A stretch of DNA of 64,000 bases from a virus. The number at the start of each line of letters is the position of its first letter. Within the stretch, counting starts at the first letter, position 1. The DNA is taken from positions 1 through 64,000 of IMG/VR virus record IMGVR_UViG_3300025011_000030; one strand, given 5' to 3'. The position numbers and the translations under genes were made by a program. Of this stretch, positions 1 through 64,000 are shown piece by piece. The notes under the pieces were generated by a model. The model had not been told where the DNA came from and did not search any database. It was given only the letters and a program-made list of their open reading frames with translations.

Positions 1-157
1 GAAATAGTTACTCCAGGGTGCAAAATTGACCGACTTCAGGAATTGTGGGATTTAGGTGGTACAGGCATACGTTACGGTAACAATGACCTTCCAGTTAAAA
101 CCCACAAAAGGCCCTTTAAAAAAAAAGCAATCCAAATACAAAGGAGGAGTATTAAAA

Positions 158-460
158 ATGAGAAAACTTATTACAATTGTAGGTGCTCCGAATGTAGACC
201 CGTCTATATTAGATATTGACGATAATATTTGTTTGGTGGCGGAGCCGGAAAACGCACATGATTTGGAAGCCGTTAAAGTCGTTTTTCACGGTAAGCATGT
301 GGGTTATGTAGCAAACAGTATTCAAACAGTTGTACGAGGTTCTTGTAGTGCCGGTAACATTGTTGACGAGTTAGCACAAAGTGACGGTGATTTTAGAGCT
401 GCGGTGATCCTTAAAATCACAGAGGGTTCTTGTAAACGGTTAATAGCTGCGCTTGAATAA
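158..460 (+). CDS. HIRAN-domain protein
   Basis: LVAEPENAHDLEAVKV...HVGYV matches the HIRAN pattern; AGGAGG RBS before ATG 158. Confidence 0.7.
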   Translation: MRKLITIVGAPNVDPSILDIDDNICLVAEPENAHDLEAVKVVFHGKHVGYVANSIQTVVRGSCSAGNIVDELAQSDGDFRAAVILKITEGSCKRLIAALE

Positions 461-488
461 ATCGAAGCTGTTTGGAGGGTTTTGAACT

Positions 489-1490
489 ATGCAGGTCTGG
501 GGAACTCCTGTCTTGGCGAGTGTAGAGGAAATTATATACGATTTACGTGCAGTACTTCAGCTTAACGGTATTGATTTACTAAAAGATATAGTACGGCGTA
601 ACGATACTGGGCTGATGGTTACTTGCATTGCACATAAAGACGGACAGGAGAATAAACCCAGCTGCGGCATAAGTTTGGTTGATGTAGAACGACCTGATAA
701 GACAATACCTGCCGGCACTGTACATTGTTTTACATGCGACTACAGTGCCGATTTAGCGAAATTTGTTTCAGACTGTTTTGGGTATAAAGACGGTGGTTTA
801 TACGGTTACAAGTGGATCACTCAAAACTATGTGAATTTAGCTATAGAGTACAGGGAACCTTTGTTACTGAACATGGATAGGAAAGTTAACTCAGTACAAG
901 AGGACGTTAACCCGTTAGTTACAGAGGATGAGCTAATGAAATATAGGTTTTTTCACCCGTATATGTATGAAAGGCGGTTGACGTACAAGGTTATTCAGTA
1001 TTTTGATATCGGTTATGACCGGGAAACTGACTGCATAACTTTCCCGGTGGCAGATAAAGACGGTCGGGTACTTTTCGTGCAGCGAAGAAGTGTTAGGTCA
1101 AAATTCTACAGTTTCCCTCCAGATGATCTATCTGGAAGAACTTTATTTGGTTTAGACAAAATTTATAAAAATTTGAGTTGGATAAAGGAAGTAATCGTAA
1201 CTGAAAGTATTATTGACGCTTTAACTTGTTGGGTGTTTAGAAGGCCAGCAGTAGCTCAGTTTAGGGCCTTACCCACTGACAATCAAATAAAGCTGTTAAA
1301 AGAGCTACCTGTGCGACAAATAGTCGAGGCTTTAGACAGCGATGAAGCTGGTAGAAAAGGTGCTAATAAACTACGTCGCGGGTTAGGTTCTAATAAGCTA
1401 TTGACCCGCTTAGTATTGCCGCCGGGAATTAAGGATTTGAACGAAGCTCCTGACGAGTTTATTCAAACGGCCCAACCCATGTTATTTTAA
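489..1490 (+). CDS. DNA primase (Zn finger + TOPRIM) with C-terminal QPMLF clamp-binding motif
   Basis: CIAH...HCFTC Zn finger; VTESIIDAL and LDSDEAG TOPRIM motifs; KDLNE. Confidence 0.9.
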   Translation: MQVWGTPVLASVEEIIYDLRAVLQLNGIDLLKDIVRRNDTGLMVTCIAHKDGQENKPSCGISLVDVERPDKTIPAGTVHCFTCDYSADLAKFVSDCFGYKDGGLYGYKWITQNYVNLAIEYREPLLLNMDRKVNSVQEDVNPLVTEDELMKYRFFHPYMYERRLTYKVIQYFDIGYDRETDCITFPVADKDGRVLFVQRRSVRSKFYSFPPDDLSGRTLFGLDKIYKNLSWIKEVIVTESIIDALTCWVFRRPAVAQFRALPTDNQIKLLKELPVRQIVEALDSDEAGRKGANKLRRGLGSNKLLTRLVLPPGIKDLNEAPDEFIQTAQPMLF

Positions 1491-1511
1491 CTTAACAGTA
1501 TATTATTTTAG

Positions 1512-1548
1512 TTGACTTTTGATGTCTGATATATTATCATATAATATG
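1512..1548 (+). promoter_or_regulatory. SigA-type promoter overlapped by a palindromic operator
   Basis: TTGACT-17-TATCAT; TATATTA-N5-TAATATG at 1530-1548. Confidence 0.65.
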
Positions 1549-1580
1549 TAGAAATTTAAAAATATATTGGAGGTTTCGAA

Positions 1581-2198
1581 ATGCTTCAAACTTATAAAAA
1601 CTTTGTTGAACTTAGTAAACTTTATCCCCTTCAACCTTTAAACCTTGTTGAACTTAAAAACGTAGCAGTTGAATTTCAACTGTCAAAAGACCCTGTATTA
1701 ATTGCTGTCTGCTTTGTAAAACAGTTTAAGTTAATTATTCAGTTAACTAATAAATATCCGTTATTGGACGAGTCCGATAAGGTATCAGTTGCCCTTGAGG
1801 AACTTGAATTAGCCTTAATTGATTTTGATATAAGCCGAGGCGTAAAATTTGAAACCTTTTTTTATACATATTTACGTCGCAGGTTATACGCAGAATGCGG
1901 TAGTGCTAAGTGTAAGTGCAGAAAACCGAAGGAAGCTAATGTCAACTATGATGATATTCAGCTTAATACAACCGAGCCGGGTTACGGTGAGCTTGAGCTT
2001 TTACAAATGATTAGGACAAGTCCCGAGCTAACTACATTAGAAATAAGTTATTGTGAAATTATTATTGAAGATCCTAGTAGCTTGCAACGTGGTTCCTCTA
2101 CAGACATTGCTAAAAGGTTGGGAGTGACTTCGGCTGCCATAACTTACCTCAAAAACAAATTATCGGTCAAACTACCGAGAATATTAATGACTTCCTAG
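1581..2198 (+). CDS. Phage sigma-70-family sigma factor
   Basis: Region 2-like DFDISRGVKFETFFYTYLRRRL; region 4 HTH TDIAKRLGVTSAAITYLK. Confidence 0.75.
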   Translation: MLQTYKNFVELSKLYPLQPLNLVELKNVAVEFQLSKDPVLIAVCFVKQFKLIIQLTNKYPLLDESDKVSVALEELELALIDFDISRGVKFETFFYTYLRRRLYAECGSAKCKCRKPKEANVNYDDIQLNTTEPGYGELELLQMIRTSPELTTLEISYCEIIIEDPSSLQRGSSTDIAKRLGVTSAAITYLKNKLSVKLPRILMTS

Positions 2199-2228
2199 TT
2201 AAAATGCACGACCTTTTATTTTATATAA
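2199..2228 (+). promoter_or_regulatory. Putative phage-sigma promoter (TTAAAA...TATATAA class)
   Basis: Same two-part motif and spacing recur at about 11 intergenic sites. Confidence 0.6.
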
Positions 2229-2260
2229 CAGTATAGACAAGCTAAAAGGAGGTTACGTTT

Positions 2261-2455
2261 GTGGGGAACTTACTGGTGGCTATTAAAAAATTAGCGGTTA
2301 CTTTTAAGAAGTTGGTTACCGTTTTAAAAGGCGATTGCCTTTTGGTGCAGAGGGAAGGTAACGGATTGATAGTATATTCCGGGAAATACTCTCAAGCCGA
2401 AGTGCAGTGCATAGCTACCAATTTATTTAAGCACGTTTACTCGTTATCGAGGTGA
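2261..2455 (+). CDS. Hypothetical protein
   Basis: AGGAGG RBS, GTG start. Confidence 0.6.
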   Translation: MGNLLVAIKKLAVTFKKLVTVLKGDCLLVQREGNGLIVYSGKYSQAEVQCIATNLFKHVYSLSR

Positions 2456-2522
2456 ACTGGGTCGTTATTGTTTATGACTTGTTCTAATATAAAACTTATA
2501 CGCTTTTAAAGGAGGAAACTTT

Positions 2523-3149
2523 GTGGCTAGAATTACAAGTGTTCAAGAAGCTCAGGAAAAGTTCAAAAGTAATGATTTTTTCGCTCTAAAAAATGACGGC
2601 GATTCTGCAGTAGTTAGGTTCTTGTACGAAACTGAGGACCAACTTGATTTATACTCTGTACATGAGGTCAAAATTGGAGGTAAAAAACGTTGGGTTGATT
2701 GTTTGGGTGACAGCTGCCCGTTATGCTTGTCAGGTTCCAAAGTTCAGCTTAAATTATTTCTACAGCTTGAGAGTTACTCAACTGACGGTAAAATGTCGGT
2801 ACTTACTTGGGAACGTGGGCAAAAGTTTTTACCTAGAATACAAAAAATATTGGCAGCTTACGGTACTTTATGTGACCGGAAATACGAGATTATACGTAAA
2901 GGTGAGCCCAATGACCCTGATACTGATTATAAGATCTATCCTTTAGCAAAAGACGGTAAACGTTTGGCAGAGTTATCCCAGAAGCAGGAGCTTTTAGGGC
3001 CCACAGGATTTGTGCTTGAAAAATCGGTAACTGAAATACAAGCTATTATGGACGGTACTTACAGGCTGCCGGCAGCTACAAACGATCGATCAACTGTTGA
3101 GACACCTCCAAGACAGCAAGCACCTCGTGACGACGAAGAGGTATTTTAA
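2523..3149 (+). CDS. Single-stranded DNA-binding protein (gp32-like)
   Basis: FFALKNDGDSAVVRF, His/Cys Zn ligands (CLGDSCPLC), acidic C-terminal tail DDEEVF. Confidence 0.75.
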   Translation: MARITSVQEAQEKFKSNDFFALKNDGDSAVVRFLYETEDQLDLYSVHEVKIGGKKRWVDCLGDSCPLCLSGSKVQLKLFLQLESYSTDGKMSVLTWERGQKFLPRIQKILAAYGTLCDRKYEIIRKGEPNDPDTDYKIYPLAKDGKRLAELSQKQELLGPTGFVLEKSVTEIQAIMDGTYRLPAATNDRSTVETPPRQQAPRDDEEVF

Positions 3150-3310
3150 ATTAGTTTAATATAGCCAGCACGGTGCAACTGGGCAGAGGTGCAGGGTGAG
3201 TCTCATAAGTGAGCGCCTGTGACACAACGGCTATATTATATACAGTAGGTCGCACTCATTTAGTTAGTTAGTGAGGCGACCTATTAATTTATAGTGAAAG
3301 AAGGGATACA

Positions 3311-5602
3311 GTGGCAGAACAAAAAGGTCTTTTTGCGAATTTACCGCAATTCAATAACGACATTCGTGAAAAGAATAAGGTATTAGTCGGAAAAAGTGGT
3401 AAGCCGGCTTCTTCTAAGACTCGTTCAGTGATTGCCGGAGCAGGTAAGAATAAACTTGCCGAGCGCATATCAATTCTACGACAAAATGTGAAGGATATTT
3501 TAGTTGAAGAAGGTAAATACCAATTAATTACTACAGAGGTTGAGTATTGTAACTACATGCAACAGGCTCGGGCTAATGGGTTGCTGGTGATTGATACTGA
3601 AGGAACAAGCTTAGAACCTTTGGACGATGTTTTTGTCGGACTTTGTATCGTCACTCCCGGTTTAAAACCTGCTTACGTGCCGGTACGTCATACAGATCTT
3701 AGAGGAGTTAGGTTACCTAATCAGCTCAGTGAAGAAATAGTTGGCCGGGAATTAACTTTATGTGCTGAGGCTGATACAAAGTTAGTTTTCCATTATGCTA
3801 AGTATGATATTAGAGTGATACGAAAGAGCTTGGGCGTTTACCTAGAACCGTATTGGGATACACAGATCGCTGCTTGTTTACTCAACGAAAATGAGCCTCA
3901 CGAATTAAAAAAACTGTGGTCAAAATACATAGCTAAGAATACCGATAAAAAGGATGTTCCTTTAACATTTGAAAAGCTGTTTTCCGGTATTCCGTTTAAC
4001 TATGTACCTGTTGACATTGGTTATCTGTACGCAGCCAAAGATCCGGAAATGACTTATGACTTATATGAGTATCAACGTGAATTTTTGATTGGTAGTAAGG
4101 CCGAAGCTAAAGGGTTAACTGAAGTCGGTAAAGTTATGATGAATATTGAAATGCCTCTTGTTACTGTATTGTGCGATATGGAAGATACTGGAGTTTGTAT
4201 TGATAACGACTTTGCTTCTAAATTGTCTAAAGAGTATACTGAAAAGTTACAAGTTGTAGAGAAAAAGATACTGGTAGCCTTGAAAGGATTGAATTATCAG
4301 TCGTTACCTAACGAACTTCGTGCTAAGCTGTCTAACCCAATTAATGTAGGCAGTCCAACACAGTTAGCTATTATTTTCTATGACCTTATGGGCCTTAAAA
4401 GTCCGAACAAAAAGAAGCCTCGTAATACAGATAAAGAGGCTCTTAAACACTTCAAGCAGCAAGACGGTGATTTGTTTGACTTGTTACTTGAGTATAGAAC
4501 CGTTTCTAAGTTACTTAGTACCTATATTGATAAGATGCCGAAGGTAGTTAGGACGGATACAAGTCGGCTACACGGTAACTTTAACCAGTACGGTGCTAAG
4601 ACAGGTAGGTTATCGAGCTCAGCGCCGAACTTGCAAAATATTCCATCAAAAAATAAAGAGATTCGTAAAATGTTTGTTCCCGCACCGGGTAACGTTTATG
4701 TGGGCGGTGACTTTTCGCAGGTAGAGCCTCGGTGCTTAGCAGAAGCTTCAGGCGATAAGGCTATGCAACAGGCGTATCGTGACGGGCTAGACATTTATGC
4801 TTGGATGGCGAGCGAGACTTACGGCGTGCCTTATGATCATTGCAAAGAAAATTGGCCTGACGGTACACCTCATCCCGAAGGTAAGAAGCGCCGCGATAGT
4901 TTAAAGAGTGTGTTATTAGGTATCATGTATGATCGTCAGGTTCCTAGTATTGCAATAGTTTTAGGTATTTCGACAGCCGATGCGCAACGTATTTTTGACA
5001 TGTTTTTTGAACGTTTTCCTGACATTAAACGTTTCGTAGAAGATATGAAGGAAATGGGTCATACCAAAGGATTCGTTCAAACGCTATACGGTAGAAAACG
5101 TCGGTTAACGGATCTTCAGCTACCTAAGTACGAAATCACAATGTTAAACGGTGATCCTGTAGACGACACTTCTTACCAGTATTATTACAGGGCACTAGAT
5201 AACAGTCGTTTCAATGAACGTGCCGGTATCGTGCGCGAGGCTAGAGCTCAGGGAGTTAAAATCCGAGATAACGGAGGATTTATTGCCAAGGCAGAACGTC
5301 AAGTAGTCAACAGTATCATCCAAGGAACAAGTGCCGACATAACTAAGAAGGCTATGGTCGCTATAAACCGGGATAAGAAACTTCGTGAACTTGGTGCTCG
5401 AATGTTATTAACAGTTCACGACGAAATAATTTTAGAATGCCCAATCAGCACGGCCCAACAGTGCGCATCTATTATGGAAAAACACATGTTGGCTGCTGCA
5501 GATAGAATCAACTTACCTATGTCAGTAGACGCCGAAATAAAAGACAAGTGGTATGGAAAAACAGTTGAATTTGAAACCGAGGATGAAGACGACGTTGCAT
5601 AA
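3311..5602 (+). CDS. polA: Family A DNA polymerase with 3'-5' exonuclease, no 5'-3' exonuclease, N-terminal QKGLF motif
   Basis: Exo motifs IDTE, HYAKYD, YAAKD; TGRLSSSAPNLQNIP; motif A DFSQVEPR; motif C TVHDE. Confidence 0.97.
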   Translation: MAEQKGLFANLPQFNNDIREKNKVLVGKSGKPASSKTRSVIAGAGKNKLAERISILRQNVKDILVEEGKYQLITTEVEYCNYMQQARANGLLVIDTEGTSLEPLDDVFVGLCIVTPGLKPAYVPVRHTDLRGVRLPNQLSEEIVGRELTLCAEADTKLVFHYAKYDIRVIRKSLGVYLEPYWDTQIAACLLNENEPHELKKLWSKYIAKNTDKKDVPLTFEKLFSGIPFNYVPVDIGYLYAAKDPEMTYDLYEYQREFLIGSKAEAKGLTEVGKVMMNIEMPLVTVLCDMEDTGVCIDNDFASKLSKEYTEKLQVVEKKILVALKGLNYQSLPNELRAKLSNPINVGSPTQLAIIFYDLMGLKSPNKKKPRNTDKEALKHFKQQDGDLFDLLLEYRTVSKLLSTYIDKMPKVVRTDTSRLHGNFNQYGAKTGRLSSSAPNLQNIPSKNKEIRKMFVPAPGNVYVGGDFSQVEPRCLAEASGDKAMQQAYRDGLDIYAWMASETYGVPYDHCKENWPDGTPHPEGKKRRDSLKSVLLGIMYDRQVPSIAIVLGISTADAQRIFDMFFERFPDIKRFVEDMKEMGHTKGFVQTLYGRKRRLTDLQLPKYEITMLNGDPVDDTSYQYYYRALDNSRFNERAGIVREARAQGVKIRDNGGFIAKAERQVVNSIIQGTSADITKKAMVAINRDKKLRELGARMLLTVHDEIILECPISTAQQCASIMEKHMLAAADRINLPMSVDAEIKDKWYGKTVEFETEDEDDVA

Positions 5603-5619
5603 CATTTTGTTCATTTTAC

Positions 5620-5659
5620 AGCCTGTTAGCTTAAAAAGCTTGCAGGCTTTTTTATATAA
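5620..5659 (+). terminator. Intrinsic terminator fused with a putative phage-sigma promoter (copy 1 of a 40-nt repeat)
   Basis: AGCCTGTTAGC-TTAAAAA-GCTTGCAGGCT, then T-run and ATATAA. Confidence 0.7.
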
Positions 5660-5673
5660 TAGGTTGAAGGAGG

Positions 5674-6132
5674 TTGATGTATTTAATGACTGAAATTAAA
5701 CAAACTGGGCTCTTTACAGTTGAAGCTGGATTTGAATTTGATTCTGCTCACTTTTTACTCGACCATGCCGGAAAATGCCGGAACATTCACGGTCACAGGT
5801 GGAAAATCATTGTGGCTATTACATCAAACAAAGTTCAAACATCTGGTCCCGAGAATGGAATGGTGATCGACTTTAAACGGTTAAAGGGAGTTTTCAACGT
5901 ACTGATAGAAGAGCTCGATCATGTACTGATTATTCGAAAAGGTTCCATTTCTAACGAGTTATACAGAATGCTAGTCAGTCACGGGTTTATAATTCGTAAG
6001 TTTGATTTTAGCCCTACAGCTGAAAACATGGCTCAGTACATATTTACTTATATGCAGGCTGCAGGTTATGCGATTGCTCGAGTAGATGTTTACGAAACTC
6101 CTAATAATAAAGCTAGTTATAGTGAAAGGTAG
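5674..6132 (+). CDS. queD: 6-carboxy-5,6,7,8-tetrahydropterin synthase
   Basis: FDSAH, CRNIHGHRW, GMVIDF, LDH, PTAENMA, ETP. Confidence 0.96.
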   Translation: MMYLMTEIKQTGLFTVEAGFEFDSAHFLLDHAGKCRNIHGHRWKIIVAITSNKVQTSGPENGMVIDFKRLKGVFNVLIEELDHVLIIRKGSISNELYRMLVSHGFIIRKFDFSPTAENMAQYIFTYMQAAGYAIARVDVYETPNNKASYSER

Positions 6133-6143
6133 GTTGAGCCGAA

Positions 6144-6809
6144 ATGTATGTGAGCGAGAAATTTGTAAGTATTGAAGGTGAAGGTATTAACCAGGGATAT
6201 CCGAGTTTATTCGTTCGTTTCGCTGGGTGCAACTTAAACTGTAGTTTCTGCGATACCTCGTATGCACAAAGTAAGAACGGTGCAGAAGAACTTTCGCCTG
6301 AAAATGTCTTAGAGTGGGCGCTAGAGGCGAGGCTTAAAACAGGTATAAGTCGTATTACACTGACCGGCGGCGAGCCGTTACATCAGAGCTATATTGATAA
6401 ACTTATGTCGTCGTTACTGTTTTACGGGTTTGACATAAATTTAGAAACAAACGGAAGTTACAAATTAACTGAATACCGTACTATCATCCAAAACCCAATG
6501 GTTACGGTAGTGATGGATTATAAACTACCTTCCAGTGGTGAGGAAAACCGTATGGTCAAAACAAACTTGCGAATGCTTGCAGAAAAGGATGTTCTTAAAT
6601 TCGTTTGTCAAACTGAATGCGACTTGTTGGTAGCTAAGAGGATACTGAATATGTATCAGCCGGAAAGTCACGTATATTTCAGTCCTGTGTACGGTAAATT
6701 AGACCCTAAACTGATAGTCGAGTTTCTTTTGGAAAATAAGTTGCATTATTGCCGAGTACAGCTTCAGCTCCATAAACAGATTTGGGGTGCAGATAAGAGG
6801 TGTGTTTAA
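6144..6809 (+). CDS. queE: 7-carboxy-7-deazaguanine synthase (radical SAM)
   Basis: SIEGEG, RFAGCNLNCSFCDT, TGGEP, ETNGS, QLQLHK. Confidence 0.96.
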   Translation: MYVSEKFVSIEGEGINQGYPSLFVRFAGCNLNCSFCDTSYAQSKNGAEELSPENVLEWALEARLKTGISRITLTGGEPLHQSYIDKLMSSLLFYGFDINLETNGSYKLTEYRTIIQNPMVTVVMDYKLPSSGEENRMVKTNLRMLAEKDVLKFVCQTECDLLVAKRILNMYQPESHVYFSPVYGKLDPKLIVEFLLENKLHYCRVQLQLHKQIWGADKRCV

Positions 6810-7409
6810 ATGGCTACAGTGCATGAACTGAAGCAAGCTGAAATAGCTGCGCACATACGAAAGATCTTAGTACTTTTAGGAGAAGATCCCGAACGCGAAG
6901 GTTTAAAGGAAACTCCGGTCAGGGTGGCTAAAATGTTTGACGAAGTTTTTGTAGGGATTCGGTACGATAACGAACAAATTGCTTGCATGTTTAATAAAAC
7001 TTTTGACGATAACTTGGATGTTGCAGGTAACTACAACGACATGGTATTGGTAAAGGACATTTCGTTCTTCAGCTTCTGCGAGCATCATATGGCCCTTATG
7101 TATAACATGAAAGCTCATGTGGCTTATATACCTAACGGCAAAGTCATTGGGCTGAGTAAAATAGCTCGTATCGTAGATATGGTGGGCCGTCGGTTACAGA
7201 TCCAAGAACGTATTGGTACTGACATAGTCGTCATAATGGCCGCTATAACGGATTCACCTGATGTAGCTGTCATTATTGAGGGTGAGCATTCTTGCATGAC
7301 TACTCGCGGTATTAAAAAGCCGGGTACAGTCACTAGAACCAGTACCCTGCGAGGCCGGTTTATGGAGAACTCCGACCTGCGTAACGAACTTTTGTTACTA
7401 TTAAAATAA
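6810..7409 (+). CDS. folE: GTP cyclohydrolase I
   Basis: [36 protein letters not shown]. Confidence 0.97.
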
Positions 7410-7423
7410 GGAGGTAACTGATC

Positions 7424-8077
7424 TTGAATCGTAAAGGTGCGGTATGTGTTTTGTCTGGAGGTCAAGATAGTTCTACTTGTTTGTTTTGGGCTATGAAACA
7501 ATTTAAAGAAGTTCATGCAATAACTTTTGACTATGGCCAACGACATTCTTCCGAAATTGATGCAGCCATTAAGCTTGCTAAGTTAGCGAATGTGGCTAGT
7601 CACGAGGTTATTGAAATTCCTGTACTTAATAACTTAACTGTTAATGCACTAACTCGGGATATTCCAATTGATCCCGGGAAAGACGGCGAGTTACCTAATA
7701 CGTTCGTAGACGGGAGAAACCTCTTGTTTCTAACGTTTGCAGCGATACATGCTAAACAGTTAAACTGTCCTAATGTTGTAATTGGTGTATGCATGACTGA
7801 TTTCAGCGGTTATTCGGATTGTAGAAATGTATTTGTTCAAAGTGCAAACGTCACATTAAACCTTGCTATGGGTTATGATTTCGTTATTCATACTCCATTG
7901 ATGTGGTTAAATAAGGAAGAAACTTGGGAGTTAGCCGATCAGTTAGATGTTTTAGATACAATCCTTAATAATACAGTCACGTGCTATAACGGTATACCGG
8001 GTAAAGGCTGCGGCGAATGCCCTGCTTGCTTGTTAAGATCTAGAGGGTTAGTTTCGTATTTACAAAATAAAAAATAA
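7424..8077 (+). CDS. queC: 7-cyano-7-deazaguanine (preQ0) synthase
   Basis: SGGQDS, DYGQRH, TFVDGRN, YSDCR, TCY...CGECPAC. Confidence 0.97.
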   Translation: MNRKGAVCVLSGGQDSSTCLFWAMKQFKEVHAITFDYGQRHSSEIDAAIKLAKLANVASHEVIEIPVLNNLTVNALTRDIPIDPGKDGELPNTFVDGRNLLFLTFAAIHAKQLNCPNVVIGVCMTDFSGYSDCRNVFVQSANVTLNLAMGYDFVIHTPLMWLNKEETWELADQLDVLDTILNNTVTCYNGIPGKGCGECPACLLRSRGLVSYLQNKK

Positions 8078-8100
8078 CTACGTATCCAGTTAATTCCGTA

Positions 8101-8129
8101 TTGACATAGTATCCTGTTATTAGTATACT
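8101..8129 (+). promoter_or_regulatory. SigA-type promoter of the endonuclease gene
   Basis: TTGACA-17-TATACT. Confidence 0.75.
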
Positions 8130-8149
8130 TGTACTAAAGGAGGGATACT

Positions 8150-8905
8150 ATGCCCGCAGTTGTTTATAAAATTAAAAACATTGTTAACGGAAGGTGCTAT
8201 GTAGGTAGTAGTGAGCATATAGCTAAACGGATATCAACCCATAAGTATTATTTAAGACACGGTATTCACGATAATGTAATTCTTCAGTGTGATTGGGATA
8301 AGTATGGCGAAGATAATTTTAAATTTTCACATGTTAAACAAGTTTTTGACATGACGCTATTGTTAACTCGCGAACAGTATTGGATGAACGAGCTTAAAGC
8401 TGTTGAGTTGGGTTATAACTTATCGCCTACTGCCGGTAACCAGTTGGGTTTTCGACATAGCGAAGAAACTAAACAAGTTATTTCTCAAAAATCTAAAGAA
8501 CGTGCACTAACTTTATTCACTGCAGAGGTTAGGGATAAAATACGTCAGTCTAAATTAGGTCACGAAGTTTCATTGGAAACCAGGCAGAAAATACGTGAAA
8601 AGTTACTCGGTAAAAGTTACATTACAGAGGAAGGTCGTCAACGTATATCAGAGAGTCACCGAGGTAAACAACGTGCGCTAGGGTATAAACATACTACTGA
8701 GGCGAAGCAGCGAATTGGTAGTCATTTTCAAGGTTCTAAGAATAGCCGTGCAAAGCTTACTGAAGCTGACGTTATAGAAATTAAAAAATGTTTGAAAAAT
8801 TATCGTCACGGTATGCTGAGTGAACTTGCTCGAAAATACGGAACAAGTACGCACAACATAGCACACATTCGCGACGGGAAGTCTTGGAAACAAATACAAG
8901 TATAG
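8150..8905 (+). CDS. GIY-YIG homing endonuclease with NUMOD3-like repeats and C-terminal HTH
   Basis: VYKIKN...CYVGSS...R; GYN; four H(S/T)EE(T/A)K..IS-type repeats. Confidence 0.88.
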   Translation: MPAVVYKIKNIVNGRCYVGSSEHIAKRISTHKYYLRHGIHDNVILQCDWDKYGEDNFKFSHVKQVFDMTLLLTREQYWMNELKAVELGYNLSPTAGNQLGFRHSEETKQVISQKSKERALTLFTAEVRDKIRQSKLGHEVSLETRQKIREKLLGKSYITEEGRQRISESHRGKQRALGYKHTTEAKQRIGSHFQGSKNSRAKLTEADVIEIKKCLKNYRHGMLSELARKYGTSTHNIAHIRDGKSWKQIQV

Positions 8906-8921
8906 GAGGCGAAGTACCCTC

Positions 8922-9575
8922 ATGTGTAGTACGCACGTAACGCCGAGGCCGCCTGAATCTAGCTTTTCTTTACCTAACAACAGTACATGGAAAGAGCATC
9001 TAGCACCTAACTACGGTATCCAGCTTATTGAGGTTGTTGAAGACATACCTGACCAGTTAAAAGGTGACAACGTACTTTGGAGTTCGCGATGTTCACGTAC
9101 AAAGACTGGGTTAGACCAGGCGCTACCGAAAGACTTTTATGTCAGTGCAATTAACTTGAAATTTTACGAAATGATGCACCGGAATAATTTAAGGTATGGT
9201 ATCTTATCCGATAAGTACGGCATTCACATGGACGACGAGTTCTTGGACTACTATGATATACATCCAAGTGAACTCACAGGCGAACGTAAAAGGGAATTAG
9301 GGCTGATGATTGGCGAAAAGGTTCGTAATTACGGTTATGAAGAACTTATATTTTACAATACCAGCCCGCTGCAATCCCGGCCCTATTTTGAAATGTTGTG
9401 GTGGTCAGAGTTAAAGGTACATTTTATTTCGTTGATTTCGTTAGTAGAAGAGAAATACAAACTCGGTTCCGGTACTGTAAAAAAAACATTTATGTTTCCG
9501 TTATTTAACATACATGGAGCTACTACAGGTAGGATAAAAGGAGGCGAACAAAGTGCAAGACCCAGAAGTGAGTGA
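8922..9575 (+). CDS. DUF6884-like protein
   Basis: CSRTK...DFYVS...YGILSDKYG...YYD resembles the C..K/LY.S/ILSAKYG/YD pattern. Confidence 0.45.
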   Translation: MCSTHVTPRPPESSFSLPNNSTWKEHLAPNYGIQLIEVVEDIPDQLKGDNVLWSSRCSRTKTGLDQALPKDFYVSAINLKFYEMMHRNNLRYGILSDKYGIHMDDEFLDYYDIHPSELTGERKRELGLMIGEKVRNYGYEELIFYNTSPLQSRPYFEMLWWSELKVHFISLISLVEEKYKLGSGTVKKTFMFPLFNIHGATTGRIKGGEQSARPRSE

Positions 9576-10467
9576 GGAAAGTTTACCTCAGGACGTTGAA
9601 CTCGACAAGGACGGTAAGAAAATCGTCTTTAAGGTAGAACCGGGAATGAACCCACAGGATATTCTTTGTACAACTTATCAAATGAGGAATTTTTTCAGGC
9701 AATTCGCAGACGGCTTTTTTAGTAACTTGGACGTGATGAACTATATTCAGCATCATAAGGCTGCTCTACTAGCGAAGAAGGACATGGTGCTTGTAGATGT
9801 GTGTTGTGGCCGGTCGTTGATGCTTCCGTTACTTAGATATCATGCCAAAACCATTAAAAGTTATACCGGCGTAGACATATGCGAAAAGAACATTCGCGAG
9901 GCTAAAAGTCGCTCAGGTATTCGTAAATTAGAGGAAGACGAATATCAAACCTACTACCCGTTCAACGTTAACTGGATACAGTCAAACGTGGCTGAAATGG
10001 CTCAGCATATTGAGCATAGGTCAGTTGACTTTATAATTTACACGTCGGCTATTGAGCACATGCATAAGGATCACGGTTATCAGTCCTTAATCGAGTGCTA
10101 TAAAATTATGTCTGATACTGGGTTTATGTTTCTAAGCTGCCCAAATACGCCTGGAAACGGTTATAATACTCAGTACGCTGCTCACGTTTACGAGTGGGGT
10201 TACGATGAGTTGAAGCAGTCTCTCGACGAAATTGGGTTTCAAATCGATAGCGAGGTTGGCCTTGTAGCAGGTGCTCGGGAGCTTGAGGACATGTACAAGC
10301 GAATGGGCGGGGAGTTGCACTCCTTCTACCTTAAAATGAAACAGTACATGCCCACAGCTTGGTTGACTGCTTTTATGGCCGTACCTTTCCCGGAAATGGC
10401 TAAAGAAGTACTGTTCATTGTCACTAAAAAGACAAATAAAGGGCCGAAACAGAAGAGCCTATTTTAA
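9553..10467 (+). CDS. Class I SAM-dependent methyltransferase with C-terminal QKSLF motif
   Basis: LVDVCCGRS motif I, YTGVDI, DFIIYTSAIEHM, LSCPN. Confidence 0.85.
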   Translation: MQDPEVSEESLPQDVELDKDGKKIVFKVEPGMNPQDILCTTYQMRNFFRQFADGFFSNLDVMNYIQHHKAALLAKKDMVLVDVCCGRSLMLPLLRYHAKTIKSYTGVDICEKNIREAKSRSGIRKLEEDEYQTYYPFNVNWIQSNVAEMAQHIEHRSVDFIIYTSAIEHMHKDHGYQSLIECYKIMSDTGFMFLSCPNTPGNGYNTQYAAHVYEWGYDELKQSLDEIGFQIDSEVGLVAGARELEDMYKRMGGELHSFYLKMKQYMPTAWLTAFMAVPFPEMAKEVLFIVTKKTNKGPKQKSLF

Positions 10468-10482
10468 GGAGGTAGTTTATAA

Positions 10483-10716
10483 ATGCAAATTTTAGGTTTG
10501 GGAGGTCGTTCAGGAATACCTGTTGAGTTGGCTGCTCGTATAAAGTTAAGGCCTGAGCCGGAAAAGCCTCAATACAGTAAAATGTCAGAAGAAGATGCTC
10601 AGAAAATTATGCAGCGATTACGAGGTACAAAAAAGAAAAGGAGTAAGGTGCTTCGACGTATTCGTAACAAAATAGCTCGTCACAGCCGTAAAATGAACCG
10701 TCGCCGTGCCGGTTAA
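10483..10716 (+). CDS. Small basic hypothetical protein
   Basis: GGAGGT RBS; Arg/Lys-rich C-terminus. Confidence 0.7.
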   Translation: MQILGLGGRSGIPVELAARIKLRPEPEKPQYSKMSEEDAQKIMQRLRGTKKKRSKVLRRIRNKIARHSRKMNRRRAG

Positions 10717-10726
10717 ACCGATAATT

Positions 10727-10756
10727 AAAAAGCCCAATTAAGGGCTTTTTATTTTT
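10727..10756 (+). terminator. Intrinsic terminator
   Basis: AAAAAGCCC-AATTAA-GGGCTTTTT. Confidence 0.65.
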
Positions 10757-10766
10757 CAAAAACATG

Positions 10767-10833
10767 TTGACATTCCTGAGGAAATAGTTTATAATAGTAG
10801 AAAGAGGAAAACAAATAAAGGGAGGCCAAACAA
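10767..10833 (+). promoter_or_regulatory. SigA-type promoter with GAGGAA boxes and a conserved leader
   Basis: TTGACA-17-TATAAT; leader shared with 33779-33860 and 49199-49266 (-). Confidence 0.75.
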
Positions 10834-10992
10834 ATGAAATCAGTCGTAAACGTAATATGCAAAAGCACTGGTGAACAAGGTCGCGCAGTAATCACAGAAG
10901 ATTCAGTATTCGTTAAAGTATACATGGGAGGAGCAGTTAAGCCCGTCACCGTTCCAGTAACTACATTCGAGAAAAACTATACAGTAAAATAG
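10834..10992 (+). CDS. 52-aa protein, paralogue of the N-terminal domain of 33861..34547
   Basis: MKSVVNVICKSTGEQGRAVITED...VTTFEKNY; GGGAGG RBS; below the ORF-track size cutoff. Confidence 0.75.
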   Translation: MKSVVNVICKSTGEQGRAVITEDSVFVKVYMGGAVKPVTVPVTTFEKNYTVK

Positions 10993-11003
10993 GTCAGTTC
11001 AGA

Positions 11004-11043
11004 AGCCTGTCAGCTTAAAAAGCTCGCAGGCTTTTTTATATAA
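11004..11043 (+). terminator. Intrinsic terminator fused with a putative phage-sigma promoter (copy 2 of the 40-nt repeat)
   Basis: 38/40 identical to 5620-5659. Confidence 0.7.
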
Positions 11044-11060
11044 CGTATTGAGGTGACGTA

Positions 11061-11954
11061 TTGATGTTTAAATTGTATTACGCCGGTACTCAGGAAGCTT
11101 GTGAATATAAGCTGGTTGAAAACGGTAACTTGCGGCTCGTTAGTTATGCAGATTCTAAGAAAACAATTAACCAATGGATTGAAAGGGAAACTCCTGTTTT
11201 TATGGATTCAGGTGCATATTCGGCATTCACTCGTAACGCCTATATTGACATTGATTTTTACATAGACTATGTTAATTTCCTTGACGAATATTTGATTTGT
11301 TTTGCCCAACTTGACGTTATACCAGGCGAACCGGGGAAACCTAAAACTCAGGCTCAACTGCTAAAATCGGCCGAAGATACTTGGCAGAATTATTTGTATA
11401 TGCGAGAAAGAGTTAAAAACGTAGATAAGTGCTTACCTGTATTTCATCGAGGTTCGGACTTTATGTTTTTAAACAGGTTACTAGCTTTCGAGCCTAAAAT
11501 TGATTATATGGCCCTTGGAGCTTTAGTGGGTGCTTCGTCTGTTGAGCGAGATATTTGGCTAACTAAGGTGTTTAAAGTTATTGCAGCGAGCCCTAACCCG
11601 AATGTTAAAGTTCATGCCTTCGGTATGACGAGTTTAAAGCTGTTAGAGCGCTTTCCGTTTTACAGTGCAGACTCGACGTCATGGATAATGACTGGAAGTA
11701 ACGGGTTGATAATGACTCAGTTCGGTAATCTGTTAGTTTCAGGCAAGGCTACAAAAGATTCGCGCCATATCAACAATTTATCAAAGGAGCATTTTCAGGC
11801 AGTTAAAACATATGTTGAGGAAAAGGGTTTTACTTTGGAAGGACTAGCTGAAAAATACATTGACCGCATTCTACTGAATGTCGCTTACCTGACAGACTGG
11901 TCTAGAAGTTATCAGTATAAACCGAAACAGGTAGCTCAAAATCGTTTATTTTAA
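11061..11954 (+). CDS. dpdA: TGT/DpdA-like transglycosylase, paralogue 1 (ends QNRLF)
   Basis: FMDSGAYS, AQLDVI, LPVFH, ALGAL, VHAFG, SADSTSW; next to preQ0 synthesis genes. Confidence 0.8.
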   Translation: MMFKLYYAGTQEACEYKLVENGNLRLVSYADSKKTINQWIERETPVFMDSGAYSAFTRNAYIDIDFYIDYVNFLDEYLICFAQLDVIPGEPGKPKTQAQLLKSAEDTWQNYLYMRERVKNVDKCLPVFHRGSDFMFLNRLLAFEPKIDYMALGALVGASSVERDIWLTKVFKVIAASPNPNVKVHAFGMTSLKLLERFPFYSADSTSWIMTGSNGLIMTQFGNLLVSGKATKDSRHINNLSKEHFQAVKTYVEEKGFTLEGLAEKYIDRILLNVAYLTDWSRSYQYKPKQVAQNRLF

Positions 11955-11970
11955 AAGGAATGATTTACTA

Positions 11971-12828
11971 ATGTTTAACTTTTACTTTACCGGAGGTGTA
12001 CCGGCCGAGGCCGACGACCTTGTAGGCGATAACGTTCTTTTAAGTTATGCTACAGACAGGAGAGGAATCATAAAGCGATACGACCGAGGCCGGTCAACTT
12101 TTGTTGACTCAGGAGCTTTTACTGCCTACACGAAAGGTATAAATGTTGATATTGACGAATACGTCAATTTCGTTAATGCATATGACGAATATATTTCGTA
12201 TTTTGCTCAACTTGATGTGATACCCGGCAGTTACGGGCTATCTGCCGAACAAACGACTGATATCACTTTGAAGAATTATTTGTATATGTTAAGTCGTACT
12301 AAAAGCCCTTGTAAGTTAATCCCAGTATTTCATCGTGGTTCTAATTTAAACTATTTAAAGCAGTTGATTCATACAGGTACAGAGTATATAGGTCTTGGGG
12401 CAATGGCTAAAGTTCCTGAAAAAGAACGTGCGATTTGGCTGACAGAAGTTTTTAAACTAATACCGTCACAAGTTAAAGTTCATGCATTTGGTCTTACTAG
12501 CTTTGACCTACTGGAGCGGTTTCCGTTTTACAGCGCAGACTCGACGTCGTGGTTGATTTATGCGGTGAATGGTCGTTTAATAACTGATTTTGGAAATTAT
12601 ATTGTTATTTCACAAGGTAGAAAAAAGCTTCGGTGCCATGTTGAGCACAAAGGTGAGCTCATAAAAGATACTTTGTATGATTTTATACGAGAGCGCGGCT
12701 TTGAACCTGAACAGCTAATAAACGACCCAAAATCTCGGTTGTTATGGAATATAAAATACATGCTTGAGTGGGTCAACAAATATCAGTATAAACCTGCTAA
12801 ACAAGTCAGTCAAACTAAGTTGTTTTGA
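11971..12828 (+). CDS. dpdA: TGT/DpdA-like transglycosylase, paralogue 2 (ends QTKLF)
   Basis: FVDSGAFT, AQLDVI, IPVFH, GLGAM, VHAFG, SADSTSW. Confidence 0.8.
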   Translation: MFNFYFTGGVPAEADDLVGDNVLLSYATDRRGIIKRYDRGRSTFVDSGAFTAYTKGINVDIDEYVNFVNAYDEYISYFAQLDVIPGSYGLSAEQTTDITLKNYLYMLSRTKSPCKLIPVFHRGSNLNYLKQLIHTGTEYIGLGAMAKVPEKERAIWLTEVFKLIPSQVKVHAFGLTSFDLLERFPFYSADSTSWLIYAVNGRLITDFGNYIVISQGRKKLRCHVEHKGELIKDTLYDFIRERGFEPEQLINDPKSRLLWNIKYMLEWVNKYQYKPAKQVSQTKLF

Positions 12829-12840
12829 GGAGGTGCTCTT

Positions 12841-13722
12841 ATAGGTTTCAACTTATATTTAGCTTCAAGTATGCCAAAATATATAGACGAGTATATTCAA
12901 CAGCACGGAGATAACGTGTTGTTAAGTTATGCAATAAATAAAGCCGACATACGAAAAAGGTTCAATCAAGGTCGGCCTACATTTGTTGACTGTGGTGCTT
13001 ACTTCGCCTATACAAAAGGTATTTACCTTGACATTGACGAGTACATAGATTTCGTTAATGCTTACAATGAATATGTAAGTATGTTCGCTCAACTTGACGT
13101 AATACCCGAAAAAACGGGTCAAGACGTTACTGCAGCAGAAACCACATGGTTAAATTTCCTGTATATGTATTCGCGGGTTAAAAGTCCACACAAATTATTA
13201 CCCGTATTTCATGCCGGTTCTTCTTTAACAGTTTTAGTTAAAATTCTTAAGTTTAAGCCTAAAATTGATTACATGGCCCTTGGAGCTTTAGTGGGTATGG
13301 GAACTAACGACCGTAAAAACTATATTGAAAAGGTGTTTAAGATAATTCAAAATAGCTCTAATCCTACTATCAAAGTACATGCATTTGGAATGACTGATCT
13401 TAGGATTTTAGAAATGTTTCCATTTGAAAGTGCAGATTCGGCTTCTTGGAAAATTAACGCGGGTAACGGTGAAATGTTGACTGACTTTGGCTATACAGCA
13501 GTTAGTTCCGGTAAAATAGGTCAACCTAATCACATTTTTAAACGGTCTAAGGTTGACCAAGAAAAGTTTATACGTTACGTCGAAGCACAGAGTGATGAAC
13601 CGTTTGACATACTACGTGAAAGCTATAAACTTCGACTTCTGTAGAATGTTAAATATTTCATAAATTGGGCTAAAAACTACAAACGAGTCAGTAAAAACGT
13701 GACGCAGACCGAGCTGTTTTGA
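12841..13722 (+). pseudogene. dpdA: TGT/DpdA-like paralogue 3 with ATA start and in-frame TAG at 13642; frame continues to QTELF-stop
   Basis: FVDCGAYF, AQLDVI, VHAFG, SADSASW; LRLL*NVKYF aligns with SRLLWNIKYM of paralogue 2. Confidence 0.78.
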
Positions 13723-13747
13723 GGTGTCTTATAATCGTTTAAAGGTT

Positions 13748-13779
13748 GCTTTACAAAGGGCCGACGATTATTTATATAT
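13748..13779 (+). promoter_or_regulatory. Putative phage-sigma promoter
   Basis: GCTTTACAAA...TTTATATATT, same spacing class as the other sites. Confidence 0.5.
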
Positions 13780-13824
13780 TAGTAAGTAACAAAGGCAATT
13801 AAATTATTTTGAGGAGGTTTTTCC

Positions 13825-14910
13825 GTGACGTTGAAGTTTGAAATTCAGACAGCGAAATTAAACACAATGCTGTCTAAGGTAGCTAAGGGGGTTGGGAACA
13901 GTAAGATATTACCCAGCACCGAGTATTTAAAAATCAACCTAGATAAGGGCGAGCTTAAAATCACTTCTACTAACTGCGTGAACTTTATTACTTGTATCAG
14001 CCGAGGTGTTGCCGGTACTGCGGGTGAGATTATTGTTAAGGCCGATGCCTTAATCAAACTGGTAGCTAAAACCACGAAAGAAATTATGACGTTTGTTGCT
14101 ACCGAAACTCATGTAGAGGTAAAAGGTAACGGTAAGTATAAGATCCCTTTACTCGAAACCAACGATTTTCCTGTTTACGAGTTCGACGTTGCAGTGCCGG
14201 GTGTGCAAATTGATGTCAAGGCTTTGAAGGCTGCGTTCGCTATTAATAAGTCGGCTATTGCCACCGAAATGTTGATGCCGTGCTTAACTGGTTATAACGT
14301 TGGTGATAACTGCATCACCACTGACGGTGTTAAGATGTGTATTAACAATAACAAGTTCCCTTTGACCGACAGGCTGTTGATCACTCAGGACTTGGCTACG
14401 CTACTGAATGTACTGTCCGTAGACAAAATGACGGTTCAGAAGCAAGATAATAAACTGCTGTTCACTTCTACTGAGGCTATTATTTTCGGTACTGAGTTAG
14501 ACGGTTTAAGTGAGTATCCGAATATTTCAGGTATAACTGCAGTCGAATTCGCCGGCAGGTCTGTAGTATTTAAGGACCAGTTAACCAGTGCTGTTGACCG
14601 TTTGGCTATCTTTGTTGATCCGTTCGATAACAACGGCATTCGCATGACGTTCAAGCCTGAGAACCTTGAGATTGAAGACCTTAAACAAAACAGCTTAGAG
14701 GTTCTTAAGTACGTCGGCGAAGAAAAACCCACTGAGCCGGTTACTGTACTAATTAACATTGAGTATTTTAAAGACATTATCGGTGTATTATCTATGCCTA
14801 CAGTAGACATCCGTTATGGGCCTGAACTGCCCATGGTTAAGATTGTTGAGAAAGACGTTATTCAAATACTTAGTACAATGGATCAGGAGGATACCACTGG
14901 TGCCGCTTAA
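13825..14910 (+). CDS. dnaN: DNA polymerase III beta subunit-like sliding clamp
   Basis: 361 aa; DFPV, TTDG, YPNI, AVDRL, INIEYFKD match DnaN landmarks. Confidence 0.88.
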   Translation: MTLKFEIQTAKLNTMLSKVAKGVGNSKILPSTEYLKINLDKGELKITSTNCVNFITCISRGVAGTAGEIIVKADALIKLVAKTTKEIMTFVATETHVEVKGNGKYKIPLLETNDFPVYEFDVAVPGVQIDVKALKAAFAINKSAIATEMLMPCLTGYNVGDNCITTDGVKMCINNNKFPLTDRLLITQDLATLLNVLSVDKMTVQKQDNKLLFTSTEAIIFGTELDGLSEYPNISGITAVEFAGRSVVFKDQLTSAVDRLAIFVDPFDNNGIRMTFKPENLEIEDLKQNSLEVLKYVGEEKPTEPVTVLINIEYFKDIIGVLSMPTVDIRYGPELPMVKIVEKDVIQILSTMDQEDTTGAA

Positions 14911-15679
14911 ACAGTTAGCTAAAAACATTGCTCAGGCCAAACAGGTTAAAACACTTGAACAAGAGTTTTTATACATGTTAACTGAAACTATTTCCTTAAT
15001 GGTAGAGAAAGAGAAGCGAAAGCCTTCTCTTTCTTATAAGCCCAGTTCGTTGGCCGGTTGTCCTAGAAACATTTATTTTCAAGTTACAGGCATTACTCCA
15101 GATGAGGTCAGAGAAACTGCCACAGGTATTGGTATTCAGGAAAGTGGTACAGACAGGCACCTTCGGTTACAAAAAGCAGTTTCGTTAATTAGGCAGCATG
15201 GATTTGATTGTGATTGGATACCTGTGAAAGAGTACCTAAAAGTACACCCTCAGCCTGGGACTGTAATAGTTAAAGAAGACGGATTTGAGACCAAGTGCAA
15301 GAATACTGTCTTGAACCTTAGCTTCATGTGTGACGGCATTATTCGGTTGAAAAGTATTTACTGCGTACTTGAAATTAAAACTGAAGCTAGTTTTAAATGG
15401 ATGCCTCGGTATGAAATAGAAATTGATCATAAAATTCAAGCCGCTTGTTACTCTATTGCGTTTGGTATTGACCGAGTTATATTCTTATATGAGGATAGGG
15501 ACTTATGCCGTAAAAAGCCGTATTTGTACAATGTCACTAATCGGGATAAAGAAGAACTTGTTATTGCTAAAATAGAGTCTTGCGAGAACCATATTCGGCA
15601 AAATACTGTACCGCCTAAAAGTGACAGGGTTAAGGATTGTACGTATTGCCGGTATAAAAAAGAGTGCCGAAAGTATTGA
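14900..15679 (+). CDS. Cas4-like PD-(D/E)XK exonuclease
   Basis: PSSLAGCPR, GT..H, CDG, LEIKT, QAACY, CTYCRYKKEC. Confidence 0.85.
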   Translation: MPLKQLAKNIAQAKQVKTLEQEFLYMLTETISLMVEKEKRKPSLSYKPSSLAGCPRNIYFQVTGITPDEVRETATGIGIQESGTDRHLRLQKAVSLIRQHGFDCDWIPVKEYLKVHPQPGTVIVKEDGFETKCKNTVLNLSFMCDGIIRLKSIYCVLEIKTEASFKWMPRYEIEIDHKIQAACYSIAFGIDRVIFLYEDRDLCRKKPYLYNVTNRDKEELVIAKIESCENHIRQNTVPPKSDRVKDCTYCRYKKECRKY

Positions 15680-15689
15680 GGTGACCTCC

Positions 15690-16169
15690 GTGGCATCTAA
15701 AGGAAAACCGTTTGAAGAAGCTTTCAAGGAAGCTTGCGTAAAGTTACAGCCGTCGGTATCAGTAGATCGGTTGTACGACCCTCAAGGTCGTTTGAAGAAT
15801 GTTCGTAACATTTGTGACTTTATAGTGTTCAAATACCCAAATCAGTATTATTTTGAGTTGAAAGATTACGCATTAAGTCGCATAAATTTTAAGGTTATTT
15901 CGGAAGATCAACTTACAGGTCTATTAAAGAAAAGTCAACTGGAACATGTAGTAGCCGGAGTCATATTTAATTTTCGCCTACATGAGTCGGCTTATTTCGT
16001 AAATATACAGCGAATATACGAGTTAATGCTTGACGGGCATAAGTCTATTTCAGTGCAAGAGGCGGCCGAAATAGGTTTCTTGCTACCCGGGGGAAAGAAA
16101 ATAACTCGTTTCCGTTACGACGTGCATTCGTTGTTGAGTGCATTGGAAAAGGAGGATTTTAAATGTTAG
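15690..16169 (+). CDS. RecU-like Holliday junction resolvase
   Basis: GKPFEE, ICDFI, FELK, QL..L, GVIFNF. Confidence 0.7.
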   Translation: MASKGKPFEEAFKEACVKLQPSVSVDRLYDPQGRLKNVRNICDFIVFKYPNQYYFELKDYALSRINFKVISEDQLTGLLKKSQLEHVVAGVIFNFRLHESAYFVNIQRIYELMLDGHKSISVQEAAEIGFLLPGGKKITRFRYDVHSLLSALEKEDFKC

Positions 16170-16744
16170 ATATAAACGAGTCAATTGAAACTCGTATTTT
16201 AACATTGTGGCAACAAGTAGAAGAAAACAGTATGATTATTGAAAATATTGTTGACTCGTTGGTCGGTAAGTATAATACAGAACTTGAAGAGTTTATTGCG
16301 CAAACAAGTGATCTGTTGGCCGATGGTGAGCATACGTTAACTGACGATGAGCTCGAAGCAGTTACTTTGAAAATACCTATTTTCATGTATTTCACAAGTA
16401 GCGGTTTAGAGGATTTGGGAGTTGGAGTAGACAGTGCTAAGGCCGTGCGGCTAGATGCTTTTGACTCGTTCTATGTGGCTGCTGAAGGTACTATACAGGA
16501 TAAGACAAAAGTAGCCCAGTTAAATACATTTCCAGAGTATTTAGTTGAAATTGCTTTTCAACGAGCTTATAAGAAATTGAAGGTTCAATTAGACATGGCT
16601 GAACATATATTCAGCGGGGTTAAAAAGATCATAACTAAGCGCATCGCCGAACTGGAGTTATCCGGTCGCGAGTTAAACTACCATCAGTCGCCTGATACGG
16701 CGAGTCGACCAGCACCTGTCAAAGAGGAGCGGGAGAGTTTCTAA
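16163..16744 (+). CDS. Hypothetical helical protein in the recombination cluster
   Basis: Long ORF with AGGAGG RBS. Confidence 0.7.
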   Translation: MLDINESIETRILTLWQQVEENSMIIENIVDSLVGKYNTELEEFIAQTSDLLADGEHTLTDDELEAVTLKIPIFMYFTSSGLEDLGVGVDSAKAVRLDAFDSFYVAAEGTIQDKTKVAQLNTFPEYLVEIAFQRAYKKLKVQLDMAEHIFSGVKKIITKRIAELELSGRELNYHQSPDTASRPAPVKEERESF

Positions 16745-17202
16745 TGTGTGCAGCAAAAGTAAAACCCTTTCAAAATACATTATGGAATACGGCTGCAGCT
16801 CCTTCATTCAAACCACCGAAAACGAGGGAAGTGCCGTATTCCCTTGCATTTAAAAAATATTGGGACGATGCTACTCACCCAATACAAAGTAAAATATTCA
16901 AACGGAGGCGACAATGCCTTGTTCATAAATATTTATACTATGTATTAGACGTTAATGTTATTCCGGACAGTCTGTACGACGTATGGGAAAAACAGTTGAG
17001 GGAACTGGTTAATAGTCACCCAGCTGAGGCTGCTGAAGTAGTGTATCACAACATATGCCCGGCACTTGTACCGGGATCTAGTAATAGTTATGATTACCCA
17101 GTTCGAATTGTAGTAGAGGCCGAAATGTTACGTTCCTATAAACAGGAGGTTACTAATGAATCCGGTACAAAAGGTAGTACACGAAATCAACAAGAAGTAT
17201 AA
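16744..17202 (+). CDS. Protein with a standalone NAD-dependent ligase subdomain Ia-like region
   Basis: HKYLYYVLDVNVIPDSLYDVWEKQLREL resembles the LigA H...YY..D.P.ISD.EYD...EL pattern. Confidence 0.6.
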   Translation: MCAAKVKPFQNTLWNTAAAPSFKPPKTREVPYSLAFKKYWDDATHPIQSKIFKRRRQCLVHKYLYYVLDVNVIPDSLYDVWEKQLRELVNSHPAEAAEVVYHNICPALVPGSSNSYDYPVRIVVEAEMLRSYKQEVTNESGTKGSTRNQQEV

Positions 17203-18334
17203 GCAAGAAATTATAACGTTGGGCCCTAAGCATTTGTATGTAGAGCGTATACCTTTCAGCAGCCCGCGGGCTAACTATATGACTTATGGAGGTATTCCTG
17301 TAGGTAAAGCTACCGAAATATTAGGGCCGGAGAATGGAGGTAAAACAACAACTGCCTTAGACATTGTAGCTAATGCCCAGCGAGTAGCTAGTCGAAATTG
17401 GAATACCTCAATGCAGTTAGCTATGCAGGCTCACCAACAGTTGAAGGAAAAGAACAATAAAGTAGATCAAAAGGAGATACTAAAGCTTGAGGAACAAATT
17501 GATTTACTTAATACTAATGGAGCACGTGAAGTAGCTTATTTCGATAGTGAAAATACTTTGGACGAAGATTGGGCAGAAATTAACGGCGTCGACCTCGACC
17601 TCCTTTATATTGCACGACCGCAAGACCATACAGCCGAACAGGTACTTCAAATGATGCTTGACTTGATTGACAGTGATCATTTATTGTGTTTAGTGCTTGA
17701 CAGTATCCCAATGTTAGTACCGCAACAAATTTATGAAGCCGATTTGGAGAAGAAATCTTACGCAGGTGCATCCGGGCCTCTCAGTGAGTTCAGCAAAAAA
17801 GTTTCAGGTAAGATAAGCCAAAATCATACTGCATTAGTATTGATCAACCAGGTAAGGGAAGACCTGGTCAATACTTATAATATGTATAAAACACCTGGAG
17901 GTAGAGCACTTAAACATTTGTATTCACTTCGGTTATTTTGCCGTAAAGGTTCACTTATAGACATAGACAACAGTGAATTGAAGCAAAGTGCAGCCGAGCC
18001 TGCGGGTAATTTAGTAGATATAACTCTTGTTAAGACTAAAATATTTAAACCCAATCGCCGTTTAGGTTTCTATACGTTAAATTATAATTCAGGGATAGAC
18101 GTTTTGGCCGATACTGTTGACATGGCTATCAAATACGATTTACTTAGACAGGCGGGTGCTTGGTTTTATATCATAGAGCACGAAACTGGTGACGTACTGA
18201 GTATTGAAGGTGAACCGTTGAAGTTTCAGGGAAAGGCTAAATTATTGGAATTTTTACGTGATGATACTATTGTATTTAATGAAATTTACCAGAAGGTTCA
18301 TGCATTGGTTACAAGCAGCGAAAATAATACATAA
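17156..18334 (+). CDS. recA: RecA/UvsX-like recombinase
   Basis: GGIP.G, GPENGGKTT, LVLDSI, INQVR, TPGGRALKH, AGAWF. Confidence 0.93.
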   Translation: MNPVQKVVHEINKKYKQEIITLGPKHLYVERIPFSSPRANYMTYGGIPVGKATEILGPENGGKTTTALDIVANAQRVASRNWNTSMQLAMQAHQQLKEKNNKVDQKEILKLEEQIDLLNTNGAREVAYFDSENTLDEDWAEINGVDLDLLYIARPQDHTAEQVLQMMLDLIDSDHLLCLVLDSIPMLVPQQIYEADLEKKSYAGASGPLSEFSKKVSGKISQNHTALVLINQVREDLVNTYNMYKTPGGRALKHLYSLRLFCRKGSLIDIDNSELKQSAAEPAGNLVDITLVKTKIFKPNRRLGFYTLNYNSGIDVLADTVDMAIKYDLLRQAGAWFYIIEHETGDVLSIEGEPLKFQGKAKLLEFLRDDTIVFNEIYQKVHALVTSSENNT

Positions 18335-18370
18335 AATAAGCCCGGGTAAATGTTAACCCGGGCTTATTTT
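18333..18370. terminator. Bidirectional intrinsic terminator
   Basis: AAAATAAGCCCGGGT...ACCCGGGCTTATTTT. Confidence 0.75.
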
Positions 18371-18418
18371 ATACCTACATAACAGTAAAATTTCAAGTGA
18401 TTTTACGTCATAAAAGTA

Positions 18419-18447
18419 TTGCATATTACTATATAATATGTTATTAT
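18419..18447 (+). promoter_or_regulatory. Extended -10 SigA-type promoter with a perfect operator in the spacer
   Basis: TTGCAT-17-TATTAT with TG; CATATTA-CTATA-TAATATG. Confidence 0.75.
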
Positions 18448-18494
18448 ATTTGTGGGTAGGAAAGTTACCCGTAAAACGGAGGGAGGCCAAATAA

Positions 18495-20180
18495 ATGCCA
18501 AGTATTAAGGTAAACATTTTCAACGAATTAACTAAAATTAGAAACGGTGTAGTATACTCAAGCGTTACTGCAATAGTAGACGAAATTATTCAAAACAGCC
18601 AGCGAGCCAAAGCCACCGAAATTCACATTGTGGCTGACGAGGATACGATAATTATAGCCGATAACGGTATAGGCTGTAAGAACTTAGCCCAAGTATTTGA
18701 AAAGTCGAGTTCAGGTTGGGGATTAGACGAAGCATTTGGCGAAGGTTTTTTCAGTACATTTGCAATCGCCGACAGAATAACCGTAGAGAGCTTGAATAAA
18801 AAAGCGTCGGTTGACGTATTAAATATAATGGAAACAGGTGACTTGAGTTACAGCATAACAGACGGTGACAGGCAGCTTAAAGGTTTCGCAGTAACCCTTC
18901 AAGGTACGTTGATAAAGGAAAACTTAGACAGCTTATACACTCATTTAGCTAAAATCGCGAGTTACTTACCGGCTCAAGTTACCTTAAACGGTGGGACAAT
19001 AGCTAAAAAAGAAATCACCGAGTTACCTTGGGCCGTATTTAGTTACCCGGTCAACAATAAGCTGTATCAAGGTCAACTAGCTCCGGATAAACAGAATAAC
19101 GACATAGAAGTATTTTACGAATACAGAGATGTATGCGAAGTATACGTGGGCAGTGTGACAGGTAAATTGCACTTGAAACAAGGTGCAGTCACTTTAAAAG
19201 CTCCAGATAGGAAAGCGATTGTTCGGGATAACAAATATAGTGACTTTAGGTCACAATTGATGGAAGATACCACTAAAATGTATAAAAAGATTATTAAGGA
19301 TCAACCTGAGCTGATTGACGTATATGCCGAACAGATTGGCCAGTTCCTAACAGTTGCAGATTACATTAATCAACTTGAGCTTGAAGGTATACAGGATGTT
19401 ACTAAGTACATTGGCGAAGTGAGTATGGTTACGGCCCAACTGCAACAAGTATTCGCAGCGGCATTAGCACAGGATACAGCAGTACGTGACCAACAAGACA
19501 GAGAAGATTCAACTGAATTGTTCGAAGTTAGTAACAAAAAGAAAACTCGCCGAAAGAAAATCACTACCCTCAAAAACGACAAGAAAACTATTTGGGTGGG
19601 TGCGAGTGAAGTTGACGGGTATAAGGAAGCCATTGCAGAACTAGAATACTATGGGTTCAAGGTAGTTATTGCGAAACACATATTATACGAAGAAGCTTTC
19701 AAGTCGATGGGATTGATGCATATTGGCGATGTTAAGCAGAACATTATAAAACAGCACAGTATTAAAAATGTGACAGTAAAGACCAGTAAAGAAAAGCGGG
19801 CCCTGTGGCTGTTTGAAAAAATTGAAACTAAATATAACATCCCGGGAACATTTTTAATCGCCGATCTAGGGTTGAACATAGTGACAAAGATTGGCGATAA
19901 GGTGATAAGTAAGGAATCCAAAGTAGTGGCTGGAGTTACACAAGGTGAACATATTTACATGAACCGTAAAAGCCTTCAGTTAGCTAAAATGGATAACAGC
20001 TCTGCATACTACAATTGGGATAGAGTAAACATTGAGGATCTTAGGTTCTTACTTAGGAACTTAGATACGTTGGCACATGAATTGGCCCATAGGATTGAGA
20101 GTACTGAGGACAATACGCTGGGACATTTTCAGGCCCAAACAAGAATTGCCAGTGAGTTAGCTGAATGTTTCGTAAAGTAA
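18495..20180 (+). CDS. GHKL ATPase with C-terminal HExxH motif
   Basis: DEIIQNSQRA, DNGIG, FGEGFFS; LAHELAH. Confidence 0.75.
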   Translation: MPSIKVNIFNELTKIRNGVVYSSVTAIVDEIIQNSQRAKATEIHIVADEDTIIIADNGIGCKNLAQVFEKSSSGWGLDEAFGEGFFSTFAIADRITVESLNKKASVDVLNIMETGDLSYSITDGDRQLKGFAVTLQGTLIKENLDSLYTHLAKIASYLPAQVTLNGGTIAKKEITELPWAVFSYPVNNKLYQGQLAPDKQNNDIEVFYEYRDVCEVYVGSVTGKLHLKQGAVTLKAPDRKAIVRDNKYSDFRSQLMEDTTKMYKKIIKDQPELIDVYAEQIGQFLTVADYINQLELEGIQDVTKYIGEVSMVTAQLQQVFAAALAQDTAVRDQQDREDSTELFEVSNKKKTRRKKITTLKNDKKTIWVGASEVDGYKEAIAELEYYGFKVVIAKHILYEEAFKSMGLMHIGDVKQNIIKQHSIKNVTVKTSKEKRALWLFEKIETKYNIPGTFLIADLGLNIVTKIGDKVISKESKVVAGVTQGEHIYMNRKSLQLAKMDNSSAYYNWDRVNIEDLRFLLRNLDTLAHELAHRIESTEDNTLGHFQAQTRIASELAECFVK

Positions 20181-20184
20181 TAAC

Positions 20185-20206
20185 GGCCCTTCACAGGGCC
20201 TTTTTT
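20185..20206 (+). terminator. Intrinsic terminator
   Basis: GGCCCT-TCAC-AGGGCC-TTTTTT. Confidence 0.75.
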
Positions 20207-20298
20207 ACGTTTATTTACCTGTTTCAAAAGCTTGTATTATATGTTAGTATACAAACGTCAGTATTATAATACAATACAGTTTAAGGGAGGTTTCATTA

Positions 20299-20769
20299 AT
20301 GTCTGTACCAGAAGCTAAATTTAACGATCCTAGAGAACAGTTTGCGCACCTACTAAGAGCGCTTATCAACGAAAACGGGTATAAACCTGGTAAGCTGGCT
20401 AAGTTACTAAACGTATCCGACGCATCAATTTACGGCTGGAAAGGTGCCGATCCTGACCGTTGGGTAAGTGTTAGTAGTTTAGAGAAATATACTAAACTAC
20501 TAGACGAACTGATTAATGAAATGCCTGTTACTACTTGTATCAACAATCCTGTCGACAGCATGGAATGGAAGGTAAATAAAACTGGGTTGGTAGTTGAATT
20601 TAATACTAACGACAGTAGTATTCAGCAGGCTCTTGTGATGGTTACTCGTCAACGTCAAGAGGTTTTAGACGAAATTGAAGTAACTACCAAACGTTTAGAG
20701 TTACTGCAACTCCAAGATACTAAGCTCGATACAGCTATTCAAGTTCTAAGAAATTTAAACGAAAATTGA
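20299..20769 (+). CDS. XRE-like HTH regulator with coiled-coil C-terminus (candidate repressor)
   Basis: PGKLAKLLNVSDASIYGWK; degenerate operator upstream at 20233-20251. Confidence 0.6.
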   Translation: MSVPEAKFNDPREQFAHLLRALINENGYKPGKLAKLLNVSDASIYGWKGADPDRWVSVSSLEKYTKLLDELINEMPVTTCINNPVDSMEWKVNKTGLVVEFNTNDSSIQQALVMVTRQRQEVLDEIEVTTKRLELLQLQDTKLDTAIQVLRNLNEN

Positions 20770-20808
20770 CTTGCATTTCAACGTGAAACGATGTTAAACT
20801 GTATTTGA

Positions 20809-20839
20809 GCTTTAAAAAACCTTTGACAGTTTTATATAA
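20809..20839 (+). promoter_or_regulatory. Putative phage-sigma promoter
   Basis: GCTTTAAAAAA...TTTTATATAA. Confidence 0.55.
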
Positions 20840-20882
20840 CCCAACAATGGTAACTCAAATACAAAGGAGGTCAAATAAACAC

Positions 20883-21494
20883 ATGTTGAACCTTATTAAC
20901 ATCGATAAACCTATTACAGTTAACGGTCAGCTTTACCCTAACAGTATGACAGCCTATGCAGCCTTAAAAGACTTTACAGGTGACATTAAAATTGAGTTCG
21001 GTGCCAATACTACTCCCCAACAACCGTCAGCAGAAAAGAAGGTAGTAACTACGACAGTAGCGCCGGTCGCCAATGTTGGTACAGAGTACAGAGTTAATGT
21101 ACGACAGTATATGATAAAACCCGCTACTCCTCAGTTTGACTTTCATACGAAATGGAATAACGATAAACCGATGCCAATGAGGGTTATGGTTGGGGTTATA
21201 CTGGAAGAAACAAAGGGCATGTACAAAATGAAGTTACACGGTCGGCCTGAACCTTCGTCAACTTGTTTGCACTGTGGTCGCGGGTTAACAAACAAAATTT
21301 CAATGATATACGGTTTAGGGCCTATTTGTGGGCAGCATTTCTATGTGTCGCCGTATGAAACAGCCGAAGAAGTAGAAGCTGCGATGGATGCTATTCGTGC
21401 TAGGATGGCCGAAATAACATGGGAAGGGTGGGTAATAAAATCTGCAATACTAAGCATGGATAAAGTAGACAGTACAAGTGCGGTGGCTATTTAG
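20883..21494 (+). CDS. Zn-ribbon (DUF6011-like) protein
   Basis: CLHCGRGLT...GLGPIC; AGGAGG RBS before ATG 20883. Confidence 0.6.
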   Translation: MLNLINIDKPITVNGQLYPNSMTAYAALKDFTGDIKIEFGANTTPQQPSAEKKVVTTTVAPVANVGTEYRVNVRQYMIKPATPQFDFHTKWNNDKPMPMRVMVGVILEETKGMYKMKLHGRPEPSSTCLHCGRGLTNKISMIYGLGPICGQHFYVSPYETAEEVEAAMDAIRARMAEITWEGWVIKSAILSMDKVDSTSAVAI

Positions 21495-21536
21495 TCACCG
21501 TTTTACTCTATAACGAAGGGAGGTAAACTACGAATA

Positions 21537-21764
21537 ATGAGTACTTACGACATTTTAAAAGACCCTAAAGCCGGTTACTGCACGTCACATAACTGGCAGT
21601 TAAGCCTAAACAATATACGAAAACGGAATTGTTTGGGTAAAGCTTGTATGTTTTTAATTCGGTTAGAGCATTCAGCTTGGAAGGAGCCGGGTATTGAAAC
21701 TACGAATAAGGAGTTTTATAACAAGCGAAATAAGAACTGTAAAACTCTCAAGCGAAACAGATAG
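21537..21764 (+). CDS. Hypothetical Cys/His-containing protein
   Basis: GGGAGG RBS; YCTSH...CLGKAC. Confidence 0.6.
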   Translation: MSTYDILKDPKAGYCTSHNWQLSLNNIRKRNCLGKACMFLIRLEHSAWKEPGIETTNKEFYNKRNKNCKTLKRNR

Positions 21765-21780
21765 CTGAACAGGTTAAAAA

Positions 21781-21819
21781 GTCGCTCACTTAAAAAAGTG
21801 GGTGACTTTTTTTATATGT
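21781..21819 (+). terminator. Terminator hairpin fused with a putative phage-sigma promoter
   Basis: GTCGCTCACT-TAAAAA-AGTGGGTGAC-TTTTTTT-ATATG. Confidence 0.65.
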
Positions 21820-21950
21820 TATTCAAACGGGTTAATAAGGAGGGAGTATTAAAAAAATGGTAGTTGGTAAGGTTATTAACGGAGTACCTATGCTTCATTT
21901 CACTAAGTCTAAATGTTGGGTGCCATTACACATGTTAAAGGAGATAACTG

Positions 21951-22307
21951 ATGTCAGACAGGTCAACTCGGTATTTTAGTAACAAACAGGAAAAGCGAGT
22001 CACTCAGCGACATCAGCCTCACGGTAGCTCTAAAGTAGCTAACAGCGGTGCCCGGCCGTTAGATAAGGGTGACGTACGATTTAAGCATGTTCTTACCGAG
22101 TGTAAAACGTTAATCAAACCACAGAAATCACGTTCAATAAAGAAAGAATGGTTAACACAGGTTCGGGAGGAGGCTTTTGCTGTCGGTAAAGAACTTTCGG
22201 TATTGGTTTTTGATTTCGGTGACGGTGATGATTTTTACGCTGTTCATCCCGACGACTTTATTAGTTTATATGAAGCTTGGGTAGAAGTTAATAAAGGAGT
22301 TGAGTAA
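21951..22307 (+). CDS. PD-(D/E)XK nuclease, Holliday-junction-resolvase-like
   Basis: QEKR, SGA, KGDV, ECKT. Confidence 0.7.
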   Translation: MSDRSTRYFSNKQEKRVTQRHQPHGSSKVANSGARPLDKGDVRFKHVLTECKTLIKPQKSRSIKKEWLTQVREEAFAVGKELSVLVFDFGDGDDFYAVHPDDFISLYEAWVEVNKGVE

Positions 22308-22536
22308 TATGAGCGAAGTATGTACAGCATGTCACCGTAAACTCAAAGATCCGGAGAGTATTGCTCGCGGTATGGGCCCTGTTTGTTACCAGAAATTCGT
22401 GGGTAGCCCTATTCGGTTAACTATTAAACAGTTAGATCCCGAACAGGTGCCGGCGGTGTTTACGTCAAAGATTTTGCCTGAAGATTTACCGTTGATTCGC
22501 TTATGCCGGTTATTACAAGATAAATTTGGAGGTTGA
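22300..22536 (+). CDS. DUF6011-like Zn-ribbon protein
   Basis: CTACHRKLKDPESIARGMGPVC. Confidence 0.65.
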   Translation: MSNMSEVCTACHRKLKDPESIARGMGPVCYQKFVGSPIRLTIKQLDPEQVPAVFTSKILPEDLPLIRLCRLLQDKFGG

Positions 22537-22540
22537 TATT

Positions 22541-23626
22541 TTGATATCATTAGCTTTGAAATACCGTCCAAAAACTTTTGAGGATGTAGTGGGTCAGGAA
22601 AACACTATTAAAATACTAATGAACCAGCTGCAGAACAAAGATACTCGTCAAGGTTATTTATTCACAGGTTCTGCCGGGACTGGAAAAACCACGGTGGCCA
22701 GAATATTTGCCAACGCTATCAACGAGGGTAAAGGTTCACCTATTGAGCTAGATGCTGCAAGTAATAACGGTGTAAACGAAGTAAGAGAACTCCGTGAAAA
22801 CTGTAAGTTTAAGCCCATTGACAGCCCATATAAAGTTTATATTATTGACGAAGTTCACATGTTATCAACAGGTGCATTTAATGCCTTGTTAAAAACATTG
22901 GAAGAGCCTCCTGCTCATGCCGTGTTTATTTTATGCACTACAGACCCGCAGAAAATACCGGCAACTATCATCAGCAGGACTCAACGATTTGGTTTTAAGA
23001 GAATACCCACCGAACAAGTGACTGCACGACTTCGTTATATTTTGGATGTTGAATCTGTTGGTTGTGTAAAGTGCCCAAAAACTGAAGAGTATCATGCTAC
23101 TTGTTTAGAGTGCGAAGAGCCTGATATTTACTATGTTGAACTTGATGCGATTGAGTTTATTGCTAAGTTAGCTAACGGAGGTATGCGAGATGCTATAAGT
23201 CTTATGGATACCTGCCTTTCCTACAAGAACAGGCTGTTGGTCAACGATGTATCTGAAATTTTAGGTACGGCTAACTATACTGATTGCATAGATCTTTTAT
23301 ACAACTTGAACGATCGGGAAGTTAATACAGTTATTGAAATGATCGAAGACCTGTATCAGGAAGGTAAGGATCTTAAGTTATTTGTTAAGACAATGACTGA
23401 CTTCCTGTTAGACTATCAAAAGTATGTGCTATTTAATGGTTTGCAATATTGTACAATACCGTCAATGTATGTACAGGATCTTGAACGGTTACGGGATGTT
23501 TTGTCCAATGATTTTCTGCAAAATACTTTCAAATCGTTTGTTAAGTTAGTACAAACGGTTAAATACGAAAGTGATCCTAAAATGTTGATTGAATGCGAGC
23601 TGTTACTACTTTGTAACGCCGGCTAG
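22541..23626 (+). CDS. dnaX: Clamp loader gamma/tau subunit
   Basis: KYRPKTFEDVVGQ, GTGKTT, ELDAASN, IIDEVHML, LLKTLEEPP, GGMRDA. Confidence 0.95.
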   Translation: MISLALKYRPKTFEDVVGQENTIKILMNQLQNKDTRQGYLFTGSAGTGKTTVARIFANAINEGKGSPIELDAASNNGVNEVRELRENCKFKPIDSPYKVYIIDEVHMLSTGAFNALLKTLEEPPAHAVFILCTTDPQKIPATIISRTQRFGFKRIPTEQVTARLRYILDVESVGCVKCPKTEEYHATCLECEEPDIYYVELDAIEFIAKLANGGMRDAISLMDTCLSYKNRLLVNDVSEILGTANYTDCIDLLYNLNDREVNTVIEMIEDLYQEGKDLKLFVKTMTDFLLDYQKYVLFNGLQYCTIPSMYVQDLERLRDVLSNDFLQNTFKSFVKLVQTVKYESDPKMLIECELLLLCNAG

Positions 23627-23634
23627 ACTGCGAG

Positions 23635-24435
23635 GTGAAATTGTTGATAGGACAGAAAAAATTATTAGATCATTTACGTTCGTTAATTGAGCATACAGGT
23701 ATGCCGGCACTATTAATATTAACAGGGCCTAAAGGTCAGGGTAAATACACATTAGCCAAAGAAGTCGCAGCATTATTTGATGCAGATGTATACGAGCCGG
23801 AAGCACTGAAAGTTGACGACATAAGAGCTTTAATTGAAGATACGTTTACGGTTAACCGACGGAAGATTTACATTTTACGCGATGCTCACGAAATGACGGT
23901 TCAGGCTCAAAACGCTCTACTTAAAACAGCTGAAGAGCCGCCGGTCAACTGTACTATAATAATGACGGTGAGTTTAGTCACTAAAATATTACCTACTATT
24001 TATTCCAGGTCGGTTCAGCTGAGTTTGGACTTGTATTCAAAAGAGGAACTGAAACAGTTTACGGATAACGAGGTATTGTTAACCGTATGCAGTAACCCTG
24101 GACAAATAAAGGAATTCCTAGAAATAGATTTCGTTGCGATGTTCGACAATTGCCTGAAGATACTAAAGAGTGTGGGTAAAGTCACTCATGCAAATACTTT
24201 TAACATTTTAAAGTTTGTTGATGTTGAAAAATTGCATTTGTTTATGCTGGTACTTAAACATATCTATGCAGCTCAGTTACCTTTAGTAGACAAAAGTAAA
24301 GCTCCTTTTTTAGCTAAGAGCATTGAAATACTGCACAGGTATTCAGCTTTATTAACTAATAAGTCTATCAATAAGAATCATGCTTTAGAAATGATGTTTA
24401 TTGATCTTAAGGAGGCTGAATACATTGGAATTTAA
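23635..24435 (+). CDS. holB: Clamp loader delta-prime subunit
   Basis: GPKGQGK, VDDIR, AQNALLKTAEEPP, LPTIYSR. Confidence 0.85.
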   Translation: MKLLIGQKKLLDHLRSLIEHTGMPALLILTGPKGQGKYTLAKEVAALFDADVYEPEALKVDDIRALIEDTFTVNRRKIYILRDAHEMTVQAQNALLKTAEEPPVNCTIIMTVSLVTKILPTIYSRSVQLSLDLYSKEELKQFTDNEVLLTVCSNPGQIKEFLEIDFVAMFDNCLKILKSVGKVTHANTFNILKFVDVEKLHLFMLVLKHIYAAQLPLVDKSKAPFLAKSIEILHRYSALLTNKSINKNHALEMMFIDLKEAEYIGI

Positions 24436-25330
24436 GCAGCTGAAAAAAGAACTTGATTCTGGTAAGGTTCGACCTTTTTACATTTTCACAGGTGAAGAAA
24501 AGGAAGTACTTAGGAAGTACATTAAGCGCATAAGTCCCGATGTACAGACAGCTCAGTCCTTAGCCAGTATTGCCGGTAAGTTAAGCAGTCGCGGCCTGTT
24601 TGCCCGTAAACAGACTTTCGTTATACATAACGATAAAGAGGCCGTCAAGGTTGAGTTGAGCACGTTATTGAAGCTCATAGGTAACAATACGGTAATACTT
24701 GTGTACGACAGTATTGACGGACGAATTAAGTTTTTCAAAGAAGCTAAGGACTATATCACCGAGTTTAAAAAGTTCACCGAAGCTCAATTAGCTGCAACGG
24801 TTAAACGTCTTTTAGGAACAGATGTAGAACCTAAAATATCTTTGATGTTGAGTTTGTACTGTGGTAACGATGTCGCCCGGTTAGAACTTGAATGTCATAA
24901 ATTAAGAAGCTTAGGGTTACCTATAACCGAACAGTTAGTTGACGAGTTAGTGATACCGCCGGTCGAAGACGAGATTTTTAAAATGACCGAAAGTATTGCT
25001 AAAAAGGACGCCGTTATGGCTTGGTGCTTATACGATAACCTTCGGCAGTTGAAGGAAAGTCCTATTAAAATGATTAGTATACTCTATACCAAGTTTCGCG
25101 AAATATTTTTGGTACAGAGTATGCTTGACAGGGAAAATACAGAGGTATGCTCTAAGACAGGGTTGGTTTTTTGGCAGGTTAATAAAGCCCGTGAGTTAGC
25201 TAACAGGTTCAGCCTGACTGAGCTACTAAGGCACTTAAAATCCATTCAAAAAGCCGAGGTAGATATAAAGACAGGTCGTATTGAGGATATAGTTGCTTGG
25301 GAAAGCTTGTTGCTTAGCATTCTAAAATAA
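24425..25330 (+). CDS. holA: Clamp loader delta subunit
   Basis: YIFTGEE, SRGLF (LF clamp contact), DGR..F, LELECHKL, IFKM, DIKTG. Confidence 0.82.
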   Translation: MEFKQLKKELDSGKVRPFYIFTGEEKEVLRKYIKRISPDVQTAQSLASIAGKLSSRGLFARKQTFVIHNDKEAVKVELSTLLKLIGNNTVILVYDSIDGRIKFFKEAKDYITEFKKFTEAQLAATVKRLLGTDVEPKISLMLSLYCGNDVARLELECHKLRSLGLPITEQLVDELVIPPVEDEIFKMTESIAKKDAVMAWCLYDNLRQLKESPIKMISILYTKFREIFLVQSMLDRENTEVCSKTGLVFWQVNKARELANRFSLTELLRHLKSIQKAEVDIKTGRIEDIVAWESLLLSILK

Positions 25331-25336
25331 AAGGAA

Positions 25337-26035
25337 TTGGTTACCGTGGTAAATACAGCTGAGTGTAAGAACTCTAATATACATCCATCGTTAAATTTTA
25401 GAATAGACGACTATGATTTGCAGTTAGTTATAAGGGCGAAAACTGACGAACGGTCGTTTGATAATTTGTTTAACCGACCCAAGTCGCAGAAGATACGTCA
25501 GGTTATGGCTCGGAGGTATTGGGCTCCCGGAGCAGACTTTGACGATCTGTTGCAAATAGCTAACATAGGGTTCTGGTTTGCCGTTCGTGACTTTAACCCT
25601 GAAAGGGATACTAAGTTTCTAATTTTTATGAAGATTTGCATAAAAAGACTTCTTATAACATTCTTAAAGTTTTCAACCAGGCAAAAACAAATGCCGTTAA
25701 ATTTTTCACGTTCTTACGATGCTTGTATTTACGACGGTTCAACCGAAACATTGTTAAATAAAGTTCCAGATTACGATGCAGACCCTATTGCATGTATATT
25801 GAAGGTAGCCGACTGTAACGACCTCTTGGTCGTTCTTTCGGAATTCCTTAGTACTTTAGAATACGATATCCTGATAATGCGGTATATTGAGGGTTTAGAT
25901 TACGAACAAATTGCACACATTCGGCGGTGCTCGATTAAGCGAGTCAACAATGCCCTTCAACGAGTCAAGAAAAAGGCATTAAAGCACAAAGCCAAGGTAT
26001 TAAATGATTGCTATTTTATACAAAGAGGAAGGTGA
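25337..26035 (+). CDS. Sigma-70-family factor, SigH-like
   Basis: GADFDDLLQIANIG...AVRDF; LSTLE...GLDYEQIA...KRVNNALQRVKKK. Confidence 0.85.
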   Translation: MVTVVNTAECKNSNIHPSLNFRIDDYDLQLVIRAKTDERSFDNLFNRPKSQKIRQVMARRYWAPGADFDDLLQIANIGFWFAVRDFNPERDTKFLIFMKICIKRLLITFLKFSTRQKQMPLNFSRSYDACIYDGSTETLLNKVPDYDADPIACILKVADCNDLLVVLSEFLSTLEYDILIMRYIEGLDYEQIAHIRRCSIKRVNNALQRVKKKALKHKAKVLNDCYFIQRGR

Positions 26036-26465
26036 CTATTACTTGGGTTGGTTAGCTTTTGTCTGTTCCATATTAGGGTATTATTTCCTCATAAAGAAAA
26101 GTCATTGGGTATTCCCTATATGGACAGTATCCAACATTGGATGGGTAGTGCTTGCGGTTTATAATAAGGATTTACCGCAGTTGGCTTTATTTAGTATTTA
26201 TATTGTTATCAACTTTTATGGTTGGTACAAGTGGGCACAGGGTTCTACAATTATTATCGGTGCGGTTTATCAGAATTCTAAAAATGGCGTATTTTATAGA
26301 GTATTGGGAATCGACGGCGAACAAGTTGTTTATATGTGCGAAGATACTCAACTATATTCAAGACCTGTTAAAGAGTGGTTCGGTAAAAACCGCAAAGGGG
26401 AAGTAAGATTCAAACATGCACCTATTCACAACGATAAAGTTCCAAAAGTTTGTTCCTGGAACTAA
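26004..26465 (+). CDS. PnuC-like membrane segment fused to a DUF1653-like domain
   Basis: Three hydrophobic helices ending NFYGWYKW; then YQNSKNG..YRV...VVY...YSRP. Confidence 0.5.
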   Translation: MIAILYKEEGDYYLGWLAFVCSILGYYFLIKKSHWVFPIWTVSNIGWVVLAVYNKDLPQLALFSIYIVINFYGWYKWAQGSTIIIGAVYQNSKNGVFYRVLGIDGEQVVYMCEDTQLYSRPVKEWFGKNRKGEVRFKHAPIHNDKVPKVCSWN

Positions 26466-26493
26466 ATCAGTTCAACAAAGGGAGTGGTAACTC

Positions 26494-27321
26494 ATAAGTA
26501 AGGCAGATACAATTTTTATAAACATGTGTCAGAATATATTAAATAACGGAGTAACTTCAGAAGGACAAAAGGTGAGGCCGAAATGGAATGACGGAACTCC
26601 GGCACATACCGTTAAAATTTTCGGAGTGATAAATCGGTACAACCTTGCAGAGGAATTTCCAATCACTACACTCAGGCCCACTAATTTAAAAGCTGTAATA
26701 GACGAAATACTTTGGATTTGGCAAAAGAAATCGAATAACGTTAATGAACTTAATACTCGAATTTGGGATAGCTGGGCCGACTTTGACGGTTCAGTAGGTA
26801 AGACATACGGTTACCAGCTGGGTATTAAGCATAGATACCTAGAAGGGGTATTTGATCAGGTTGACAGGGTATTATACGATTTAAAGCATAATCCTTATAG
26901 TAGAAGGATAATAACCAACATGTATAATCACCATGACCTACATGAAATGAACTTATATCCATGCTGTTATAGCATGACATTTAATGTTATAGGTGATACA
27001 TTAAGTGCCATTTTAAATCAGCGATCACAAGATGTGCTAGTCGCTAATAATTGGGATGTATGTCACCATGCAATTGTTTTGTTAATGTTTGCACAGGTGA
27101 CCGGCTTTAAAGTGGGTGAGTTAATTCATGTGATTGCTGATACGCACATTTACGACAGGCATGTTGAGGCCGTGAAGGAGCTTATTCAGCGAGAAACATA
27201 TCCTGCACCCAGTTTACTTGTTAACCCTGATGTGAGAAATTTCTACGATTTTTCAGTTGACGATTTTGTACTATTGAATTACAAAAGTGGTCCTCAAATT
27301 AAAATTCCTGTAGCTGTTTAA
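26494..27321 (+). CDS. thyA: Thymidylate synthase homologue with Asp at the substrate-specificity position; probable ATA start
   Basis: IWDSWAD, YGYQ, SRR, catalytic PC, QRSQD, HIYDRH; NNWD where NNWN/PFN is expected. Confidence 0.88.
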   Translation: MSKADTIFINMCQNILNNGVTSEGQKVRPKWNDGTPAHTVKIFGVINRYNLAEEFPITTLRPTNLKAVIDEILWIWQKKSNNVNELNTRIWDSWADFDGSVGKTYGYQLGIKHRYLEGVFDQVDRVLYDLKHNPYSRRIITNMYNHHDLHEMNLYPCCYSMTFNVIGDTLSAILNQRSQDVLVANNWDVCHHAIVLLMFAQVTGFKVGELIHVIADTHIYDRHVEAVKELIQRETYPAPSLLVNPDVRNFYDFSVDDFVLLNYKSGPQIKIPVAV

Positions 27322-27334
27322 AGGAGGGTCTGAA

Positions 27335-27823
27335 TTGATATTATTAAGTGGTATTCAACTAACTCACATGCTGTTGGCTATTGAATCTTCGAAATTAAAT
27401 ACCTTTTGTTATAGAGGTCAGACAGGTGCCGTTATTGTAGCCGAAGATGGTGCAGTCGTTTTCGCTTATAATCGTATGCCGGTTAGTATTGATCACCGAA
27501 TGTGTGTACCTGAAAAATGTCCTAGGGAAGGACAGAAACGGGGTGACTGGTCTAGTCAAAAAGTTTGCCCTGTTATTCACGCTGAAAGAGGTGCTATTTA
27601 CAATGCAGCGAAGACAGGTTTAAAAACTGCAGGTGCCGCGATGTATTGCACATATAAACCGTGTATGGAATGTGCAGTAGCTATCAGTGAGGCTGATATC
27701 GAGACTGTATATTTCCTCAAAGATTATAAGCCTGAGGAAGAAAAGGATACCTACGATGAAGTAGAAGTGTTCTGCTCGCGAGCCTTAATACGTTTGTATC
27801 ATGCACAACTACCGAGGTATTAA
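27335..27823 (+). CDS. dCMP deaminase-like protein
   Basis: GAVIV, HAE, PCMEC. Confidence 0.88.
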   Translation: MILLSGIQLTHMLLAIESSKLNTFCYRGQTGAVIVAEDGAVVFAYNRMPVSIDHRMCVPEKCPREGQKRGDWSSQKVCPVIHAERGAIYNAAKTGLKTAGAAMYCTYKPCMECAVAISEADIETVYFLKDYKPEEEKDTYDEVEVFCSRALIRLYHAQLPRY

Positions 27824-27830
27824 GTTTCAC

Positions 27831-27859
27831 TTGTATATTATATCATAATATGTTACACT
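27831..27859 (+). promoter_or_regulatory. SigA-type promoter with operator
   Basis: TTGTAT-17-TACACT; TATATTA-N5-TAATATG. Confidence 0.7.
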
Positions 27860-27915
27860 ATCAGGTAACAGGTTGTAAAACTTGTTACCTGATATTAGTT
27901 AGAGGAGGTCAACCA

Positions 27916-28251
27916 ATGACTCAAACAATTAAAATTAACACTAGCTTTTTAAGTCAGTTAGCACAGGTTAAGTCCGTTGAAACTCCGTCCAGAAGAGCTA
28001 AAACAGAACGCACTGTTACGTCGAACAACGCGAGAAAATCTACAGTTATAACTGAAAATGATTTCTTGTCTACTCTTACGTTCAACCCTAACTGGCGGGA
28101 TAAGCCTGAATTATTAGTACCAACTGCCGGGGTATGTATGCGCCCTCCTCGAAAACGTAACCTTTACTGTGCCGACTGCAAGTATCACGAAGGTTGCACC
28201 AACGACGGTAAATGTGAACCGGCAGGTGCACCACCCAAGAAGAGAAAATAG
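27916..28251 (+). CDS. Hypothetical protein with Cys-rich C-terminus
   Basis: AGGAGG RBS before ATG 27916; CADC...C...C. Confidence 0.65.
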   Translation: MTQTIKINTSFLSQLAQVKSVETPSRRAKTERTVTSNNARKSTVITENDFLSTLTFNPNWRDKPELLVPTAGVCMRPPRKRNLYCADCKYHEGCTNDGKCEPAGAPPKKRK

Positions 28252-28260
28252 TATAGAGGT

Positions 28261-28307
28261 AAAATAAGGTCGCCTACTTAAAAATAGGTGACCTTATTTT
28301 ATATATT
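28261..28307 (+). terminator. Terminator hairpin fused with a putative phage-sigma promoter
   Basis: AAAATAAGGTCGCCTA-CTTAAAAA-TAGGTGACCTTATTTT-ATATAT. Confidence 0.7.
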
Positions 28308-28350
28308 GAGTGTCGCGAGAAAATTAAAATTTGAAGGGAGTCGTAACTAT

Positions 28351-28926
28351 GTGAGGAAATCTGTATTTCTACTAAGTTTGTTAATTGTTTTAATAGGGTT
28401 TCAAAGTTCTTCAACTCCGGAATTACTATCAACACCTGTAGCTCGTAAAACTGTTTCGGTTAGTCGCGAGCCTACTAACTATCTAAGTATACCGTTAGAA
28501 CCTCGTTATCAAGCACTTGTTAAACAATTAAGCGATACGAATGGGTTAGACTTTTTGTTGGTGGTAGCTATTGCAGGTGCTGAGACAGGTGAAACGTACG
28601 ATGTTAATACGGTGGGCGTCACAGGTGATTTGGGTTTATTTCAGCTGAACCCGAATTATTGTCAATACTTCGCAGAACAAGCTGAAGTAGTCAATGAACC
28701 GTTAGAGGCCGTACCTAATATCAAAATGGCTCTTTGTGAACTGACTCGGTTAAGGGACTTCTGGCAAGACAAAGGTAAACAGGGAGTTGACTTAGAGAAC
28801 TGTATTTTGTCTAGCTATAATAAGGGAATTGCTGGGTTTAATCGGTACGGTTATGCAGTACAGTATATATCCAAAGTAAATCGTGTTCGTACAGCATTAG
28901 TAGAGGAGGTTTCAAATGAATCCTAA
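28351..28926 (+). CDS. SLT-family lytic transglycosylase with N-terminal signal/anchor
   Basis: AIAGAET, GLFQLN, SYNKG; hydrophobic N-terminus. Confidence 0.75.
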   Translation: MRKSVFLLSLLIVLIGFQSSSTPELLSTPVARKTVSVSREPTNYLSIPLEPRYQALVKQLSDTNGLDFLLVVAIAGAETGETYDVNTVGVTGDLGLFQLNPNYCQYFAEQAEVVNEPLEAVPNIKMALCELTRLRDFWQDKGKQGVDLENCILSSYNKGIAGFNRYGYAVQYISKVNRVRTALVEEVSNES

Positions 28927-29564
28927 TTGGTTAAATCTTTGCCCGTCTTGTAAAAACGCTTGCAATGAGGTTCCTGTTCAAGAATACACTCAGTACGAGT
29001 TAGACCAGCCTAAAGCTGTACAGTATCATTTCGGTCGTATGTTAGATAATATAAAGACTCCATTAATTCGCCGAGTTACTGCAGGTACTAGAAACATGTC
29101 CGGCATACATATTTAAGGTTCCGGCATCCTCTAGCGGCAAGTATCATCCTCCATTTAGTTTGGGCCGAGAAGGTTTGATTCGGCATATCAAGGCGGCGGT
29201 TAAAATTGCAATAGCTCTTTTGGAGCACCCTTACTATGGGTTCACTCAGTACGAAAAAGACTTAATCGTTGGAGGATTGTTAATTCATGACTGCGTCAAA
29301 TCAGGTTTTGATTATGATGAATCAACTGGTAAGGTGCATACTATTGATGAGCATCCTATGTTAGTTGAACAGTTGATTAACGTTGACGGTTTAGTTGATG
29401 TTGATAAGTTAGTAGTGCAAACACTTGTTCAGGCTGTACGTGGGCATATGGGCCCTTGGCATAAAAACAAAATGCCAGAGCCTAAAACCCGGTTGGAAAG
29501 ATTTGTACATCATTGTGATTATATTTGTAGTCGTAAAATCTTTTTGGACTTTGATTTTTCGTAG
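28916..29564 (+). pseudogene. HD-domain phosphohydrolase, frameshifted near 29067-29090
   Basis: Second frame reads VPASSSGKYHP...GLIRH...LIHD...HMG...HHCD and has no start/RBS of its own. Confidence 0.75.
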
Positions 29565-29580
29565 AGAGGTGACCGAATTA

Positions 29581-30129
29581 ATGCACGTATGTATAGCAGG
29601 CCCAATGGGCTCTGGAAAGTCTACCACAGCTAAGATTATACAAGATACTCTACTGTTTGACGACGTGATACTGTTAAACCAAACGACAGGTATTAAAACT
29701 CTTATGGACGAGCTTAACTATCAAAAGTTACCTTCTCGTAAAGTTTATCAGGACGTTATGGAATATTTTCGTGAACTATGTGGGCCGGATTGTCATTGTA
29801 GGAGAACAGTTCAACAAGTAGAGAAGGCTGCCGGTAAGATTTGTGTGGTTGACGATGTTCGCCAACATAACGAAATGGCTGTATTCAAGGAGCACGGTTT
29901 CGTTTCAATTGGTATTACCGCGCCGGATAATTTAAGAGCCAACAGGTTATTTAATCGGGACGGGTACGACCAAACCCAGTTTTTTACTCACCCAAAAGAG
30001 TACGAGGCTATGCAAGTGGTTAAATCTTGTGATTTCGAAGTTACTAATAACGGTTCCATAGCCCAATTAAAAGCACACGTTCGACGTATTTTAAACTTAA
30101 TTCCCAAACGTGACCTCAGTACATCATGA
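29581..30129 (+). CDS. P-loop deoxynucleoside monophosphate kinase-like protein
   Basis: GPMGSGKST, VDDVR..NE, R..RDG, NNGS. Confidence 0.8.
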   Translation: MHVCIAGPMGSGKSTTAKIIQDTLLFDDVILLNQTTGIKTLMDELNYQKLPSRKVYQDVMEYFRELCGPDCHCRRTVQQVEKAAGKICVVDDVRQHNEMAVFKEHGFVSIGITAPDNLRANRLFNRDGYDQTQFFTHPKEYEAMQVVKSCDFEVTNNGSIAQLKAHVRRILNLIPKRDLSTS

Positions 30130-30548
30130 CGGTTTTAGGTTATTTTGACGGCGCTAACAAAGGTCAACCAGGCCCTGCCGGGATAGGTGCTCTTATAATC
30201 AAGGACGGAGTTATGATATGGGAAAAGGCGGAGTATATCGGTCTTAAAACTAATAACGAAGCTGAGTATATGGCTTTGTTAGCTGTACTCAAACAAGCTG
30301 TATATCTTGGTATTAAAGAAATAACTATTCGCGGCGATAGTTTATTAGTAGTTAATCAGGTCAATCGAAAGTGGAAGTGTGAAACGCCACATTTAAAACC
30401 TTTGTTGAAACAAGCTTGGGAATATTTAGCATATATTCCTCGTTATAAGCTAAAATGGATTCCTCGTACCCAAAATACTTATGCCGATGCTCTTAGTAAA
30501 CGAGGCCGCATTGAGTTAGCACCTAAGGAGGTTGGCGAGTTTGCCTGA
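30126..30548 (+). CDS. rnhA: Ribonuclease HI
   Basis: FDGA...PGPAG, TNNEAEY, GDS.LVVNQ, WIPR.QN..AD. Confidence 0.93.
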   Translation: MTVLGYFDGANKGQPGPAGIGALIIKDGVMIWEKAEYIGLKTNNEAEYMALLAVLKQAVYLGIKEITIRGDSLLVVNQVNRKWKCETPHLKPLLKQAWEYLAYIPRYKLKWIPRTQNTYADALSKRGRIELAPKEVGEFA

Positions 30549-32721
30549 AATTAAAGTATTGAAGAGGGATGGAAAAACATTAGCTCCATGGGAACCGGAG
30601 AAAATAACTAGAGCTGTAGAAAAAGCTTTTAAGGCTGTTAAAGTCCCAATCACTAAAGATAAATTAAACGTTATTACTTTTAGGGTGAATAGTACATTAG
30701 CGAGCGTTAATGCAATTAAGCCCAAGACTCGCCCACTTGTTATTGAAATTGAGTCCATTCAAAATACTGTTGAATATACTTTACGTGATATGGGTTACTG
30801 GGAAGTGGCTCGGGCTTATATTGTATACCGAGAACAAAGGGCTGATATTCGCCGAGGTAAGAATTTATTGCTAGACGTCATACAGGAAATTGATATTGAA
30901 GCCACCAAAGATAATGCTAATGTAGGTAACACCATGGCTGGAAAGGTATTACAAATCTCAGAGGCTGCCTCGTCTTATTTTTATAGTAAGCGGGTTATCC
31001 CTGAAGTATTTAGTACAGCTCACGATTCGGGTGATATTCACATACACGATAAAGCCTGGTACGGTAAAGGAATTAATTGTTGTCAAATACCGTATACCAA
31101 ATTAGCTCGTGAGGGATTTAATACGGGTCACGGTTTTATTCGGCCGGCACATAGTTTAAAGACGGCTGCTATGCACGCTAGTATTATTATTCAAGCTAAC
31201 CAGAACGAGATGTACGGAGGTCAGAGCTACCCTGATTTTGATAATCAGTTTGTCGCTACAGGTGTTCTTGACTATCAGCGAGGTAAAATACGTCGTGACT
31301 TACAATACGGTGCCGGCCTGGCAGGTAAGCAACTTGAAGAATTAAATACTACAGATGTTGACGTACAGGTAGAAAAAATACTTGACCACAAAGGTTTTCA
31401 AGCTATGGAAGCTCTAATTTATAACCTCAATACAATGCATAGCCGAGGAGGAGGACAAATTCCGTTTTCCTCGATAAATATTGGTGACGTACAAAGTGAA
31501 GATGCTGCTAAAGTTTGTGAATGGATTTTGAAAGCTTTTGAGGCAGGTTTAGGGAAGGGTGAGCAACCTATATTCCCTAATATTTGTTTCAAAATTAAAG
31601 CTGGAGTTAACATGTATCCAACAGACCCATATTATCTATTGTTTAAGTTAGCTCAACGGGTATGTGCGAAACGACTTAACCCGAGCTGGGTTTTCTGTGA
31701 TAGTAGTTTCAACAAAGGTGGCGACATTTCGTATATGGGTTGCAGAACTCGTGTAGTAGCCGATCGTCACGGAGAGTCTACTACAATAGAGCGAGGTAAC
31801 ATCTCATTTACTACTGAAAATTTACCTCGTTTAGCGCTAAAAGCTCTAAATAAGTTTCCTACTGACCAGCAGGCGAGGATTGAGTACTTCTTTGAACTGC
31901 ATAATAACATGTTGGAGCTCATTGTGCAGCAACTCCTACACAGGTTTCACTATATTTGTAATACGTTGAAAGCCAAAGATTTTCCATTCTTACTGGGTCA
32001 GCATTTATACCGGGATGCTGAGTTGTTGAAACCTGATGACAGTATTTACATGGCAGCTCGGCACGGTACTCTTACGTTAGGCTTTATTGGTCTAGCCGAA
32101 TGTCTGACAGCCCTTGTGGGTAGTCATCACGGTGAGGACGAGAATGCTTTATTTTTAGGACATAAGATTATATCAAGAATTCGGGGAGTAGCTGATGCTG
32201 CTTGTAACCAGTATGACCTTAATTTTTCAGTTATTGCTACGCCGGCCGAAGGGTTATCCGGTCGGTTCACTAAGCTGGATAAGGCCCACTTTGGACATGT
32301 AGTTGGAGTGACAGATAAGGACTATTATACAAATAGTTATCATTTGCCGGTAAGTTACAATACAAGTTTCCAACACAAAATAGCTACAGAAGGGCCGTTT
32401 CATAAGTACTGTAACGGAGGTCATATAAGCTATGTAGAGCTTCAAAGTATGCCTCCTGAATACAATTTGGAAGTTGTAGAACAAATCGTAATGAGTATGG
32501 CTGCCAGTGATATGGGCTATGCTGCAATTAACTATCCAGTTGATTATTGTAACTCTTGTGGTACATCTAATAACGTTATACCTCACAGTCAGCCGTGCCC
32601 TATTTGTGGGGAAATTGAAAACATTGACAGAGTTAGACGAATCACAGGTTACCTTAGTACATTAAACCGTTTTAATGATGCGAAAGTAACTGAGGAAAGC
32701 GACCGTAAAGTTCACGTATAA
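30532..32721 (+). CDS. nrdD: Anaerobic (class III) ribonucleotide reductase with ATP cone
   Basis: VLKRDG ATP cone, NCC, MGCRT, ATPAEG, YTNS, CxxC...CxxC, RRITGYL. Confidence 0.96.
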   Translation: MASLPEIKVLKRDGKTLAPWEPEKITRAVEKAFKAVKVPITKDKLNVITFRVNSTLASVNAIKPKTRPLVIEIESIQNTVEYTLRDMGYWEVARAYIVYREQRADIRRGKNLLLDVIQEIDIEATKDNANVGNTMAGKVLQISEAASSYFYSKRVIPEVFSTAHDSGDIHIHDKAWYGKGINCCQIPYTKLAREGFNTGHGFIRPAHSLKTAAMHASIIIQANQNEMYGGQSYPDFDNQFVATGVLDYQRGKIRRDLQYGAGLAGKQLEELNTTDVDVQVEKILDHKGFQAMEALIYNLNTMHSRGGGQIPFSSINIGDVQSEDAAKVCEWILKAFEAGLGKGEQPIFPNICFKIKAGVNMYPTDPYYLLFKLAQRVCAKRLNPSWVFCDSSFNKGGDISYMGCRTRVVADRHGESTTIERGNISFTTENLPRLALKALNKFPTDQQARIEYFFELHNNMLELIVQQLLHRFHYICNTLKAKDFPFLLGQHLYRDAELLKPDDSIYMAARHGTLTLGFIGLAECLTALVGSHHGEDENALFLGHKIISRIRGVADAACNQYDLNFSVIATPAEGLSGRFTKLDKAHFGHVVGVTDKDYYTNSYHLPVSYNTSFQHKIATEGPFHKYCNGGHISYVELQSMPPEYNLEVVEQIVMSMAASDMGYAAINYPVDYCNSCGTSNNVIPHSQPCPICGEIENIDRVRRITGYLSTLNRFNDAKVTEESDRKVHV

Positions 32722-32735
32722 CTTCAGGTTCAACA

Positions 32736-32767
32736 GCTTAAAAAGTGAGTAGGTGATTTTATATATT
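32736..32767 (+). promoter_or_regulatory. Putative phage-sigma promoter
   Basis: GCTTAAAAA...TTTTATATATT. Confidence 0.6.
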
Positions 32768-32794
32768 AAGTAGCTGACAGCTAACAAACTGACT

Positions 32795-32888
32795 GAAGGG
32801 AGTCGGTTATCATGTAACCTTATGCTGAAAGTATAGAAAAATGTTGTTTCAGCGAACTGAGGGCCGGGACTGTACACCCGGCCTTCCA
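32795..32888 (+). ncRNA. Candidate cloverleaf-like structured RNA (not a canonical tRNA)
   Basis: Closing GAAGG/CCTTC pair, four internal hairpins, ends TTCCA, directly downstream of a promoter motif. Confidence 0.3.
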
Positions 32889-32950
32889 TATTAACTAAAA
32901 ACTATTAAAATTGAACGAAAAGAGGTGTTATTACGAATATTAATAAAGTT

Positions 32951-33196
32951 TTGGATGAAGACGGTGACGAAGTAGAACAGCCTGAAGAAATAGTAACTCA
33001 GGAAATGGCCACAGGTGAATCGCCCAGGATGCTTACTTTATACGGTTATAATACATTTGAGTTAGTTAATGAGTTAAAGCGGCGCGAAGAAGTTAGCTCG
33101 GTGAACGTTTTACCGGGTACTGACTACATGTTAACATCCGGTAGTCGTAGTATTAAAAATACCGGGCCGGCAATTATTTTAGTAATAATAGATTAG
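32951..33196 (+). CDS. Hypothetical protein (true start may be about 32930-32933)
   Basis: ELVNELKRREEV...GPAIILVIID; GAGGTG RBS upstream. Confidence 0.6.
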   Translation: MDEDGDEVEQPEEIVTQEMATGESPRMLTLYGYNTFELVNELKRREEVSSVNVLPGTDYMLTSGSRSIKNTGPAIILVIID

Positions 33197-33234
33197 AAAC
33201 TTATTAGTAATAAAAACGGAAGAAGGTTGAATGA

Positions 33235-33702
33235 ATGCGTTACGAAGGAAGAATTGTGAAATTAAGTGACGGTTTAGTAGTTATACCACATACTTATTAC
33301 AGTAGAACAGACGACTACAGTTGCTCAGTATTAAAAAACAGTGATAAACGTGAACTATTTGTTGGTGATACAGTTATACTATCTACAGTTGAGTTACGTC
33401 GTGGCAACATACTGATTTTTTCACAATTGGGTGACATGGACAGCGATATTAAACAGGCTTGTAACAAATACTCAAGAGTACCTTTGTCACAGATTGTAGA
33501 AGAAGGACGTCGAGTATTAAAGCTACTTGAATCGTTAAACCTCGCTTCAGCCGAGTATTATTACGAAATGATTAAAGGCATTATTGAAAACTATTACGAC
33601 GCCGGTCGTGAGGTAAGTGAACGTCAACGAAATGCACTGACTATGGTAGTATGCCGGTATAGCTTACGCTGTACTCTTAAATTAGTAAAGCAAACTCAGT
33701 AA
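33235..33702 (+). CDS. Hypothetical protein
   Basis: 155-aa ORF followed by a terminator. Confidence 0.6.
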   Translation: MRYEGRIVKLSDGLVVIPHTYYSRTDDYSCSVLKNSDKRELFVGDTVILSTVELRRGNILIFSQLGDMDSDIKQACNKYSRVPLSQIVEEGRRVLKLLESLNLASAEYYYEMIKGIIENYYDAGREVSERQRNALTMVVCRYSLRCTLKLVKQTQ

Positions 33703-33778
33703 TAGCAACGGCCCTGTCGCCTACAGCGAAGGGCCTTTTTAATTTTAAAAATAATTCACAAATTTCATTAAAAAGTTC

Positions 33779-33860
33779 TTGTCTGAGGAACAGTTTAGGA
33801 GTATAATAGCTACAAGAGGAAAACAAAAAACTTAAAAAAAAAACAGGGAGGTCAAATAAC
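33779..33860 (+). promoter_or_regulatory. SigA-type promoter with GAGGAA boxes and conserved leader
   Basis: TTGTCT-17-TATAAT; AAGAGGAAAACAAA; GGGAGGTCAAA. Confidence 0.7.
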
Positions 33861-34547
33861 ATGATGGTAAACGTAACCTGCAAGCGTACAGGATTAGAAG
33901 GTATTGCAGTAGTAAATATAGACGGTTCTGCAACAATATCATTTGAAAACGGTTCAGTTAAAACCGCAACAGCTAGTACATTTAAGCGTTGGTACAAAAA
34001 ATCGGCCGTGATTGACAGTTCCGAATTTGTAGCTGTTGAAGCTACTGACGTTGAAGTTCAACTCGAAATACAGCCAGAAGTTGAAGTAGCCGAAGTTGAA
34101 GTAGCCGAAGTTGAAGTAGCCGAAGTTGAAGTAGCCGAAGTTGAGGTTACCGTTGAGGTTGCAGCGCCGATCGCGGTTGAATCACAAATTCAGGCCCAGT
34201 TAGTGGTTGCACCTGTAGTAGTAACCGAAGTTCCAATAAACTTAACTCAACCGACCGAAGTTATAATCAGCTTAGTTGGAACCGAAACTCACGTCACTAA
34301 AAAAGAAATCGTACATGTTATCCAGCGAGTACAGTTTGGCGAAAACATTATTGAGCTACAGTCACAGCAAGGTTTTATTCATGTAGTAAAATTAGTTGAC
34401 CGGGAAGGTAACTTAATTCACCGCAGTAATAAGGCTAGTTTAAAAGACCTGTTCGCAACTTACTTCGGTTACGACGAAGCCACTTCAAAGGCATACCGCA
34501 AAGAAATAACTAAAGTTCGTAAGCAAGCTGAAAAAACCGTACATTAA
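33861..34547 (+). CDS. Hypothetical protein with EVEVA repeats; N-terminus paralogous to 10834..10992
   Basis: VNVTCKRTGLEGIAVVNID...ASTFKRWY. Confidence 0.75.
   Translation: MMVNVTCKRTGLEGIAVVNIDGSATISFENGSVKTATASTFKRWYKKSAVIDSSEFVAVEATDVEVQLEIQPEVEVAEVEVAEVEVAEVEVAEVEVTVEVAAPIAVESQIQAQLVVAPVVVTEVPINLTQPTEVIISLVGTETHVTKKEIVHVIQRVQFGENIIELQSQQGFIHVVKLVDREGNLIHRSNKASLKDLFATYFGYDEATSKAYRKEITKVRKQAEKTVH
34077..34144 (+). repeat. 15-bp tandem repeat, 4 perfect copies plus a partial copy
   Basis: (GAAGTTGAAGTAGCC)4 GAAGTTGA. Confidence 0.95.
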
Positions 34548-34554
34548 AACTTCT

Positions 34555-34579
34555 ACCAGGTTTCGGCCTGGTTTTTTTT
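34555..34579 (+). terminator. Intrinsic terminator
   Basis: ACCAGG-TTTCGG-CCTGGT plus T-run. Confidence 0.8.
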
Positions 34580-34592
34580 ACTTAAATTTGAG

Positions 34593-34621
34593 TTGCATAT
34601 TACTATATAATATGTTAGAAT
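34593..34621 (+). promoter_or_regulatory. SigA-type promoter with a perfect operator
   Basis: TTGCAT-17-TAGAAT; first 25 nt identical to the 18419 site. Confidence 0.75.
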
Positions 34622-34654
34622 GTATTTACTCGGTTAAAAACGAAGAGGGTTAAG

Positions 34655-34861
34655 TTGATTGGCACCGATTTGTACGAAAATCAAGGCGAAAAGTACGTCA
34701 TATATGAACTTGAGTATTTGTGCAAGTACTATGAAATCGATGGATTAACGACAATATCTTTAGCTCTTGGTTGGACTGGAGATTCTGTTAAAAGTAAATT
34801 AAAGAAAATACGTAAGCAAGGTTTATACAAGTATTACAAAAACTTAAATAAATACCAATGA
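34655..34861 (+). CDS. Small HTH-like protein
   Basis: ELEYLCKYYE...ISLALGWT..SVKSK. Confidence 0.55.
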   Translation: MIGTDLYENQGEKYVIYELEYLCKYYEIDGLTTISLALGWTGDSVKSKLKKIRKQGLYKYYKNLNKYQ

Positions 34862-35003
34862 AGGAGGTTAAAAATGTTCAACGAAATTTCAGGTATTGTA
34901 CCTTTTACATGTATGCTCTTACCGTTGTTACTGGTTGCCAGTATTTTAGCCTTAGACAACTGCTGTGCCGGTCGTAAGATTCGTAGAAGGAGGTTATTTT
35001 AGT

Positions 35004-35300
35004 TTGTACGAACATGTTATTAAGCGCCCTGACGGAGTTAAAGTTTGTATACGAGTGATGCGTAATAGTAGTGCCACCTTCTATGTTGACAACATAGGAG
35101 TTATTCCTAAAGGTAAGCGTAAGTCCGTCTATGTGTTAGATCAGTTTAGCGATTACCGGTACAGAAGACTACCCTTAAACGAGCGCGAAAATTATAAGTT
35201 ACAAAAGTTTTTAGAGGTAGCTACTTTGGAGGAGTTAAATCAGGCTTTAGAGGCTGCTTGGCTGTCAATCAAACCTCAGCCGTTAGTTTCAAAAGTATAG
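35004..35300 (+). CDS. Hypothetical protein
   Basis: AGGAGG RBS before TTG 35004. Confidence 0.6.
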   Translation: MYEHVIKRPDGVKVCIRVMRNSSATFYVDNIGVIPKGKRKSVYVLDQFSDYRYRRLPLNERENYKLQKFLEVATLEELNQALEAAWLSIKPQPLVSKV

Positions 35301-35401
35301 TCAGTGATTTTATACTACTGTGCCGTTTGAACGACCTGTTTGGGCTATTATGAGGCAGCTAACAGGTCGTTAATCTAATTAATAAACATGGAGGTAACAA
35401 G

Positions 35402-35569
35402 ATGACTAGGAAAAAAGACCCGATTTCAAGTTTCAGGTCACTTTTGTATACGACTGCTAAGTTACTGGGCGATGTGAATGCGGTGCGTAAGGGTAAAGTT
35501 GGCGAGCGAATATGTCGTAGAGCGGCGGGTAAGGTAACCGGAAAGCTGCTGGGTAAACTTTTTAAATAG
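35402..35569 (+). CDS. 55-aa basic protein
   Basis: GGAGGT RBS; LYTTAKLLGDVNAVRKGKVG; below the ORF-track size cutoff. Confidence 0.65.
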   Translation: MTRKKDPISSFRSLLYTTAKLLGDVNAVRKGKVGERICRRAAGKVTGKLLGKLFK

Positions 35570-35602
35570 AACCTTAAAATCGTTATAGAAATGGGGATTG
35601 AT

Positions 35603-36687
35603 GTGAGTAAATTTGAATTGTCAATTTCACCTGACTATGTTCCTAATTGGACGGTCGTTGACGGTGTTCGTGAGCTTTTCCAGAATGCATTAGACCAACA
35701 AACACTGTTACCAAATAATGAAATGTTTTTCAGTTACGAAAACGAAATTTTAAGAGTAGGTAACAAAAGTTCTGTATTGGGTATAAACACACTGTTATTA
35801 GGAGCTTCTACCAAGCGCGAGGACGCAATACCATCGGTAAGTTCGGTGAAGGCTACAAGATAGCTACGTTGGTATTACTTAGACACGGTAAGCAAGTCAC
35901 GTTCTATAACTACGGTAATAAGGAAGTTTGGAAACCGCGGTTCGTTAACTCCAAAAGATTTGGGGCTCGGATCTTAACGTTTTTCGTTGATAAAAAATAC
36001 TTTTGGCAGTCTGTACCTGACAATAACTTAATCATTGAGGTCACCGGGATCACTCAAGAAGAATATTGGGACATTGTGAACTCTAACTTACATTTACAGA
36101 CGTTAGATCCGGACCGAGTGATAGAAACCGAGTTTGGCCGTATTATAGAAGACCCAAAGCTCACCGGGAATGTGTATGTCAACGGGCTGTTTGTTTGTGA
36201 CTATGCACCGTACAAGCTGTCATATGACTTTAAGTCGGCACATATCAATATTGACCGTGACCGGAAGTTAGTATCGAACTTTGATTTGGAATGGCTGGCT
36301 TCGCGAATGTGGGCTACTGTGGGCGGCCCTAAGGTTGTAAAAATGGCTCGTGAAGGATATGCCGATGTTAAATATGTGGGTAGTATGCCGGCTGAAGGTA
36401 ACCTTTTTACAAGTGCTTTGTTTGATTTTCGTTGTGAACACGGTGAAAAGGCTGTTCCGGTAACTACTCAGGACGAAATGGAAAAAGTCGCTCAAGGTTA
36501 TAAGCCGGTCATTGTTAGTTCGGCATATATGAAGTTAATAACTTCGTGCTCGTTATACCGTGAGCCTGACGCACCGAAGGTCACCGTTAAAGGGCGTCTT
36601 CATAAATGGTTAGAAGGTGTTGAGACTCGCTTGTATACAGAGGAAATTGCAGAGTTTAGAGCTATTTTAGTAGATATTAGCGAATAA
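35603..36687 (+). pseudogene. GHKL ATPase-domain protein, frameshifted at about 35825-35829
   Basis: VRELFQNALD in one frame; TIGKFGEGYKIA in the frame of ORF 35869. Confidence 0.8.
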
Positions 36688-36742
36688 CAGAGTAAGTTAA
36701 TATTAAGTTAAGTATGGAAAACCATCCTTAACTTTTTTTATT

Positions 36743-36773
36743 CTTAAAAATGCAGTCGCTTTTTTTATATATT
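36743..36773 (+). promoter_or_regulatory. Putative phage-sigma promoter
   Basis: CTTAAAAA...TTTTATATATT. Confidence 0.6.
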
Positions 36774-36807
36774 AAATTAAAACTGTACAGAAGTAGGTGG
36801 TTATTTT

Positions 36808-38200
36808 TTGACGAACTATGAGGATTTTTTAGAAAGTAAGAAGTTGTCTGTGGTCAGTTGCGGGTTTTCTGTAAATGAGTACAGTATTAATCCTAGTTTA
36901 AAATTGTTTTAGTCAGACATTGTTAGGTGGGCCCTCTACAAAAAGGAAAAGCTGCTATATTCGCCGGTACAGGGTTAGGTAAGACTTTAATGCAGTTAGA
37001 ATGGGCAAACAAAATACATCAAACTACGAACGGTGATATTCTTATTTTAGCGCCGTTGGCAGTGAGTCGTCAAACGGTGCGAGAAGGGATTAAATTTGGA
37101 ATAGAAGTTACGAGTTGTCGTTCTCAGGCCGATGTAGTACCGGGAGTTAATATTACGAACTACGAAATGTTGCATATGTTTGAATTAGACAAATTTATTG
37201 CAGTAGTTTTAGACGAATCGTCTATTCTTAAATCTTTTACGGGAAAAGTTAGGACTCAAATAATTGAAGCATTTAAACAAACTCCATACAGGTTGGCCTG
37301 TACAGCCACCCCGGCACCTAACGACCTGATGGAGCTTTGCAACCATGCCGAGTTCCTGGGCGTTATGACAAGAGCAGAGATGTTGGCTACATGGTTCGTC
37401 CATGACGGGGTGATACGTCTAAATGGCGACTGAAGGGTCATGTGACAGAGAGTTTTTGGATTTGGGTTGCTTCATGGGCTGTCATGTTACAGAACCCTTC
37501 AGATTTAGGTTACGAGGACAGTGAATACATGTTACCTCCACTTAACATTATACCTATTGTAGTACCTGTAAAAGGACGTAAAGCTACGACAATGACAGCT
37601 CGCAGGGAAGCTCGTAAAGCCAGTCTAGACCAACGGGTAGCTGCTTGTGCCAAAATTGTCAACTCTTCCAATGATTTGTCTTGGATTATATGGTGCGAAT
37701 TAAACGAAGAGAGCAGTAAATTAACGTCGGCTATTACAGGTGCAGTTGAAATTGCAGGAAGTCACGATGCACTGTATAAAGAAAAGAGTATGGAGGATTT
37801 CTCCATTGGTAACATAAGCCGTATTGTCAGAAAGCCTAAAATATGTGGGTACGGTATGAACTTTCAAATCTGTCACAATATGGCATTTGTAGGACTGTCG
37901 GATAGTTTTGAAAAGTATTATCAAGCAATTAGGCGCTGCTGGAGATTTGGACAGTTGAATCCTGTTAACGTGTATGTCATAACATCTTCATTAGAGGGTG
38001 CAGTAGTTAATAACATTAAACGTAAAGAAGCTGAGTTCAACAAAATGTTATCGGGAATGATAGCAGCAACTCAGGAAATAACTAAATCAAATATACAAAA
38101 TACTATTAAGGAAAGTTTACAATATATTCCGGTAGCGCCAATGTTACTACCGAGCTGGATTAAAACAGAACAGGAGTTTTGTAATGACAAACGTTATTGA
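36808..38200 (+). pseudogene. SF2 (SNF2-like) helicase with three lesions
   Basis: TAG at 36910; frameshifts at about 36934 and 37407-37410; GTGLGKT, LDESS, TATP, QAIRRCWRFGQ. Confidence 0.88.
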
Positions 38201-39161
38201 TCGAGTATTAGAATCACGATATGCATTATACCACGGCGACTGTATTGAAGTACTGAAAGGCATCCCAAGTAACTCAGTACACTATTCAATATTTTCACCT
38301 CCATTTGCGAACCTATATACGTACAGTAATAGTGACCGGGATATGGGTAACTGTGTTAATGATGCTCAGTTTGTGCAGCACATGAACTTTTTAGCTCCAG
38401 AAGTTTATCGGGTAATAATGCCGGGTAGGTTGGTTTCAGTACATTGTATGGACTTACCGTTGATGAAATCAAAAGACGGTATGTTAGGTTTAAAAGATTT
38501 CCCGGCTACTCTTAGAGAAATATTCGAAGCTGCAGGCTTTATTTACCACTCAAAAGTTACAATATGGAAAGACCCTGTCGTAGAGATGCAAAGAACAAAG
38601 TCACTCGGTTTATTACACAAGCAGCTCAAGAAAGATAGCTGCCGTAGTCGTCAAGGTACGCCGGATTATATCATAACTTTGTATAAGCCGGGTGACAATC
38701 CGGAACCTGTTACACATACCAATGAAAGTTTCCCTGTCACCATATGGCAGCAGTATGCTAGCCCTGTCTGGATGGATATTCGGCAAGGCGATACGTTACA
38801 GCGACAAAGTGCCCGGGATGAGCACGATGAAATGCACATTTGTCCTCTTCAACTTGAAGTGATACGTCGCTGTATAGCTTTATGGACGAATGAAACTGAC
38901 ATTGTACTAGACCCTTTCAGTGGTATTGGAAGCACAGGACACGAGGCTGTGAAATACGGTCGTAATTACGTGGGGATTGAGTTAAAGACAAGTTATTTCA
39001 AACAGTCTACAGGAAATCTTAAAATGGCTGTTAATGAGTATAACAAGCTGCAGCAAGACCCGTTGAAGTTACTGACTATTTTAGAAGGTTACGAGCAACA
39101 TGTGAATTCTCAATCAACTAAAATATATAAGGTAACTAGAAATCAGCGAACTTTATTTTAA
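38184..39161 (+). CDS. Beta-class amino (N4-C/N6-A) DNA methyltransferase with C-terminal QRTLF motif
   Basis: GDC, FSPPF, HICPLQL, LDPFSGIGST, GIELK. Confidence 0.9.
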   Translation: MTNVIDRVLESRYALYHGDCIEVLKGIPSNSVHYSIFSPPFANLYTYSNSDRDMGNCVNDAQFVQHMNFLAPEVYRVIMPGRLVSVHCMDLPLMKSKDGMLGLKDFPATLREIFEAAGFIYHSKVTIWKDPVVEMQRTKSLGLLHKQLKKDSCRSRQGTPDYIITLYKPGDNPEPVTHTNESFPVTIWQQYASPVWMDIRQGDTLQRQSARDEHDEMHICPLQLEVIRRCIALWTNETDIVLDPFSGIGSTGHEAVKYGRNYVGIELKTSYFKQSTGNLKMAVNEYNKLQQDPLKLLTILEGYEQHVNSQSTKIYKVTRNQRTLF

Positions 39162-39246
39162 CTGTTACTTAAAATAGGCTCTTGTATATTTATATATAAT
39201 ATGCAAGAGCTTTTATTGTTAGCTAAATTATCGGAGGTGACTGTTC

Positions 39247-39420
39247 TTGAACTTCTTCATTGGGATTGGAGTTGGGTTAGTGGCTGGAGTGCTGATAGGT
39301 ATGTTTATTATGGCTGTAACAATAAAGGTTAGAGAGTATGAACTTTGTCCTAGGTGTAAAACACCGTTAGACGACAAAGATGTTTGCACAACTTGCGGTT
39401 ACATTTATTTAGGGAGGTGA
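39247..39420 (+). CDS. Small membrane protein with Zn ribbon
   Basis: GGAGGTGA RBS; TM helix then CPRC...CTTC. Confidence 0.6.
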   Translation: MNFFIGIGVGLVAGVLIGMFIMAVTIKVREYELCPRCKTPLDDKDVCTTCGYIYLGR

Positions 39421-39427
39421 CGTTATA

Positions 39428-39565
39428 ATGGAAGACCGCTGTAAATGTATTAAGTGCGGTGCAATTATGGAGGATACCGATATTGAAGGTGCTTCGCCGG
39501 CCGACGATGTGAACTGGTGCTGTACTTGTCCTGATTGCGAAAATACGTGCGACGATTGTCGTTAA
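39428..39565 (+). CDS. 45-aa Cys-rich protein
   Basis: GGAGGTGA RBS; CKCIKC...CCTCPDC...CDDC. Confidence 0.55.
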   Translation: MEDRCKCIKCGAIMEDTDIEGASPADDVNWCCTCPDCENTCDDCR

Positions 39566-39577
39566 GGAGGTTGAACC

Positions 39578-39784
39578 GTGAGTAATTATCGTACTGCAGC
39601 TAGAAAATTTGTTCAAGCCAGTTACGGAGGTTACTGTAACTTGGTCAGGGCCCAATGTCTTGAGCCTATACCGTTTGTTAAGTTTACTGAAGTATTAAAG
39701 TCACTTTCACATTTGTCTAAAAAAGAACGTAACGTCAAATATATTGAGGTTACTAGAACGGAGGGACATAATGTCAGACGCTGA
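39578..39784 (+). CDS. Hypothetical protein
   Basis: AGGAGG RBS. Confidence 0.55.
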   Translation: MSNYRTAARKFVQASYGGYCNLVRAQCLEPIPFVKFTEVLKSLSHLSKKERNVKYIEVTRTEGHNVRR

Positions 39785-40262
39785 TTGGGATATGGAGTAC
39801 AGCTTGGCCGGGAAGTTAGAGCAGGAGATTAAAGACCTGTGCTTAACGAAAGGTATTAACTGTCCTGAAATCAAACCTTTTGCACGTTCAACAGAACTGC
39901 AGTTAATACTAACAGCTTTAAAGGAAACCGCTCGTCCGAAGCACGATTTCAAAACATCTGAGGACTGCAATTGTACTGAGGCGGGCTGTATGATTTGTGA
40001 TGGTGGGTTAGCTTTATGTAAGGTCTGTGGGTTGTTAGAAGGAGCCTTGACTACAGATTGCCCAGGTCATAAAGTACCGTACTGTATGGGAGAAATGATT
40101 TACGGTGGCCTGTTAGATTACCGGGAAGCTGAAGGTGGTTGGGCAGCAGCGAAAAACCCTACCAATCAAACGTGGGAAAAGGCCCATAAAAGGGAACAGC
40201 TTAGAAGAAACCAATTAGCTAAAGCCCGTGCAATACAGCGAGCCGTGCGAAGAGTTTTATAA
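39771..40262 (+). CDS. Cys-rich hypothetical protein
   Basis: CMICDGGLALCKVCG...LTTDCPG. Confidence 0.65.
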   Translation: MSDADWDMEYSLAGKLEQEIKDLCLTKGINCPEIKPFARSTELQLILTALKETARPKHDFKTSEDCNCTEAGCMICDGGLALCKVCGLLEGALTTDCPGHKVPYCMGEMIYGGLLDYREAEGGWAAAKNPTNQTWEKAHKREQLRRNQLAKARAIQRAVRRVL

Positions 40263-40273
40263 TTAAAAAGGTC

Positions 40274-40302
40274 TTGTATATTATATAATAATATGTTACT
40301 AT
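40274..40302 (+). promoter_or_regulatory. SigA-type promoter with operator
   Basis: TTGTAT-17-TACTAT; TATATTA-N5-TAATATG. Confidence 0.7.
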
Positions 40303-40331
40303 ATAGTTGACTTTGAAAGGAGGTCAATTTA

Positions 40332-40706
40332 GTGCGGTTATGGCATGAGACTCTAATCCCTGTATTGCCGAATAATCAGTTGAGCGGTCAGCACCGGGAA
40401 TGTGCAGCTCTACGAGGTAACGGTTGGGGACGGAAACACAGCACGGTAGACTATGTATTTAAACATGACCCGTTATTATTGTTTGAATATCACCGGAAAG
40501 TGATGGCCGAAATGATAAAAAGAGGATTTAAAGTAGATCCTTTATGGCAGAGTTTTCGATACAGAGGTAAATACTGTGCCGGTTACGTAACTCCTTATTA
40601 CGGGCCGTTGATGGATTATCCAATTTATCCCGAGCATAACGACAGTTATTTAACCGAGTGCATTGAGAACTTGAAGAATAAAGGAATTGCTGTTGTTTTG
40701 CAGTAA
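40332..40706 (+). CDS. Pyrimidine-dimer glycosylase (DenV)-like / TIGR02328-type protein
   Basis: MRLWHETLIPVLP..QL.GQHRECAALRGNGWG.KH. Confidence 0.78.
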   Translation: MRLWHETLIPVLPNNQLSGQHRECAALRGNGWGRKHSTVDYVFKHDPLLLFEYHRKVMAEMIKRGFKVDPLWQSFRYRGKYCAGYVTPYYGPLMDYPIYPEHNDSYLTECIENLKNKGIAVVLQ

Positions 40707-40758
40707 ACAGAACCTGTACGACGGGTAAACGTTTAATTGGAGAGGAGGTCAAAGGTAG

Positions 40759-40980
40759 TTGGTAAAGGAAGTAAAAACTTATTCAGCTGTCGCCTTAAAC
40801 GGGCGACAGTTTACCCACAAAAGTAAGCGCTACTATACTCATGTAGTCGTTGTCAGCGATAACGGTGATCAGTGGGCCGAACGTTATTGTACTAAACAGT
40901 ACACAGCTGAACGTGAGGCTGTTAGGTGCCGAAAGGAATACGAGAATGTTGAGGTAATAGAACTGCGAATTATTAGTTAG
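40759..40980 (+). CDS. Hypothetical protein
   Basis: GAGGAGG RBS. Confidence 0.55.
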   Translation: MVKEVKTYSAVALNGRQFTHKSKRYYTHVVVVSDNGDQWAERYCTKQYTAEREAVRCRKEYENVEVIELRIIS

Positions 40981-40993
40981 GAGGAACTGGGTT

Positions 40994-41104
40994 ATGTACT
41001 ACGAAAATATTTACTGTCACCTGTGCGGTCAGTTAGTATGTCAAACCTGCGGGTGCTGTGCTAATCCCGGCTGCGAAATTTGTAGTTGTCCGGGAGGTGA
41101 ATGA
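40994..41104 (+). CDS. 36-aa protein with 9 Cys
   Basis: MYYENIYCHLCGQLVCQTCGCCANPGCEICSCPGGE; GGAGG RBS; ATGA overlap with next ORF. Confidence 0.55.
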   Translation: MYYENIYCHLCGQLVCQTCGCCANPGCEICSCPGGE

Positions 41105-41280
41105 CGTTGAGTAAACAGGTGCAAAGTAGTTTAGAAGCTTTAATTTTATACGTCGGTAGTATAACTGATCGTAAACGCCGCAACAAGCTGGCTGAGGCTC
41201 TGTACGTGTTTGTAGAGAATATGCATCAAACCCATAAAAGTTTTTGTAACGAGGTTGATTTATTATTTAAACGGAGGTGA
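41101..41280 (+). CDS. 59-aa hypothetical protein
   Basis: Open frame between two GGAGGTGA sites. Confidence 0.5.
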   Translation: MTLSKQVQSSLEALILYVGSITDRKRRNKLAEALYVFVENMHQTHKSFCNEVDLLFKRR

Positions 41281-41298
41281 TTATTAACGGCAGTTGCA

Positions 41299-41562
41299 TT
41301 GTTCTTTCCGGGTATGTTTGTTGTTCATACAGAGAATACAGGTATAAAAATCCCACCTGACCCCAATAACTACGAAAAGCACGAATACCCTCATTGGGCA
41401 GTGTTTATAACTATTCACTGTGGTCATGCTTTTGATTATACAGTGTTGGAGGAAAATGCTAGAATTATTGCCAGTATACCTGACGATAAAATTAAGGAAA
41501 TAACTTTAGACGATTTAAAGGAGCTGGGTTGTGACGTAGAACCCAACATGACTTGGGACTGA
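41299..41562 (+). CDS. Hypothetical protein
   Basis: ORF track; co-oriented with neighbours. Confidence 0.55.
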   Translation: MFFPGMFVVHTENTGIKIPPDPNNYEKHEYPHWAVFITIHCGHAFDYTVLEENARIIASIPDDKIKEITLDDLKELGCDVEPNMTWD

Positions 41563-41595
41563 ACTACTTTTAGACAAATTGGAGGTTGACTATTT

Positions 41596-42144
41596 ATGTG
41601 CGAGTATTGTACTGAGCCATCAGGTACTAGCCGAACAGAGTTTGCCGGTGGCGATGGAATTATGTATAACGAAAACGACGGTAAACATTATCTTGTTATA
41701 GAGCACTTTAGACGTGAAATTAACCAGCTAGAAATTAGCCATTGTCCTCAGTGTGGTCGGAAGTTAGATAGTACAGAAGCGCCGGTAAACGTTGCTTCGG
41801 TTACTGTAAAGGAAAACCTTGAAATTATAAAAGAAATTATGTTGAATCAAATACGTGCACTACAAAAACGCTTTGGGTTACCTTCATTAAATTCTCCCAT
41901 ACAAACATTAACTTCCAGGTATGTGCTTGAAGACGTACCTTCAGTAAGTACCGAAAAAGTGTTCAAGTGTTACGGTTGCGGAGGTATGGAGTTTCACGAG
42001 GATGGATTGCAGGTAAACATATTAAATTCAAAGGTTGAAGTTAGTTTAGCCAGTAACTTTGCAAGTTCAAACCAACTTAAAGTTTTGATTTGTAACGGTT
42101 GTGGGCATGTTAATTTATTTTGTAAGAACGCGACTTTAGGTTAA
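41596..42144 (+). CDS. Protein with two Zn-ribbon regions
   Basis: MCEYC...CPQCGRKL; CYGCGG...CNGCG. Confidence 0.65.
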   Translation: MCEYCTEPSGTSRTEFAGGDGIMYNENDGKHYLVIEHFRREINQLEISHCPQCGRKLDSTEAPVNVASVTVKENLEIIKEIMLNQIRALQKRFGLPSLNSPIQTLTSRYVLEDVPSVSTEKVFKCYGCGGMEFHEDGLQVNILNSKVEVSLASNFASSNQLKVLICNGCGHVNLFCKNATLG

Positions 42145-42159
42145 TCAACGAACGGAGGT

Positions 42160-42801
42160 ATGGTAGAGGTGAGTGAACAAAATACCGTAAAAGTAACCAG
42201 TTTACCGAAATGTGACTTCTGTACTAAATTGGCTAACTATGACGGCGCTACAAAGCAGGGCCCTTGGGCTTATATGTGCGATAAGCATTTTAACCAGTAC
42301 GGTAAGGGGTTAGGAATGGGAGTTGGGCAACGATTAATATTATTAGGTCAACATTATACTGAAGAGGAGTTAGATGCCTTAGAAGTTGAATGTTCGCAAT
42401 GTACTGTCGAAACTAACGTTATTTGTCACGGTTGCGGTGAATGCGAAAGTTATGTTGAGTCGCCGTTTCTAAAATTCAAAAATAAAATCTTAGCTATGAA
42501 ACCTGGGCCGGAGTTAGACGCCTTAGTAGTTGCTAAAGTTATGCCGGATGTGTCTTTTAAACAATACTCAACTATTTCTAGTATACCGTATTCAGTTGAT
42601 ATAACTGCTGCGCATGAAATAGCCCTTAAGTTGAACTATAAACTTATCCTCACTAAAGTAGATAGTGAAATATGGTTAGCCGAATTCGGTGAATACAATA
42701 GGAATTTCAGTACAGGTCAAATTATAGGTAAGACAGGTGCCGAGGCTATATGTAAAGCCGCGTTGATCATGTGCGAAATGAAAAGATTGCAGCTGAATTA
42801 A
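42160..42801 (+). CDS. Zn-finger plus phage ABA-sandwich-like protein
   Basis: CDFC...MCDKH; GPELDALVV.KVM...YSVDITAA...AEAICKAAL. Confidence 0.6.
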   Translation: MVEVSEQNTVKVTSLPKCDFCTKLANYDGATKQGPWAYMCDKHFNQYGKGLGMGVGQRLILLGQHYTEEELDALEVECSQCTVETNVICHGCGECESYVESPFLKFKNKILAMKPGPELDALVVAKVMPDVSFKQYSTISSIPYSVDITAAHEIALKLNYKLILTKVDSEIWLAEFGEYNRNFSTGQIIGKTGAEAICKAALIMCEMKRLQLN

Positions 42802-42803
42802 GA

Positions 42804-43140
42804 ATGGAAAGGATAACCGTACATCAACTAATAGAACTATCACCAGGGCAAACAAAAAAAACTTCGGGAATTATGGGAACCTAAACTATACGATGTTTAT
42901 ACGTTTGGTTATGGTATGTTCCTCTTCCAATTGTCGAGACCCGAAGGTTTCAACAAAAACGAAGCGTTACCTCTTTTGTCAACAGGTCAGATGTTTAAGT
43001 TACTGGAGTGTAAGTCCGTTGAATTGAACTACAGTACTGAGTCACATCCCGTTATTTGTTTAAACGACGGCACCCAATTTAGTGCGCTCGTTCTTGTAGA
43101 CGCTCTTTGGTTAGCCGTGAAGTATGTAATAGGTAGTTGA
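42804..43140 (+). pseudogene. Hypothetical protein frameshifted in an A8 run (42854-42861)
   Basis: RITVHQLIELSPGQ joins LRELWEP...LPLLSTGQM if one A is removed. Confidence 0.55.
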
Positions 43141-43252
43141 CTTTGGAAGGATTAAACGATGGCGATTTTGTTGAACTACCTGTCAACTTTCCATTGAGGA
43201 AATTGATCAAAAGCCACTTACCAGGAAACTAAATAAGTGAGGAAATAAAACA

Positions 43253-43513
43253 ATGCATGAACTTATAAATTTTATAAAAACTAAAGTTGAATATTCAGAA
43301 CATTTTGTTAATGTGAATAAAATTATTGCCATGGCTGCTTACGAGCAGTACGGGATAATGCACATAGCGCATATTAACTGTTTTAGCTTAAAAGTTTTTA
43401 AACAATTTAGAAACAATTATCCTCGATCAGAGATTAGATTAATAGTGTCGTACGAGGATAACGAAGACATAGACATAGACATAGACATATATACTATACC
43501 TACAGCTAGTTAG
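43253..43513 (+). CDS. Hypothetical protein containing a (GACATA)4 repeat at 43466-43489
   Basis: ORF track; terminator follows. Confidence 0.45.
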   Translation: MHELINFIKTKVEYSEHFVNVNKIIAMAAYEQYGIMHIAHINCFSLKVFKQFRNNYPRSEIRLIVSYEDNEDIDIDIDIYTIPTAS

Positions 43514-43568
43514 CCGCCTCAGGGCGGTTTTTTTAACTTTTAACCAGGTAGACAAACAAAAACAACTC

Positions 43569-43604
43569 TTGTCTATTTTCTAAATGTATTATATAATAAT
43601 ACAT
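43569..43604 (+). promoter_or_regulatory. SigA-type promoter with operator variant
   Basis: TTGTCT-17-TATAAT; ATGTATTA-N5-TAATACAT. Confidence 0.7.
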
Positions 43605-43639
43605 GCAAGACAAATTAAATTAACAGGAGGTCAAACTTA

Positions 43640-43951
43640 ATGGCACAGTTACATCACGTGAGTTTTGTTGTAAGTACTGGTTGGGTGAAAGAGAACGACG
43701 AGGAAGTTTATTACGTATTACGTGACATGATGAACGATTTTGCAGAAGACGAAGGAAATGCCTGCACTGAGGAAGAACTGGTTGATTTTGAAGCCGGAAA
43801 TTGGTTGGTTGAATACCTGTTTCGCGACGGCGAAGTTATGTACACAGCAGGCCGGGATGGGCAGATGTTAGCTAATCAGCCTCACTGGTCAAGTGATAAA
43901 ATCCAGGATATTGAACCGGAGAAAATTGAGTTGTATAAAAGCCTAATATAG
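43640..43951 (+). CDS. Acidic hypothetical protein
   Basis: AGGAGGTCAAA RBS. Confidence 0.7.
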   Translation: MAQLHHVSFVVSTGWVKENDEEVYYVLRDMMNDFAEDEGNACTEEELVDFEAGNWLVEYLFRDGEVMYTAGRDGQMLANQPHWSSDKIQDIEPEKIELYKSLI

Positions 43952-44335
43952 TACAGAACAACAAGGGGCTTAGTCCCCTGCCGAGCGTCCAAGAGGGCGT
44001 TGGGTAGAGGATTAAAAAAAGAATTTTAATGACGAAGGAGGTCAAAACAAATGACATTAGAATTTAAAAAACACATCGCTAAAGAATTAAAAAAAAGTAA
44101 GTGGGATTTACGTGCCGGCTAATAAGGTTGAAGAGTATCATGTTATACTGTTAGAGCAACGTAAAATGGGTAAATAAATACATCGAAGCACCCACCAAAA
44201 GGGTGCTTTTTTTAAATTTGTCGAAAATTGTGCCGGCGAGACTAAAAAATCACTTGTCTAACTCAATCACTAAAGAGTATATTAACCTCTAAGTAATATA
44301 ACAGTACTCGTTTAAAATAAAGAGGGTAGAGAGCA

Positions 44336-45241
44336 ATGGAAGCAGGAAGCGCGAAAAGAGACCAGGCTTTTGAACTATTCAAAAAACATAACGGCAATAT
44401 AACTAATCAGCAAATAGCCGACATAGTAGGGGTTAAGCGAGCCACAGTATGCGGTTGGCGATATAAATTCCAATGGAACGAAAAACTAAACATAACAACA
44501 AAACAATATAAGGCAAATGAGCCACTAATAAATATAGACCCGGATGACATACCTATAGGTACTAATAACTTGAACGAGAAACAAAGATTATTTTGCCTTT
44601 ATTATGTTAAAAGCTTTAATGCTACCCAAGCAGCTATTAGAGCTGGGTACTCTAGGAACTCAGCTTACACAATAGGACATGACCTCTTAGGAAAACCCAG
44701 AATCATTTCCTGTATTCGTGAAATAAAAAGTAAAATGCGTAAAGAGGTATTCGTAGATAGTACAGATGTGTTAGATAAACATTGTAAAATAGCTTTCGCC
44801 GACATGACTGATTTTGTTGAGTTTGGGCAAAAGGCCGACCCAGTACCACCTGACCAGTCACCCGGCACTAATACGCCGCCTCAGGTCAGTAACTACGTGC
44901 ATTTGAAGTCAAGTGATGAAGTTGACGGTTCGCTGATTCAAAGTATAAAAGTAGGTAAAGACGGTGCTGTGACTGTTAAGCTACAAGACAAGTCTAAGTC
45001 GCTGGATACTTTAACAAGGTATATGGATTTAACACCTGATAGGCATAAGCGGCACATTGAGGAAGAAAAACTCGCACTCTCAAAAGAGCAGTTTGCATTA
45101 ACTAAACTGAAGGTAATGAAAGAGTTACAGCTCGCCAACGAGCCTGCTCGTGATGCGAGTAATATGACTGATGAAGAACGGAGGGCGAGAATAGATGCCC
45201 TTATCGCCAGAAGAAGAGCTGGAGCTGCAGCAACTTCTTGA
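44336..45241 (+). CDS. terS: Terminase small subunit
   Basis: N-terminal HTH; LNEKQRLFCLYY...NATQAAIRAGYS; IAFAD; directly upstream of terL. Confidence 0.92.
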   Translation: MEAGSAKRDQAFELFKKHNGNITNQQIADIVGVKRATVCGWRYKFQWNEKLNITTKQYKANEPLINIDPDDIPIGTNNLNEKQRLFCLYYVKSFNATQAAIRAGYSRNSAYTIGHDLLGKPRIISCIREIKSKMRKEVFVDSTDVLDKHCKIAFADMTDFVEFGQKADPVPPDQSPGTNTPPQVSNYVHLKSSDEVDGSLIQSIKVGKDGAVTVKLQDKSKSLDTLTRYMDLTPDRHKRHIEEEKLALSKEQFALTKLKVMKELQLANEPARDASNMTDEERRARIDALIARRRAGAAATS

Positions 45242-46760
45242 AGAAGAAGCTCAGCATATGGGCCGGCAATGTTTACTTGACTTTACCTTATATACATACC
45301 TGGCCTACGAGGTTAATTGGCATCATGAGGTACTGTGCGATTATTTAGATAAGTTTGTTTCCGGCGAGGTTAAACGCCTTATGATATTCTTACCTCCCAG
45401 GAACGGCAAAAGTGAGCTTGTTTCTCGGCGATTACCGGCATATATACTGGGCAAAGACCCGGATGCAAGTATTATAGCCACTAGCTATACAGCCGATTTG
45501 TCTAGTATGATGAACAGGGATGTGCAACGTATACTGGACAGCAATGATTATTCTAATTTATTCCCGGAAACTCGGTTATTTGGGTCAAACGTTAGGACGG
45601 TTGCTAAGGGTAGTTATTTAAGAAACTCGGACATTTTTGAGGTAGTAGGCCATAAAGGCGTTTATAAAAGCGCAGGTGTAGGTGGGGCTATTACTGGTAT
45701 GGGCTGTAAGTACGGTATTATAGACGACCCTATTAAAAACAGGGCTGAAGCCGAGTCAATCACTTACCGTAACGCACTTTGGGCCTGGTATACGTCAACA
45801 TTCTACACCAGGCTCGAGAAGGATGCTCGAGTACTAATAACCTTAACTCGCTGGCACGAGGATGATTTAGCTGGTAGGCTTTTAAAGTTAGCTCACGAAA
45901 ACCCTGACGCCGACCAGTGGGAAGTGATAACATTCCCGGCGTTAGCTGAAGAAATTAAGCATTCAGCCGACATAAGACAAACAGGTGAGGCATTATGGCC
46001 GGGTAAATACCCACTGAAAGAGCTCAGTACAATGAAGGCGACAATGGGTAGTTACGAGTGGAATGCCTTAATGCAGCAGCGGCCCAGCTCTGTTGGAGGT
46101 AACATCATACAAAGACAGTGGTGGAAGTATTGGCACTTCAGGGGTCAGAACTTACCTCCGGTCACCGTTAAAACACCTGACGGCGAGTACATTTTAATTG
46201 ATTCTGAAGAGCTGCCACTTAGTTTTGACGAGTTAATACAGTCTTGGGATATGGCCTTCAAAGATACTAAAGCCAGTGCCTATGTAGTAGGGCAGGTTTG
46301 GGCTCGCAGTAAAGCCCGTAAGTACTTACTTGACCAACTCCGAGATAAGATGGACTTTGTTAAAACCATACAGGCGGTTAAAACCCTAACAACTAAATGG
46401 CCTAAAGCTGTGGGTAAACTTGTAGAGGATAAAGCCAACGGGCCTGCCGTTATATCGGCCTTAAAGCGCGATGTACAAGGTTTAATTGAGGTACAGCCTG
46501 ACGGTACTAAAGAGGCTAGAGCGTTTGCTGTATCGCCTCAAATCGAGGCCGGCAACGTGTATTTACCGCACCCAATGATATTTAACTGGGTAGGCGATTT
46601 TCTAGAAGAGGTTACAAATTTTCCTAACAGTGTATACAAAGATCAGGTTGATGCAATGACCCAGGCATTAAGTCGCTTGGGTAAAAATACTACTCCGGCA
46701 AAAGATGCACTGGCCGGCGTAAATAACCCGCGTAGTAGGGCTTCACAGATGCATTGGTAA
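45195..46760 (+). CDS. terL: Terminase large subunit
   Basis: PPRNGKS, IIDDPIK, TRWHEDDLAG, SWDMAFK, VEDKANG, DQVDAMTQA. Confidence 0.96.
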   Translation: MPLSPEEELELQQLLEEEAQHMGRQCLLDFTLYTYLAYEVNWHHEVLCDYLDKFVSGEVKRLMIFLPPRNGKSELVSRRLPAYILGKDPDASIIATSYTADLSSMMNRDVQRILDSNDYSNLFPETRLFGSNVRTVAKGSYLRNSDIFEVVGHKGVYKSAGVGGAITGMGCKYGIIDDPIKNRAEAESITYRNALWAWYTSTFYTRLEKDARVLITLTRWHEDDLAGRLLKLAHENPDADQWEVITFPALAEEIKHSADIRQTGEALWPGKYPLKELSTMKATMGSYEWNALMQQRPSSVGGNIIQRQWWKYWHFRGQNLPPVTVKTPDGEYILIDSEELPLSFDELIQSWDMAFKDTKASAYVVGQVWARSKARKYLLDQLRDKMDFVKTIQAVKTLTTKWPKAVGKLVEDKANGPAVISALKRDVQGLIEVQPDGTKEARAFAVSPQIEAGNVYLPHPMIFNWVGDFLEEVTNFPNSVYKDQVDAMTQALSRLGKNTTPAKDALAGVNNPRSRASQMHW

Positions 46761-47028
46761 ACTTACTATAAATGCAAAAGTTCCTATTTGTTTAAATATT
46801 GGAGTTGGTTGAAATAGCTAAATACGTTATTGATGGTATATTATTTCAACATAAATTTGGAATTATCCCTTACCCTGAACAGCAAAGTAACGATACTGCC
46901 GACAACAAAAACGCCTCAGCTGACATGGAGATCTATAAAACATTTCACCACAGTGCATTAATGGCCTGTGGTGGAGGCGGTGGTGGTGGAGGTGGTAGCT
47001 AGCTGTTAACGAGTACTAATAGCTTATA

Positions 47029-47335
47029 AGTTCCTATTCGTTTATAGTAGTCTAGTGCTTAAAATGGCTAAGGTGTAGGTTTTACCCCGGGTAAAACATT
47101 GCACAAAACAGGTTTTAACCTGTTTTTGCTGTAGGAACGACGAAATCTTGCATTGAAAACGGTCGTTCCATGTAGGAACTACATACGAATTAGACCATTT
47201 CCTTAGGAAATATACCGATAATTATACGAGTTCCTTAGGAAATATATAGCATAAACAAGTGAGTTTCCTGTGTTCCTGCACAAAAAGTAGCCCTTTTTAT
47301 TAGGTTGGTGTTTTACCCGGGGTAAATACCATACT
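47029..47335. repeat. Non-coding cluster of palindromes
   Basis: TTTTACCC(C/G)GGGTAAA x2, TTCCTTAGGAA x2, several GTTCC/GGAAC half-sites. Confidence 0.7.
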
Positions 47336-47395
47336 TTTGCTGGTTTAATATTAAACGTTACTTTAGAATATGAAATGACAAGGGAGGTCACTACA

Positions 47396-47614
47396 ATGTA
47401 CCCTATTATGCAGGTTGTTCACCGTTCAATAAACAGTGATTTGTTAAAAGTATTGAAAGCTAATAAACATACCTGCAAACGAGTTTATGACTCAGCTGGT
47501 ATGTATTGTACTTATACGAACTGTCCTAAAGAAGAACTAAAAAGAATAGCTGTTGAACTTGGTTACAAGATCAGAGAAACTGAGCTTGAAATAAGTGAGA
47601 TTACTCGTACATAA
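47396..47614 (+). CDS. Hypothetical protein
   Basis: GGGAGGTCA RBS before ATG 47396. Confidence 0.6.
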   Translation: MYPIMQVVHRSINSDLLKVLKANKHTCKRVYDSAGMYCTYTNCPKEELKRIAVELGYKIRETELEISEITRT

Positions 47615-47746
47615 TAAGTTCCATATAAACGTCGTTAAAAACTGTGGGTGCTTAAGGGTATTACCCGCTATAATCGAAACCGTATACGGGCAAGCTACAG
47701 CGCAGGCTGAATGATTAAAATACTATTTAGAGCCACTATTACCTCA

Positions 47747-47778
47747 GCTTAAAAAGAGTCATACTTCTTTTTATATAA
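47747..47778 (+). promoter_or_regulatory. Putative phage-sigma promoter
   Basis: GCTTAAAAA...TTTTATATAA. Confidence 0.6.
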
Positions 47779-47811
47779 TGTAGTGAAACTTATATGAAGG
47801 GAGTAGTTGAA

Positions 47812-48528
47812 TTGACTGTAGACAAACAAAAAAATCCTTCGGTGGGTGCTGTAAGTAAAAGAGTTTACATTATAGCTATTGACTTTGATGGTTGTATATG
47901 TAAGAACGGTTGGCCTGATGCTTCTAAAGGTGAACTTATTTCATCAACGGTGAACCGTATGCATGAGCAACTAAAGAAAGAACCCAATACTGAGTTTGTT
48001 CTTTGGACTTGCCGGGCAGGTAACGACTTGGAAAGTGCCAAGGAATTTATCGTTAAGCATAATTTACCCATTTTTATTTTTAACGAACCTCACCCGTCAG
48101 TATTCCCTTGGATGACAGGTGCAGAGAAGTGCCGTAAGATATTCGCTCACGAGTATTGGGATGATAGGGCTGTAACTGTTAAAGAGGTAGAGGCTACTTC
48201 AAAAACAAAACTCGCTCAACTACTTAGCGTTGCTCGTGGGTTATACGTTCTTCGGGATGAGCCTAACACTATTGACCCTTATATTTGGTTAGCTGCTCAG
48301 CTGTTAGGTATTAACGAAAGGTTAGTTAACTACGATCAACGGCATATGGCTAAAATAAAAGCTCAATACGACACAATAATTGCACTAACTGAAGAGCAAA
48401 TTAAAGCCGTTTTAAATAGTTGCGAACTTGACAAGGAAACAAGCTTAGTTGATGACCTTATCAAAATTAAGGTTTTGCTGATGTACCGTCACGAATTTGA
48501 ACAGTTACCGGAATTTAACGGTTGTTAA
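47812..48528 (+). CDS. HAD-superfamily phosphatase with C-terminal extension
   Basis: IAIDFDGCI, LWTCR, RKIFA..YWDDRA. Confidence 0.8.
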   Translation: MTVDKQKNPSVGAVSKRVYIIAIDFDGCICKNGWPDASKGELISSTVNRMHEQLKKEPNTEFVLWTCRAGNDLESAKEFIVKHNLPIFIFNEPHPSVFPWMTGAEKCRKIFAHEYWDDRAVTVKEVEATSKTKLAQLLSVARGLYVLRDEPNTIDPYIWLAAQLLGINERLVNYDQRHMAKIKAQYDTIIALTEEQIKAVLNSCELDKETSLVDDLIKIKVLLMYRHEFEQLPEFNGC

Positions 48529-48546
48529 TTGAGGAGTGAATATTAG

Positions 48547-48759
48547 GTGCTAACCAAACTATTACAGGCTAAAGTGAGCGACCTCGAGAATGAGGTAACC
48601 ACTTTAAAGAACCAGGTGATTGGACTGGAAAAACAGAGTAATCACTATCGTAGCGAGTTAAAGTCTTTCACCGAGCAGGTGTTAGCCAACTTGGCTGTAG
48701 TGATAGCTAACTCTAAAGATACTGTTAAACGAGATTCAGCGATTATACTTAGACAGTAG
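48547..48759 (+). CDS. Small coiled-coil protein
   Basis: Heptad pattern; GAGGAG RBS. Confidence 0.55.
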   Translation: MLTKLLQAKVSDLENEVTTLKNQVIGLEKQSNHYRSELKSFTEQVLANLAVVIANSKDTVKRDSAIILRQ

Positions 48760-48801
48760 TCTGGTTATTTTGTTGCAAGGTTTTAGTAGGGAGGAAGTAG
48801 C

Positions 48802-48981
48802 TTGAGCGAATTAAAGCCCTGTCCTTTTTGTGGCGGTGAAGCGAAGATTAATAAAATGCCTTATGGAGATACCTATAAAGTTACTTGTTATGGTTGTGGT
48901 ATAACTATTGGGTTTACTTATAGTCATATTCACCCAAAGACGAAGGAAGAAGCTGTGACTGCGTGGAATACGAGAAATTAG
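48802..48981 (+). CDS. Lar-family restriction-alleviation protein
   Basis: ELKPCPFCGGEA...C..CG...EEAVTAWNTR; below the ORF-track size cutoff. Confidence 0.78.
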   Translation: MSELKPCPFCGGEAKINKMPYGDTYKVTCYGCGITIGFTYSHIHPKTKEEAVTAWNTRN

Positions 48982-48990
48982 TACCAAAAA

Positions 48991-49018
48991 AGCAGTAGGC
49001 TTTTAGTAGCCTACTGCT
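48991..49018. terminator. Terminator between convergent genes
   Basis: AGCAGTAGGCT-TTTAGT-AGCCTACTGCT. Confidence 0.75.
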
Positions 49019-49027
49019 ATAATTTGC

Positions 49028-49198
49028 TTACATGTATCCTCCACTCTTACGGGTTACTTTTACTTCTTTAGGTATAACTGGAGCGACTGGCTGTGATACA
49101 ATAACTTGCTCTTTAGGTATAACTGGCACTGACGGTTGAGCTACTACAGGAGTGATTTCTGTTCTATTTACAACCGGGATAACTTTTACATTTTTCAT
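49028..49198 (-). CDS. 56-aa Pro/Val-rich protein, the only credible minus-strand gene
   Basis: MKNVKVIPVV...PVIPKE x2...GGYM; GGGAGG RBS and its own promoter. Confidence 0.7.
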   Translation of the reverse strand: MKNVKVIPVVNRTEITPVVAQPSVPVIPKEQVIVSQPVAPVIPKEVKVTRKSGGYM

Positions 49199-49266
49199 AT
49201 TGTTGACCTCCCTTTAATTTGTTTTCCTCTTTCTACTATTATAATCGTTATTGAGGAAATAGACAA
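49199..49266 (-). promoter_or_regulatory. SigA-type promoter with conserved leader
   Basis: TTGTCT-17-TATAAT; 27 nt identical to 10790-10816. Confidence 0.75.
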
Positions 49267-49366
49267 TAGTTTTTTTAAATATTTTTGAATAGTAACAGCG
49301 AGTAAGAGGTTAATTCCTCTTACTCTTTCACTTTGTAACACGTTACCCTAATAAGGAGGTGATATC

Positions 49367-51577
49367 ATAGCAACTCAACAAATTTCACTACAGGAAATAG
49401 GTGCAGCTACCCGATCACTATTTAACCGCATGTCCGATACAGAGTACCTATCCATACTAAAGTGGCCGTATTGTTTTACTATTTATGATAAGATGCGCCG
49501 CTCAGACGCCCAAATACAGGCGTTACTTTATTGTTTGGAGTTACCTTTGAGATCAACCAGGTGGTATGTAGAGCCGTATGATAAGAACGACCCTAAGTCG
49601 GTGCAGATAGCCGAGTACATTGAGGAAAACTTATTCTCCGGCCCACCTAAAGGGCTAAGTACCCATTGGGACGATTTTATCCGGCTTACTTGTTTAATGT
49701 TTCCATTTGGGCATAGCGTATTTGAGAAGGTTTATGAGGTTGATAATAAAGGATACGCTAAATGGAAGAAATTCGCCGAAAGACCTCAGGAAACAATAAA
49801 AGACTTTACCTATGATGAAAAAGGTGGACCGATATTTATTGAGCAGTATGCAGCCGGGACTTCTTTTGTGCAAATACCTGTAGAGAACAGCTTAATTTTT
49901 ACTCACCGTAAAGAAGGTGGGAGGCTACACGGTATCTCGGCTTTACGAGCACCGTATAAACACTGGTTTATCAAAGACTTCCTACTTAAAATCAGTAACA
50001 TTGGTATTGAGAAGAACTATGTAGGAACGCCTGTCGCCAGGCTACCTGAAAATATAGTTGAAGGCGACAAGGAAGAAGCTGAAAAGATAGTAAGTAACTT
50101 GCGGTCAGGTCAGGATGCTGGGGTAGTATTACCTTATGGATTTACCCTTGATATGTTTGAAGGTAAGCGAACCGCAGTAGAAGTTCTACCTTACATTCAG
50201 TATCAGGATGAAATGATTGCAAAGGCTTTTCTAGCACATTTCCTTCAGTTAGGTACTGGGAGCGTCGGTAGTTTCGCGTTAGGTAAAGACCAAAGTGACT
50301 TCTTTTTAATGTCTCTAAACGCCCAAGGTAACTATATTTGTAACACGATTAATAGCTATGCCATACCGCAGTTAGTTGACTATAACTGGGATGTAGAAGG
50401 TTACCCGAAACTTCGCTGTGATAAAGTAGGTGGTCGCGATACTACAGGTTTAATTACAGGTGTATCCTCGCTTGTAGCTCAACAAATTATACTGCCGGAT
50501 CAGGGACTAGAAGAATTTATGCGCGACGTGCTAGCCTTACCCGAGGTTGACGAGGATACTATACGAGGCGGCCCAGCTGAAGCATTTGCACAAACTGTTG
50601 ATGCCGATGGAAACTCTATAAATCCTCAACCTAACAAGCCTGCAGCGAAAAAGCCTGTTACTCCAGAAGACGGACCACCGAAACTTGATCATAAAGTCGT
50701 ACCTGTTGACGAGGATGAATCAATAAAGGCTACTGAATGTGGTTGCGGAGGTAAGCAACTTTCGGATAATGCCGGTATAAAATGGCGCAGGGATTTGACT
50801 GTATACGAAAAGCGAATAAAGTTCGCCGATATTAAAGACGAGTTTGATACCTCGGAGGCCGAGTTTGTTAAACAGGGAACAAGTATATTAGGCGAACAGT
50901 TTGCTCCGTTTTTAAAACAATTAGCCATACTTATTCAAGAAGGTAAGTGGGAAGAAATAAGTAACTTAACTATTAACAATGGGCCGTTACTCACCTATGT
51001 TGAAAGTTACCTTACAGGGTTATTCAACTTCGGTGTCGGTCAGACAGCTGATGAACTAGATACTGAAGCACCTGATACTGTGCCTGACGTCAACAAACAA
51101 CTAATCGCAGTCAGGTCGGCCACAGTAGCAGAGAAGACTATTGTACTCCTTCGTAGCAAAGTGATTTTTGATACTTTAAATAGTGTTGAGTCTGGAACTA
51201 AGCCGAAGGATGCTGTTAAGCAGGCTGAACAAGGGTTGAAAGATGTAATGAAGAAAGAGTTAGACGGTCATGCAACGGTTCAAACTGCATGGGCCATAAA
51301 CTCAGGTCGTCATTTTGTTGCAGGTGATAGTGGCGTAAAGGTTGCACAGTACTCAGCCATTTTGGACGACCGTACTTGTGCACTATGCCGTGAATTGGAC
51401 GGGCAGATATTTGACGTAACTTCAAAAGAGTTTAAGAAGTTTACTCCTCCGGTGCATAATCGGTGCCGGTGCATATTTGCTTATATAATGCCTGACGAAG
51501 CTAACCCACCCGACCCGAATTTCAAACCACCTTCAGACGACATAGTTCAACGTCATGGAAGCTTTGTACCTAAATAA
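49367..51577 (+). CDS. Portal (Mu gp29/DUF935-like) fused to a minor head (Mu F/SPP1 gp7-like) domain; probable ATA start
   Basis: FGHSVFEKVY, G.S.LR..Y..W..K, GSFALG; C-terminal DDRTCALC...PPVHNRCRC. Confidence 0.88.
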   Translation: MATQQISLQEIGAATRSLFNRMSDTEYLSILKWPYCFTIYDKMRRSDAQIQALLYCLELPLRSTRWYVEPYDKNDPKSVQIAEYIEENLFSGPPKGLSTHWDDFIRLTCLMFPFGHSVFEKVYEVDNKGYAKWKKFAERPQETIKDFTYDEKGGPIFIEQYAAGTSFVQIPVENSLIFTHRKEGGRLHGISALRAPYKHWFIKDFLLKISNIGIEKNYVGTPVARLPENIVEGDKEEAEKIVSNLRSGQDAGVVLPYGFTLDMFEGKRTAVEVLPYIQYQDEMIAKAFLAHFLQLGTGSVGSFALGKDQSDFFLMSLNAQGNYICNTINSYAIPQLVDYNWDVEGYPKLRCDKVGGRDTTGLITGVSSLVAQQIILPDQGLEEFMRDVLALPEVDEDTIRGGPAEAFAQTVDADGNSINPQPNKPAAKKPVTPEDGPPKLDHKVVPVDEDESIKATECGCGGKQLSDNAGIKWRRDLTVYEKRIKFADIKDEFDTSEAEFVKQGTSILGEQFAPFLKQLAILIQEGKWEEISNLTINNGPLLTYVESYLTGLFNFGVGQTADELDTEAPDTVPDVNKQLIAVRSATVAEKTIVLLRSKVIFDTLNSVESGTKPKDAVKQAEQGLKDVMKKELDGHATVQTAWAINSGRHFVAGDSGVKVAQYSAILDDRTCALCRELDGQIFDVTSKEFKKFTPPVHNRCRCIFAYIMPDEANPPDPNFKPPSDDIVQRHGSFVPK

Positions 51578-51595
51578 AAAGAAGGTTATAACAAA

Positions 51596-52063
51596 ATGAT
51601 TAAGTATGCTGACATTATTAGTGATTCAATCGTCGACGGCCCAGGTATTAGGGTCGTCGCTTTTCTTTAAGGTTGTCCTAGAGTTTGTGAGGGTTGTCAT
51701 AACCTTACCCTCTGTTCAACCGAAGGTGGTATACTAACTACCGAAGAAGAATTCGCCGAACTACTGCTGAGTAAATTAACTCCTCTGCATACTGGAGTAA
51801 CTTTCAGTGGCGGTGATCCGTTAATGCAGGCCGAGGCATTAAATAATGTAATAAAATTTTTACGTTTTCGACAAACAGGACTTGACATATGGGTTTATAC
51901 CGGGTATATTTACGACGAGGTAAAGGATCTACCTGTGATGCAGATGATTGACGTATTGGTTGATGGGCCGTTTATTGCAGAGAAGAAAAGCTTGAACTGT
52001 GCTTTTCGGGGATCGTCTAACCAACGAGTCATTGAAATTAAATCCGGAAAACTGTTATTTTAA
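51596..52063 (+). pseudogene. nrdG: Anaerobic RNR activase with in-frame TAA at 51668
   Basis: DSIVDGPGIR...FL*GCPRVCEGCHN, TFSGGDP, YTGY, DVLVDGPF, FRGSSNQR. Confidence 0.92.
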
Positions 52064-52079
52064 AGAGGAGGTGAACTTT

Positions 52080-53729
52080 TTGGGTGCAGATGTTGACGGT
52101 AAAAATTCAAACAAACGATATAAAGGGAAGTTACAATATCTTCTTAAATTAGGAGTTGACCCTGTAGTCGCTGCTAGAAAAGCTAGAGGGTATGCCGGAG
52201 GTAAAACATCGCCTAAAGCTGGGAAGACTGAAGGTGAACTTGAAGCCGAAGGTATTACTGCAGGTGAAGATGAGCAGGTTGCCGTGCCGTATAGTACAGC
52301 CAACGACTTACCGAGTACAGTTAAGGATGCACTACCTCCCAAAGCGCAAAAGATATGGATGAAGGCTTATAATTCAGCTACTGAAGACGAAGCTCACGAT
52401 GCCGATAGTTGCACTATTATCGCTTGGGAAGCTATTAACGAGGCGGGTTATACTAAGCAGGCCGAAGGTTGGGTTAAGGCAAGTGACCGTGTAGGTAAAA
52501 TTCACGGAATGATTGCTCTACAGGAGGCTATGCTCACACCGGCCCCTTCAGGGTTGCAGTATTCAGCTTCTTCTATGATTGAAATTATGCGAACAGGTCA
52601 ATGGGATCATCCATTGTACGGTATATTGACAATCACGTCCGAAAGCATGGACGGTTTTATAGCTAACTTCTACAATAACGTTAGAGGAATAGACTTGGCT
52701 GTAGATAAGGAGCACGAACCGGAAGCTGGAGCATTAGGGTGGTTCAAGAAACTTTGGAAAGTACCCAGTGACGACGGTGAAGGTTCTTTCAGCCTTATGG
52801 CAGAGATTCAATGGACTTGGCAAGGTGAGCAACTTATTCGCGATGGAGTTTACCGTTATTTCAGTCCTGAGTTTGACTTTGAATGGACTGACCCGGAAAC
52901 AGCTAATACTTATAGTAACGTGCTATTCGGTGGTGCTTTGACTAACCGCCCGTTTATAAAACGTATGGATCCTATTATATTAAGTGAAGACATGATTAAT
53001 AACCTTGGGTTCGTATTTAATAGGACGAGCGGTAAACAAACAAGTGTTCCCGGTAGTAACCCGCCTGACAAGGGTTCAGGTAAACAAACCAAAGGAGGAG
53101 ATGTAGACGTGAAATTATCTAAAGAGCATTATCAGGCCCTTGGATTAAGCGAAGGTGCTACTGATGAACAAATTCTCGAAGCTATTAAAGCGAAAACTGC
53201 AGTCCCACCGACAGGCTTAAAGTTAAGTACCGAACATTTAACCGTTCTCGGTTTAAGCGAAGGTGCTACTGATGAGCAAGTATTGAATGCCATTAAGGCT
53301 GTGAATACCGAAAAGCAAGAAACAGTTCAACTTTCTGAAACTGTTAGACATCTTAACGAAAAAATGACTGCCCTACAAGGTCAAACCGAACTGTTGAACA
53401 AAGAAAATATCAGGCTGGCTGAAGCTGCGAAAGAAGCTCGTTGGGAAAAAGTATCTCAAGACGCTTTTCGTGACGGTCGTATGACTGTGACATTAGCTGA
53501 AAAGTTTAAGCCGTTATTTGTAGCTAATCCGGATTCTATTGAGCCCATCATTGCTAGTTTACCCAAGGTTATTGCAGGCGAAACAGGTACTTCCGGAGCT
53601 GCCGGCAGTGCTGCAGGTAGTACTACAAAGTTATCCGAAAGTCAGGATAATGTTGCAAAACAACTGGGCCTGAGTGAGGATGCCATGTTGAAAAATGTAC
53701 CGGCTTATATGAAACCTCAAGGGGAGTAA
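52080..53729 (+). CDS. ChaB domain plus Mu I-like prohead protease and scaffold
   Basis: PY....DLP..VK..LP.KAQ.IW..AYN; DKEH...A.GW...YRYFSPEF...GALTNRPF; internal GGAGG and in-frame GTG at 53109. Confidence 0.85.
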   Translation: MGADVDGKNSNKRYKGKLQYLLKLGVDPVVAARKARGYAGGKTSPKAGKTEGELEAEGITAGEDEQVAVPYSTANDLPSTVKDALPPKAQKIWMKAYNSATEDEAHDADSCTIIAWEAINEAGYTKQAEGWVKASDRVGKIHGMIALQEAMLTPAPSGLQYSASSMIEIMRTGQWDHPLYGILTITSESMDGFIANFYNNVRGIDLAVDKEHEPEAGALGWFKKLWKVPSDDGEGSFSLMAEIQWTWQGEQLIRDGVYRYFSPEFDFEWTDPETANTYSNVLFGGALTNRPFIKRMDPIILSEDMINNLGFVFNRTSGKQTSVPGSNPPDKGSGKQTKGGDVDVKLSKEHYQALGLSEGATDEQILEAIKAKTAVPPTGLKLSTEHLTVLGLSEGATDEQVLNAIKAVNTEKQETVQLSETVRHLNEKMTALQGQTELLNKENIRLAEAAKEARWEKVSQDAFRDGRMTVTLAEKFKPLFVANPDSIEPIIASLPKVIAGETGTSGAAGSAAGSTTKLSESQDNVAKQLGLSEDAMLKNVPAYMKPQGE

Positions 53730-53789
53730 GCTTTGTTTCTTCTCTTACCGTAATATAAATTTAATTTAGCATCAAGGAGGTTATACCTA

Positions 53790-54821
53790 ATGGCTTTAGC
53801 TACTGGTAAAGATCGTAAAAGTAAAGACGGTAACATGTTAGCTTTGACTGTGAAGGCTAACAGTGCAATTTATAAAGGAGCTGCGGTATGTGTAGGTGCG
53901 GACGGGTATCTTATTCCCGGTGCAGATACTGCCGGGCTGATTTTCGCTGGAATAGCTTATGAGTCATTGACAGGTGATGGTGCATTGAAATGCCGAGTTG
54001 AACGGAGAGGTTTATTCCTGTTTAGTATTGCTGCAGCTACCATCGCCAACATTGGTGACGCTGTATTCTTGGTTGACGATGATACTGTTGGTGTAGCGGC
54101 TACTACAGATAATGACATTTACTGCGGGGTTATTGCTGCTTATGAATCGTCTACTACAGTATGGGTAGATATTTATCCGGCATTGTTGCAGACTGATGTG
54201 GCTGTACACATCGCCGATACTGCTGATGCTCACGATGCTAGTGCAATTTCGTTAGTTGATGTTGGTACATTTACCGCAGAAACTGAAGTTGAAGGTGCTT
54301 TGCAGGAGATTTACCAAGAACTTATTTCAGCTCAAAAGGTTATTCCTATTCCGTTGAATTCATTCACCTTGGAGGACGGGACTGCTATAACAAAGTATTC
54401 TGCAGGCGGAGCAACTCCCGGATTTCAGCAGTTAGCCAATAAAGAGGTTGTACTAACCTGGGACGGTAACGCTACTCAAACCCCAATTGCCGTCACGGTG
54501 CCTTTTGTAGATCCTGGCATCGACGATGCTGCTGCTTGTGTAGTTCACCTATTAGCTAGGATGGCCGGAGCAGCTGATACTCCTGTAATTGTGCATGAGG
54601 CTTATTTTGGCGCTGGTGATACTGATTGTGCTGGTACAGACCCGGAAGTAACTGCTGCAACTTTAGCTGAGTATACCTGCACTATCGCGCACGGAGACGT
54701 ACCTGCTGCACCGTCAAGCTTGACATTGATTTTAACCCCTACTGCCGGGCAGATGGCGACTGATGAACTATATATCTATGCTGCTTGGTTAGAGGTAACA
54801 AGTAAACTGAAAACTAGCTAA
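53790..54821 (+). CDS. Head decoration/cement protein with C-terminal extension
   Basis: Position between protease and capsid; IYKGA.V...G...G.AV...DD.TV pattern. Confidence 0.6.
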   Translation: MALATGKDRKSKDGNMLALTVKANSAIYKGAAVCVGADGYLIPGADTAGLIFAGIAYESLTGDGALKCRVERRGLFLFSIAAATIANIGDAVFLVDDDTVGVAATTDNDIYCGVIAAYESSTTVWVDIYPALLQTDVAVHIADTADAHDASAISLVDVGTFTAETEVEGALQEIYQELISAQKVIPIPLNSFTLEDGTAITKYSAGGATPGFQQLANKEVVLTWDGNATQTPIAVTVPFVDPGIDDAAACVVHLLARMAGAADTPVIVHEAYFGAGDTDCAGTDPEVTAATLAEYTCTIAHGDVPAAPSSLTLILTPTAGQMATDELYIYAAWLEVTSKLKTS

Positions 54822-54877
54822 TTAGTATTTAAAGAAATAAGCTTTTATTTTCATAATTTATTAGGGGAGTGATACAA

Positions 54878-55768
54878 ATGGCTGTAGTAACAAGTGATTA
54901 TTTAGTTGCTGCTTATCAAGGTCTTTCAGCTATTTACAATGAGACCTTTGAAGCAACTGTTCCCGAATGGCCTAAAATTGCTATGGAAGCTCCTTCGGAT
55001 ACAGAGTCCGAAGTTTATAACTGGGTCGCTGAAGTACCTGGTATGAAGGAATGGGTTGACGAGAGAACGTTAGAAGGACTCAAGCAGTTTAGCTTCACTA
55101 TTAAGAACAAAGACTGGGAATCCACTATTGCCGTTGACCGTAACACTATGGAAGACGACAAACTGGGTCAAATCAAGCCACGTATTCAGGACTTGGCAAT
55201 GGCAGCTAAAACTCACCCGGACGAGTTAGTATTTAACCTGTTAGCTAACGGGTTCACTACTATTTGTTTTGACGGTCAATACTTCTTCGACGACGATCAT
55301 CCACTAGCCGACGGTACTACCCAAAGTAATAAATTAACTTTGGCCCTTGATGCTACTGGGTTACAAACTGCACTGAGTACAGGCCGTCGCCTTAAGGGTT
55401 ATACCGGCAGACCGTTGAACATTGTTTTTGATACTTTGTGCGTTCCTCCTGAACTTGAAATGGCTGCCCGTAAACTTTTGTTCGCCGATGTTAACGACGC
55501 CGGTGCTACCAACATTATGAAGGGTATCCTTCCGAACCTTGTAGTTAATCCGTGGTTGACTGACCCGTCTGATTGGTATATTCTTTGTACCAAGAGACCA
55601 TTGAAATCTGTTATTTTACAGATGCGCAAACGTCCCGAATTCATTTCTTTGGATAGGCCGGACGACTACACTGCATTTATGAAGAAGCAGTTCCTTTATG
55701 GAGTAGATTCCAGATACAATGTGGGCTTCGGTATGTATCAACTGGCTGTAGGATCACATGCAGCATAA
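54878..55768 (+). CDS. Major capsid protein (Mu gpT-like)
   Basis: P.MKEWV.ER, NKDWESTI.VDR..MEDD, DGQYFFD.DHP, VPPELE, YGVDSR. Confidence 0.92.
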   Translation: MAVVTSDYLVAAYQGLSAIYNETFEATVPEWPKIAMEAPSDTESEVYNWVAEVPGMKEWVDERTLEGLKQFSFTIKNKDWESTIAVDRNTMEDDKLGQIKPRIQDLAMAAKTHPDELVFNLLANGFTTICFDGQYFFDDDHPLADGTTQSNKLTLALDATGLQTALSTGRRLKGYTGRPLNIVFDTLCVPPELEMAARKLLFADVNDAGATNIMKGILPNLVVNPWLTDPSDWYILCTKRPLKSVILQMRKRPEFISLDRPDDYTAFMKKQFLYGVDSRYNVGFGMYQLAVGSHAA

Positions 55769-55792
55769 GCATTTTTATATTTAAACTGTACA

Positions 55793-55824
55793 AAGGGAAC
55801 CTAACTATAATGAGGTTCCCTTTT
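55793..55824 (+). terminator. Intrinsic terminator after the capsid gene
   Basis: AAGGGAACCT...AGGTTCCCTTTT. Confidence 0.75.
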
Positions 55825-55861
55825 AACTAAATTTTAAGTCTACGAAAGGGAGGGTACATAA

Positions 55862-56041
55862 GTGTTATATTTTATTCGTGCCATTTCTCCTAACGGTTTT
55901 TGGAGAGCCGGTATTCATTTTACCCATAAAGGTATTAATGTAGATGCGTCTTTGTTAACCGATGCCCAGTTCACTGCCATTATGGACGAGCCCATGTTAA
56001 TCGTTACCGAAATACCTCAAAAGGTTGCTGACGAGGATTAA
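55862..56041 (+). CDS. Small Mu-like head protein (gp35/HI1506-like)
   Basis: GFWRAG..F...LTDAQF.AI..EPML.V; below the ORF-track size cutoff. Confidence 0.65.
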   Translation: MLYFIRAISPNGFWRAGIHFTHKGINVDASLLTDAQFTAIMDEPMLIVTEIPQKVADED

Positions 56042-56062
56042 ACTGTATTGAGGTGATTCATT

Positions 56063-56488
56063 TTGGCTTATCATTCTCAGAGTGACGTTGAAGCTTTACT
56101 TAAACAATTAAATTTCACGTTTACTGACGTTTCTAAAATAACTTTAACCCAGCTTCAGCAGTATATTGTAGATACTGATTTGTATGTTGATAACAGGTTG
56201 GCACGTATTTATGCAGTGCCGGTAACAGATGCTGAGGCTATGACGATTCTACGGCCTGTAGCAGCTCAATTAACGGCTTCAAAATGTTGGCGCATACTAT
56301 ATGCGGCTCAACAAGGTGAAAGTAATAAAGCTAAAGAGTGGGAGCGACTGTCTGAGACAGTGTTAAAACAAATAATTTCTGCTGAAATGCTGTTCGGTAA
56401 AGCTGTTAAATCAAGTTCACATGTTACTCCATGGTCGGCTTTATCCGAATCAACTCCTATATGGAAAATGTCTACTGATCAGTGGTGA
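56063..56488 (+). CDS. Head-tail adaptor (Mu gp36-like)
   Basis: MAY...DV, VDNRL..IY.VP; position. Confidence 0.7.
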   Translation: MAYHSQSDVEALLKQLNFTFTDVSKITLTQLQQYIVDTDLYVDNRLARIYAVPVTDAEAMTILRPVAAQLTASKCWRILYAAQQGESNKAKEWERLSETVLKQIISAEMLFGKAVKSSSHVTPWSALSESTPIWKMSTDQW

Positions 56489-56494
56489 TAGGTT

Positions 56495-57019
56495 ATGCTA
56501 AATCTTAGATTTGAAGTGGCAGGCGATGTTCAACTCTCCCGAATGCTTGATCGAGTGAGTGGTGATTTGTCTAACATGAGGCCCGCTTGGGACAGGATAC
56601 ACGAAAACTTTCTTCGAGGTGAGCACGGTACTTTCGCCATGGAGGGAGCTTTCGGTGGTAAGGCTAAATGGGCTTCATTGAGTCCTAAGTACAAACTATG
56701 GAAAGAAAGTCGCTATCCTGGGCAGCCTATTTTAGTTTTAACAGGTTCGTTACGAGCGAGTTTAACGCAATCAAGCGACCCTGATCATATATATGAACCT
56801 ACCGATGCAGGAGTTTCTATTGGTACAAAGATACGTACTCCCAATGGCAGATGGAACCTTGGGTTTCTTCATCAAAAGGGAACCAGTAAAATGCCGGAAC
56901 GTCCTCCGGTTGAATTAACAGCCCAACAGAAAAACGATTGGGTGAATATTATGCATGAATGGCTTTGGGACGATGTAATACCGTGGCAGAGACAGAACGA
57001 AATGAGGCCGCCGAGGTGA
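56495..57019 (+). CDS. Virion morphogenesis/tail completion protein
   Basis: W.SLSP.Y, L..TG.LR.S, HQ.GT..MP.RP. Confidence 0.8.
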   Translation: MLNLRFEVAGDVQLSRMLDRVSGDLSNMRPAWDRIHENFLRGEHGTFAMEGAFGGKAKWASLSPKYKLWKESRYPGQPILVLTGSLRASLTQSSDPDHIYEPTDAGVSIGTKIRTPNGRWNLGFLHQKGTSKMPERPPVELTAQQKNDWVNIMHEWLWDDVIPWQRQNEMRPPR

Positions 57020-57025
57020 TAAGCA

Positions 57026-57487
57026 GTGCCAAACGCTGAACAGATAACTGATGTTTGTAAGTCAATCATCGCTAATAATATCGAAGCAAAGCTGGCAGAG
57101 ATAAACGAAAAGAACGGTAAAGGAGTAATCACTCCTGTTCCTGTAGAATACTTCAGCCGTGAAATAGACGAAAACATGCTAGTCAATTATCCGGCCTGCA
57201 AGATTAGCTATTTAAGATTTTCTAAAATTGAGGAATACACCTGGCGACATTATTTGAATATAGAGTTTTACCAGGTCAACCACGATCAAGATGCACTTGA
57301 AATACAAATCAAAAGGCTTGCATCAGCAGGTCAAAAAATACTTGAAAAAGAGCTGAATTGGCATGGATACGGGCATGACCCAAAGGTAACTGATGGGTTC
57401 ATAAGTTCTGTATTGCCCGTAGAGTCAGGATTCCTTCGGGCCTGTCGGTTGCAGTTTAGTGTAGATACTATCGAGGAGGGATATTGA
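57026..57487 (+). CDS. Putative tail terminator
   Basis: Position and size. Confidence 0.5.
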   Translation: MPNAEQITDVCKSIIANNIEAKLAEINEKNGKGVITPVPVEYFSREIDENMLVNYPACKISYLRFSKIEEYTWRHYLNIEFYQVNHDQDALEIQIKRLASAGQKILEKELNWHGYGHDPKVTDGFISSVLPVESGFLRACRLQFSVDTIEEGY

Positions 57488-58038
57488 TGGCAGTAAATAC
57501 AAGTTTAATTCATGTTGGGGCCGGTGTTTTGTCCTTAGATGAGGGATTATCTACGGCACTGACGGTTGAGGCTACAGAAGAAGGTGGTACTTTAGCTTTT
57601 TCAGCAGCCTTGGAAGCTATTGAAATAGATGAGGCTATTGGGCCTGTTGAAATGTTTATCACTGGTGAAGAATGTACCTTTGCCGTTACCTGTAAAGAAA
57701 TTGAAGCCGCAAAGGTAAAAATGGCTATGGGTCACGGCACTATCGCGACTACTGCTGCCGGGGTAGGTACAAAAGGTAAGGATGTTTTGGAGTTCGGTAG
57801 TAGCAGTACAGTGACAAAGCGTACATTAAAGTACACTGTGCCGCGCAAACATAACCCGGCCCTTAACATCGTTGTAGAGCTGTATTATGTTGTCGCTGTT
57901 CCTTCGTTGGAAAAGAAATTTACTAAAAAAGGTCAAACCATGATAGCAATGACCTTCAAAGCATTGAATGACATGACTAAGATTGCAGGTAAGCGCCTGG
58001 GCAAGATAACCTATGAAACTGCCGAAGCAACAAGCTAA
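57484..58038 (+). CDS. Major tail (tube) protein
   Basis: I.VGAG, T.EGG pattern; position upstream of chaperone and tape measure. Confidence 0.7.
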   Translation: MMAVNTSLIHVGAGVLSLDEGLSTALTVEATEEGGTLAFSAALEAIEIDEAIGPVEMFITGEECTFAVTCKEIEAAKVKMAMGHGTIATTAAGVGTKGKDVLEFGSSSTVTKRTLKYTVPRKHNPALNIVVELYYVVAVPSLEKKFTKKGQTMIAMTFKALNDMTKIAGKRLGKITYETAEATS

Positions 58039-58052
58039 GGAGGGCTAAATAA

Positions 58053-58385
58053 ATGGCAAGAACTGCATTGGCTGTACAATCCTGTGCCATCACAGGATTG
58101 CTCCCTTTATATACCGCTGCTAATGCCCTTGGGCATAGTGTAGCCAATAACGGGGAAACTTTTCTTCATGTTAAAAATGGTGATGCTTCCGACATAACGG
58201 TAACGCTTGTCAGTATACCTGACCCGTGGGGACGGACTGGTGACAAAGTAATTACCGTATCGGCTGCGAGCGAAAAGATGATAGGGCCTATACCGCCGTT
58301 ACTATTTAATCAGGCAGACGGTACTGTTAATGTTGATTTTTCAGCTGTCACCAGTGTAACTTTAACTGCTGTAAAGTTGAGGTAA
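58053..58385 (+). CDS. Small structural protein
   Basis: AGGAGG RBS; beta-rich composition. Confidence 0.6.
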   Translation: MARTALAVQSCAITGLLPLYTAANALGHSVANNGETFLHVKNGDASDITVTLVSIPDPWGRTGDKVITVSAASEKMIGPIPPLLFNQADGTVNVDFSAVTSVTLTAVKLR

Positions 58386-58389
58386 TGAT

Positions 58390-60267
58390 ATGAGCGATAC
58401 ATTATTAAGAGAGACGCAACCAAAGCCGGGACAGTTACCTGAAATTGTCCCGGGTCAATATTGGGATCATGATACGGAGCAATACGCAGCTATTAAAGGA
58501 GCTCACGGAGCTCCTAGAGTACTTTTATGGGACACGAATGGAGGCCCGTTACTAACTACTGAGCAGCCTGGTATCGTTGACGTTACCGACCGAGCTGCCA
58601 GGGAGTTAGGTAAGATAAGTGCCGATAATCTTGATATTTCTTTGTCTGACTTGCGGGATGCTATTGCCGGAGCAGGTGCAGCGACGAAAACTCTTGCCGA
58701 TTTAGCCACTCTATTAACTTCGGTTAACGCGAAGGATTTCGCAAGTCAAACCACGTTAGCTGCTATTTTAGGTAAGCTTATCTCAGATCCCTCAACATCG
58801 GCGAAACAGGACATATTGATTGCTAAAGATTTCGCAACCGAAACGACGCTTGCGGCAATTGGGTTGCTGATGACTGCCCTTACTGGCAAAGACTTTGCCA
58901 CACAAACAACATTAGCAGAAATTTCAGCAAAGCTTTTAACTGCTCCTTCTACAGAAGCAAAGCAAGATACACTCATCAGCCATGTTGACGGAGTAGAAAC
59001 TGCACTAACTATATTAAACGCTAAGGATTTCGCCACACAAACGACCCTTGCAGCAGTATTAGCAAAGATCATTGCAGCACCGGCGACTGAGGCTAAACAG
59101 GATACTTTAAATGCGAAAGACTTTGCAACACAGGCTACATTAGCGGCAGTCTTAGCGAAAATTATAGCCGCCCCAGCTACAGAAGCAAAACAGGATATTC
59201 TAAACGCTAAAGATTTTGCTACGCAGACAACATTGGTCGCTATTCTAAATAAGATTATAGAGGCACCTGCTACGGAGGCAACGTTAGCATCCGTGCAAGC
59301 CACATTAGCACAAGGCGGTATCCCGGCGACAACGCTGGAAACTACACACCAAAACGCTGCAACGACAAACGGCAATGGTACTGCCGCAACTGTAAGCGGG
59401 TATGGGCCAATCGCTTTCCAAATTACCGGAACCCCTGATGGTGCAACAATAACTTGGGAAGGTTCTGTGGACGGTACAAATTATACGGCTTTTAGTGCCA
59501 CGAAAACTGATACAGGTGCGGCAGCGACCACGGCAACTGCCACAGGAATTTATTCTGCCAACGTATCCGGCTATAAATCCGTGAGGGCGGTAATTTCTAC
59601 AGCAGGGGCAAGTACGAGTCTAACTGTCAAATCTCTTGCCGTGGGTGTTGCTAGACCTCTAACTGCCGATGTGATAACAGTCGGTAAAGCCGCCGATAAT
59701 GCCGCTGTGAGTGGTAATCCTATTCTTTTGGCAGGTAGATATAGCACAACCCCAGCAACGAGGGATAACGGCGATGTTGTGACATTAGAAACTGACGCTA
59801 CTGGTAGTTTACTTACCAAGCTAACTGGTAGTAAAGCTCTGGTAAGAGTTATAATGGCAGACTCAACAGTCACCTTGGGAACGTCACAAAGTGAAATAAT
59901 TAGTATAACTCCAACGGCTGGGTATAAAGCGAAAGTAATTAATATGTTTATATATAGCCCAATCCCTACGGGTGGCACTACCGGTACACATGAATTTAAC
60001 TGTCATTTCGGATCATCAGTAAACCAGAGAGCGTTTAATATTAAAACAGCGTATAATAAAGAGCTACTTATATCAGGTAATGCGCCATCCTCGACGGTAG
60101 ATACTAAAACACCAAACAATGACGCTATTATTAATTCAAATATACAAAAAATAGAATTTACCGTAGCTGAACCGTTAAAAATACAATATAAAAACGACAC
60201 TGGTGCAACACAAACATTTTCCCGGAACATCAGATTAGTTGTAATTGAGGAGGCAATAATAGCATGA
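58390..60267 (+). CDS. Fibre/appendage-like protein with six KDFA(T/S)xxTL repeats and a C-terminal beta domain
   Basis: Repeats at about 58725-59290; Ala/Thr-rich. Confidence 0.6.
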   Translation: MSDTLLRETQPKPGQLPEIVPGQYWDHDTEQYAAIKGAHGAPRVLLWDTNGGPLLTTEQPGIVDVTDRAARELGKISADNLDISLSDLRDAIAGAGAATKTLADLATLLTSVNAKDFASQTTLAAILGKLISDPSTSAKQDILIAKDFATETTLAAIGLLMTALTGKDFATQTTLAEISAKLLTAPSTEAKQDTLISHVDGVETALTILNAKDFATQTTLAAVLAKIIAAPATEAKQDTLNAKDFATQATLAAVLAKIIAAPATEAKQDILNAKDFATQTTLVAILNKIIEAPATEATLASVQATLAQGGIPATTLETTHQNAATTNGNGTAATVSGYGPIAFQITGTPDGATITWEGSVDGTNYTAFSATKTDTGAAATTATATGIYSANVSGYKSVRAVISTAGASTSLTVKSLAVGVARPLTADVITVGKAADNAAVSGNPILLAGRYSTTPATRDNGDVVTLETDATGSLLTKLTGSKALVRVIMADSTVTLGTSQSEIISITPTAGYKAKVINMFIYSPIPTGGTTGTHEFNCHFGSSVNQRAFNIKTAYNKELLISGNAPSSTVDTKTPNNDAIINSNIQKIEFTVAEPLKIQYKNDTGATQTFSRNIRLVVIEEAIIA

Positions 60268-60371
60268 ATATAGGAGACCGTTTTGAGGTTGAAAATGAAC
60301 AAATGCAAATAGAAATATATGAAGTAATTGAAATTCGTGATGGAGTTATAATTTCGAGAAAGGTATCGTAA
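60264..60371 (+). CDS. 35-aa protein translationally coupled to the fibre-like gene
   Basis: GAGGAGG RBS; ATGA overlap. Confidence 0.55.
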   Translation: MNIGDRFEVENEQMQIEIYEVIEIRDGVIISRKVS

Positions 60372-60474
60372 TTTAACCAACTAACGAAGGTGCTGCTGTT
60401 AGTTGGTTAGTTGACATTAGGTGAACTTAAAATACCTCCAGCTATTATTTATACATTAGCTGGAGGTGATTATT

Positions 60475-61317
60475 TTGTTATTAACCGAATCTTACAAATT
60501 ATACGATGCTGACAAACGGTTACTTGGTTATTCGCCACATACATTAACAGCTTACGGGTTACAAATAAAACTACTTATTCGGGATATAGGGGATGTTGAA
60601 ATTTCAACTGTTACCTACTTACAACTGAAGGAATATTTGATTAAACAAGAGCATCTTAAGCCGGCTTCAGTTGGTCACCGAATAAGGTTCATTAGATCGT
60701 TTTTCAGATATCTGCACGAAGAAGGATTCATGGAACGAAATATTTCGGCCAAACTTAGGGAACCCAAACAAGGTACTAGGGTTCCAAAGTTTTTAAACGA
60801 AGAAGAAGTTGAATTGTTAAGGGATAGCTGTAATACTTTACTTGAAAAGTCTCTCACTGAATTTTTCTATGCCACAGGATGTAGGATTGGTGAAGTAGCA
60901 GGTCTCAACCGAAAGGATATTGATTGGGACTCCCGGTCGGCTATGGTTATTGGTAAAGGTGACAAACAACGGGAAGTGTACTTTACTGTCAAGTGCCGAG
61001 TATGGTTACAGAAGTATTTACAAAGTCGAACCGATGATTGCGAAGCTTTGTTTGTTACCGTGCGAAAACCTATTCGCAGAATGTCTATAGCTAGGATTAG
61101 AGAAGTCATAAAAGCTGTTGCCCAACATTCTGAAGTTGAGACTAATGTTTATCCTCATCGGTGGCGACACACTACAGCCACTGTTATGGTTAACAATGGA
61201 GCTCCTATTGAAGTAATACAGTCTAACTTGGGTCACGCTAGACCAACTACTACAATGATATATGCGCACTTATCTGGCGAACGTCGCCGTCAAGAGTACA
61301 ACAGGTATTTTAGGTAA
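60475..61317 (+). CDS. Tyrosine recombinase (XerD-like)
   Basis: TGCRIGE, GKGDKQR, HRWRH, LGH, TMIY catalytic residues all present. Confidence 0.95.
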   Translation: MLLTESYKLYDADKRLLGYSPHTLTAYGLQIKLLIRDIGDVEISTVTYLQLKEYLIKQEHLKPASVGHRIRFIRSFFRYLHEEGFMERNISAKLREPKQGTRVPKFLNEEEVELLRDSCNTLLEKSLTEFFYATGCRIGEVAGLNRKDIDWDSRSAMVIGKGDKQREVYFTVKCRVWLQKYLQSRTDDCEALFVTVRKPIRRMSIARIREVIKAVAQHSEVETNVYPHRWRHTTATVMVNNGAPIEVIQSNLGHARPTTTMIYAHLSGERRRQEYNRYFR

Positions 61318-61342
61318 ATTAATTTTTTAGGGAGGTAACATA

Positions 61343-61762
61343 ATGATTTGTGAAACGAACAATACCGTTGAAGGTAAAATTGAATCCATAAAAACCCGCA
61401 CATCCGATCAAAAAATGACCCGTGAGGGTGTACCAGTCAGTATCGGTGGTCAGGTATTCGAAATTAAGCCGTTGGTACGCAAGCAGGCTCGGGCTTTTCG
61501 TAGAAAATGGGCTGAAATGACAGGGAATTTTATTGGTCTGCAAGATGTACAGGTAGAATCACCTGCCGAAGCTATCGCTGCCGCGTTCGATAAGCTAGAC
61601 AGTGCTGAACCCTTACAACTAGAAACCATTGCATTGGCTATTCCAGAACTGGTAGGCAAAGAGGACTGGATTGACGATAACGCTACGAATGAGGAATTAG
61701 CTGAGGCAATGGTTTTAGCCTTACATATGAACGGCCTGGGAAACCCTACGAACCCTCGGTAG
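61343..61762 (+). CDS. Tail assembly chaperone G
   Basis: Position before tape measure; slippery GGGAAAC at its 3' end. Confidence 0.75.
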   Translation: MICETNNTVEGKIESIKTRTSDQKMTREGVPVSIGGQVFEIKPLVRKQARAFRRKWAEMTGNFIGLQDVQVESPAEAIAAAFDKLDSAEPLQLETIALAIPELVGKEDWIDDNATNEELAEAMVLALHMNGLGNPTNPR

Positions 61763-62040
61763 AGGGGGAGCAAGTAACTCTTGCAAATGTATACGAAGGT
61801 TTTATGACAGCCTTCCCATCGTATACGGTGGAAAAGATAGAAACTGAGCTTACCGACGAACAAATGACTTTGCTTGTTGAGAGTAGACTAAACAGGGTAC
61901 AGGGAACCTCCGGTGATACTACGGAAGATCTGGCACTTAATGCTCTTGATAGTAAGGGCAAGGTAACACGAATGAACATAGAGGATATGGAAAATATGCC
62001 GGGATTTGCGGTTGAAAAGGTGGTGGTGCATCGTGGCTAG
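61738..62040 (+). CDS. Tail assembly chaperone T segment, reached by -1 frameshift
   Basis: G GGA AAC at 61738-61744; -1 frame is open into ORF 61804..62040. Confidence 0.75.
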   Translation, partial: GKPYEPSVEGEQVTLANVYEGFMTAFPSYTVEKIETELTDEQMTLLVESRLNRVQGTSGDTTEDLALNALDSKGKVTRMNIEDMENMPGFAVEKVVVHRG

Positions 62041-64000
62041 TGCAGCTGATTTACTTATTAGGATCGTGGGTGATTCAAGAAACGCTGTTGGTGCTTTTTT
62101 AGGTTTACGTCAGGAAAGTACAAATACTATGGCAGCAGTTAGAAACGCTGTGCGAGGTGCTACTAACCAACTTAATACTGATGCTAACGGGGTTAGGCAA
62201 TCACTCAGTCGAATGTTTAACGATGTAAGCGCCGATCAACTTATCTCTCAACTCAGACAAGGTGGTCAGGCTGGTGACGCGGCCGCACAAGAAATTATTC
62301 AGTCACTCAATTCTATTCAAAGTGAGACTGACCGCACTGCTGCCGGTATGGCTATATTTGGTGAATCTTGGAGAGATGTACAGCAACAAGCAGGTCAGGC
62401 AGCCGACAGTATGCGCAATTCGTTGTCAGATTTATCCAGAAGAGCTGAAACCGAGTCGGAACAGATGCGACAGGCCCTGTCGGGCATATTCGATAATGTG
62501 ACTGCTGATAATTTAGTTCGCGAGTTAAGGGCCGGAGGTGCCGCCGGTGAGCGAGCTGCTCGGGAAATATCAGCAGCTCTGGCACAGGTGAATGACGACG
62601 TTGACCGTAATCGCCGAGGACTTGTTATTTTCGGTGCGTCCTGGCGGGATGTTTCGCAGGATGCCCGTCGTTCTCAGGATGATGCTCAAGACGAACTCCG
62701 AGATACTGAAAATCTTTTAGACAGAGCGAAAAGAGCTGCTGTAGGATTGGCAGGTGCCTTTGCAGGGATACAGATCGCTGGTGTTATGGATGATGCGGCT
62801 GCCAGTGCCGGTCATTTGCGAGCAATGCTTGGGTTAGCGAAGGAAGAAGCAGAGGAGTTCACAAAAATATCTCGTGAAGTATACGGAGGTAACTTTAGCG
62901 AGAGTATGCGCGAAGCAAGCGAGGCAACTGTTAGAACCCACCAGTCGCTTGGTTTAGTGGGTGAAAGTCTTAAACAACAGACCCAAAATGTTTTAATGCT
63001 GAATACTGTTTTCGGTGAACTTGGTGCAGACACTCAAACTAATCTTGGAGCAATAAGGTCAATGACTAAGGCTTGGGAAATGGATTCCAGTCAAGCAACT
63101 GACCTTATTTCTAAAGGTTTGCAGGGAGTGGCCGGTAGTGCCGGTGATCTTTTAGATACTTTAACCGAATACCCAGCTCACTTTAAAGCCCTTGGATTAA
63201 ACTCACAGGACGCTTTGAAATGGCTTAATATTGGCATGGAAAACGGTGCGATGAATACGGATATACTAGCCGATGCCGTAAAAGAGTTTGGGATTAGGGT
63301 TAAGACTGAAGGGGAACTTGTAAAAAAAGTAAGTAAAGAAGATGAAGAAGCATTGAAAGGTATGGCTGATGCCGCTAAAGCTTCTTTTGATAGTACCAAT
63401 GAATCGGCTAAAGACTCTTATGAGAAAACAAAAGAAGCTTCTACGGAAGCTTATGAGTCAGCTAAGGATTTAATAGACAAGAGTATTGAACTTACTAAAA
63501 ATGAGCACGACGAAAAGGTACAAGCGGCTAAGGATTATAAGGATAAACAGAAAGAATATTATGACGAAATACTCCAAAAAGCGAAGGACAATTATACCAA
63601 AATAGTTGAGGCCGCCGAACTGGCTAGAGACGGAGACCTTGCAGCCCTACAAGGTCAACTTGACGAAATTGACAAGCAGGAAGAACAACGACAAAGGGAT
63701 GCTGAGCAGAAAAGTTTGCAGCAGGCTATTAATCAGGCTAAGGACGCTGAGGCTAGATCTGCGGCAAAAGCTAGACTCGCTGACTGGGTACGAAAGCAAG
63801 AAGTAAATGCAAGTAAGGAAAGTATACGTGAACAAATGCAAAAGGTCAGGGATTCATACGAGCTGAAGAAAAAACAAGCTGAAGAAAACCTGACTAAGTC
63901 CGAAAAAACTTACCAGTTAGATACAAAAAATCTTGAAGTTGAAACAAATAACAAACTTAGAATAATTGAAAAATCCTATAAAGAACAAGAAATTAAGGCT
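62033..64000 (+). CDS. Tape measure protein (runs off the window end)
   Basis: GTG start, MASAADLLIRIVGD; DLLDTLTEY and DILADAVKEFGIR minor-tail motifs; frame open to 64000. Confidence 0.88.
   Translation, partial: MASAADLLIRIVGDSRNAVGAFLGLRQESTNTMAAVRNAVRGATNQLNTDANGVRQSLSRMFNDVSADQLISQLRQGGQAGDAAAQEIIQSLNSIQSETDRTAAGMAIFGESWRDVQQQAGQAADSMRNSLSDLSRRAETESEQMRQALSGIFDNVTADNLVRELRAGGAAGERAAREISAALAQVNDDVDRNRRGLVIFGASWRDVSQDARRSQDDAQDELRDTENLLDRAKRAAVGLAGAFAGIQIAGVMDDAAASAGHLRAMLGLAKEEAEEFTKISREVYGGNFSESMREASEATVRTHQSLGLVGESLKQQTQNVLMLNTVFGELGADTQTNLGAIRSMTKAWEMDSSQATDLISKGLQGVAGSAGDLLDTLTEYPAHFKALGLNSQDALKWLNIGMENGAMNTDILADAVKEFGIRVKTEGELVKKVSKEDEEALKGMADAAKASFDSTNESAKDSYEKTKEASTEAYESAKDLIDKSIELTKNEHDEKVQAAKDYKDKQKEYYDEILQKAKDNYTKIVEAAELARDGDLAALQGQLDEIDKQEEQRQRDAEQKSLQQAINQAKDAEARSAAKARLADWVRKQEVNASKESIREQMQKVRDSYELKKKQAEENLTKSEKTYQLDTKNLEVETNNKLRIIEKSYKEQEIKA

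Follow-up and report, generated by a model that had tools for sequence, protein, structure and literature searches.

Bacterial beta sliding clamp clients bind through a QL[SD]LF pentapeptide or a QLxLxL hexapeptide (Dalrymple 2001, as cited in PMC9690074), and the clients listed in the same source are Pol II, III, IV, V, delta, Hda, MutS and MutL. In eukaryotes, the maintenance methyltransferase DNMT1 is brought to the replication fork by a PCNA-binding motif (PMC9690074). Phages 9g, CAjan, phiSM and VH7D encode FolE, QueD, QueE and QueC together with a DpdA of the TGT fold (PMC6884629, PMC10516641). Both papers call the insertion 'post-replicative' without mentioning the clamp, and neither discusses the adjacency of dpdA to a clamp gene or the Leu-Phe tails in 9g-like, Vibrio, Stenotrophomonas and Rhizobium phages. 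Our literature search found no paper on a dpdA–clamp–polymerase arrangement and no description of clamp-coupled 7-deazaguanine insertion, in agreement with the initial annotation of the present DNA, which knew of none.

The uncultured phage described here has an approximately 86-kb genome (85.6 kb) and encodes its own DNA sliding clamp; the features of the window, the 64-kb stretch of DNA that was analysed, are listed in Table 1. Like the DpdA phages above, it combines FolE, QueD, QueE and QueC with TGT-fold DpdA, but it differs in having three tandem dpdA genes, in lacking queF, and in carrying both a class I methyltransferase and a DUF6884 protein in the locus. The preQ0 genes adjoin the dpdA region on the upstream side and, as first annotated, dnaN follows the dpdA triad, with dnaX, delta' and delta also present. 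The closest cultured relative is Bacillus phage Flasso (MZ357961), whose replication and modification module is syntenic. Flasso also has its own DnaN and three-subunit loader, a DpdA that is 48% identical and ends in QGKLF, and a PolA that starts MFQNSLF, whereas QueF is present, DpdA is single and the primase ends in ..PLPIK without LF. Terminal motifs and modelling indicate that the phage probably puts a Leu-Phe clamp hook on its polymerase, its deazaguanine inserters and two methyltransferases, so that DNA would be modified during copying.

Table 1 Coordinates of the replication and modification features in the window.
Feature	Position	Strand	Matches and motifs
DNA primase (Toprim)	489..1490	+	Pfam Toprim_2, phrog_47; tail QPMLF 1473-1487
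Single-strand DNA-binding protein (SSB)	2523..3149	+	phrog_14578, E 3e-42; acidic ..DDEEVF tail
Family A DNA polymerase with 3'-5' exonuclease domain (PolA)	3311..5602	+	Pfam DNA_pol_A 7e-94
preQ0 pathway: QueD 5674-6132, QueE 6144-6809, FolE 6810-7409, QueC 7424-8077	5674..8077	+	Pfam PTPS, Radical_SAM, GTP_cyclohydroI, QueC
DUF6884 protein	8922..9575	+	Sub-cut-off Pfam match; without tail here
Class I SAM methyltransferase	9553..10467	+	Pfam Methyltransf_23/11/25; add-on tail KQKSLF, motif QKSLF 10450-10464
DpdA paralogue 1 (DpdA1), TGT-fold DNA transglycosylase	11061..11954	+	phrog_887 1e-54; tail QNRLF 11937-11951
DpdA paralogue 2 (DpdA2)	11971..12828	+	phrog_887 4e-49; tail QTKLF 12811-12825
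DpdA paralogue 3 (DpdA3)	12871..13722	+	ORF stops at in-frame TAG 13642-13644; QTELF 13705-13719, then TGA
DnaN-type beta sliding clamp, proposed docking platform	13825..14910	+	Pfam DNA_pol3_beta N-/C-terminal domains, phrog_947
Clamp loader: DnaX 22526-23626, delta' 23635-24435, delta 24401-25330	22526..25330	+	Pfam DNA_pol3_delta2, DNA_pol3_gamma3, DNA_pol3_delta_C
N6/N4 (amino) DNA methyltransferase	38184..39161	+	Pfam N6_N4_Mtase (PF01555) 4e-21; tail QRTLF 39144-39158

Exact Q-x-x-L-F C-termini were found in five proteins of four unrelated folds, namely the primase, the SAM methyltransferase, DpdA1, DpdA2 and the N6/N4 methyltransferase. Given the genome-wide composition (85.6 kb), chance would produce only 0.015 ends of this kind in 120 ORFs (Poisson P ~1e-11, or ~2e-9 with the two DpdA paralogues collapsed to one). 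PolA carries the proposed hook at its N-terminus, MAEQKGLF (3320-3334), which brings the terminal instances to five at C-termini and one at an N-terminus. The initial annotation had counted seven proteins with a terminal motif; these six were confirmed, but the third DpdA was not, because a TAG precedes its QTELF. No terminal LF tail was seen on inspection of the C-termini of QueD, QueE, FolE and QueC, and the reported absence of the motif from the C-termini of Que enzymes and structural proteins held. Internal Q..LF occurs inside folded parts of QueD (QTGLF, residue 10) and DnaX.

Analysis of 58 related IMG/VR loci revealed that 65 of 68 DpdA homologues have an [LMIF]F C-terminus after a variable linker. 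In a 33-sequence alignment (~40% identity), every member keeps the terminal L and 32 keep the F, following a variable linker of 10–12 residues, and Q at −5 is not conserved, with R, K or S common among the relatives. The AF2 model of DpdA1 (pLDDT 92.5) places the tail beyond the last helix (residues 266–282) in a disordered segment, residues 292–297 having pLDDT <50. Foldseek matched this model to bacterial and archaeal tRNA-guanine transglycosylases (E ~4e-8, probability 1.0), and DpdA1 is 34.5% identical to an annotated Nonagvirus DpdA (tblastn, E 7e-31). D49, D85 and D204, which are candidate catalytic residues, are invariant across the 33 sequences.

The assignment of QTELF as the end of the DpdA3 ORF had to be withdrawn, since this reading frame already closes 25 codons before that point. 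The 25 in-frame codons past the TAG are still homologous to the DpdA paralogues, in which the TAG position is W or L, and the region shows no sequence differences in Logan contigs of four metagenome runs from two studies. Elsewhere in the window, TAG serves as an ordinary stop for 12 ORFs that are 100 aa or longer, and a search for tRNA genes in the phage found none. Because an in-frame TAG, identical in the four runs, precedes it, QTELF would be made only by read-through, and only then would DpdA3 join the clamp clients.

Among 30 distinct N-termini of PolA relatives, 22 have LF within the first five residues in the pattern M-x(1-2)-LF (MALF, MSLF, MSGLF or MKGLF), and 6 further ones have SF, LL or FF. 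The DpdA and PolA tails look like real motifs, being conserved in relatives of ~40% identity although the disordered linker beside them varies. The primase, which had been included in the clamp set, does end in QPMLF, but an [LMIF]F terminus is found in only 14 of 34 relatives, and their mostly acidic ..E[IL]F tails are nearer to those of SSB and DnaB (acidic ..GAGEELF) than to the basic clamp tails. By sequence, the acidic tails of SSB, DnaB and the primase relatives are a second class distinct from the basic clamp tails; a clamp-docking role of the primase tail is doubtful, and the tail probably serves another partner.

The two methyltransferases behaved differently in the comparison of homologues from phages with and without dnaN. 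The catalytic domain of SAM methyltransferase relatives ends in ..LFIV[RK]K, and an add-on KK(S/V)(K/N)KLF past this domain was present in 7 of 80 relatives. Six of the seven lie in dnaN-positive records and the seventh on an incomplete contig, whereas dnaN occurs in none of the 32 records holding tail-less relatives; conservation of the tail is confined to one clade, and its association with dnaN represents just one or two evolutionary changes. In NCBIfam this enzyme gave weak UbiG/UbiE-like matches only. Its identification as DpdM (dPreQ1 methyltransferase, CxxxCxxCC/YkgJ fold) was rejected: it is a class I Rossmann protein, not PF03692, in a phage without queF. The N6/N4 methyltransferase scored 76.3 bits against N6_N4_Mtase (curated cut-off 26.7), with partial adenine-methyltransferase-like matches in NCBIfam. 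Within the final 12 residues, [LMI]F occurs in 43 of 67 distinct relatives, compared with 7% of internal windows. These tailed relatives are found mostly in records without dnaN, and 19 of 23 larger dnaN-lacking records have LF; persistence of this motif therefore does not require a phage clamp. The expected coupling of tails to dnaN was thus seen for the SAM methyltransferase, but not for the N6-methyltransferase.

The phage DnaN has the three-domain architecture of a beta clamp (PF00712 and PF02768; phrog_947 across residues 1–344), and its profile matches solved Firmicute clamps (3e-20). Co-folding a tail with the DnaN dimer, the check suggested by the initial annotation, placed the last eight residues of DpdA1 in the canonical cleft. 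DpdA1 residues 262–297 gave an ipSAE of 0.67 versus 0.01 for the best control. In the calibration, to which our own alignments did not belong, this mark is attained by 58 of the 80 solved complexes, compared with 2 of the 110 mismatched pairs; run-to-run contact agreement was at least 53% and partner pLDDT at least 43. This pass may come partly from likeness to the many solved clamp–peptide structures. Only residues 290–297 touch the clamp in the model, between DnaN domains II and III, at DnaN residues 166–171 (TDGVKM), 232, 237, 267–271, 309, 311, 336–337 and 348–355. We take TDGVKM to correspond to E. coli T172–L177 of the canonical cleft. Positions 169, 171, 237, 267, 348 and 352 stay hydrophobic in 29 phage clamps, and conservation of the cleft residues is no higher than the DnaN average. 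Clamps of this clade terminate in an acidic tail, which contacts the modelled peptide, and the motif flanks of the clade are basic.

The dpdA–clamp–polymerase arrangement is also present in the cultured phages Flasso, RHEph05, 9g-like (Bas) phages, a Vibrio phage and a Stenotrophomonas phage. The gene order is retained in separate lineages with a different, non-Pfam clamp, in which DpdA ends in EQRLF, QDLFDE, TQGLF or QMELF and the polymerase starts ..G[LFM]FW... Two clamp-less actinophages have a DpdA without such a tail.

These observations bear on the alternatives to docking on the phage clamp. Tails that bound the host beta clamp, or either clamp indifferently, would let the enzymes ride whichever clamp is loaded, so that host DNA is not spared. 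The motifs in the window do fit the general bacterial consensus, and N6-methyltransferases end in Q..LF, QxTLF or DLFD-type sequences in many dnaN-less phages and proviruses; the restriction of the SAM methyltransferase tail to phages with their own dnaN, however, and the basic flanks facing an acidic clamp tail in the model suggest a matched pair, and we regard this alternative as unlikely. Another replisome hub, PolA, DnaB helicase or SSB, could instead receive the LF tails, in the way that T7 gp2.5 and gp4 contact a replisome partner through their C-terminal Phe tails. The existence of the second tail class (SSB ..DDEEVF, DnaB ..GAGEELF, primase relatives ..E[IL]F) speaks for this, and terminal Phe therefore serves more than one contact. 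The modification-enzyme tails are basic rather than acidic, however, PolA itself bears the motif, the motif type shifts with the clamp type among lineages, and the co-fold puts the tail in the clamp cleft with controls at or below 0.01, leaving docking on another hub with only a slim chance.

Shared ends that are accidental, or inherited without function, would be easier to accept given that the three DpdA genes are paralogues, whose tails count as one event, and that Q..LF also lies within folded parts of QueD and DnaX. The Poisson estimate stays at ~2e-9 even with the paralogues collapsed, however, terminal LF is kept across the 58 loci despite linker drift, and two unrelated enzyme families carry the tail as an extension outside their fold; we consider coincidence extremely improbable.

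We therefore favor docking on the phage clamp. For DpdA1, DpdA2, the SAM methyltransferase and PolA, the tails resemble genuine short linear motifs directed at the phage beta clamp, and it is likely, judging from the motifs and the model together, that the disordered, mostly basic ..Q-x-x-L-F on DpdA1, DpdA2, both methyltransferases and the PolA N-terminus are clamp-binding motifs serving a proposed tool-belt mechanism. The original proposal that base-modifying enzymes dock on the phage clamp is retained for DpdA1, DpdA2 and the SAM methyltransferase, but weakened by the stop in DpdA3 and by the N6-methyltransferase, whose family has LF tails also in phages that lack a clamp gene. The latter finding leaves the suggested sparing of host DNA unsupported. 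In the mechanism, the DnaX/delta/delta' loader would set the DnaN ring on primed DNA, PolA would take the ring as its processivity factor, and the guanine-to-7-deazaguanine transglycosylases and methyltransferases would dock in the same hydrophobic cleft, the docked enzymes then acting on freshly replicated phage DNA as on a clamp tool-belt for base modification. Binding, fork coupling and any preference for the phage over the host clamp are what we infer from these data. In E. coli lacking any phage clamp, the DpdA2 of a Vibrio phage places preQ1 in plasmid DNA (PMC10516641), and tethering is therefore not essential for catalysis in every DpdA.

The proposed hooks share with bacterial clamp clients the consensus, the terminal or disordered position, and the modelled contact with the domain II–III cleft and the C-terminal strand of the clamp. 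Unlike those clients, they belong to base-modifying enzymes and a family A polymerase and face a phage-encoded clamp, their flanks are basic, and relatives frequently have another residue in place of Q at −5. As in DNMT1–PCNA, a DNA methyltransferase would be tethered to a sliding clamp and new DNA modified during replication; neither the PCNA trimer, nor the PIP box, nor the enzyme is related to its counterpart here, making this an analogy, not homology. More tentatively, and with less than even confidence, docking on a phage-encoded clamp could be a general, so far unrecognised feature of phage 7-deazaguanine and methyl modification, including 9g/Queuovirinae, with a co-evolving private code restricting modification to replicating phage DNA. 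Under such a code, [KR]xLF would match the acidic DnaN tail of the present phage, and QDLF or GFF-type ends would match the clamps of the 9g type.

Current descriptions of phage DNA hypermodification go no further than 'post-replicative'. A transglycosylase has only minutes to find enough sites on phage DNA, and in some phages replacement is complete. A clamp tether would account for this fast site-finding through modification at the fork on a sliding platform. If true, this would be the bacterial-virus counterpart of DNMT1–PCNA, DNA-modifying enzymes would join the beta-clamp clients, and a private clamp code could account for the inactivity of some DpdAs that are expressed in E. coli on their own. 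In practice, the cognate clamp and loader could be co-expressed in DpdA reconstitution, and tail peptides could serve as probes. The idea is directly testable because cultured phages (Flasso, 9g-like Bas, Vibrio, Stenotrophomonas) share the gene order and the tails.

In further support of the clamp reading, similar ends occur on other modification enzymes of relatives. DUF6884 relatives in three loci (L030, L031 and L040) end in ..RKLF, and [KR][KR]xLF ends near the relatives' dpdA and dnaN are found on glycosyltransferase-like, DUF6884 and Nlig-Ia proteins and on a 175-aa protein of no named family. Outside the window, an unannotated 135-aa ORF of the phage starts with MQISLF.

Inspection of ORF termini in the window phage revealed that Q-x-x-L-F, the clamp-binding peptide, forms the exact end of five ORFs at the coordinates claimed by the initial annotation, and that the family A polymerase (PolA) likewise begins with the claimed (M)AEQKGLF. 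The amino-acid composition of the genome predicts 0.015 C-terminal motifs of this kind among 120 ORFs, and P was ~2e-9 when DpdA1 and DpdA2, two of the three TGT-like DNA transglycosylase paralogues, were treated as a single event. Even under that count the terminal motifs cannot be due to chance, and their enrichment in this phage is real. Judged from sequence comparisons and modeling, docking on the beta sliding clamp (DnaN) is the best explanation for the tails of DpdA1, DpdA2, PolA and the class I SAM methyltransferase (SAM MTase). For the remaining proteins in which the motif had been reported, it is plausible for the N6/N4 amino DNA methyltransferase (N6 MTase), conditional on read-through of a TAG codon for DpdA3, and doubtful for primase. 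We consider clamp docking the likely function of the tails; that they use the phage clamp exclusively, or that host DNA is protected, is far less probable.

The record is 85,650 bp long and is rated complete by CheckV, the window being its first 64 kb, and the + strand carries all genes of the phage. Near-identical contigs are contained in sediment and groundwater metagenomes. The nearest cultured relative is Bacillus phage Flasso, and both share the gene order helicase, primase, SSB-like protein, PolA, Que genes, DpdA, DnaN, Cas4-like nuclease, RecA, DnaX, delta' and delta; a megablast search of the locus against GenBank phages gave no match.

Coordinates of selected genes of the window phage
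Feature	Position	Strand	Remark
Primase	489-1490	+	
SSB	2523-3149	+	
PolA	3311-5602	+	
QueD, QueE, FolE, QueC	5674-8077	+	
GIY-YIG endonuclease (GIY-YIG/NUMOD3 homing endonuclease gene)	8150-8905	+	between queC and the DUF6884 gene
DUF6884 protein	8922-9575	+	
Class I SAM methyltransferase	9553-10467	+	
Three DpdA paralogues	11061-13644	+	
DnaN	13825-14910	+	
DnaX, delta', delta	22526-25330	+	
N6/N4 DNA methyltransferase	38184-39161	+	

In 58 related viral loci fetched for comparison, 65 of 68 DpdA homologues had [LMIF]F as their C-terminal end. An alignment of 33 sequences with ~40% identity showed that the last L was invariant and the last F was present in 32, while the 10–12 residues before LF were variable and position -5 was Q, R, K or S. 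The AlphaFold model of DpdA1 (pLDDT 92.5) has a TGT fold, with its last helix ending at residue 282 and residues 292–297 at pLDDT below 50. In both alignment and model, the DpdA terminus looks like a short linear motif carried by a flexible tail. The relatives without an LF end are in loci L054, L057 and L060; their interpretation as clamp-less phages was rejected, as L057 and L060 have a 9g-type clamp undetected by PF00712, and the clamp search in L054 gave only a weak match (E 0.003). Scans with the L057 and L060 DpdAs singly returned too few loci for statistics.

Co-folding of a terminal peptide with the DnaN dimer, a check suggested in the initial annotation, was performed with DpdA1 residues 262–297 and predicted a contact in the clamp cleft with an ipSAE of 0.67 versus 0.01 for the best control; in calibration, 58 of 80 solved complexes reached the ipSAE mark, as did 2 of 110 mismatched pairs, and since clamp–peptide complexes are common among solved structures, such a pass indicates likeness, not binding. 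Contact agreement across runs was at least 53%, and partner pLDDT was at least 43. Only residues 290–297 of DpdA1 touched the clamp in the model, where they contacted DnaN residues 166–171, 232, 237, 267–271, 286, 309, 311, 336–337 and 348–355, a site formed by the domain II/III cleft and the C-terminal strand. Within it, TDGVKM (166–171) is the counterpart of E. coli beta T172–L177. Clamps of this clade bear an acidic C-terminal tail that meets the basic flank of the motif in the model, which hints at a matched pair. The cleft of phage clamps was conserved no more highly than the rest of the protein.

Comparison of 80 SAM MTase relatives revealed a common catalytic domain ending in ..LFIV[RK]K, after which KK(S/V)(K/N)KLF was added in seven. 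The initial annotation had proposed to compare the motif between dnaN-positive and dnaN-negative phages; in this family, dnaN was present in 6 of the 7 records with a tailed enzyme (the seventh contig is cut off) and in none of 32 with a tail-less one, 15 of the latter being at least 90% complete. On a quick tree, only one or two changes were needed to explain this pattern, so the link between tail and dnaN amounts to a single natural experiment. One further relative, ending in ..KRLL, comes from a record in which DnaN was matched weakly; a search of solved structures gave no relative of the SAM MTase. Of 30 distinct N-termini among PolA relatives, 22 were M-x(1-2)-LF and 6 more had SF, LL or FF there; Flasso PolA starts with MFQNSLF. 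Glycosyltransferase-like and DUF6884 proteins of relatives, together with an Nlig-Ia protein and an unknown protein of 175 aa, all encoded beside dpdA or dnaN, also ended in [KR][KR]xLF, and the 175-aa proteins matched no Pfam or PHROG family. Beyond the window, a 135-aa ORF (72,888–73,295 of the record) without a Pfam or PHROG match starts with MQISLF, which looks like an Hda-like N-terminal clamp motif.

The order dpdA–clamp–polymerase recurred among cultured phages of unrelated lineages, with a divergent type of clamp undetected by Pfam. The DpdA end and polymerase start were ..EQRLF and ..TTGLFW in Rhizobium phage RHEph05, ..LQDLFDE and ..AIGFFW in Nonagvirus ChristophMerian, ..TQGLF and ..ALGLFW in Vibrio phage vB_VpaS_CHI, and ..QMELF and ..AIGMFW in a Stenotrophomonas phage; metagenomic relatives had the ends ..KGFFE, ..GFKL and ..QELY beside the same divergent clamp type. 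Cellulophaga phage phi38:2, in whose DNA mdPreQ1 has been demonstrated (PMC10516641), contains a DnaN gene and a short DpdA without the tail. Its DpdM-like neighbor (PF03692) ends in QVNLF and the ParB-like neighbor of DpdA in SVNLF (6269–6922 and 7642–8106 of its locus, L233). In two actinophages, no clamp of either type was detected, and their DpdA had no such tail. Full-text searches, which left most subscription journals out of scope so that absence is no proof, found no paper linking the beta clamp to DpdA or to bacterial or phage DNA methyltransferases, and no description of clamp-coupled 7-deazaguanine insertion, in agreement with the earlier statement that none was known. The main paper on DpdA says nothing of a clamp; the closest described parallel is DNMT1–PCNA (PMC9690074).

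QTELF had been reported as the end of the third DpdA ORF; this ORF stops earlier, at TAG 13642–13644, and QTELF sits 25 codons past it in the same frame. In the alignment, the TAG stands opposite W or L in the paralogues, to which the codons 3' of it (to 13722) are still homologous. An assembly error was rejected because the TAG is unchanged in metagenome contigs of four runs from two studies, and recoding as a sense codon because TAG terminates 12 other ORFs with a length of 100 aa or more in the window, none with a sensible extension, and no tRNA genes were found in the phage. Since TAG is a usual stop elsewhere in the window and identical in the contigs of the four runs, it is a genuine, fixed nonsense codon in DpdA3. 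The tail would be produced only upon read-through; the codon arose by recent nonsense mutation or else is a putative read-through site that would yield isoforms with and without the tail.

The N6 MTase and primase tails call for separate readings. C-terminal ends such as ..QLTLF, ..QATLF and ..DLFDAA were very widespread in the N6 MTase family, with [LMI]F within the last 12 residues in 43 of 67 relatives compared with 7% of internal windows. As dnaN was absent from 19 of the 23 larger records that carry such a gene, the hook, if real, can serve a host clamp, and the proposed sparing of host DNA is unsupported for this enzyme. The phage and prophage N6/N4 MTases of loci L062–L141 mostly had QxTLF or DLFD-type ends and mostly dnaN-less genomes; these orphan enzymes may ride the host beta clamp. 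Among primase relatives, 14 of 34 ended in [LMIF]F, and those ends were acidic (..NLQELF, ..LEEIF), while Flasso primase had no such LF end. The tails of the window phage's SSB (..DDEEVF) and DnaB-like helicase (..GAGEELF; 83,918–85,270 of the record) form, by their sequence, a second, acidic terminal-Phe class common to the primase relatives and apart from the basic clamp tails; QPMLF of primase probably belongs to a class different from the latter. An SF2 helicase of Escherichia phage ChristophMerian (L223, 2605–4608) ends in ..DFDDDIPF and a VirE-like protein of L233 (2665–3891) in ..DEDDVPF, both resembling the SSB C-terminal tip copied onto non-SSB proteins.

Two copies of a 40-bp element (5620–5659 and 11,004–11,043; 38 of 40 bases identical), in which a T-run follows a GC stem (AGCCTG..CAGGCT) as in an intrinsic terminator, flank the entire Que/DUF6884/MTase block, with PolA on one side and DpdA1 on the other. 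This arrangement suggests a cassette or a common regulatory element. The phage has no queF, and its deazaguanine locus (8922–10,467) contains instead the DUF6884 protein and the small-molecule-type class I MTase; the final base may therefore be a preQ0 derivative not yet described. The window also encodes an anaerobic ribonucleotide reductase, NrdD (30,532–32,721), and an NrdG-like activase fragment (51,824–52,063), and these genes, with the groundwater and sediment origin, indicate that the host is probably an anaerobe.

Follow-up and report, generated by a model that had tools for sequence, protein, structure and literature searches.

A thymidylate synthase homologue with predicted dCMP-methylating specificity and a non-AUG start codon in an uncultured phage

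The window, that is, the whole stretch of DNA that was analysed (64,000 nucleotides, positions 1 to 64,000 of IMG/VR record IMGVR_UViG_3300025011_000030), belongs to a phage genome of 85,650 bp rated complete (CheckV 100%). A thymidylate synthase (ThyA)-family gene is located there, followed on the same strand by a deaminase gene and, farther downstream, by a nucleotide kinase gene. The features are:

26480..26487, plus strand: Shine-Dalgarno sequence GGGAGTGG, 6 nt before the ATA start
26494..26496, plus strand: start codon ATA (ATT in the related loci L005, L006, and L008)
26494..27321, plus strand: ThyA-family gene, 275 codons and stop, predicted deoxycytidylate C5-methyltransferase (5-methyl-dCMP synthase)
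26803..26805, plus strand: Thr104, at the position of E. coli V93, adjoining Tyr94; clade-specific change from Ala to Thr
26962..26967, plus strand: catalytic Cys157 and Cys158, at the positions of E. coli C146 and H147; clade-specific change from Ala to Cys at the second
27055..27057, plus strand: Asp188, codon GAT, at the pyrimidine-specificity position (E. coli Asn177)
27064..27078, plus strand: His191, His192, and Val195, at the positions of E. coli S180, Y181, and L184; clade-specific changes
27335..27823, plus strand: dCMP/cytidine-deaminase-family gene (PF00383, E 1e-17), TTG start behind AAGGAGGG
29160..29564, plus strand: small viral HD-domain protein (phrog_5889; the Atlas clusters are named HD domain proteins)
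29581..30129, plus strand: P-loop deoxynucleoside monophosphate kinase (phrog_139, E 7e-20; AAA_18 passes its cut-off)

The ThyA-family protein matched PF00303 over profile positions 2-266 of 266 (Pfam; E 1e-83, 280.8 bits against a cut-off of 24.3). Positions 27019-27069 read CAG CGA TCA CAA GAT GTG CTA GTC GCT AAT AAT TGG GAT GTA TGT CAC CAT, which is translated as QRSQD VLVANNW D VCHH. When aligned with E. coli ThyA (NC_000913, locus L015), QRSQD corresponds to Q165-D169 and the GAT codon at 27055-27057 to N177; thus the residue that separates dUMP from dCMP specificity is Asp, as the initial annotation had reported. The catalytic Pro-Cys, which had also been described as intact, is encoded at 26959-26964. 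Residues C146, R166, S167, D169, W80, W83, Y94, and L143 (E. coli numbering) are kept, as is the C-terminal PVAV, which aligns as PVA(V/I). The structure predicted with AlphaFold from a 50-sequence alignment had a pLDDT of 82 and a TM score of 0.89 to B. subtilis ThyA (1B02); a five-sequence input gave a pLDDT of 31 and was discarded. Among the NCBIfam models, the protein scored 176.6 on TIGR03284 (cut-off 108.35) and 263 bits on NF002495, which is below the equivalog cut-off of 327.

In a 5.8-billion-protein collection, Asn occupied position 177 in 118 of the 120 best homologues, the remaining two being the window's own protein and P0002. After a second search Asn was found at this position in 173/173 relatives of this type (Asn-type). 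The 118 homologues have Ala after the catalytic Cys and Gln-Tyr three and four residues past the Asn, and GKAY ahead of the Tyr94 equivalent is found in all Asn-type relatives. P0002 is 77% identical to the window protein and has Asp; PCC, GKTY, and H-H are likewise present in both. Degenerate DNA scans for 'QDxLxANNWD', covering viral, metagenome, and species-genome collections, identified the full Asp signature in L005 (a complete 70-kb phage), L006, and L008. The four other Asp-type copies (L005, L006, L008, and P0002) are 77-80% identical to the window protein. It had been proposed that an exclusive occurrence of Asn in close relatives would speak against a functional Asp; this check was run, and the closest relatives have Asp. 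The scans also returned L012, a gene with a lone Asp that is Asn-type in all other respects, while L009, L010, and L013 were rejected as unrelated proteins with a chance 'ANNWD'. A profile built from the five Asp-type proteins retrieved no Asp-type clusters past P0002 and the window's own; the clade is therefore small.

The five Asp-type proteins (window, L005, L006, L008, and P0002) were recovered by maximum likelihood as one clade (SH-aLRT 99), which is nested within the Clostridia-type ThyA radiation on a stem of 0.22 changes per site. The lone-Asp L012 was placed elsewhere, outside the clade. The window protein is 73-75% identical to Clostridia ThyA. Synonymous sites within the Asp clade are saturated (pS 0.73-0.94), dN/dS is 0.04-0.06 where measurable, and the Asp codon is GAT in two clade members and GAC in two. 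The window protein itself is represented by three identical cluster members and about ten contigs from several sources, in which only the called starts differ. What is observed is a set of residues that is conserved and under selection, together with the gene linkage described below; the Asp-type ThyA is a selected, re-specialised subfamily. The placement in the tree indicates that the clade had an independent and recent origin from Clostridia-type ThyA, which is new. Seven alignment columns are fixed in 5/5 Asp-type proteins and essentially absent among the 173 Asn-type proteins (E. coli numbering):

Met1 to Ile
position 93, Ala to Thr (Thr in 5/5 Asp-type, Ala in 173/173 Asn-type)
position 147, Ala to Cys
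Asn177 to Asp
position 180, Gln to His (clade residue in 0-1 of 173 Asn-type)
position 181, Tyr to His (clade residue in 0-1 of 173 Asn-type)
position 184, Leu to Val (clade residue in 0-1 of 173 Asn-type)

Twelve E. coli residues have been listed as lying within 6 Å of the dUMP C5 atom (PMC13326640); of the seven changed positions, only 147 and 177 are among them. Positions 177 and 147 were the top two discriminators of cytosine-modified metavirome contigs in a genotype-phenotype screen (PMC8670742); both differ in the window from its nearest Asn-type relatives. Position 93 adjoins Tyr94. Window residues 188, 191, 192, and 195 may lie along one helix face beneath the specificity residue, because a helix is predicted at 185-203 in the model (means of 10-residue blocks, pLDDT 82 to 96) and the residues follow an i, i+3, i+4, i+7 spacing. 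His at the E. coli Tyr181 position is also present in the dCMP methylase homologue of phage PaMx74, and its occurrence in two unrelated enzymes suggests convergence. The six substitutions other than Asn177 to Asp are presumably optimising changes.

The change at position 1 reflects the start codon. The protein had initially been taken to begin at ATG 26524; this has to be corrected, as the real start is ATA 26494 behind the Shine-Dalgarno sequence GGGAGTGG. A stop codon two codons upstream (26488-90) rules out a start farther upstream. The codons ahead of ATG 26524 encode (I)SKADTIFIN, and the N-terminus of the relatives is MSKADxIFI. Across the Asp-type loci the first ten thyA codons are conserved at the protein level, with almost only synonymous differences at conserved residues. 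An ATT or ATA start with a strong Shine-Dalgarno sequence is found in 4/4 Asp-type loci, purine-rich sites equivalent to GGGAGTGG being located ahead of the ATT starts in L005, L006, and L008, and an upstream start is excluded by stop codons in both the window and L005. The Asn-type relatives start with ATG. Because the start codon is AUU or AUA, gene callers mis-start the Asp-type thyA, and three different N-termini have been assigned to the window protein. The conserved AUU/AUA start is a new aspect of the Asp-type thyA. Conservation of such a weak start suggests that expression of the methylase may be deliberately limited or regulated.

The deaminase gene begins 14 nt after the thyA stop codon, and the HAE and PCxxC zinc motifs of its product are intact. 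A deaminase gene is found directly downstream of the Asp-type thyA in 4/4 loci (window, L005, L006, and L008); the deaminases encoded 3' of thyA in L005, L006, and L008 are homologous (35-38% identical), and an insert that contains Cys and immediately precedes the HAE motif is common to the Asp-locus deaminases. Within 6 kb of thyA, no homologue of this deaminase was detected in the bacterial lone-Asp locus L012 or in any of four phage relatives of the Asn type. The link between ThyA and the adjacent deaminase that had been proposed at the outset is thus borne out by the conserved arrangement and matches the published Xp12-type pathway (bioRxiv 10.1101/2024.12.05.627091). The deaminase is a candidate for acting on 5-methyl-dC nucleotides.

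A nucleotide kinase is encoded in each module, and the kinases are of two unrelated types: the P-loop protein in the window, on which the DNMK and dNK profiles score below their cut-offs, and a DUF3310 protein in L005, L006, and L008, which is encoded right after the deaminase and matches PHROG 'nucleotide kinase' families. The ORF at 27850-28251 of the window belongs to no family and has no real similarity to the L005 DUF3310 protein in the same position. The HD protein (29160..29564) gave no PDB or NCBIfam match; hydrolysis of dCTP or dNTP is no more than a candidate function for it. No match to MazG/PRA-PH (PF03819, PF01503) was detected across the whole 85.6-kb genome, nor was a dUTPase-type pyrophosphatase found in it; because of this, no recognisable enzyme would account for keeping dCTP out, unless the small HD protein does so. 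In L005, MazG gave a sub-threshold match only, and the MazG-like ORF has no similarity to the PaMx74 pyrophosphohydrolase. The window's genome encodes no DHFR, in the module or elsewhere, and no DNA C5-methyltransferase, and no glycosyl-, carbamoyl- or other transferase gene was found in the module. The L005 phage encodes a Dcm-type DNA C5-methyltransferase beside the ThyA-deaminase pair, which would be redundant if all C in L005 were already 5mC. A promoter/terminator scan of 25300-30700 did not exceed shuffled expectation and is uninformative on the operon limits.

According to a rule derived from experimentally typed phage enzymes, N177D gives dCMP specificity (PMC13326640). At position 143, an acidic residue (D/E) correlates with a hydroxymethyl product and Leu with a methyl one, and D169N marks the 5-hydroxy-dCMP synthases (PMC13326640). 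The rule for L143 is a correlation and no proven determinant. As recounted in two papers, N177D in E. coli and N229D in L. casei ThyA turned the laboratory enzymes into dCMP methylases, work that these accounts credit to Hardy and Nalivaika 1992 and Liu and Santi 1992 (PMC8670742, PMC13326640). Asp177, Leu143, and Asp169 are all found in the window protein. Because these residues and the ThyA C-terminus are kept, the published rules predict 5-methyl-dCMP as the product. We consider it likely that the phage's only thymidylate-synthase gene encodes a dCMP-methylating enzyme that makes 5-methyl-dCMP; no second ThyA and no ThyX were found in the 85,650-bp genome. The initial annotation had left the product open between 5-methyl- and 5-hydroxymethyl-dCMP. 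Asp177 points to dCMP as the substrate, and the retained Leu143 and Asp169 favour a methylase over a hydroxymethylase or a 5-hydroxy-dCMP synthase.

From these features we infer what the enzyme acts on and what it makes, how far the nucleotide is phosphorylated when the deaminase attacks it, and that the modified base enters DNA; the following scheme can be suggested. With the substrate switched from dUMP to dCMP, the ThyA-fold enzyme would most likely use methylene-tetrahydrofolate to form 5-methyl-dCMP. The catalytic Cys would attack C6, as in ThyA, and Asp188, in place of Asn, would pair with N3 and the 4-amino group of cytosine. Since the enzyme keeps Leu143, the tryptophans, Tyr94, and the C-terminal PVAV, the exocyclic methylene intermediate is expected to be reduced by hydride transfer, with no hydration. 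Phosphorylation of 5-methyl-dCMP to the triphosphate would be the task of the P-loop dNMP kinase encoded four genes downstream, together with host kinases. Some of the 5-methyl-dC nucleotides would be turned into thymidine nucleotides by the deaminase encoded next to thyA on its downstream side, a route which would explain the absence of a dUMP-type ThyA or ThyX in the phage. The leftover 5-methyl-dCTP would be incorporated into phage DNA.

A smaller but real probability has to be given to a purely thymidylate-producing role, in which virtually no 5-methyl-dC nucleotide escapes deamination to thymidine nucleotide, so that cytosine in the DNA is ordinary and the dCMP methylase and deaminase serve as a two-step substitute for ThyA. 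Three points would fit such a role: apart from the ThyA-deaminase pair, no route to thymidine nucleotides is visible in the phage; a pyrophosphatase that removes dCTP was not detected in it; and the L005 phage has a DNA C5-methyltransferase alongside the pair. dNMP kinases are needed for dTMP too and hence do not discriminate. However, 70% of the deaminase genes on cytosine-modified metavirome contigs, against 6% of those on unmodified contigs, were located within 3 kb of a ThyA homologue, the pairing of ThyA(Asp) with a deaminase being strongly enriched on contigs selected for modified cytosine, and Asp177 is present in most of the deaminase-linked homologues from modified metaviromes (bioRxiv 10.1101/2024.12.05.627091). 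When Asp177 homologues were tested in vivo, 5mdC was made by five of seven and by the Xp12 enzyme, and no 5mdC was detectable from the other two (bioRxiv 10.1101/2024.12.05.627091). Phages Xp12 and PaMx74 carry the pairing, and their C is entirely replaced by 5mC (bioRxiv 10.1101/2024.12.05.627091). The characterised linked deaminase, mSCD-B5, converts 5mdCTP to dTTP and is inactive on dCMP and 5mdCMP; acting on the triphosphate, it leaves 5mdCTP for the polymerase, and deamination of this type supplies thymidine in phages in which C is fully replaced by 5mC (bioRxiv 10.1101/2024.12.05.627091). By analogy with these systems, incorporation of 5-methyl-dCTP into DNA appears more likely than a thymidine-only role.

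It is improbable that the protein is an ordinary dUMP-methylating ThyA that tolerates Asp, with the deaminase supplying dUMP from dCMP by the classical pathway. The identity of 73-75% to bona fide Clostridia ThyA and the score above the TIGR03284 cut-off would agree with this, a dCMP deaminase feeding thymidylate synthase is a textbook pairing, and the lone Asp of L012 is found in a Faecousia MAG, in a thyA-folA operon that looks like a housekeeping one. These points are set against the invariant Asn of all 173 relatives, the six co-fixed changes beside the catalytic Cys, beside Tyr94, and along the helix under 177, the NF002495 score below the equivalog level (263 vs 327 bits), and the conversion of laboratory enzymes to dCMP methylases by N177D/N229D, as these sources describe it (PMC8670742, PMC13326640). 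Asp177 is common to dCMP hydroxymethylases and 5-hydroxy-dCMP synthases as well (PMC13326640). An enzyme of either class (T4 gp42-like in the first case) feeding a hypermodified cytosine is nevertheless very unlikely here: position 143 is Leu, where T4 gp42 has Asp and Asp or Glu would be expected; position 169 is Asp and not the Asn of the RB69 gp48 / DLP3 gp80 type; the ThyA C-terminus, absent from gp42, is retained; and the module has no glycosyl-, carbamoyl- or other transferase gene. Least credible of all is decay, or a sequencing error, in a dying gene. A single AAT-to-GAT mutation had been suggested as an alternative, and one nucleotide does separate the Asn and Asp codons. This suggestion does not hold, since the nearest relatives (77-80% identical) all keep Asp together with the six co-varying changes under strong purifying selection: Asp persists over four diverged lineages with saturated synonymous sites and a dN/dS of 0.04-0.06, the reading frame is intact and full length, and the identical protein recurs in the three cluster members and about ten contigs from several sources, which differ only in their called starts.

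A second base-modification system may be encoded in the same phage, which also carries FolE, QueD, QueE, QueC, and three tandem TGT/DpdA-like genes. The co-occurrence of an Asp-type ThyA with a preQ0/DpdA-like deazaguanine locus in the 85.6-kb phage is new; no paper obviously describing a phage with nucleotide-level cytosine modification and a DpdA system was found in the literature searched, which is a weak negative. QueC was not found in the L005 phage, and for that reason the combination of cytosine and deazaguanine functions is no general feature of the clade. We tentatively propose, as a possibility well short of likely, that both partners of the G:C pair are modified (5mC and 7-deazaguanine) and that the seven-residue signature, including the non-AUG start, represents a minimal dCMP-methylase recipe. 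According to this proposal, the re-tooled ThyA would provide 5-methylcytosine in the form of nucleotides, and the three DpdA-like transglycosylases, fed by the phage FolE-QueD-QueE-QueC, would insert a derivative of 7-deazaguanine. If true, the phage DNA would carry two independent base substitutions. An uncultured phage of 85.6 kb is predicted to make 5-methyl-dC nucleotides while encoding a deazaguanine pathway, and if both modifications reach the DNA they would provide unusual double protection against restriction.

The arrangement of an Asp177 ThyA with a deaminase has already been published for Xanthomonas phage Xp12, for PaMx74, and for metavirome contigs (bioRxiv 10.1101/2024.12.05.627091; PMC8670742). 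The window enzyme has the Asp177 and Leu143 ThyA fold in common with this type, and as in Xp12 and PaMx74 no separate dUMP-type synthase is present. In PaMx74, a 5mC phage, the genes for pyrophosphohydrolase, thyA, and cd are adjacent, with DHFR (frd) about 400 nt beyond cd; thyA is directly followed by a PF00383 deaminase (PaMx74_52, _51), which is the order seen in the window. However, the PaMx74 enzyme (Pamexvirus, Pseudomonas) is only about 25% identical to the window enzyme, belongs to a different ThyA branch, and lacks the ThyA C-terminus that the window enzyme keeps. At this level of identity, function has to be deduced from convergent features and not from orthology. Xp12-type modules carry a pyrophosphatase next to thyA, whereas the window module is without a MazG-type pyrophosphatase or DHFR; its kinase partner is of a different type, and it has the non-AUG start.

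The phage T4 gp42 shares with the window enzyme the superfamily, the specificity Asp, and the dNMP kinase and dCMP deaminase partners. It differs in having Asp143 and no ThyA C-terminus, and its aligned sequence has 22% identity to that of E. coli ThyA; its product is hydroxymethylated and then modified by glucosyltransferases, whereas a methyl product is predicted for the window. Clostridia ThyA (e.g., Acetivibrio thermocellus, P0078; 73-75% identical) and B. subtilis ThyA (1B02; 42% identical) share length, fold, and folate-side residues with the window protein, but they have Asn177, Ala147, Ala93, Gln-Tyr at 180-181, Leu184, and an ATG start. Gene context was examined for a single bacterial locus, L012, in which thyA is followed by folA (DHFR) and not by a deaminase.

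The closest parallel to the switch itself is provided by the laboratory N177D/N229D enzymes, otherwise canonical ThyA in which Asn to Asp yields a dCMP methylase, and the window clade looks like their natural counterpart. The laboratory mutants are without the clade's changes at E. coli positions 1, 93, 147, 180, 181, and 184. Since the identity to bacterial ThyA is about 75%, the few fixed differences make up a short, testable list beyond the Asn-to-Asp switch. The partner deaminases are of practical interest, as related ones are under development for methylation sequencing. To the known phage dCMP methylases of the Xp12 and PaMx74 type, the window clade would add an independently evolved lineage.

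All four Asp-type thyA genes (those of the clade with Asp at the position of E. coli N177) begin with a non-AUG codon preceded by a strong Shine-Dalgarno sequence, whereas ATG is the start codon in relatives with Asn at this position.

Window 26494-26496: start codon ATA
L005 (complete phage) 4744-4746, minus strand: start codon ATT
L006 474-476: start codon ATT
L008 239-241: start codon ATT

Because of the non-AUG start, gene callers assigned three differing, wrong N-termini (249, 265, and 291 aa). A single bacterial thyA is instructive when set against the phage clade.

L012 4771-5598, minus strand: thyA with Asp at the N177 position, Faecousia MAG JAZNPV010000094.1

This gene starts with ATG, has none of the co-varying changes of the phage clade, and is located in a chromosomal thyA-folA operon flanked by genes for DprA and a DEAD-box helicase; no homolog of the window deaminase was found within the 8-kb locus. 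Possible explanations for its Asp are sequencing error, polymorphism, and a variant that is tolerated.

Directly upstream of the window thyA is another ORF.

Window 26004-26465: ORF whose N-terminal half matches the PnuC family

The match is to PF04973, the PnuC nicotinamide-mononucleotide transporter family (E 6.5e-8, profile positions 2-71 of 175); the C-terminal half is unrelated and soluble-looking. Elsewhere in the window, Pfam matches confirmed genes for QueD, QueE, FolE, and QueC, and PHROG phrog_887 confirmed a tandem set of three TGT/DpdA-like paralogs; the window phage therefore also possesses a 7-deazaguanine DNA-modification locus.

Window 5674-8077 and 11061-13644: QueD, QueE, FolE, QueC, and TGT/DpdA-like genes (Pfam, PHROG)

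In the other three Asp-type loci, the linked deaminase gene is followed by one encoding a DUF3310 protein.

L005 3433-3900 and 3038-3433, minus strand: deaminase; DUF3310 protein
L006 1318-1788 and 1788-2168: deaminase; DUF3310 protein
L008 1083-1553 and 1553-1963: deaminase; DUF3310 protein
L005 7050-8477, minus strand: Dcm-type DNA C5-cytosine methyltransferase, 475 aa (PF00145, E 6e-44)

For the DUF3310 proteins, PHROG gave matches to several families that carry a nucleotide kinase or dNMP kinase annotation; these proteins look like a non-homologous replacement of the window P-loop kinase. The complete 70-kb L005 phage combines the ThyA(Asp)-deaminase-DUF3310 module with the methyltransferase in one genome; neither QueC nor a homolog of the window kinase was found in it.

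The deaminases of all four Asp-type loci share a Cys-containing insert immediately N-terminal of the catalytic HAE motif, with the pattern C..(K/N)C(P/L)RE..PG.W...CPVIHAE, which may form a second metal site.

Window 27500-27580: Cys-containing insert of the deaminase

Unlike these four, the deaminase of the Pseudomonas 5-methylcytosine phage PaMx74 lacks the insert. The window deaminase (27335-27823) matches the C-terminal part of NCBIfam NF041025, the model for anti-phage dCTP deaminase (profile 337-399), and the P-loop kinase (29581-30129) independently matches its N-terminal part (profile 92-214). Thus, the two halves that the defence system carries in one protein are encoded by separate genes in the window phage.
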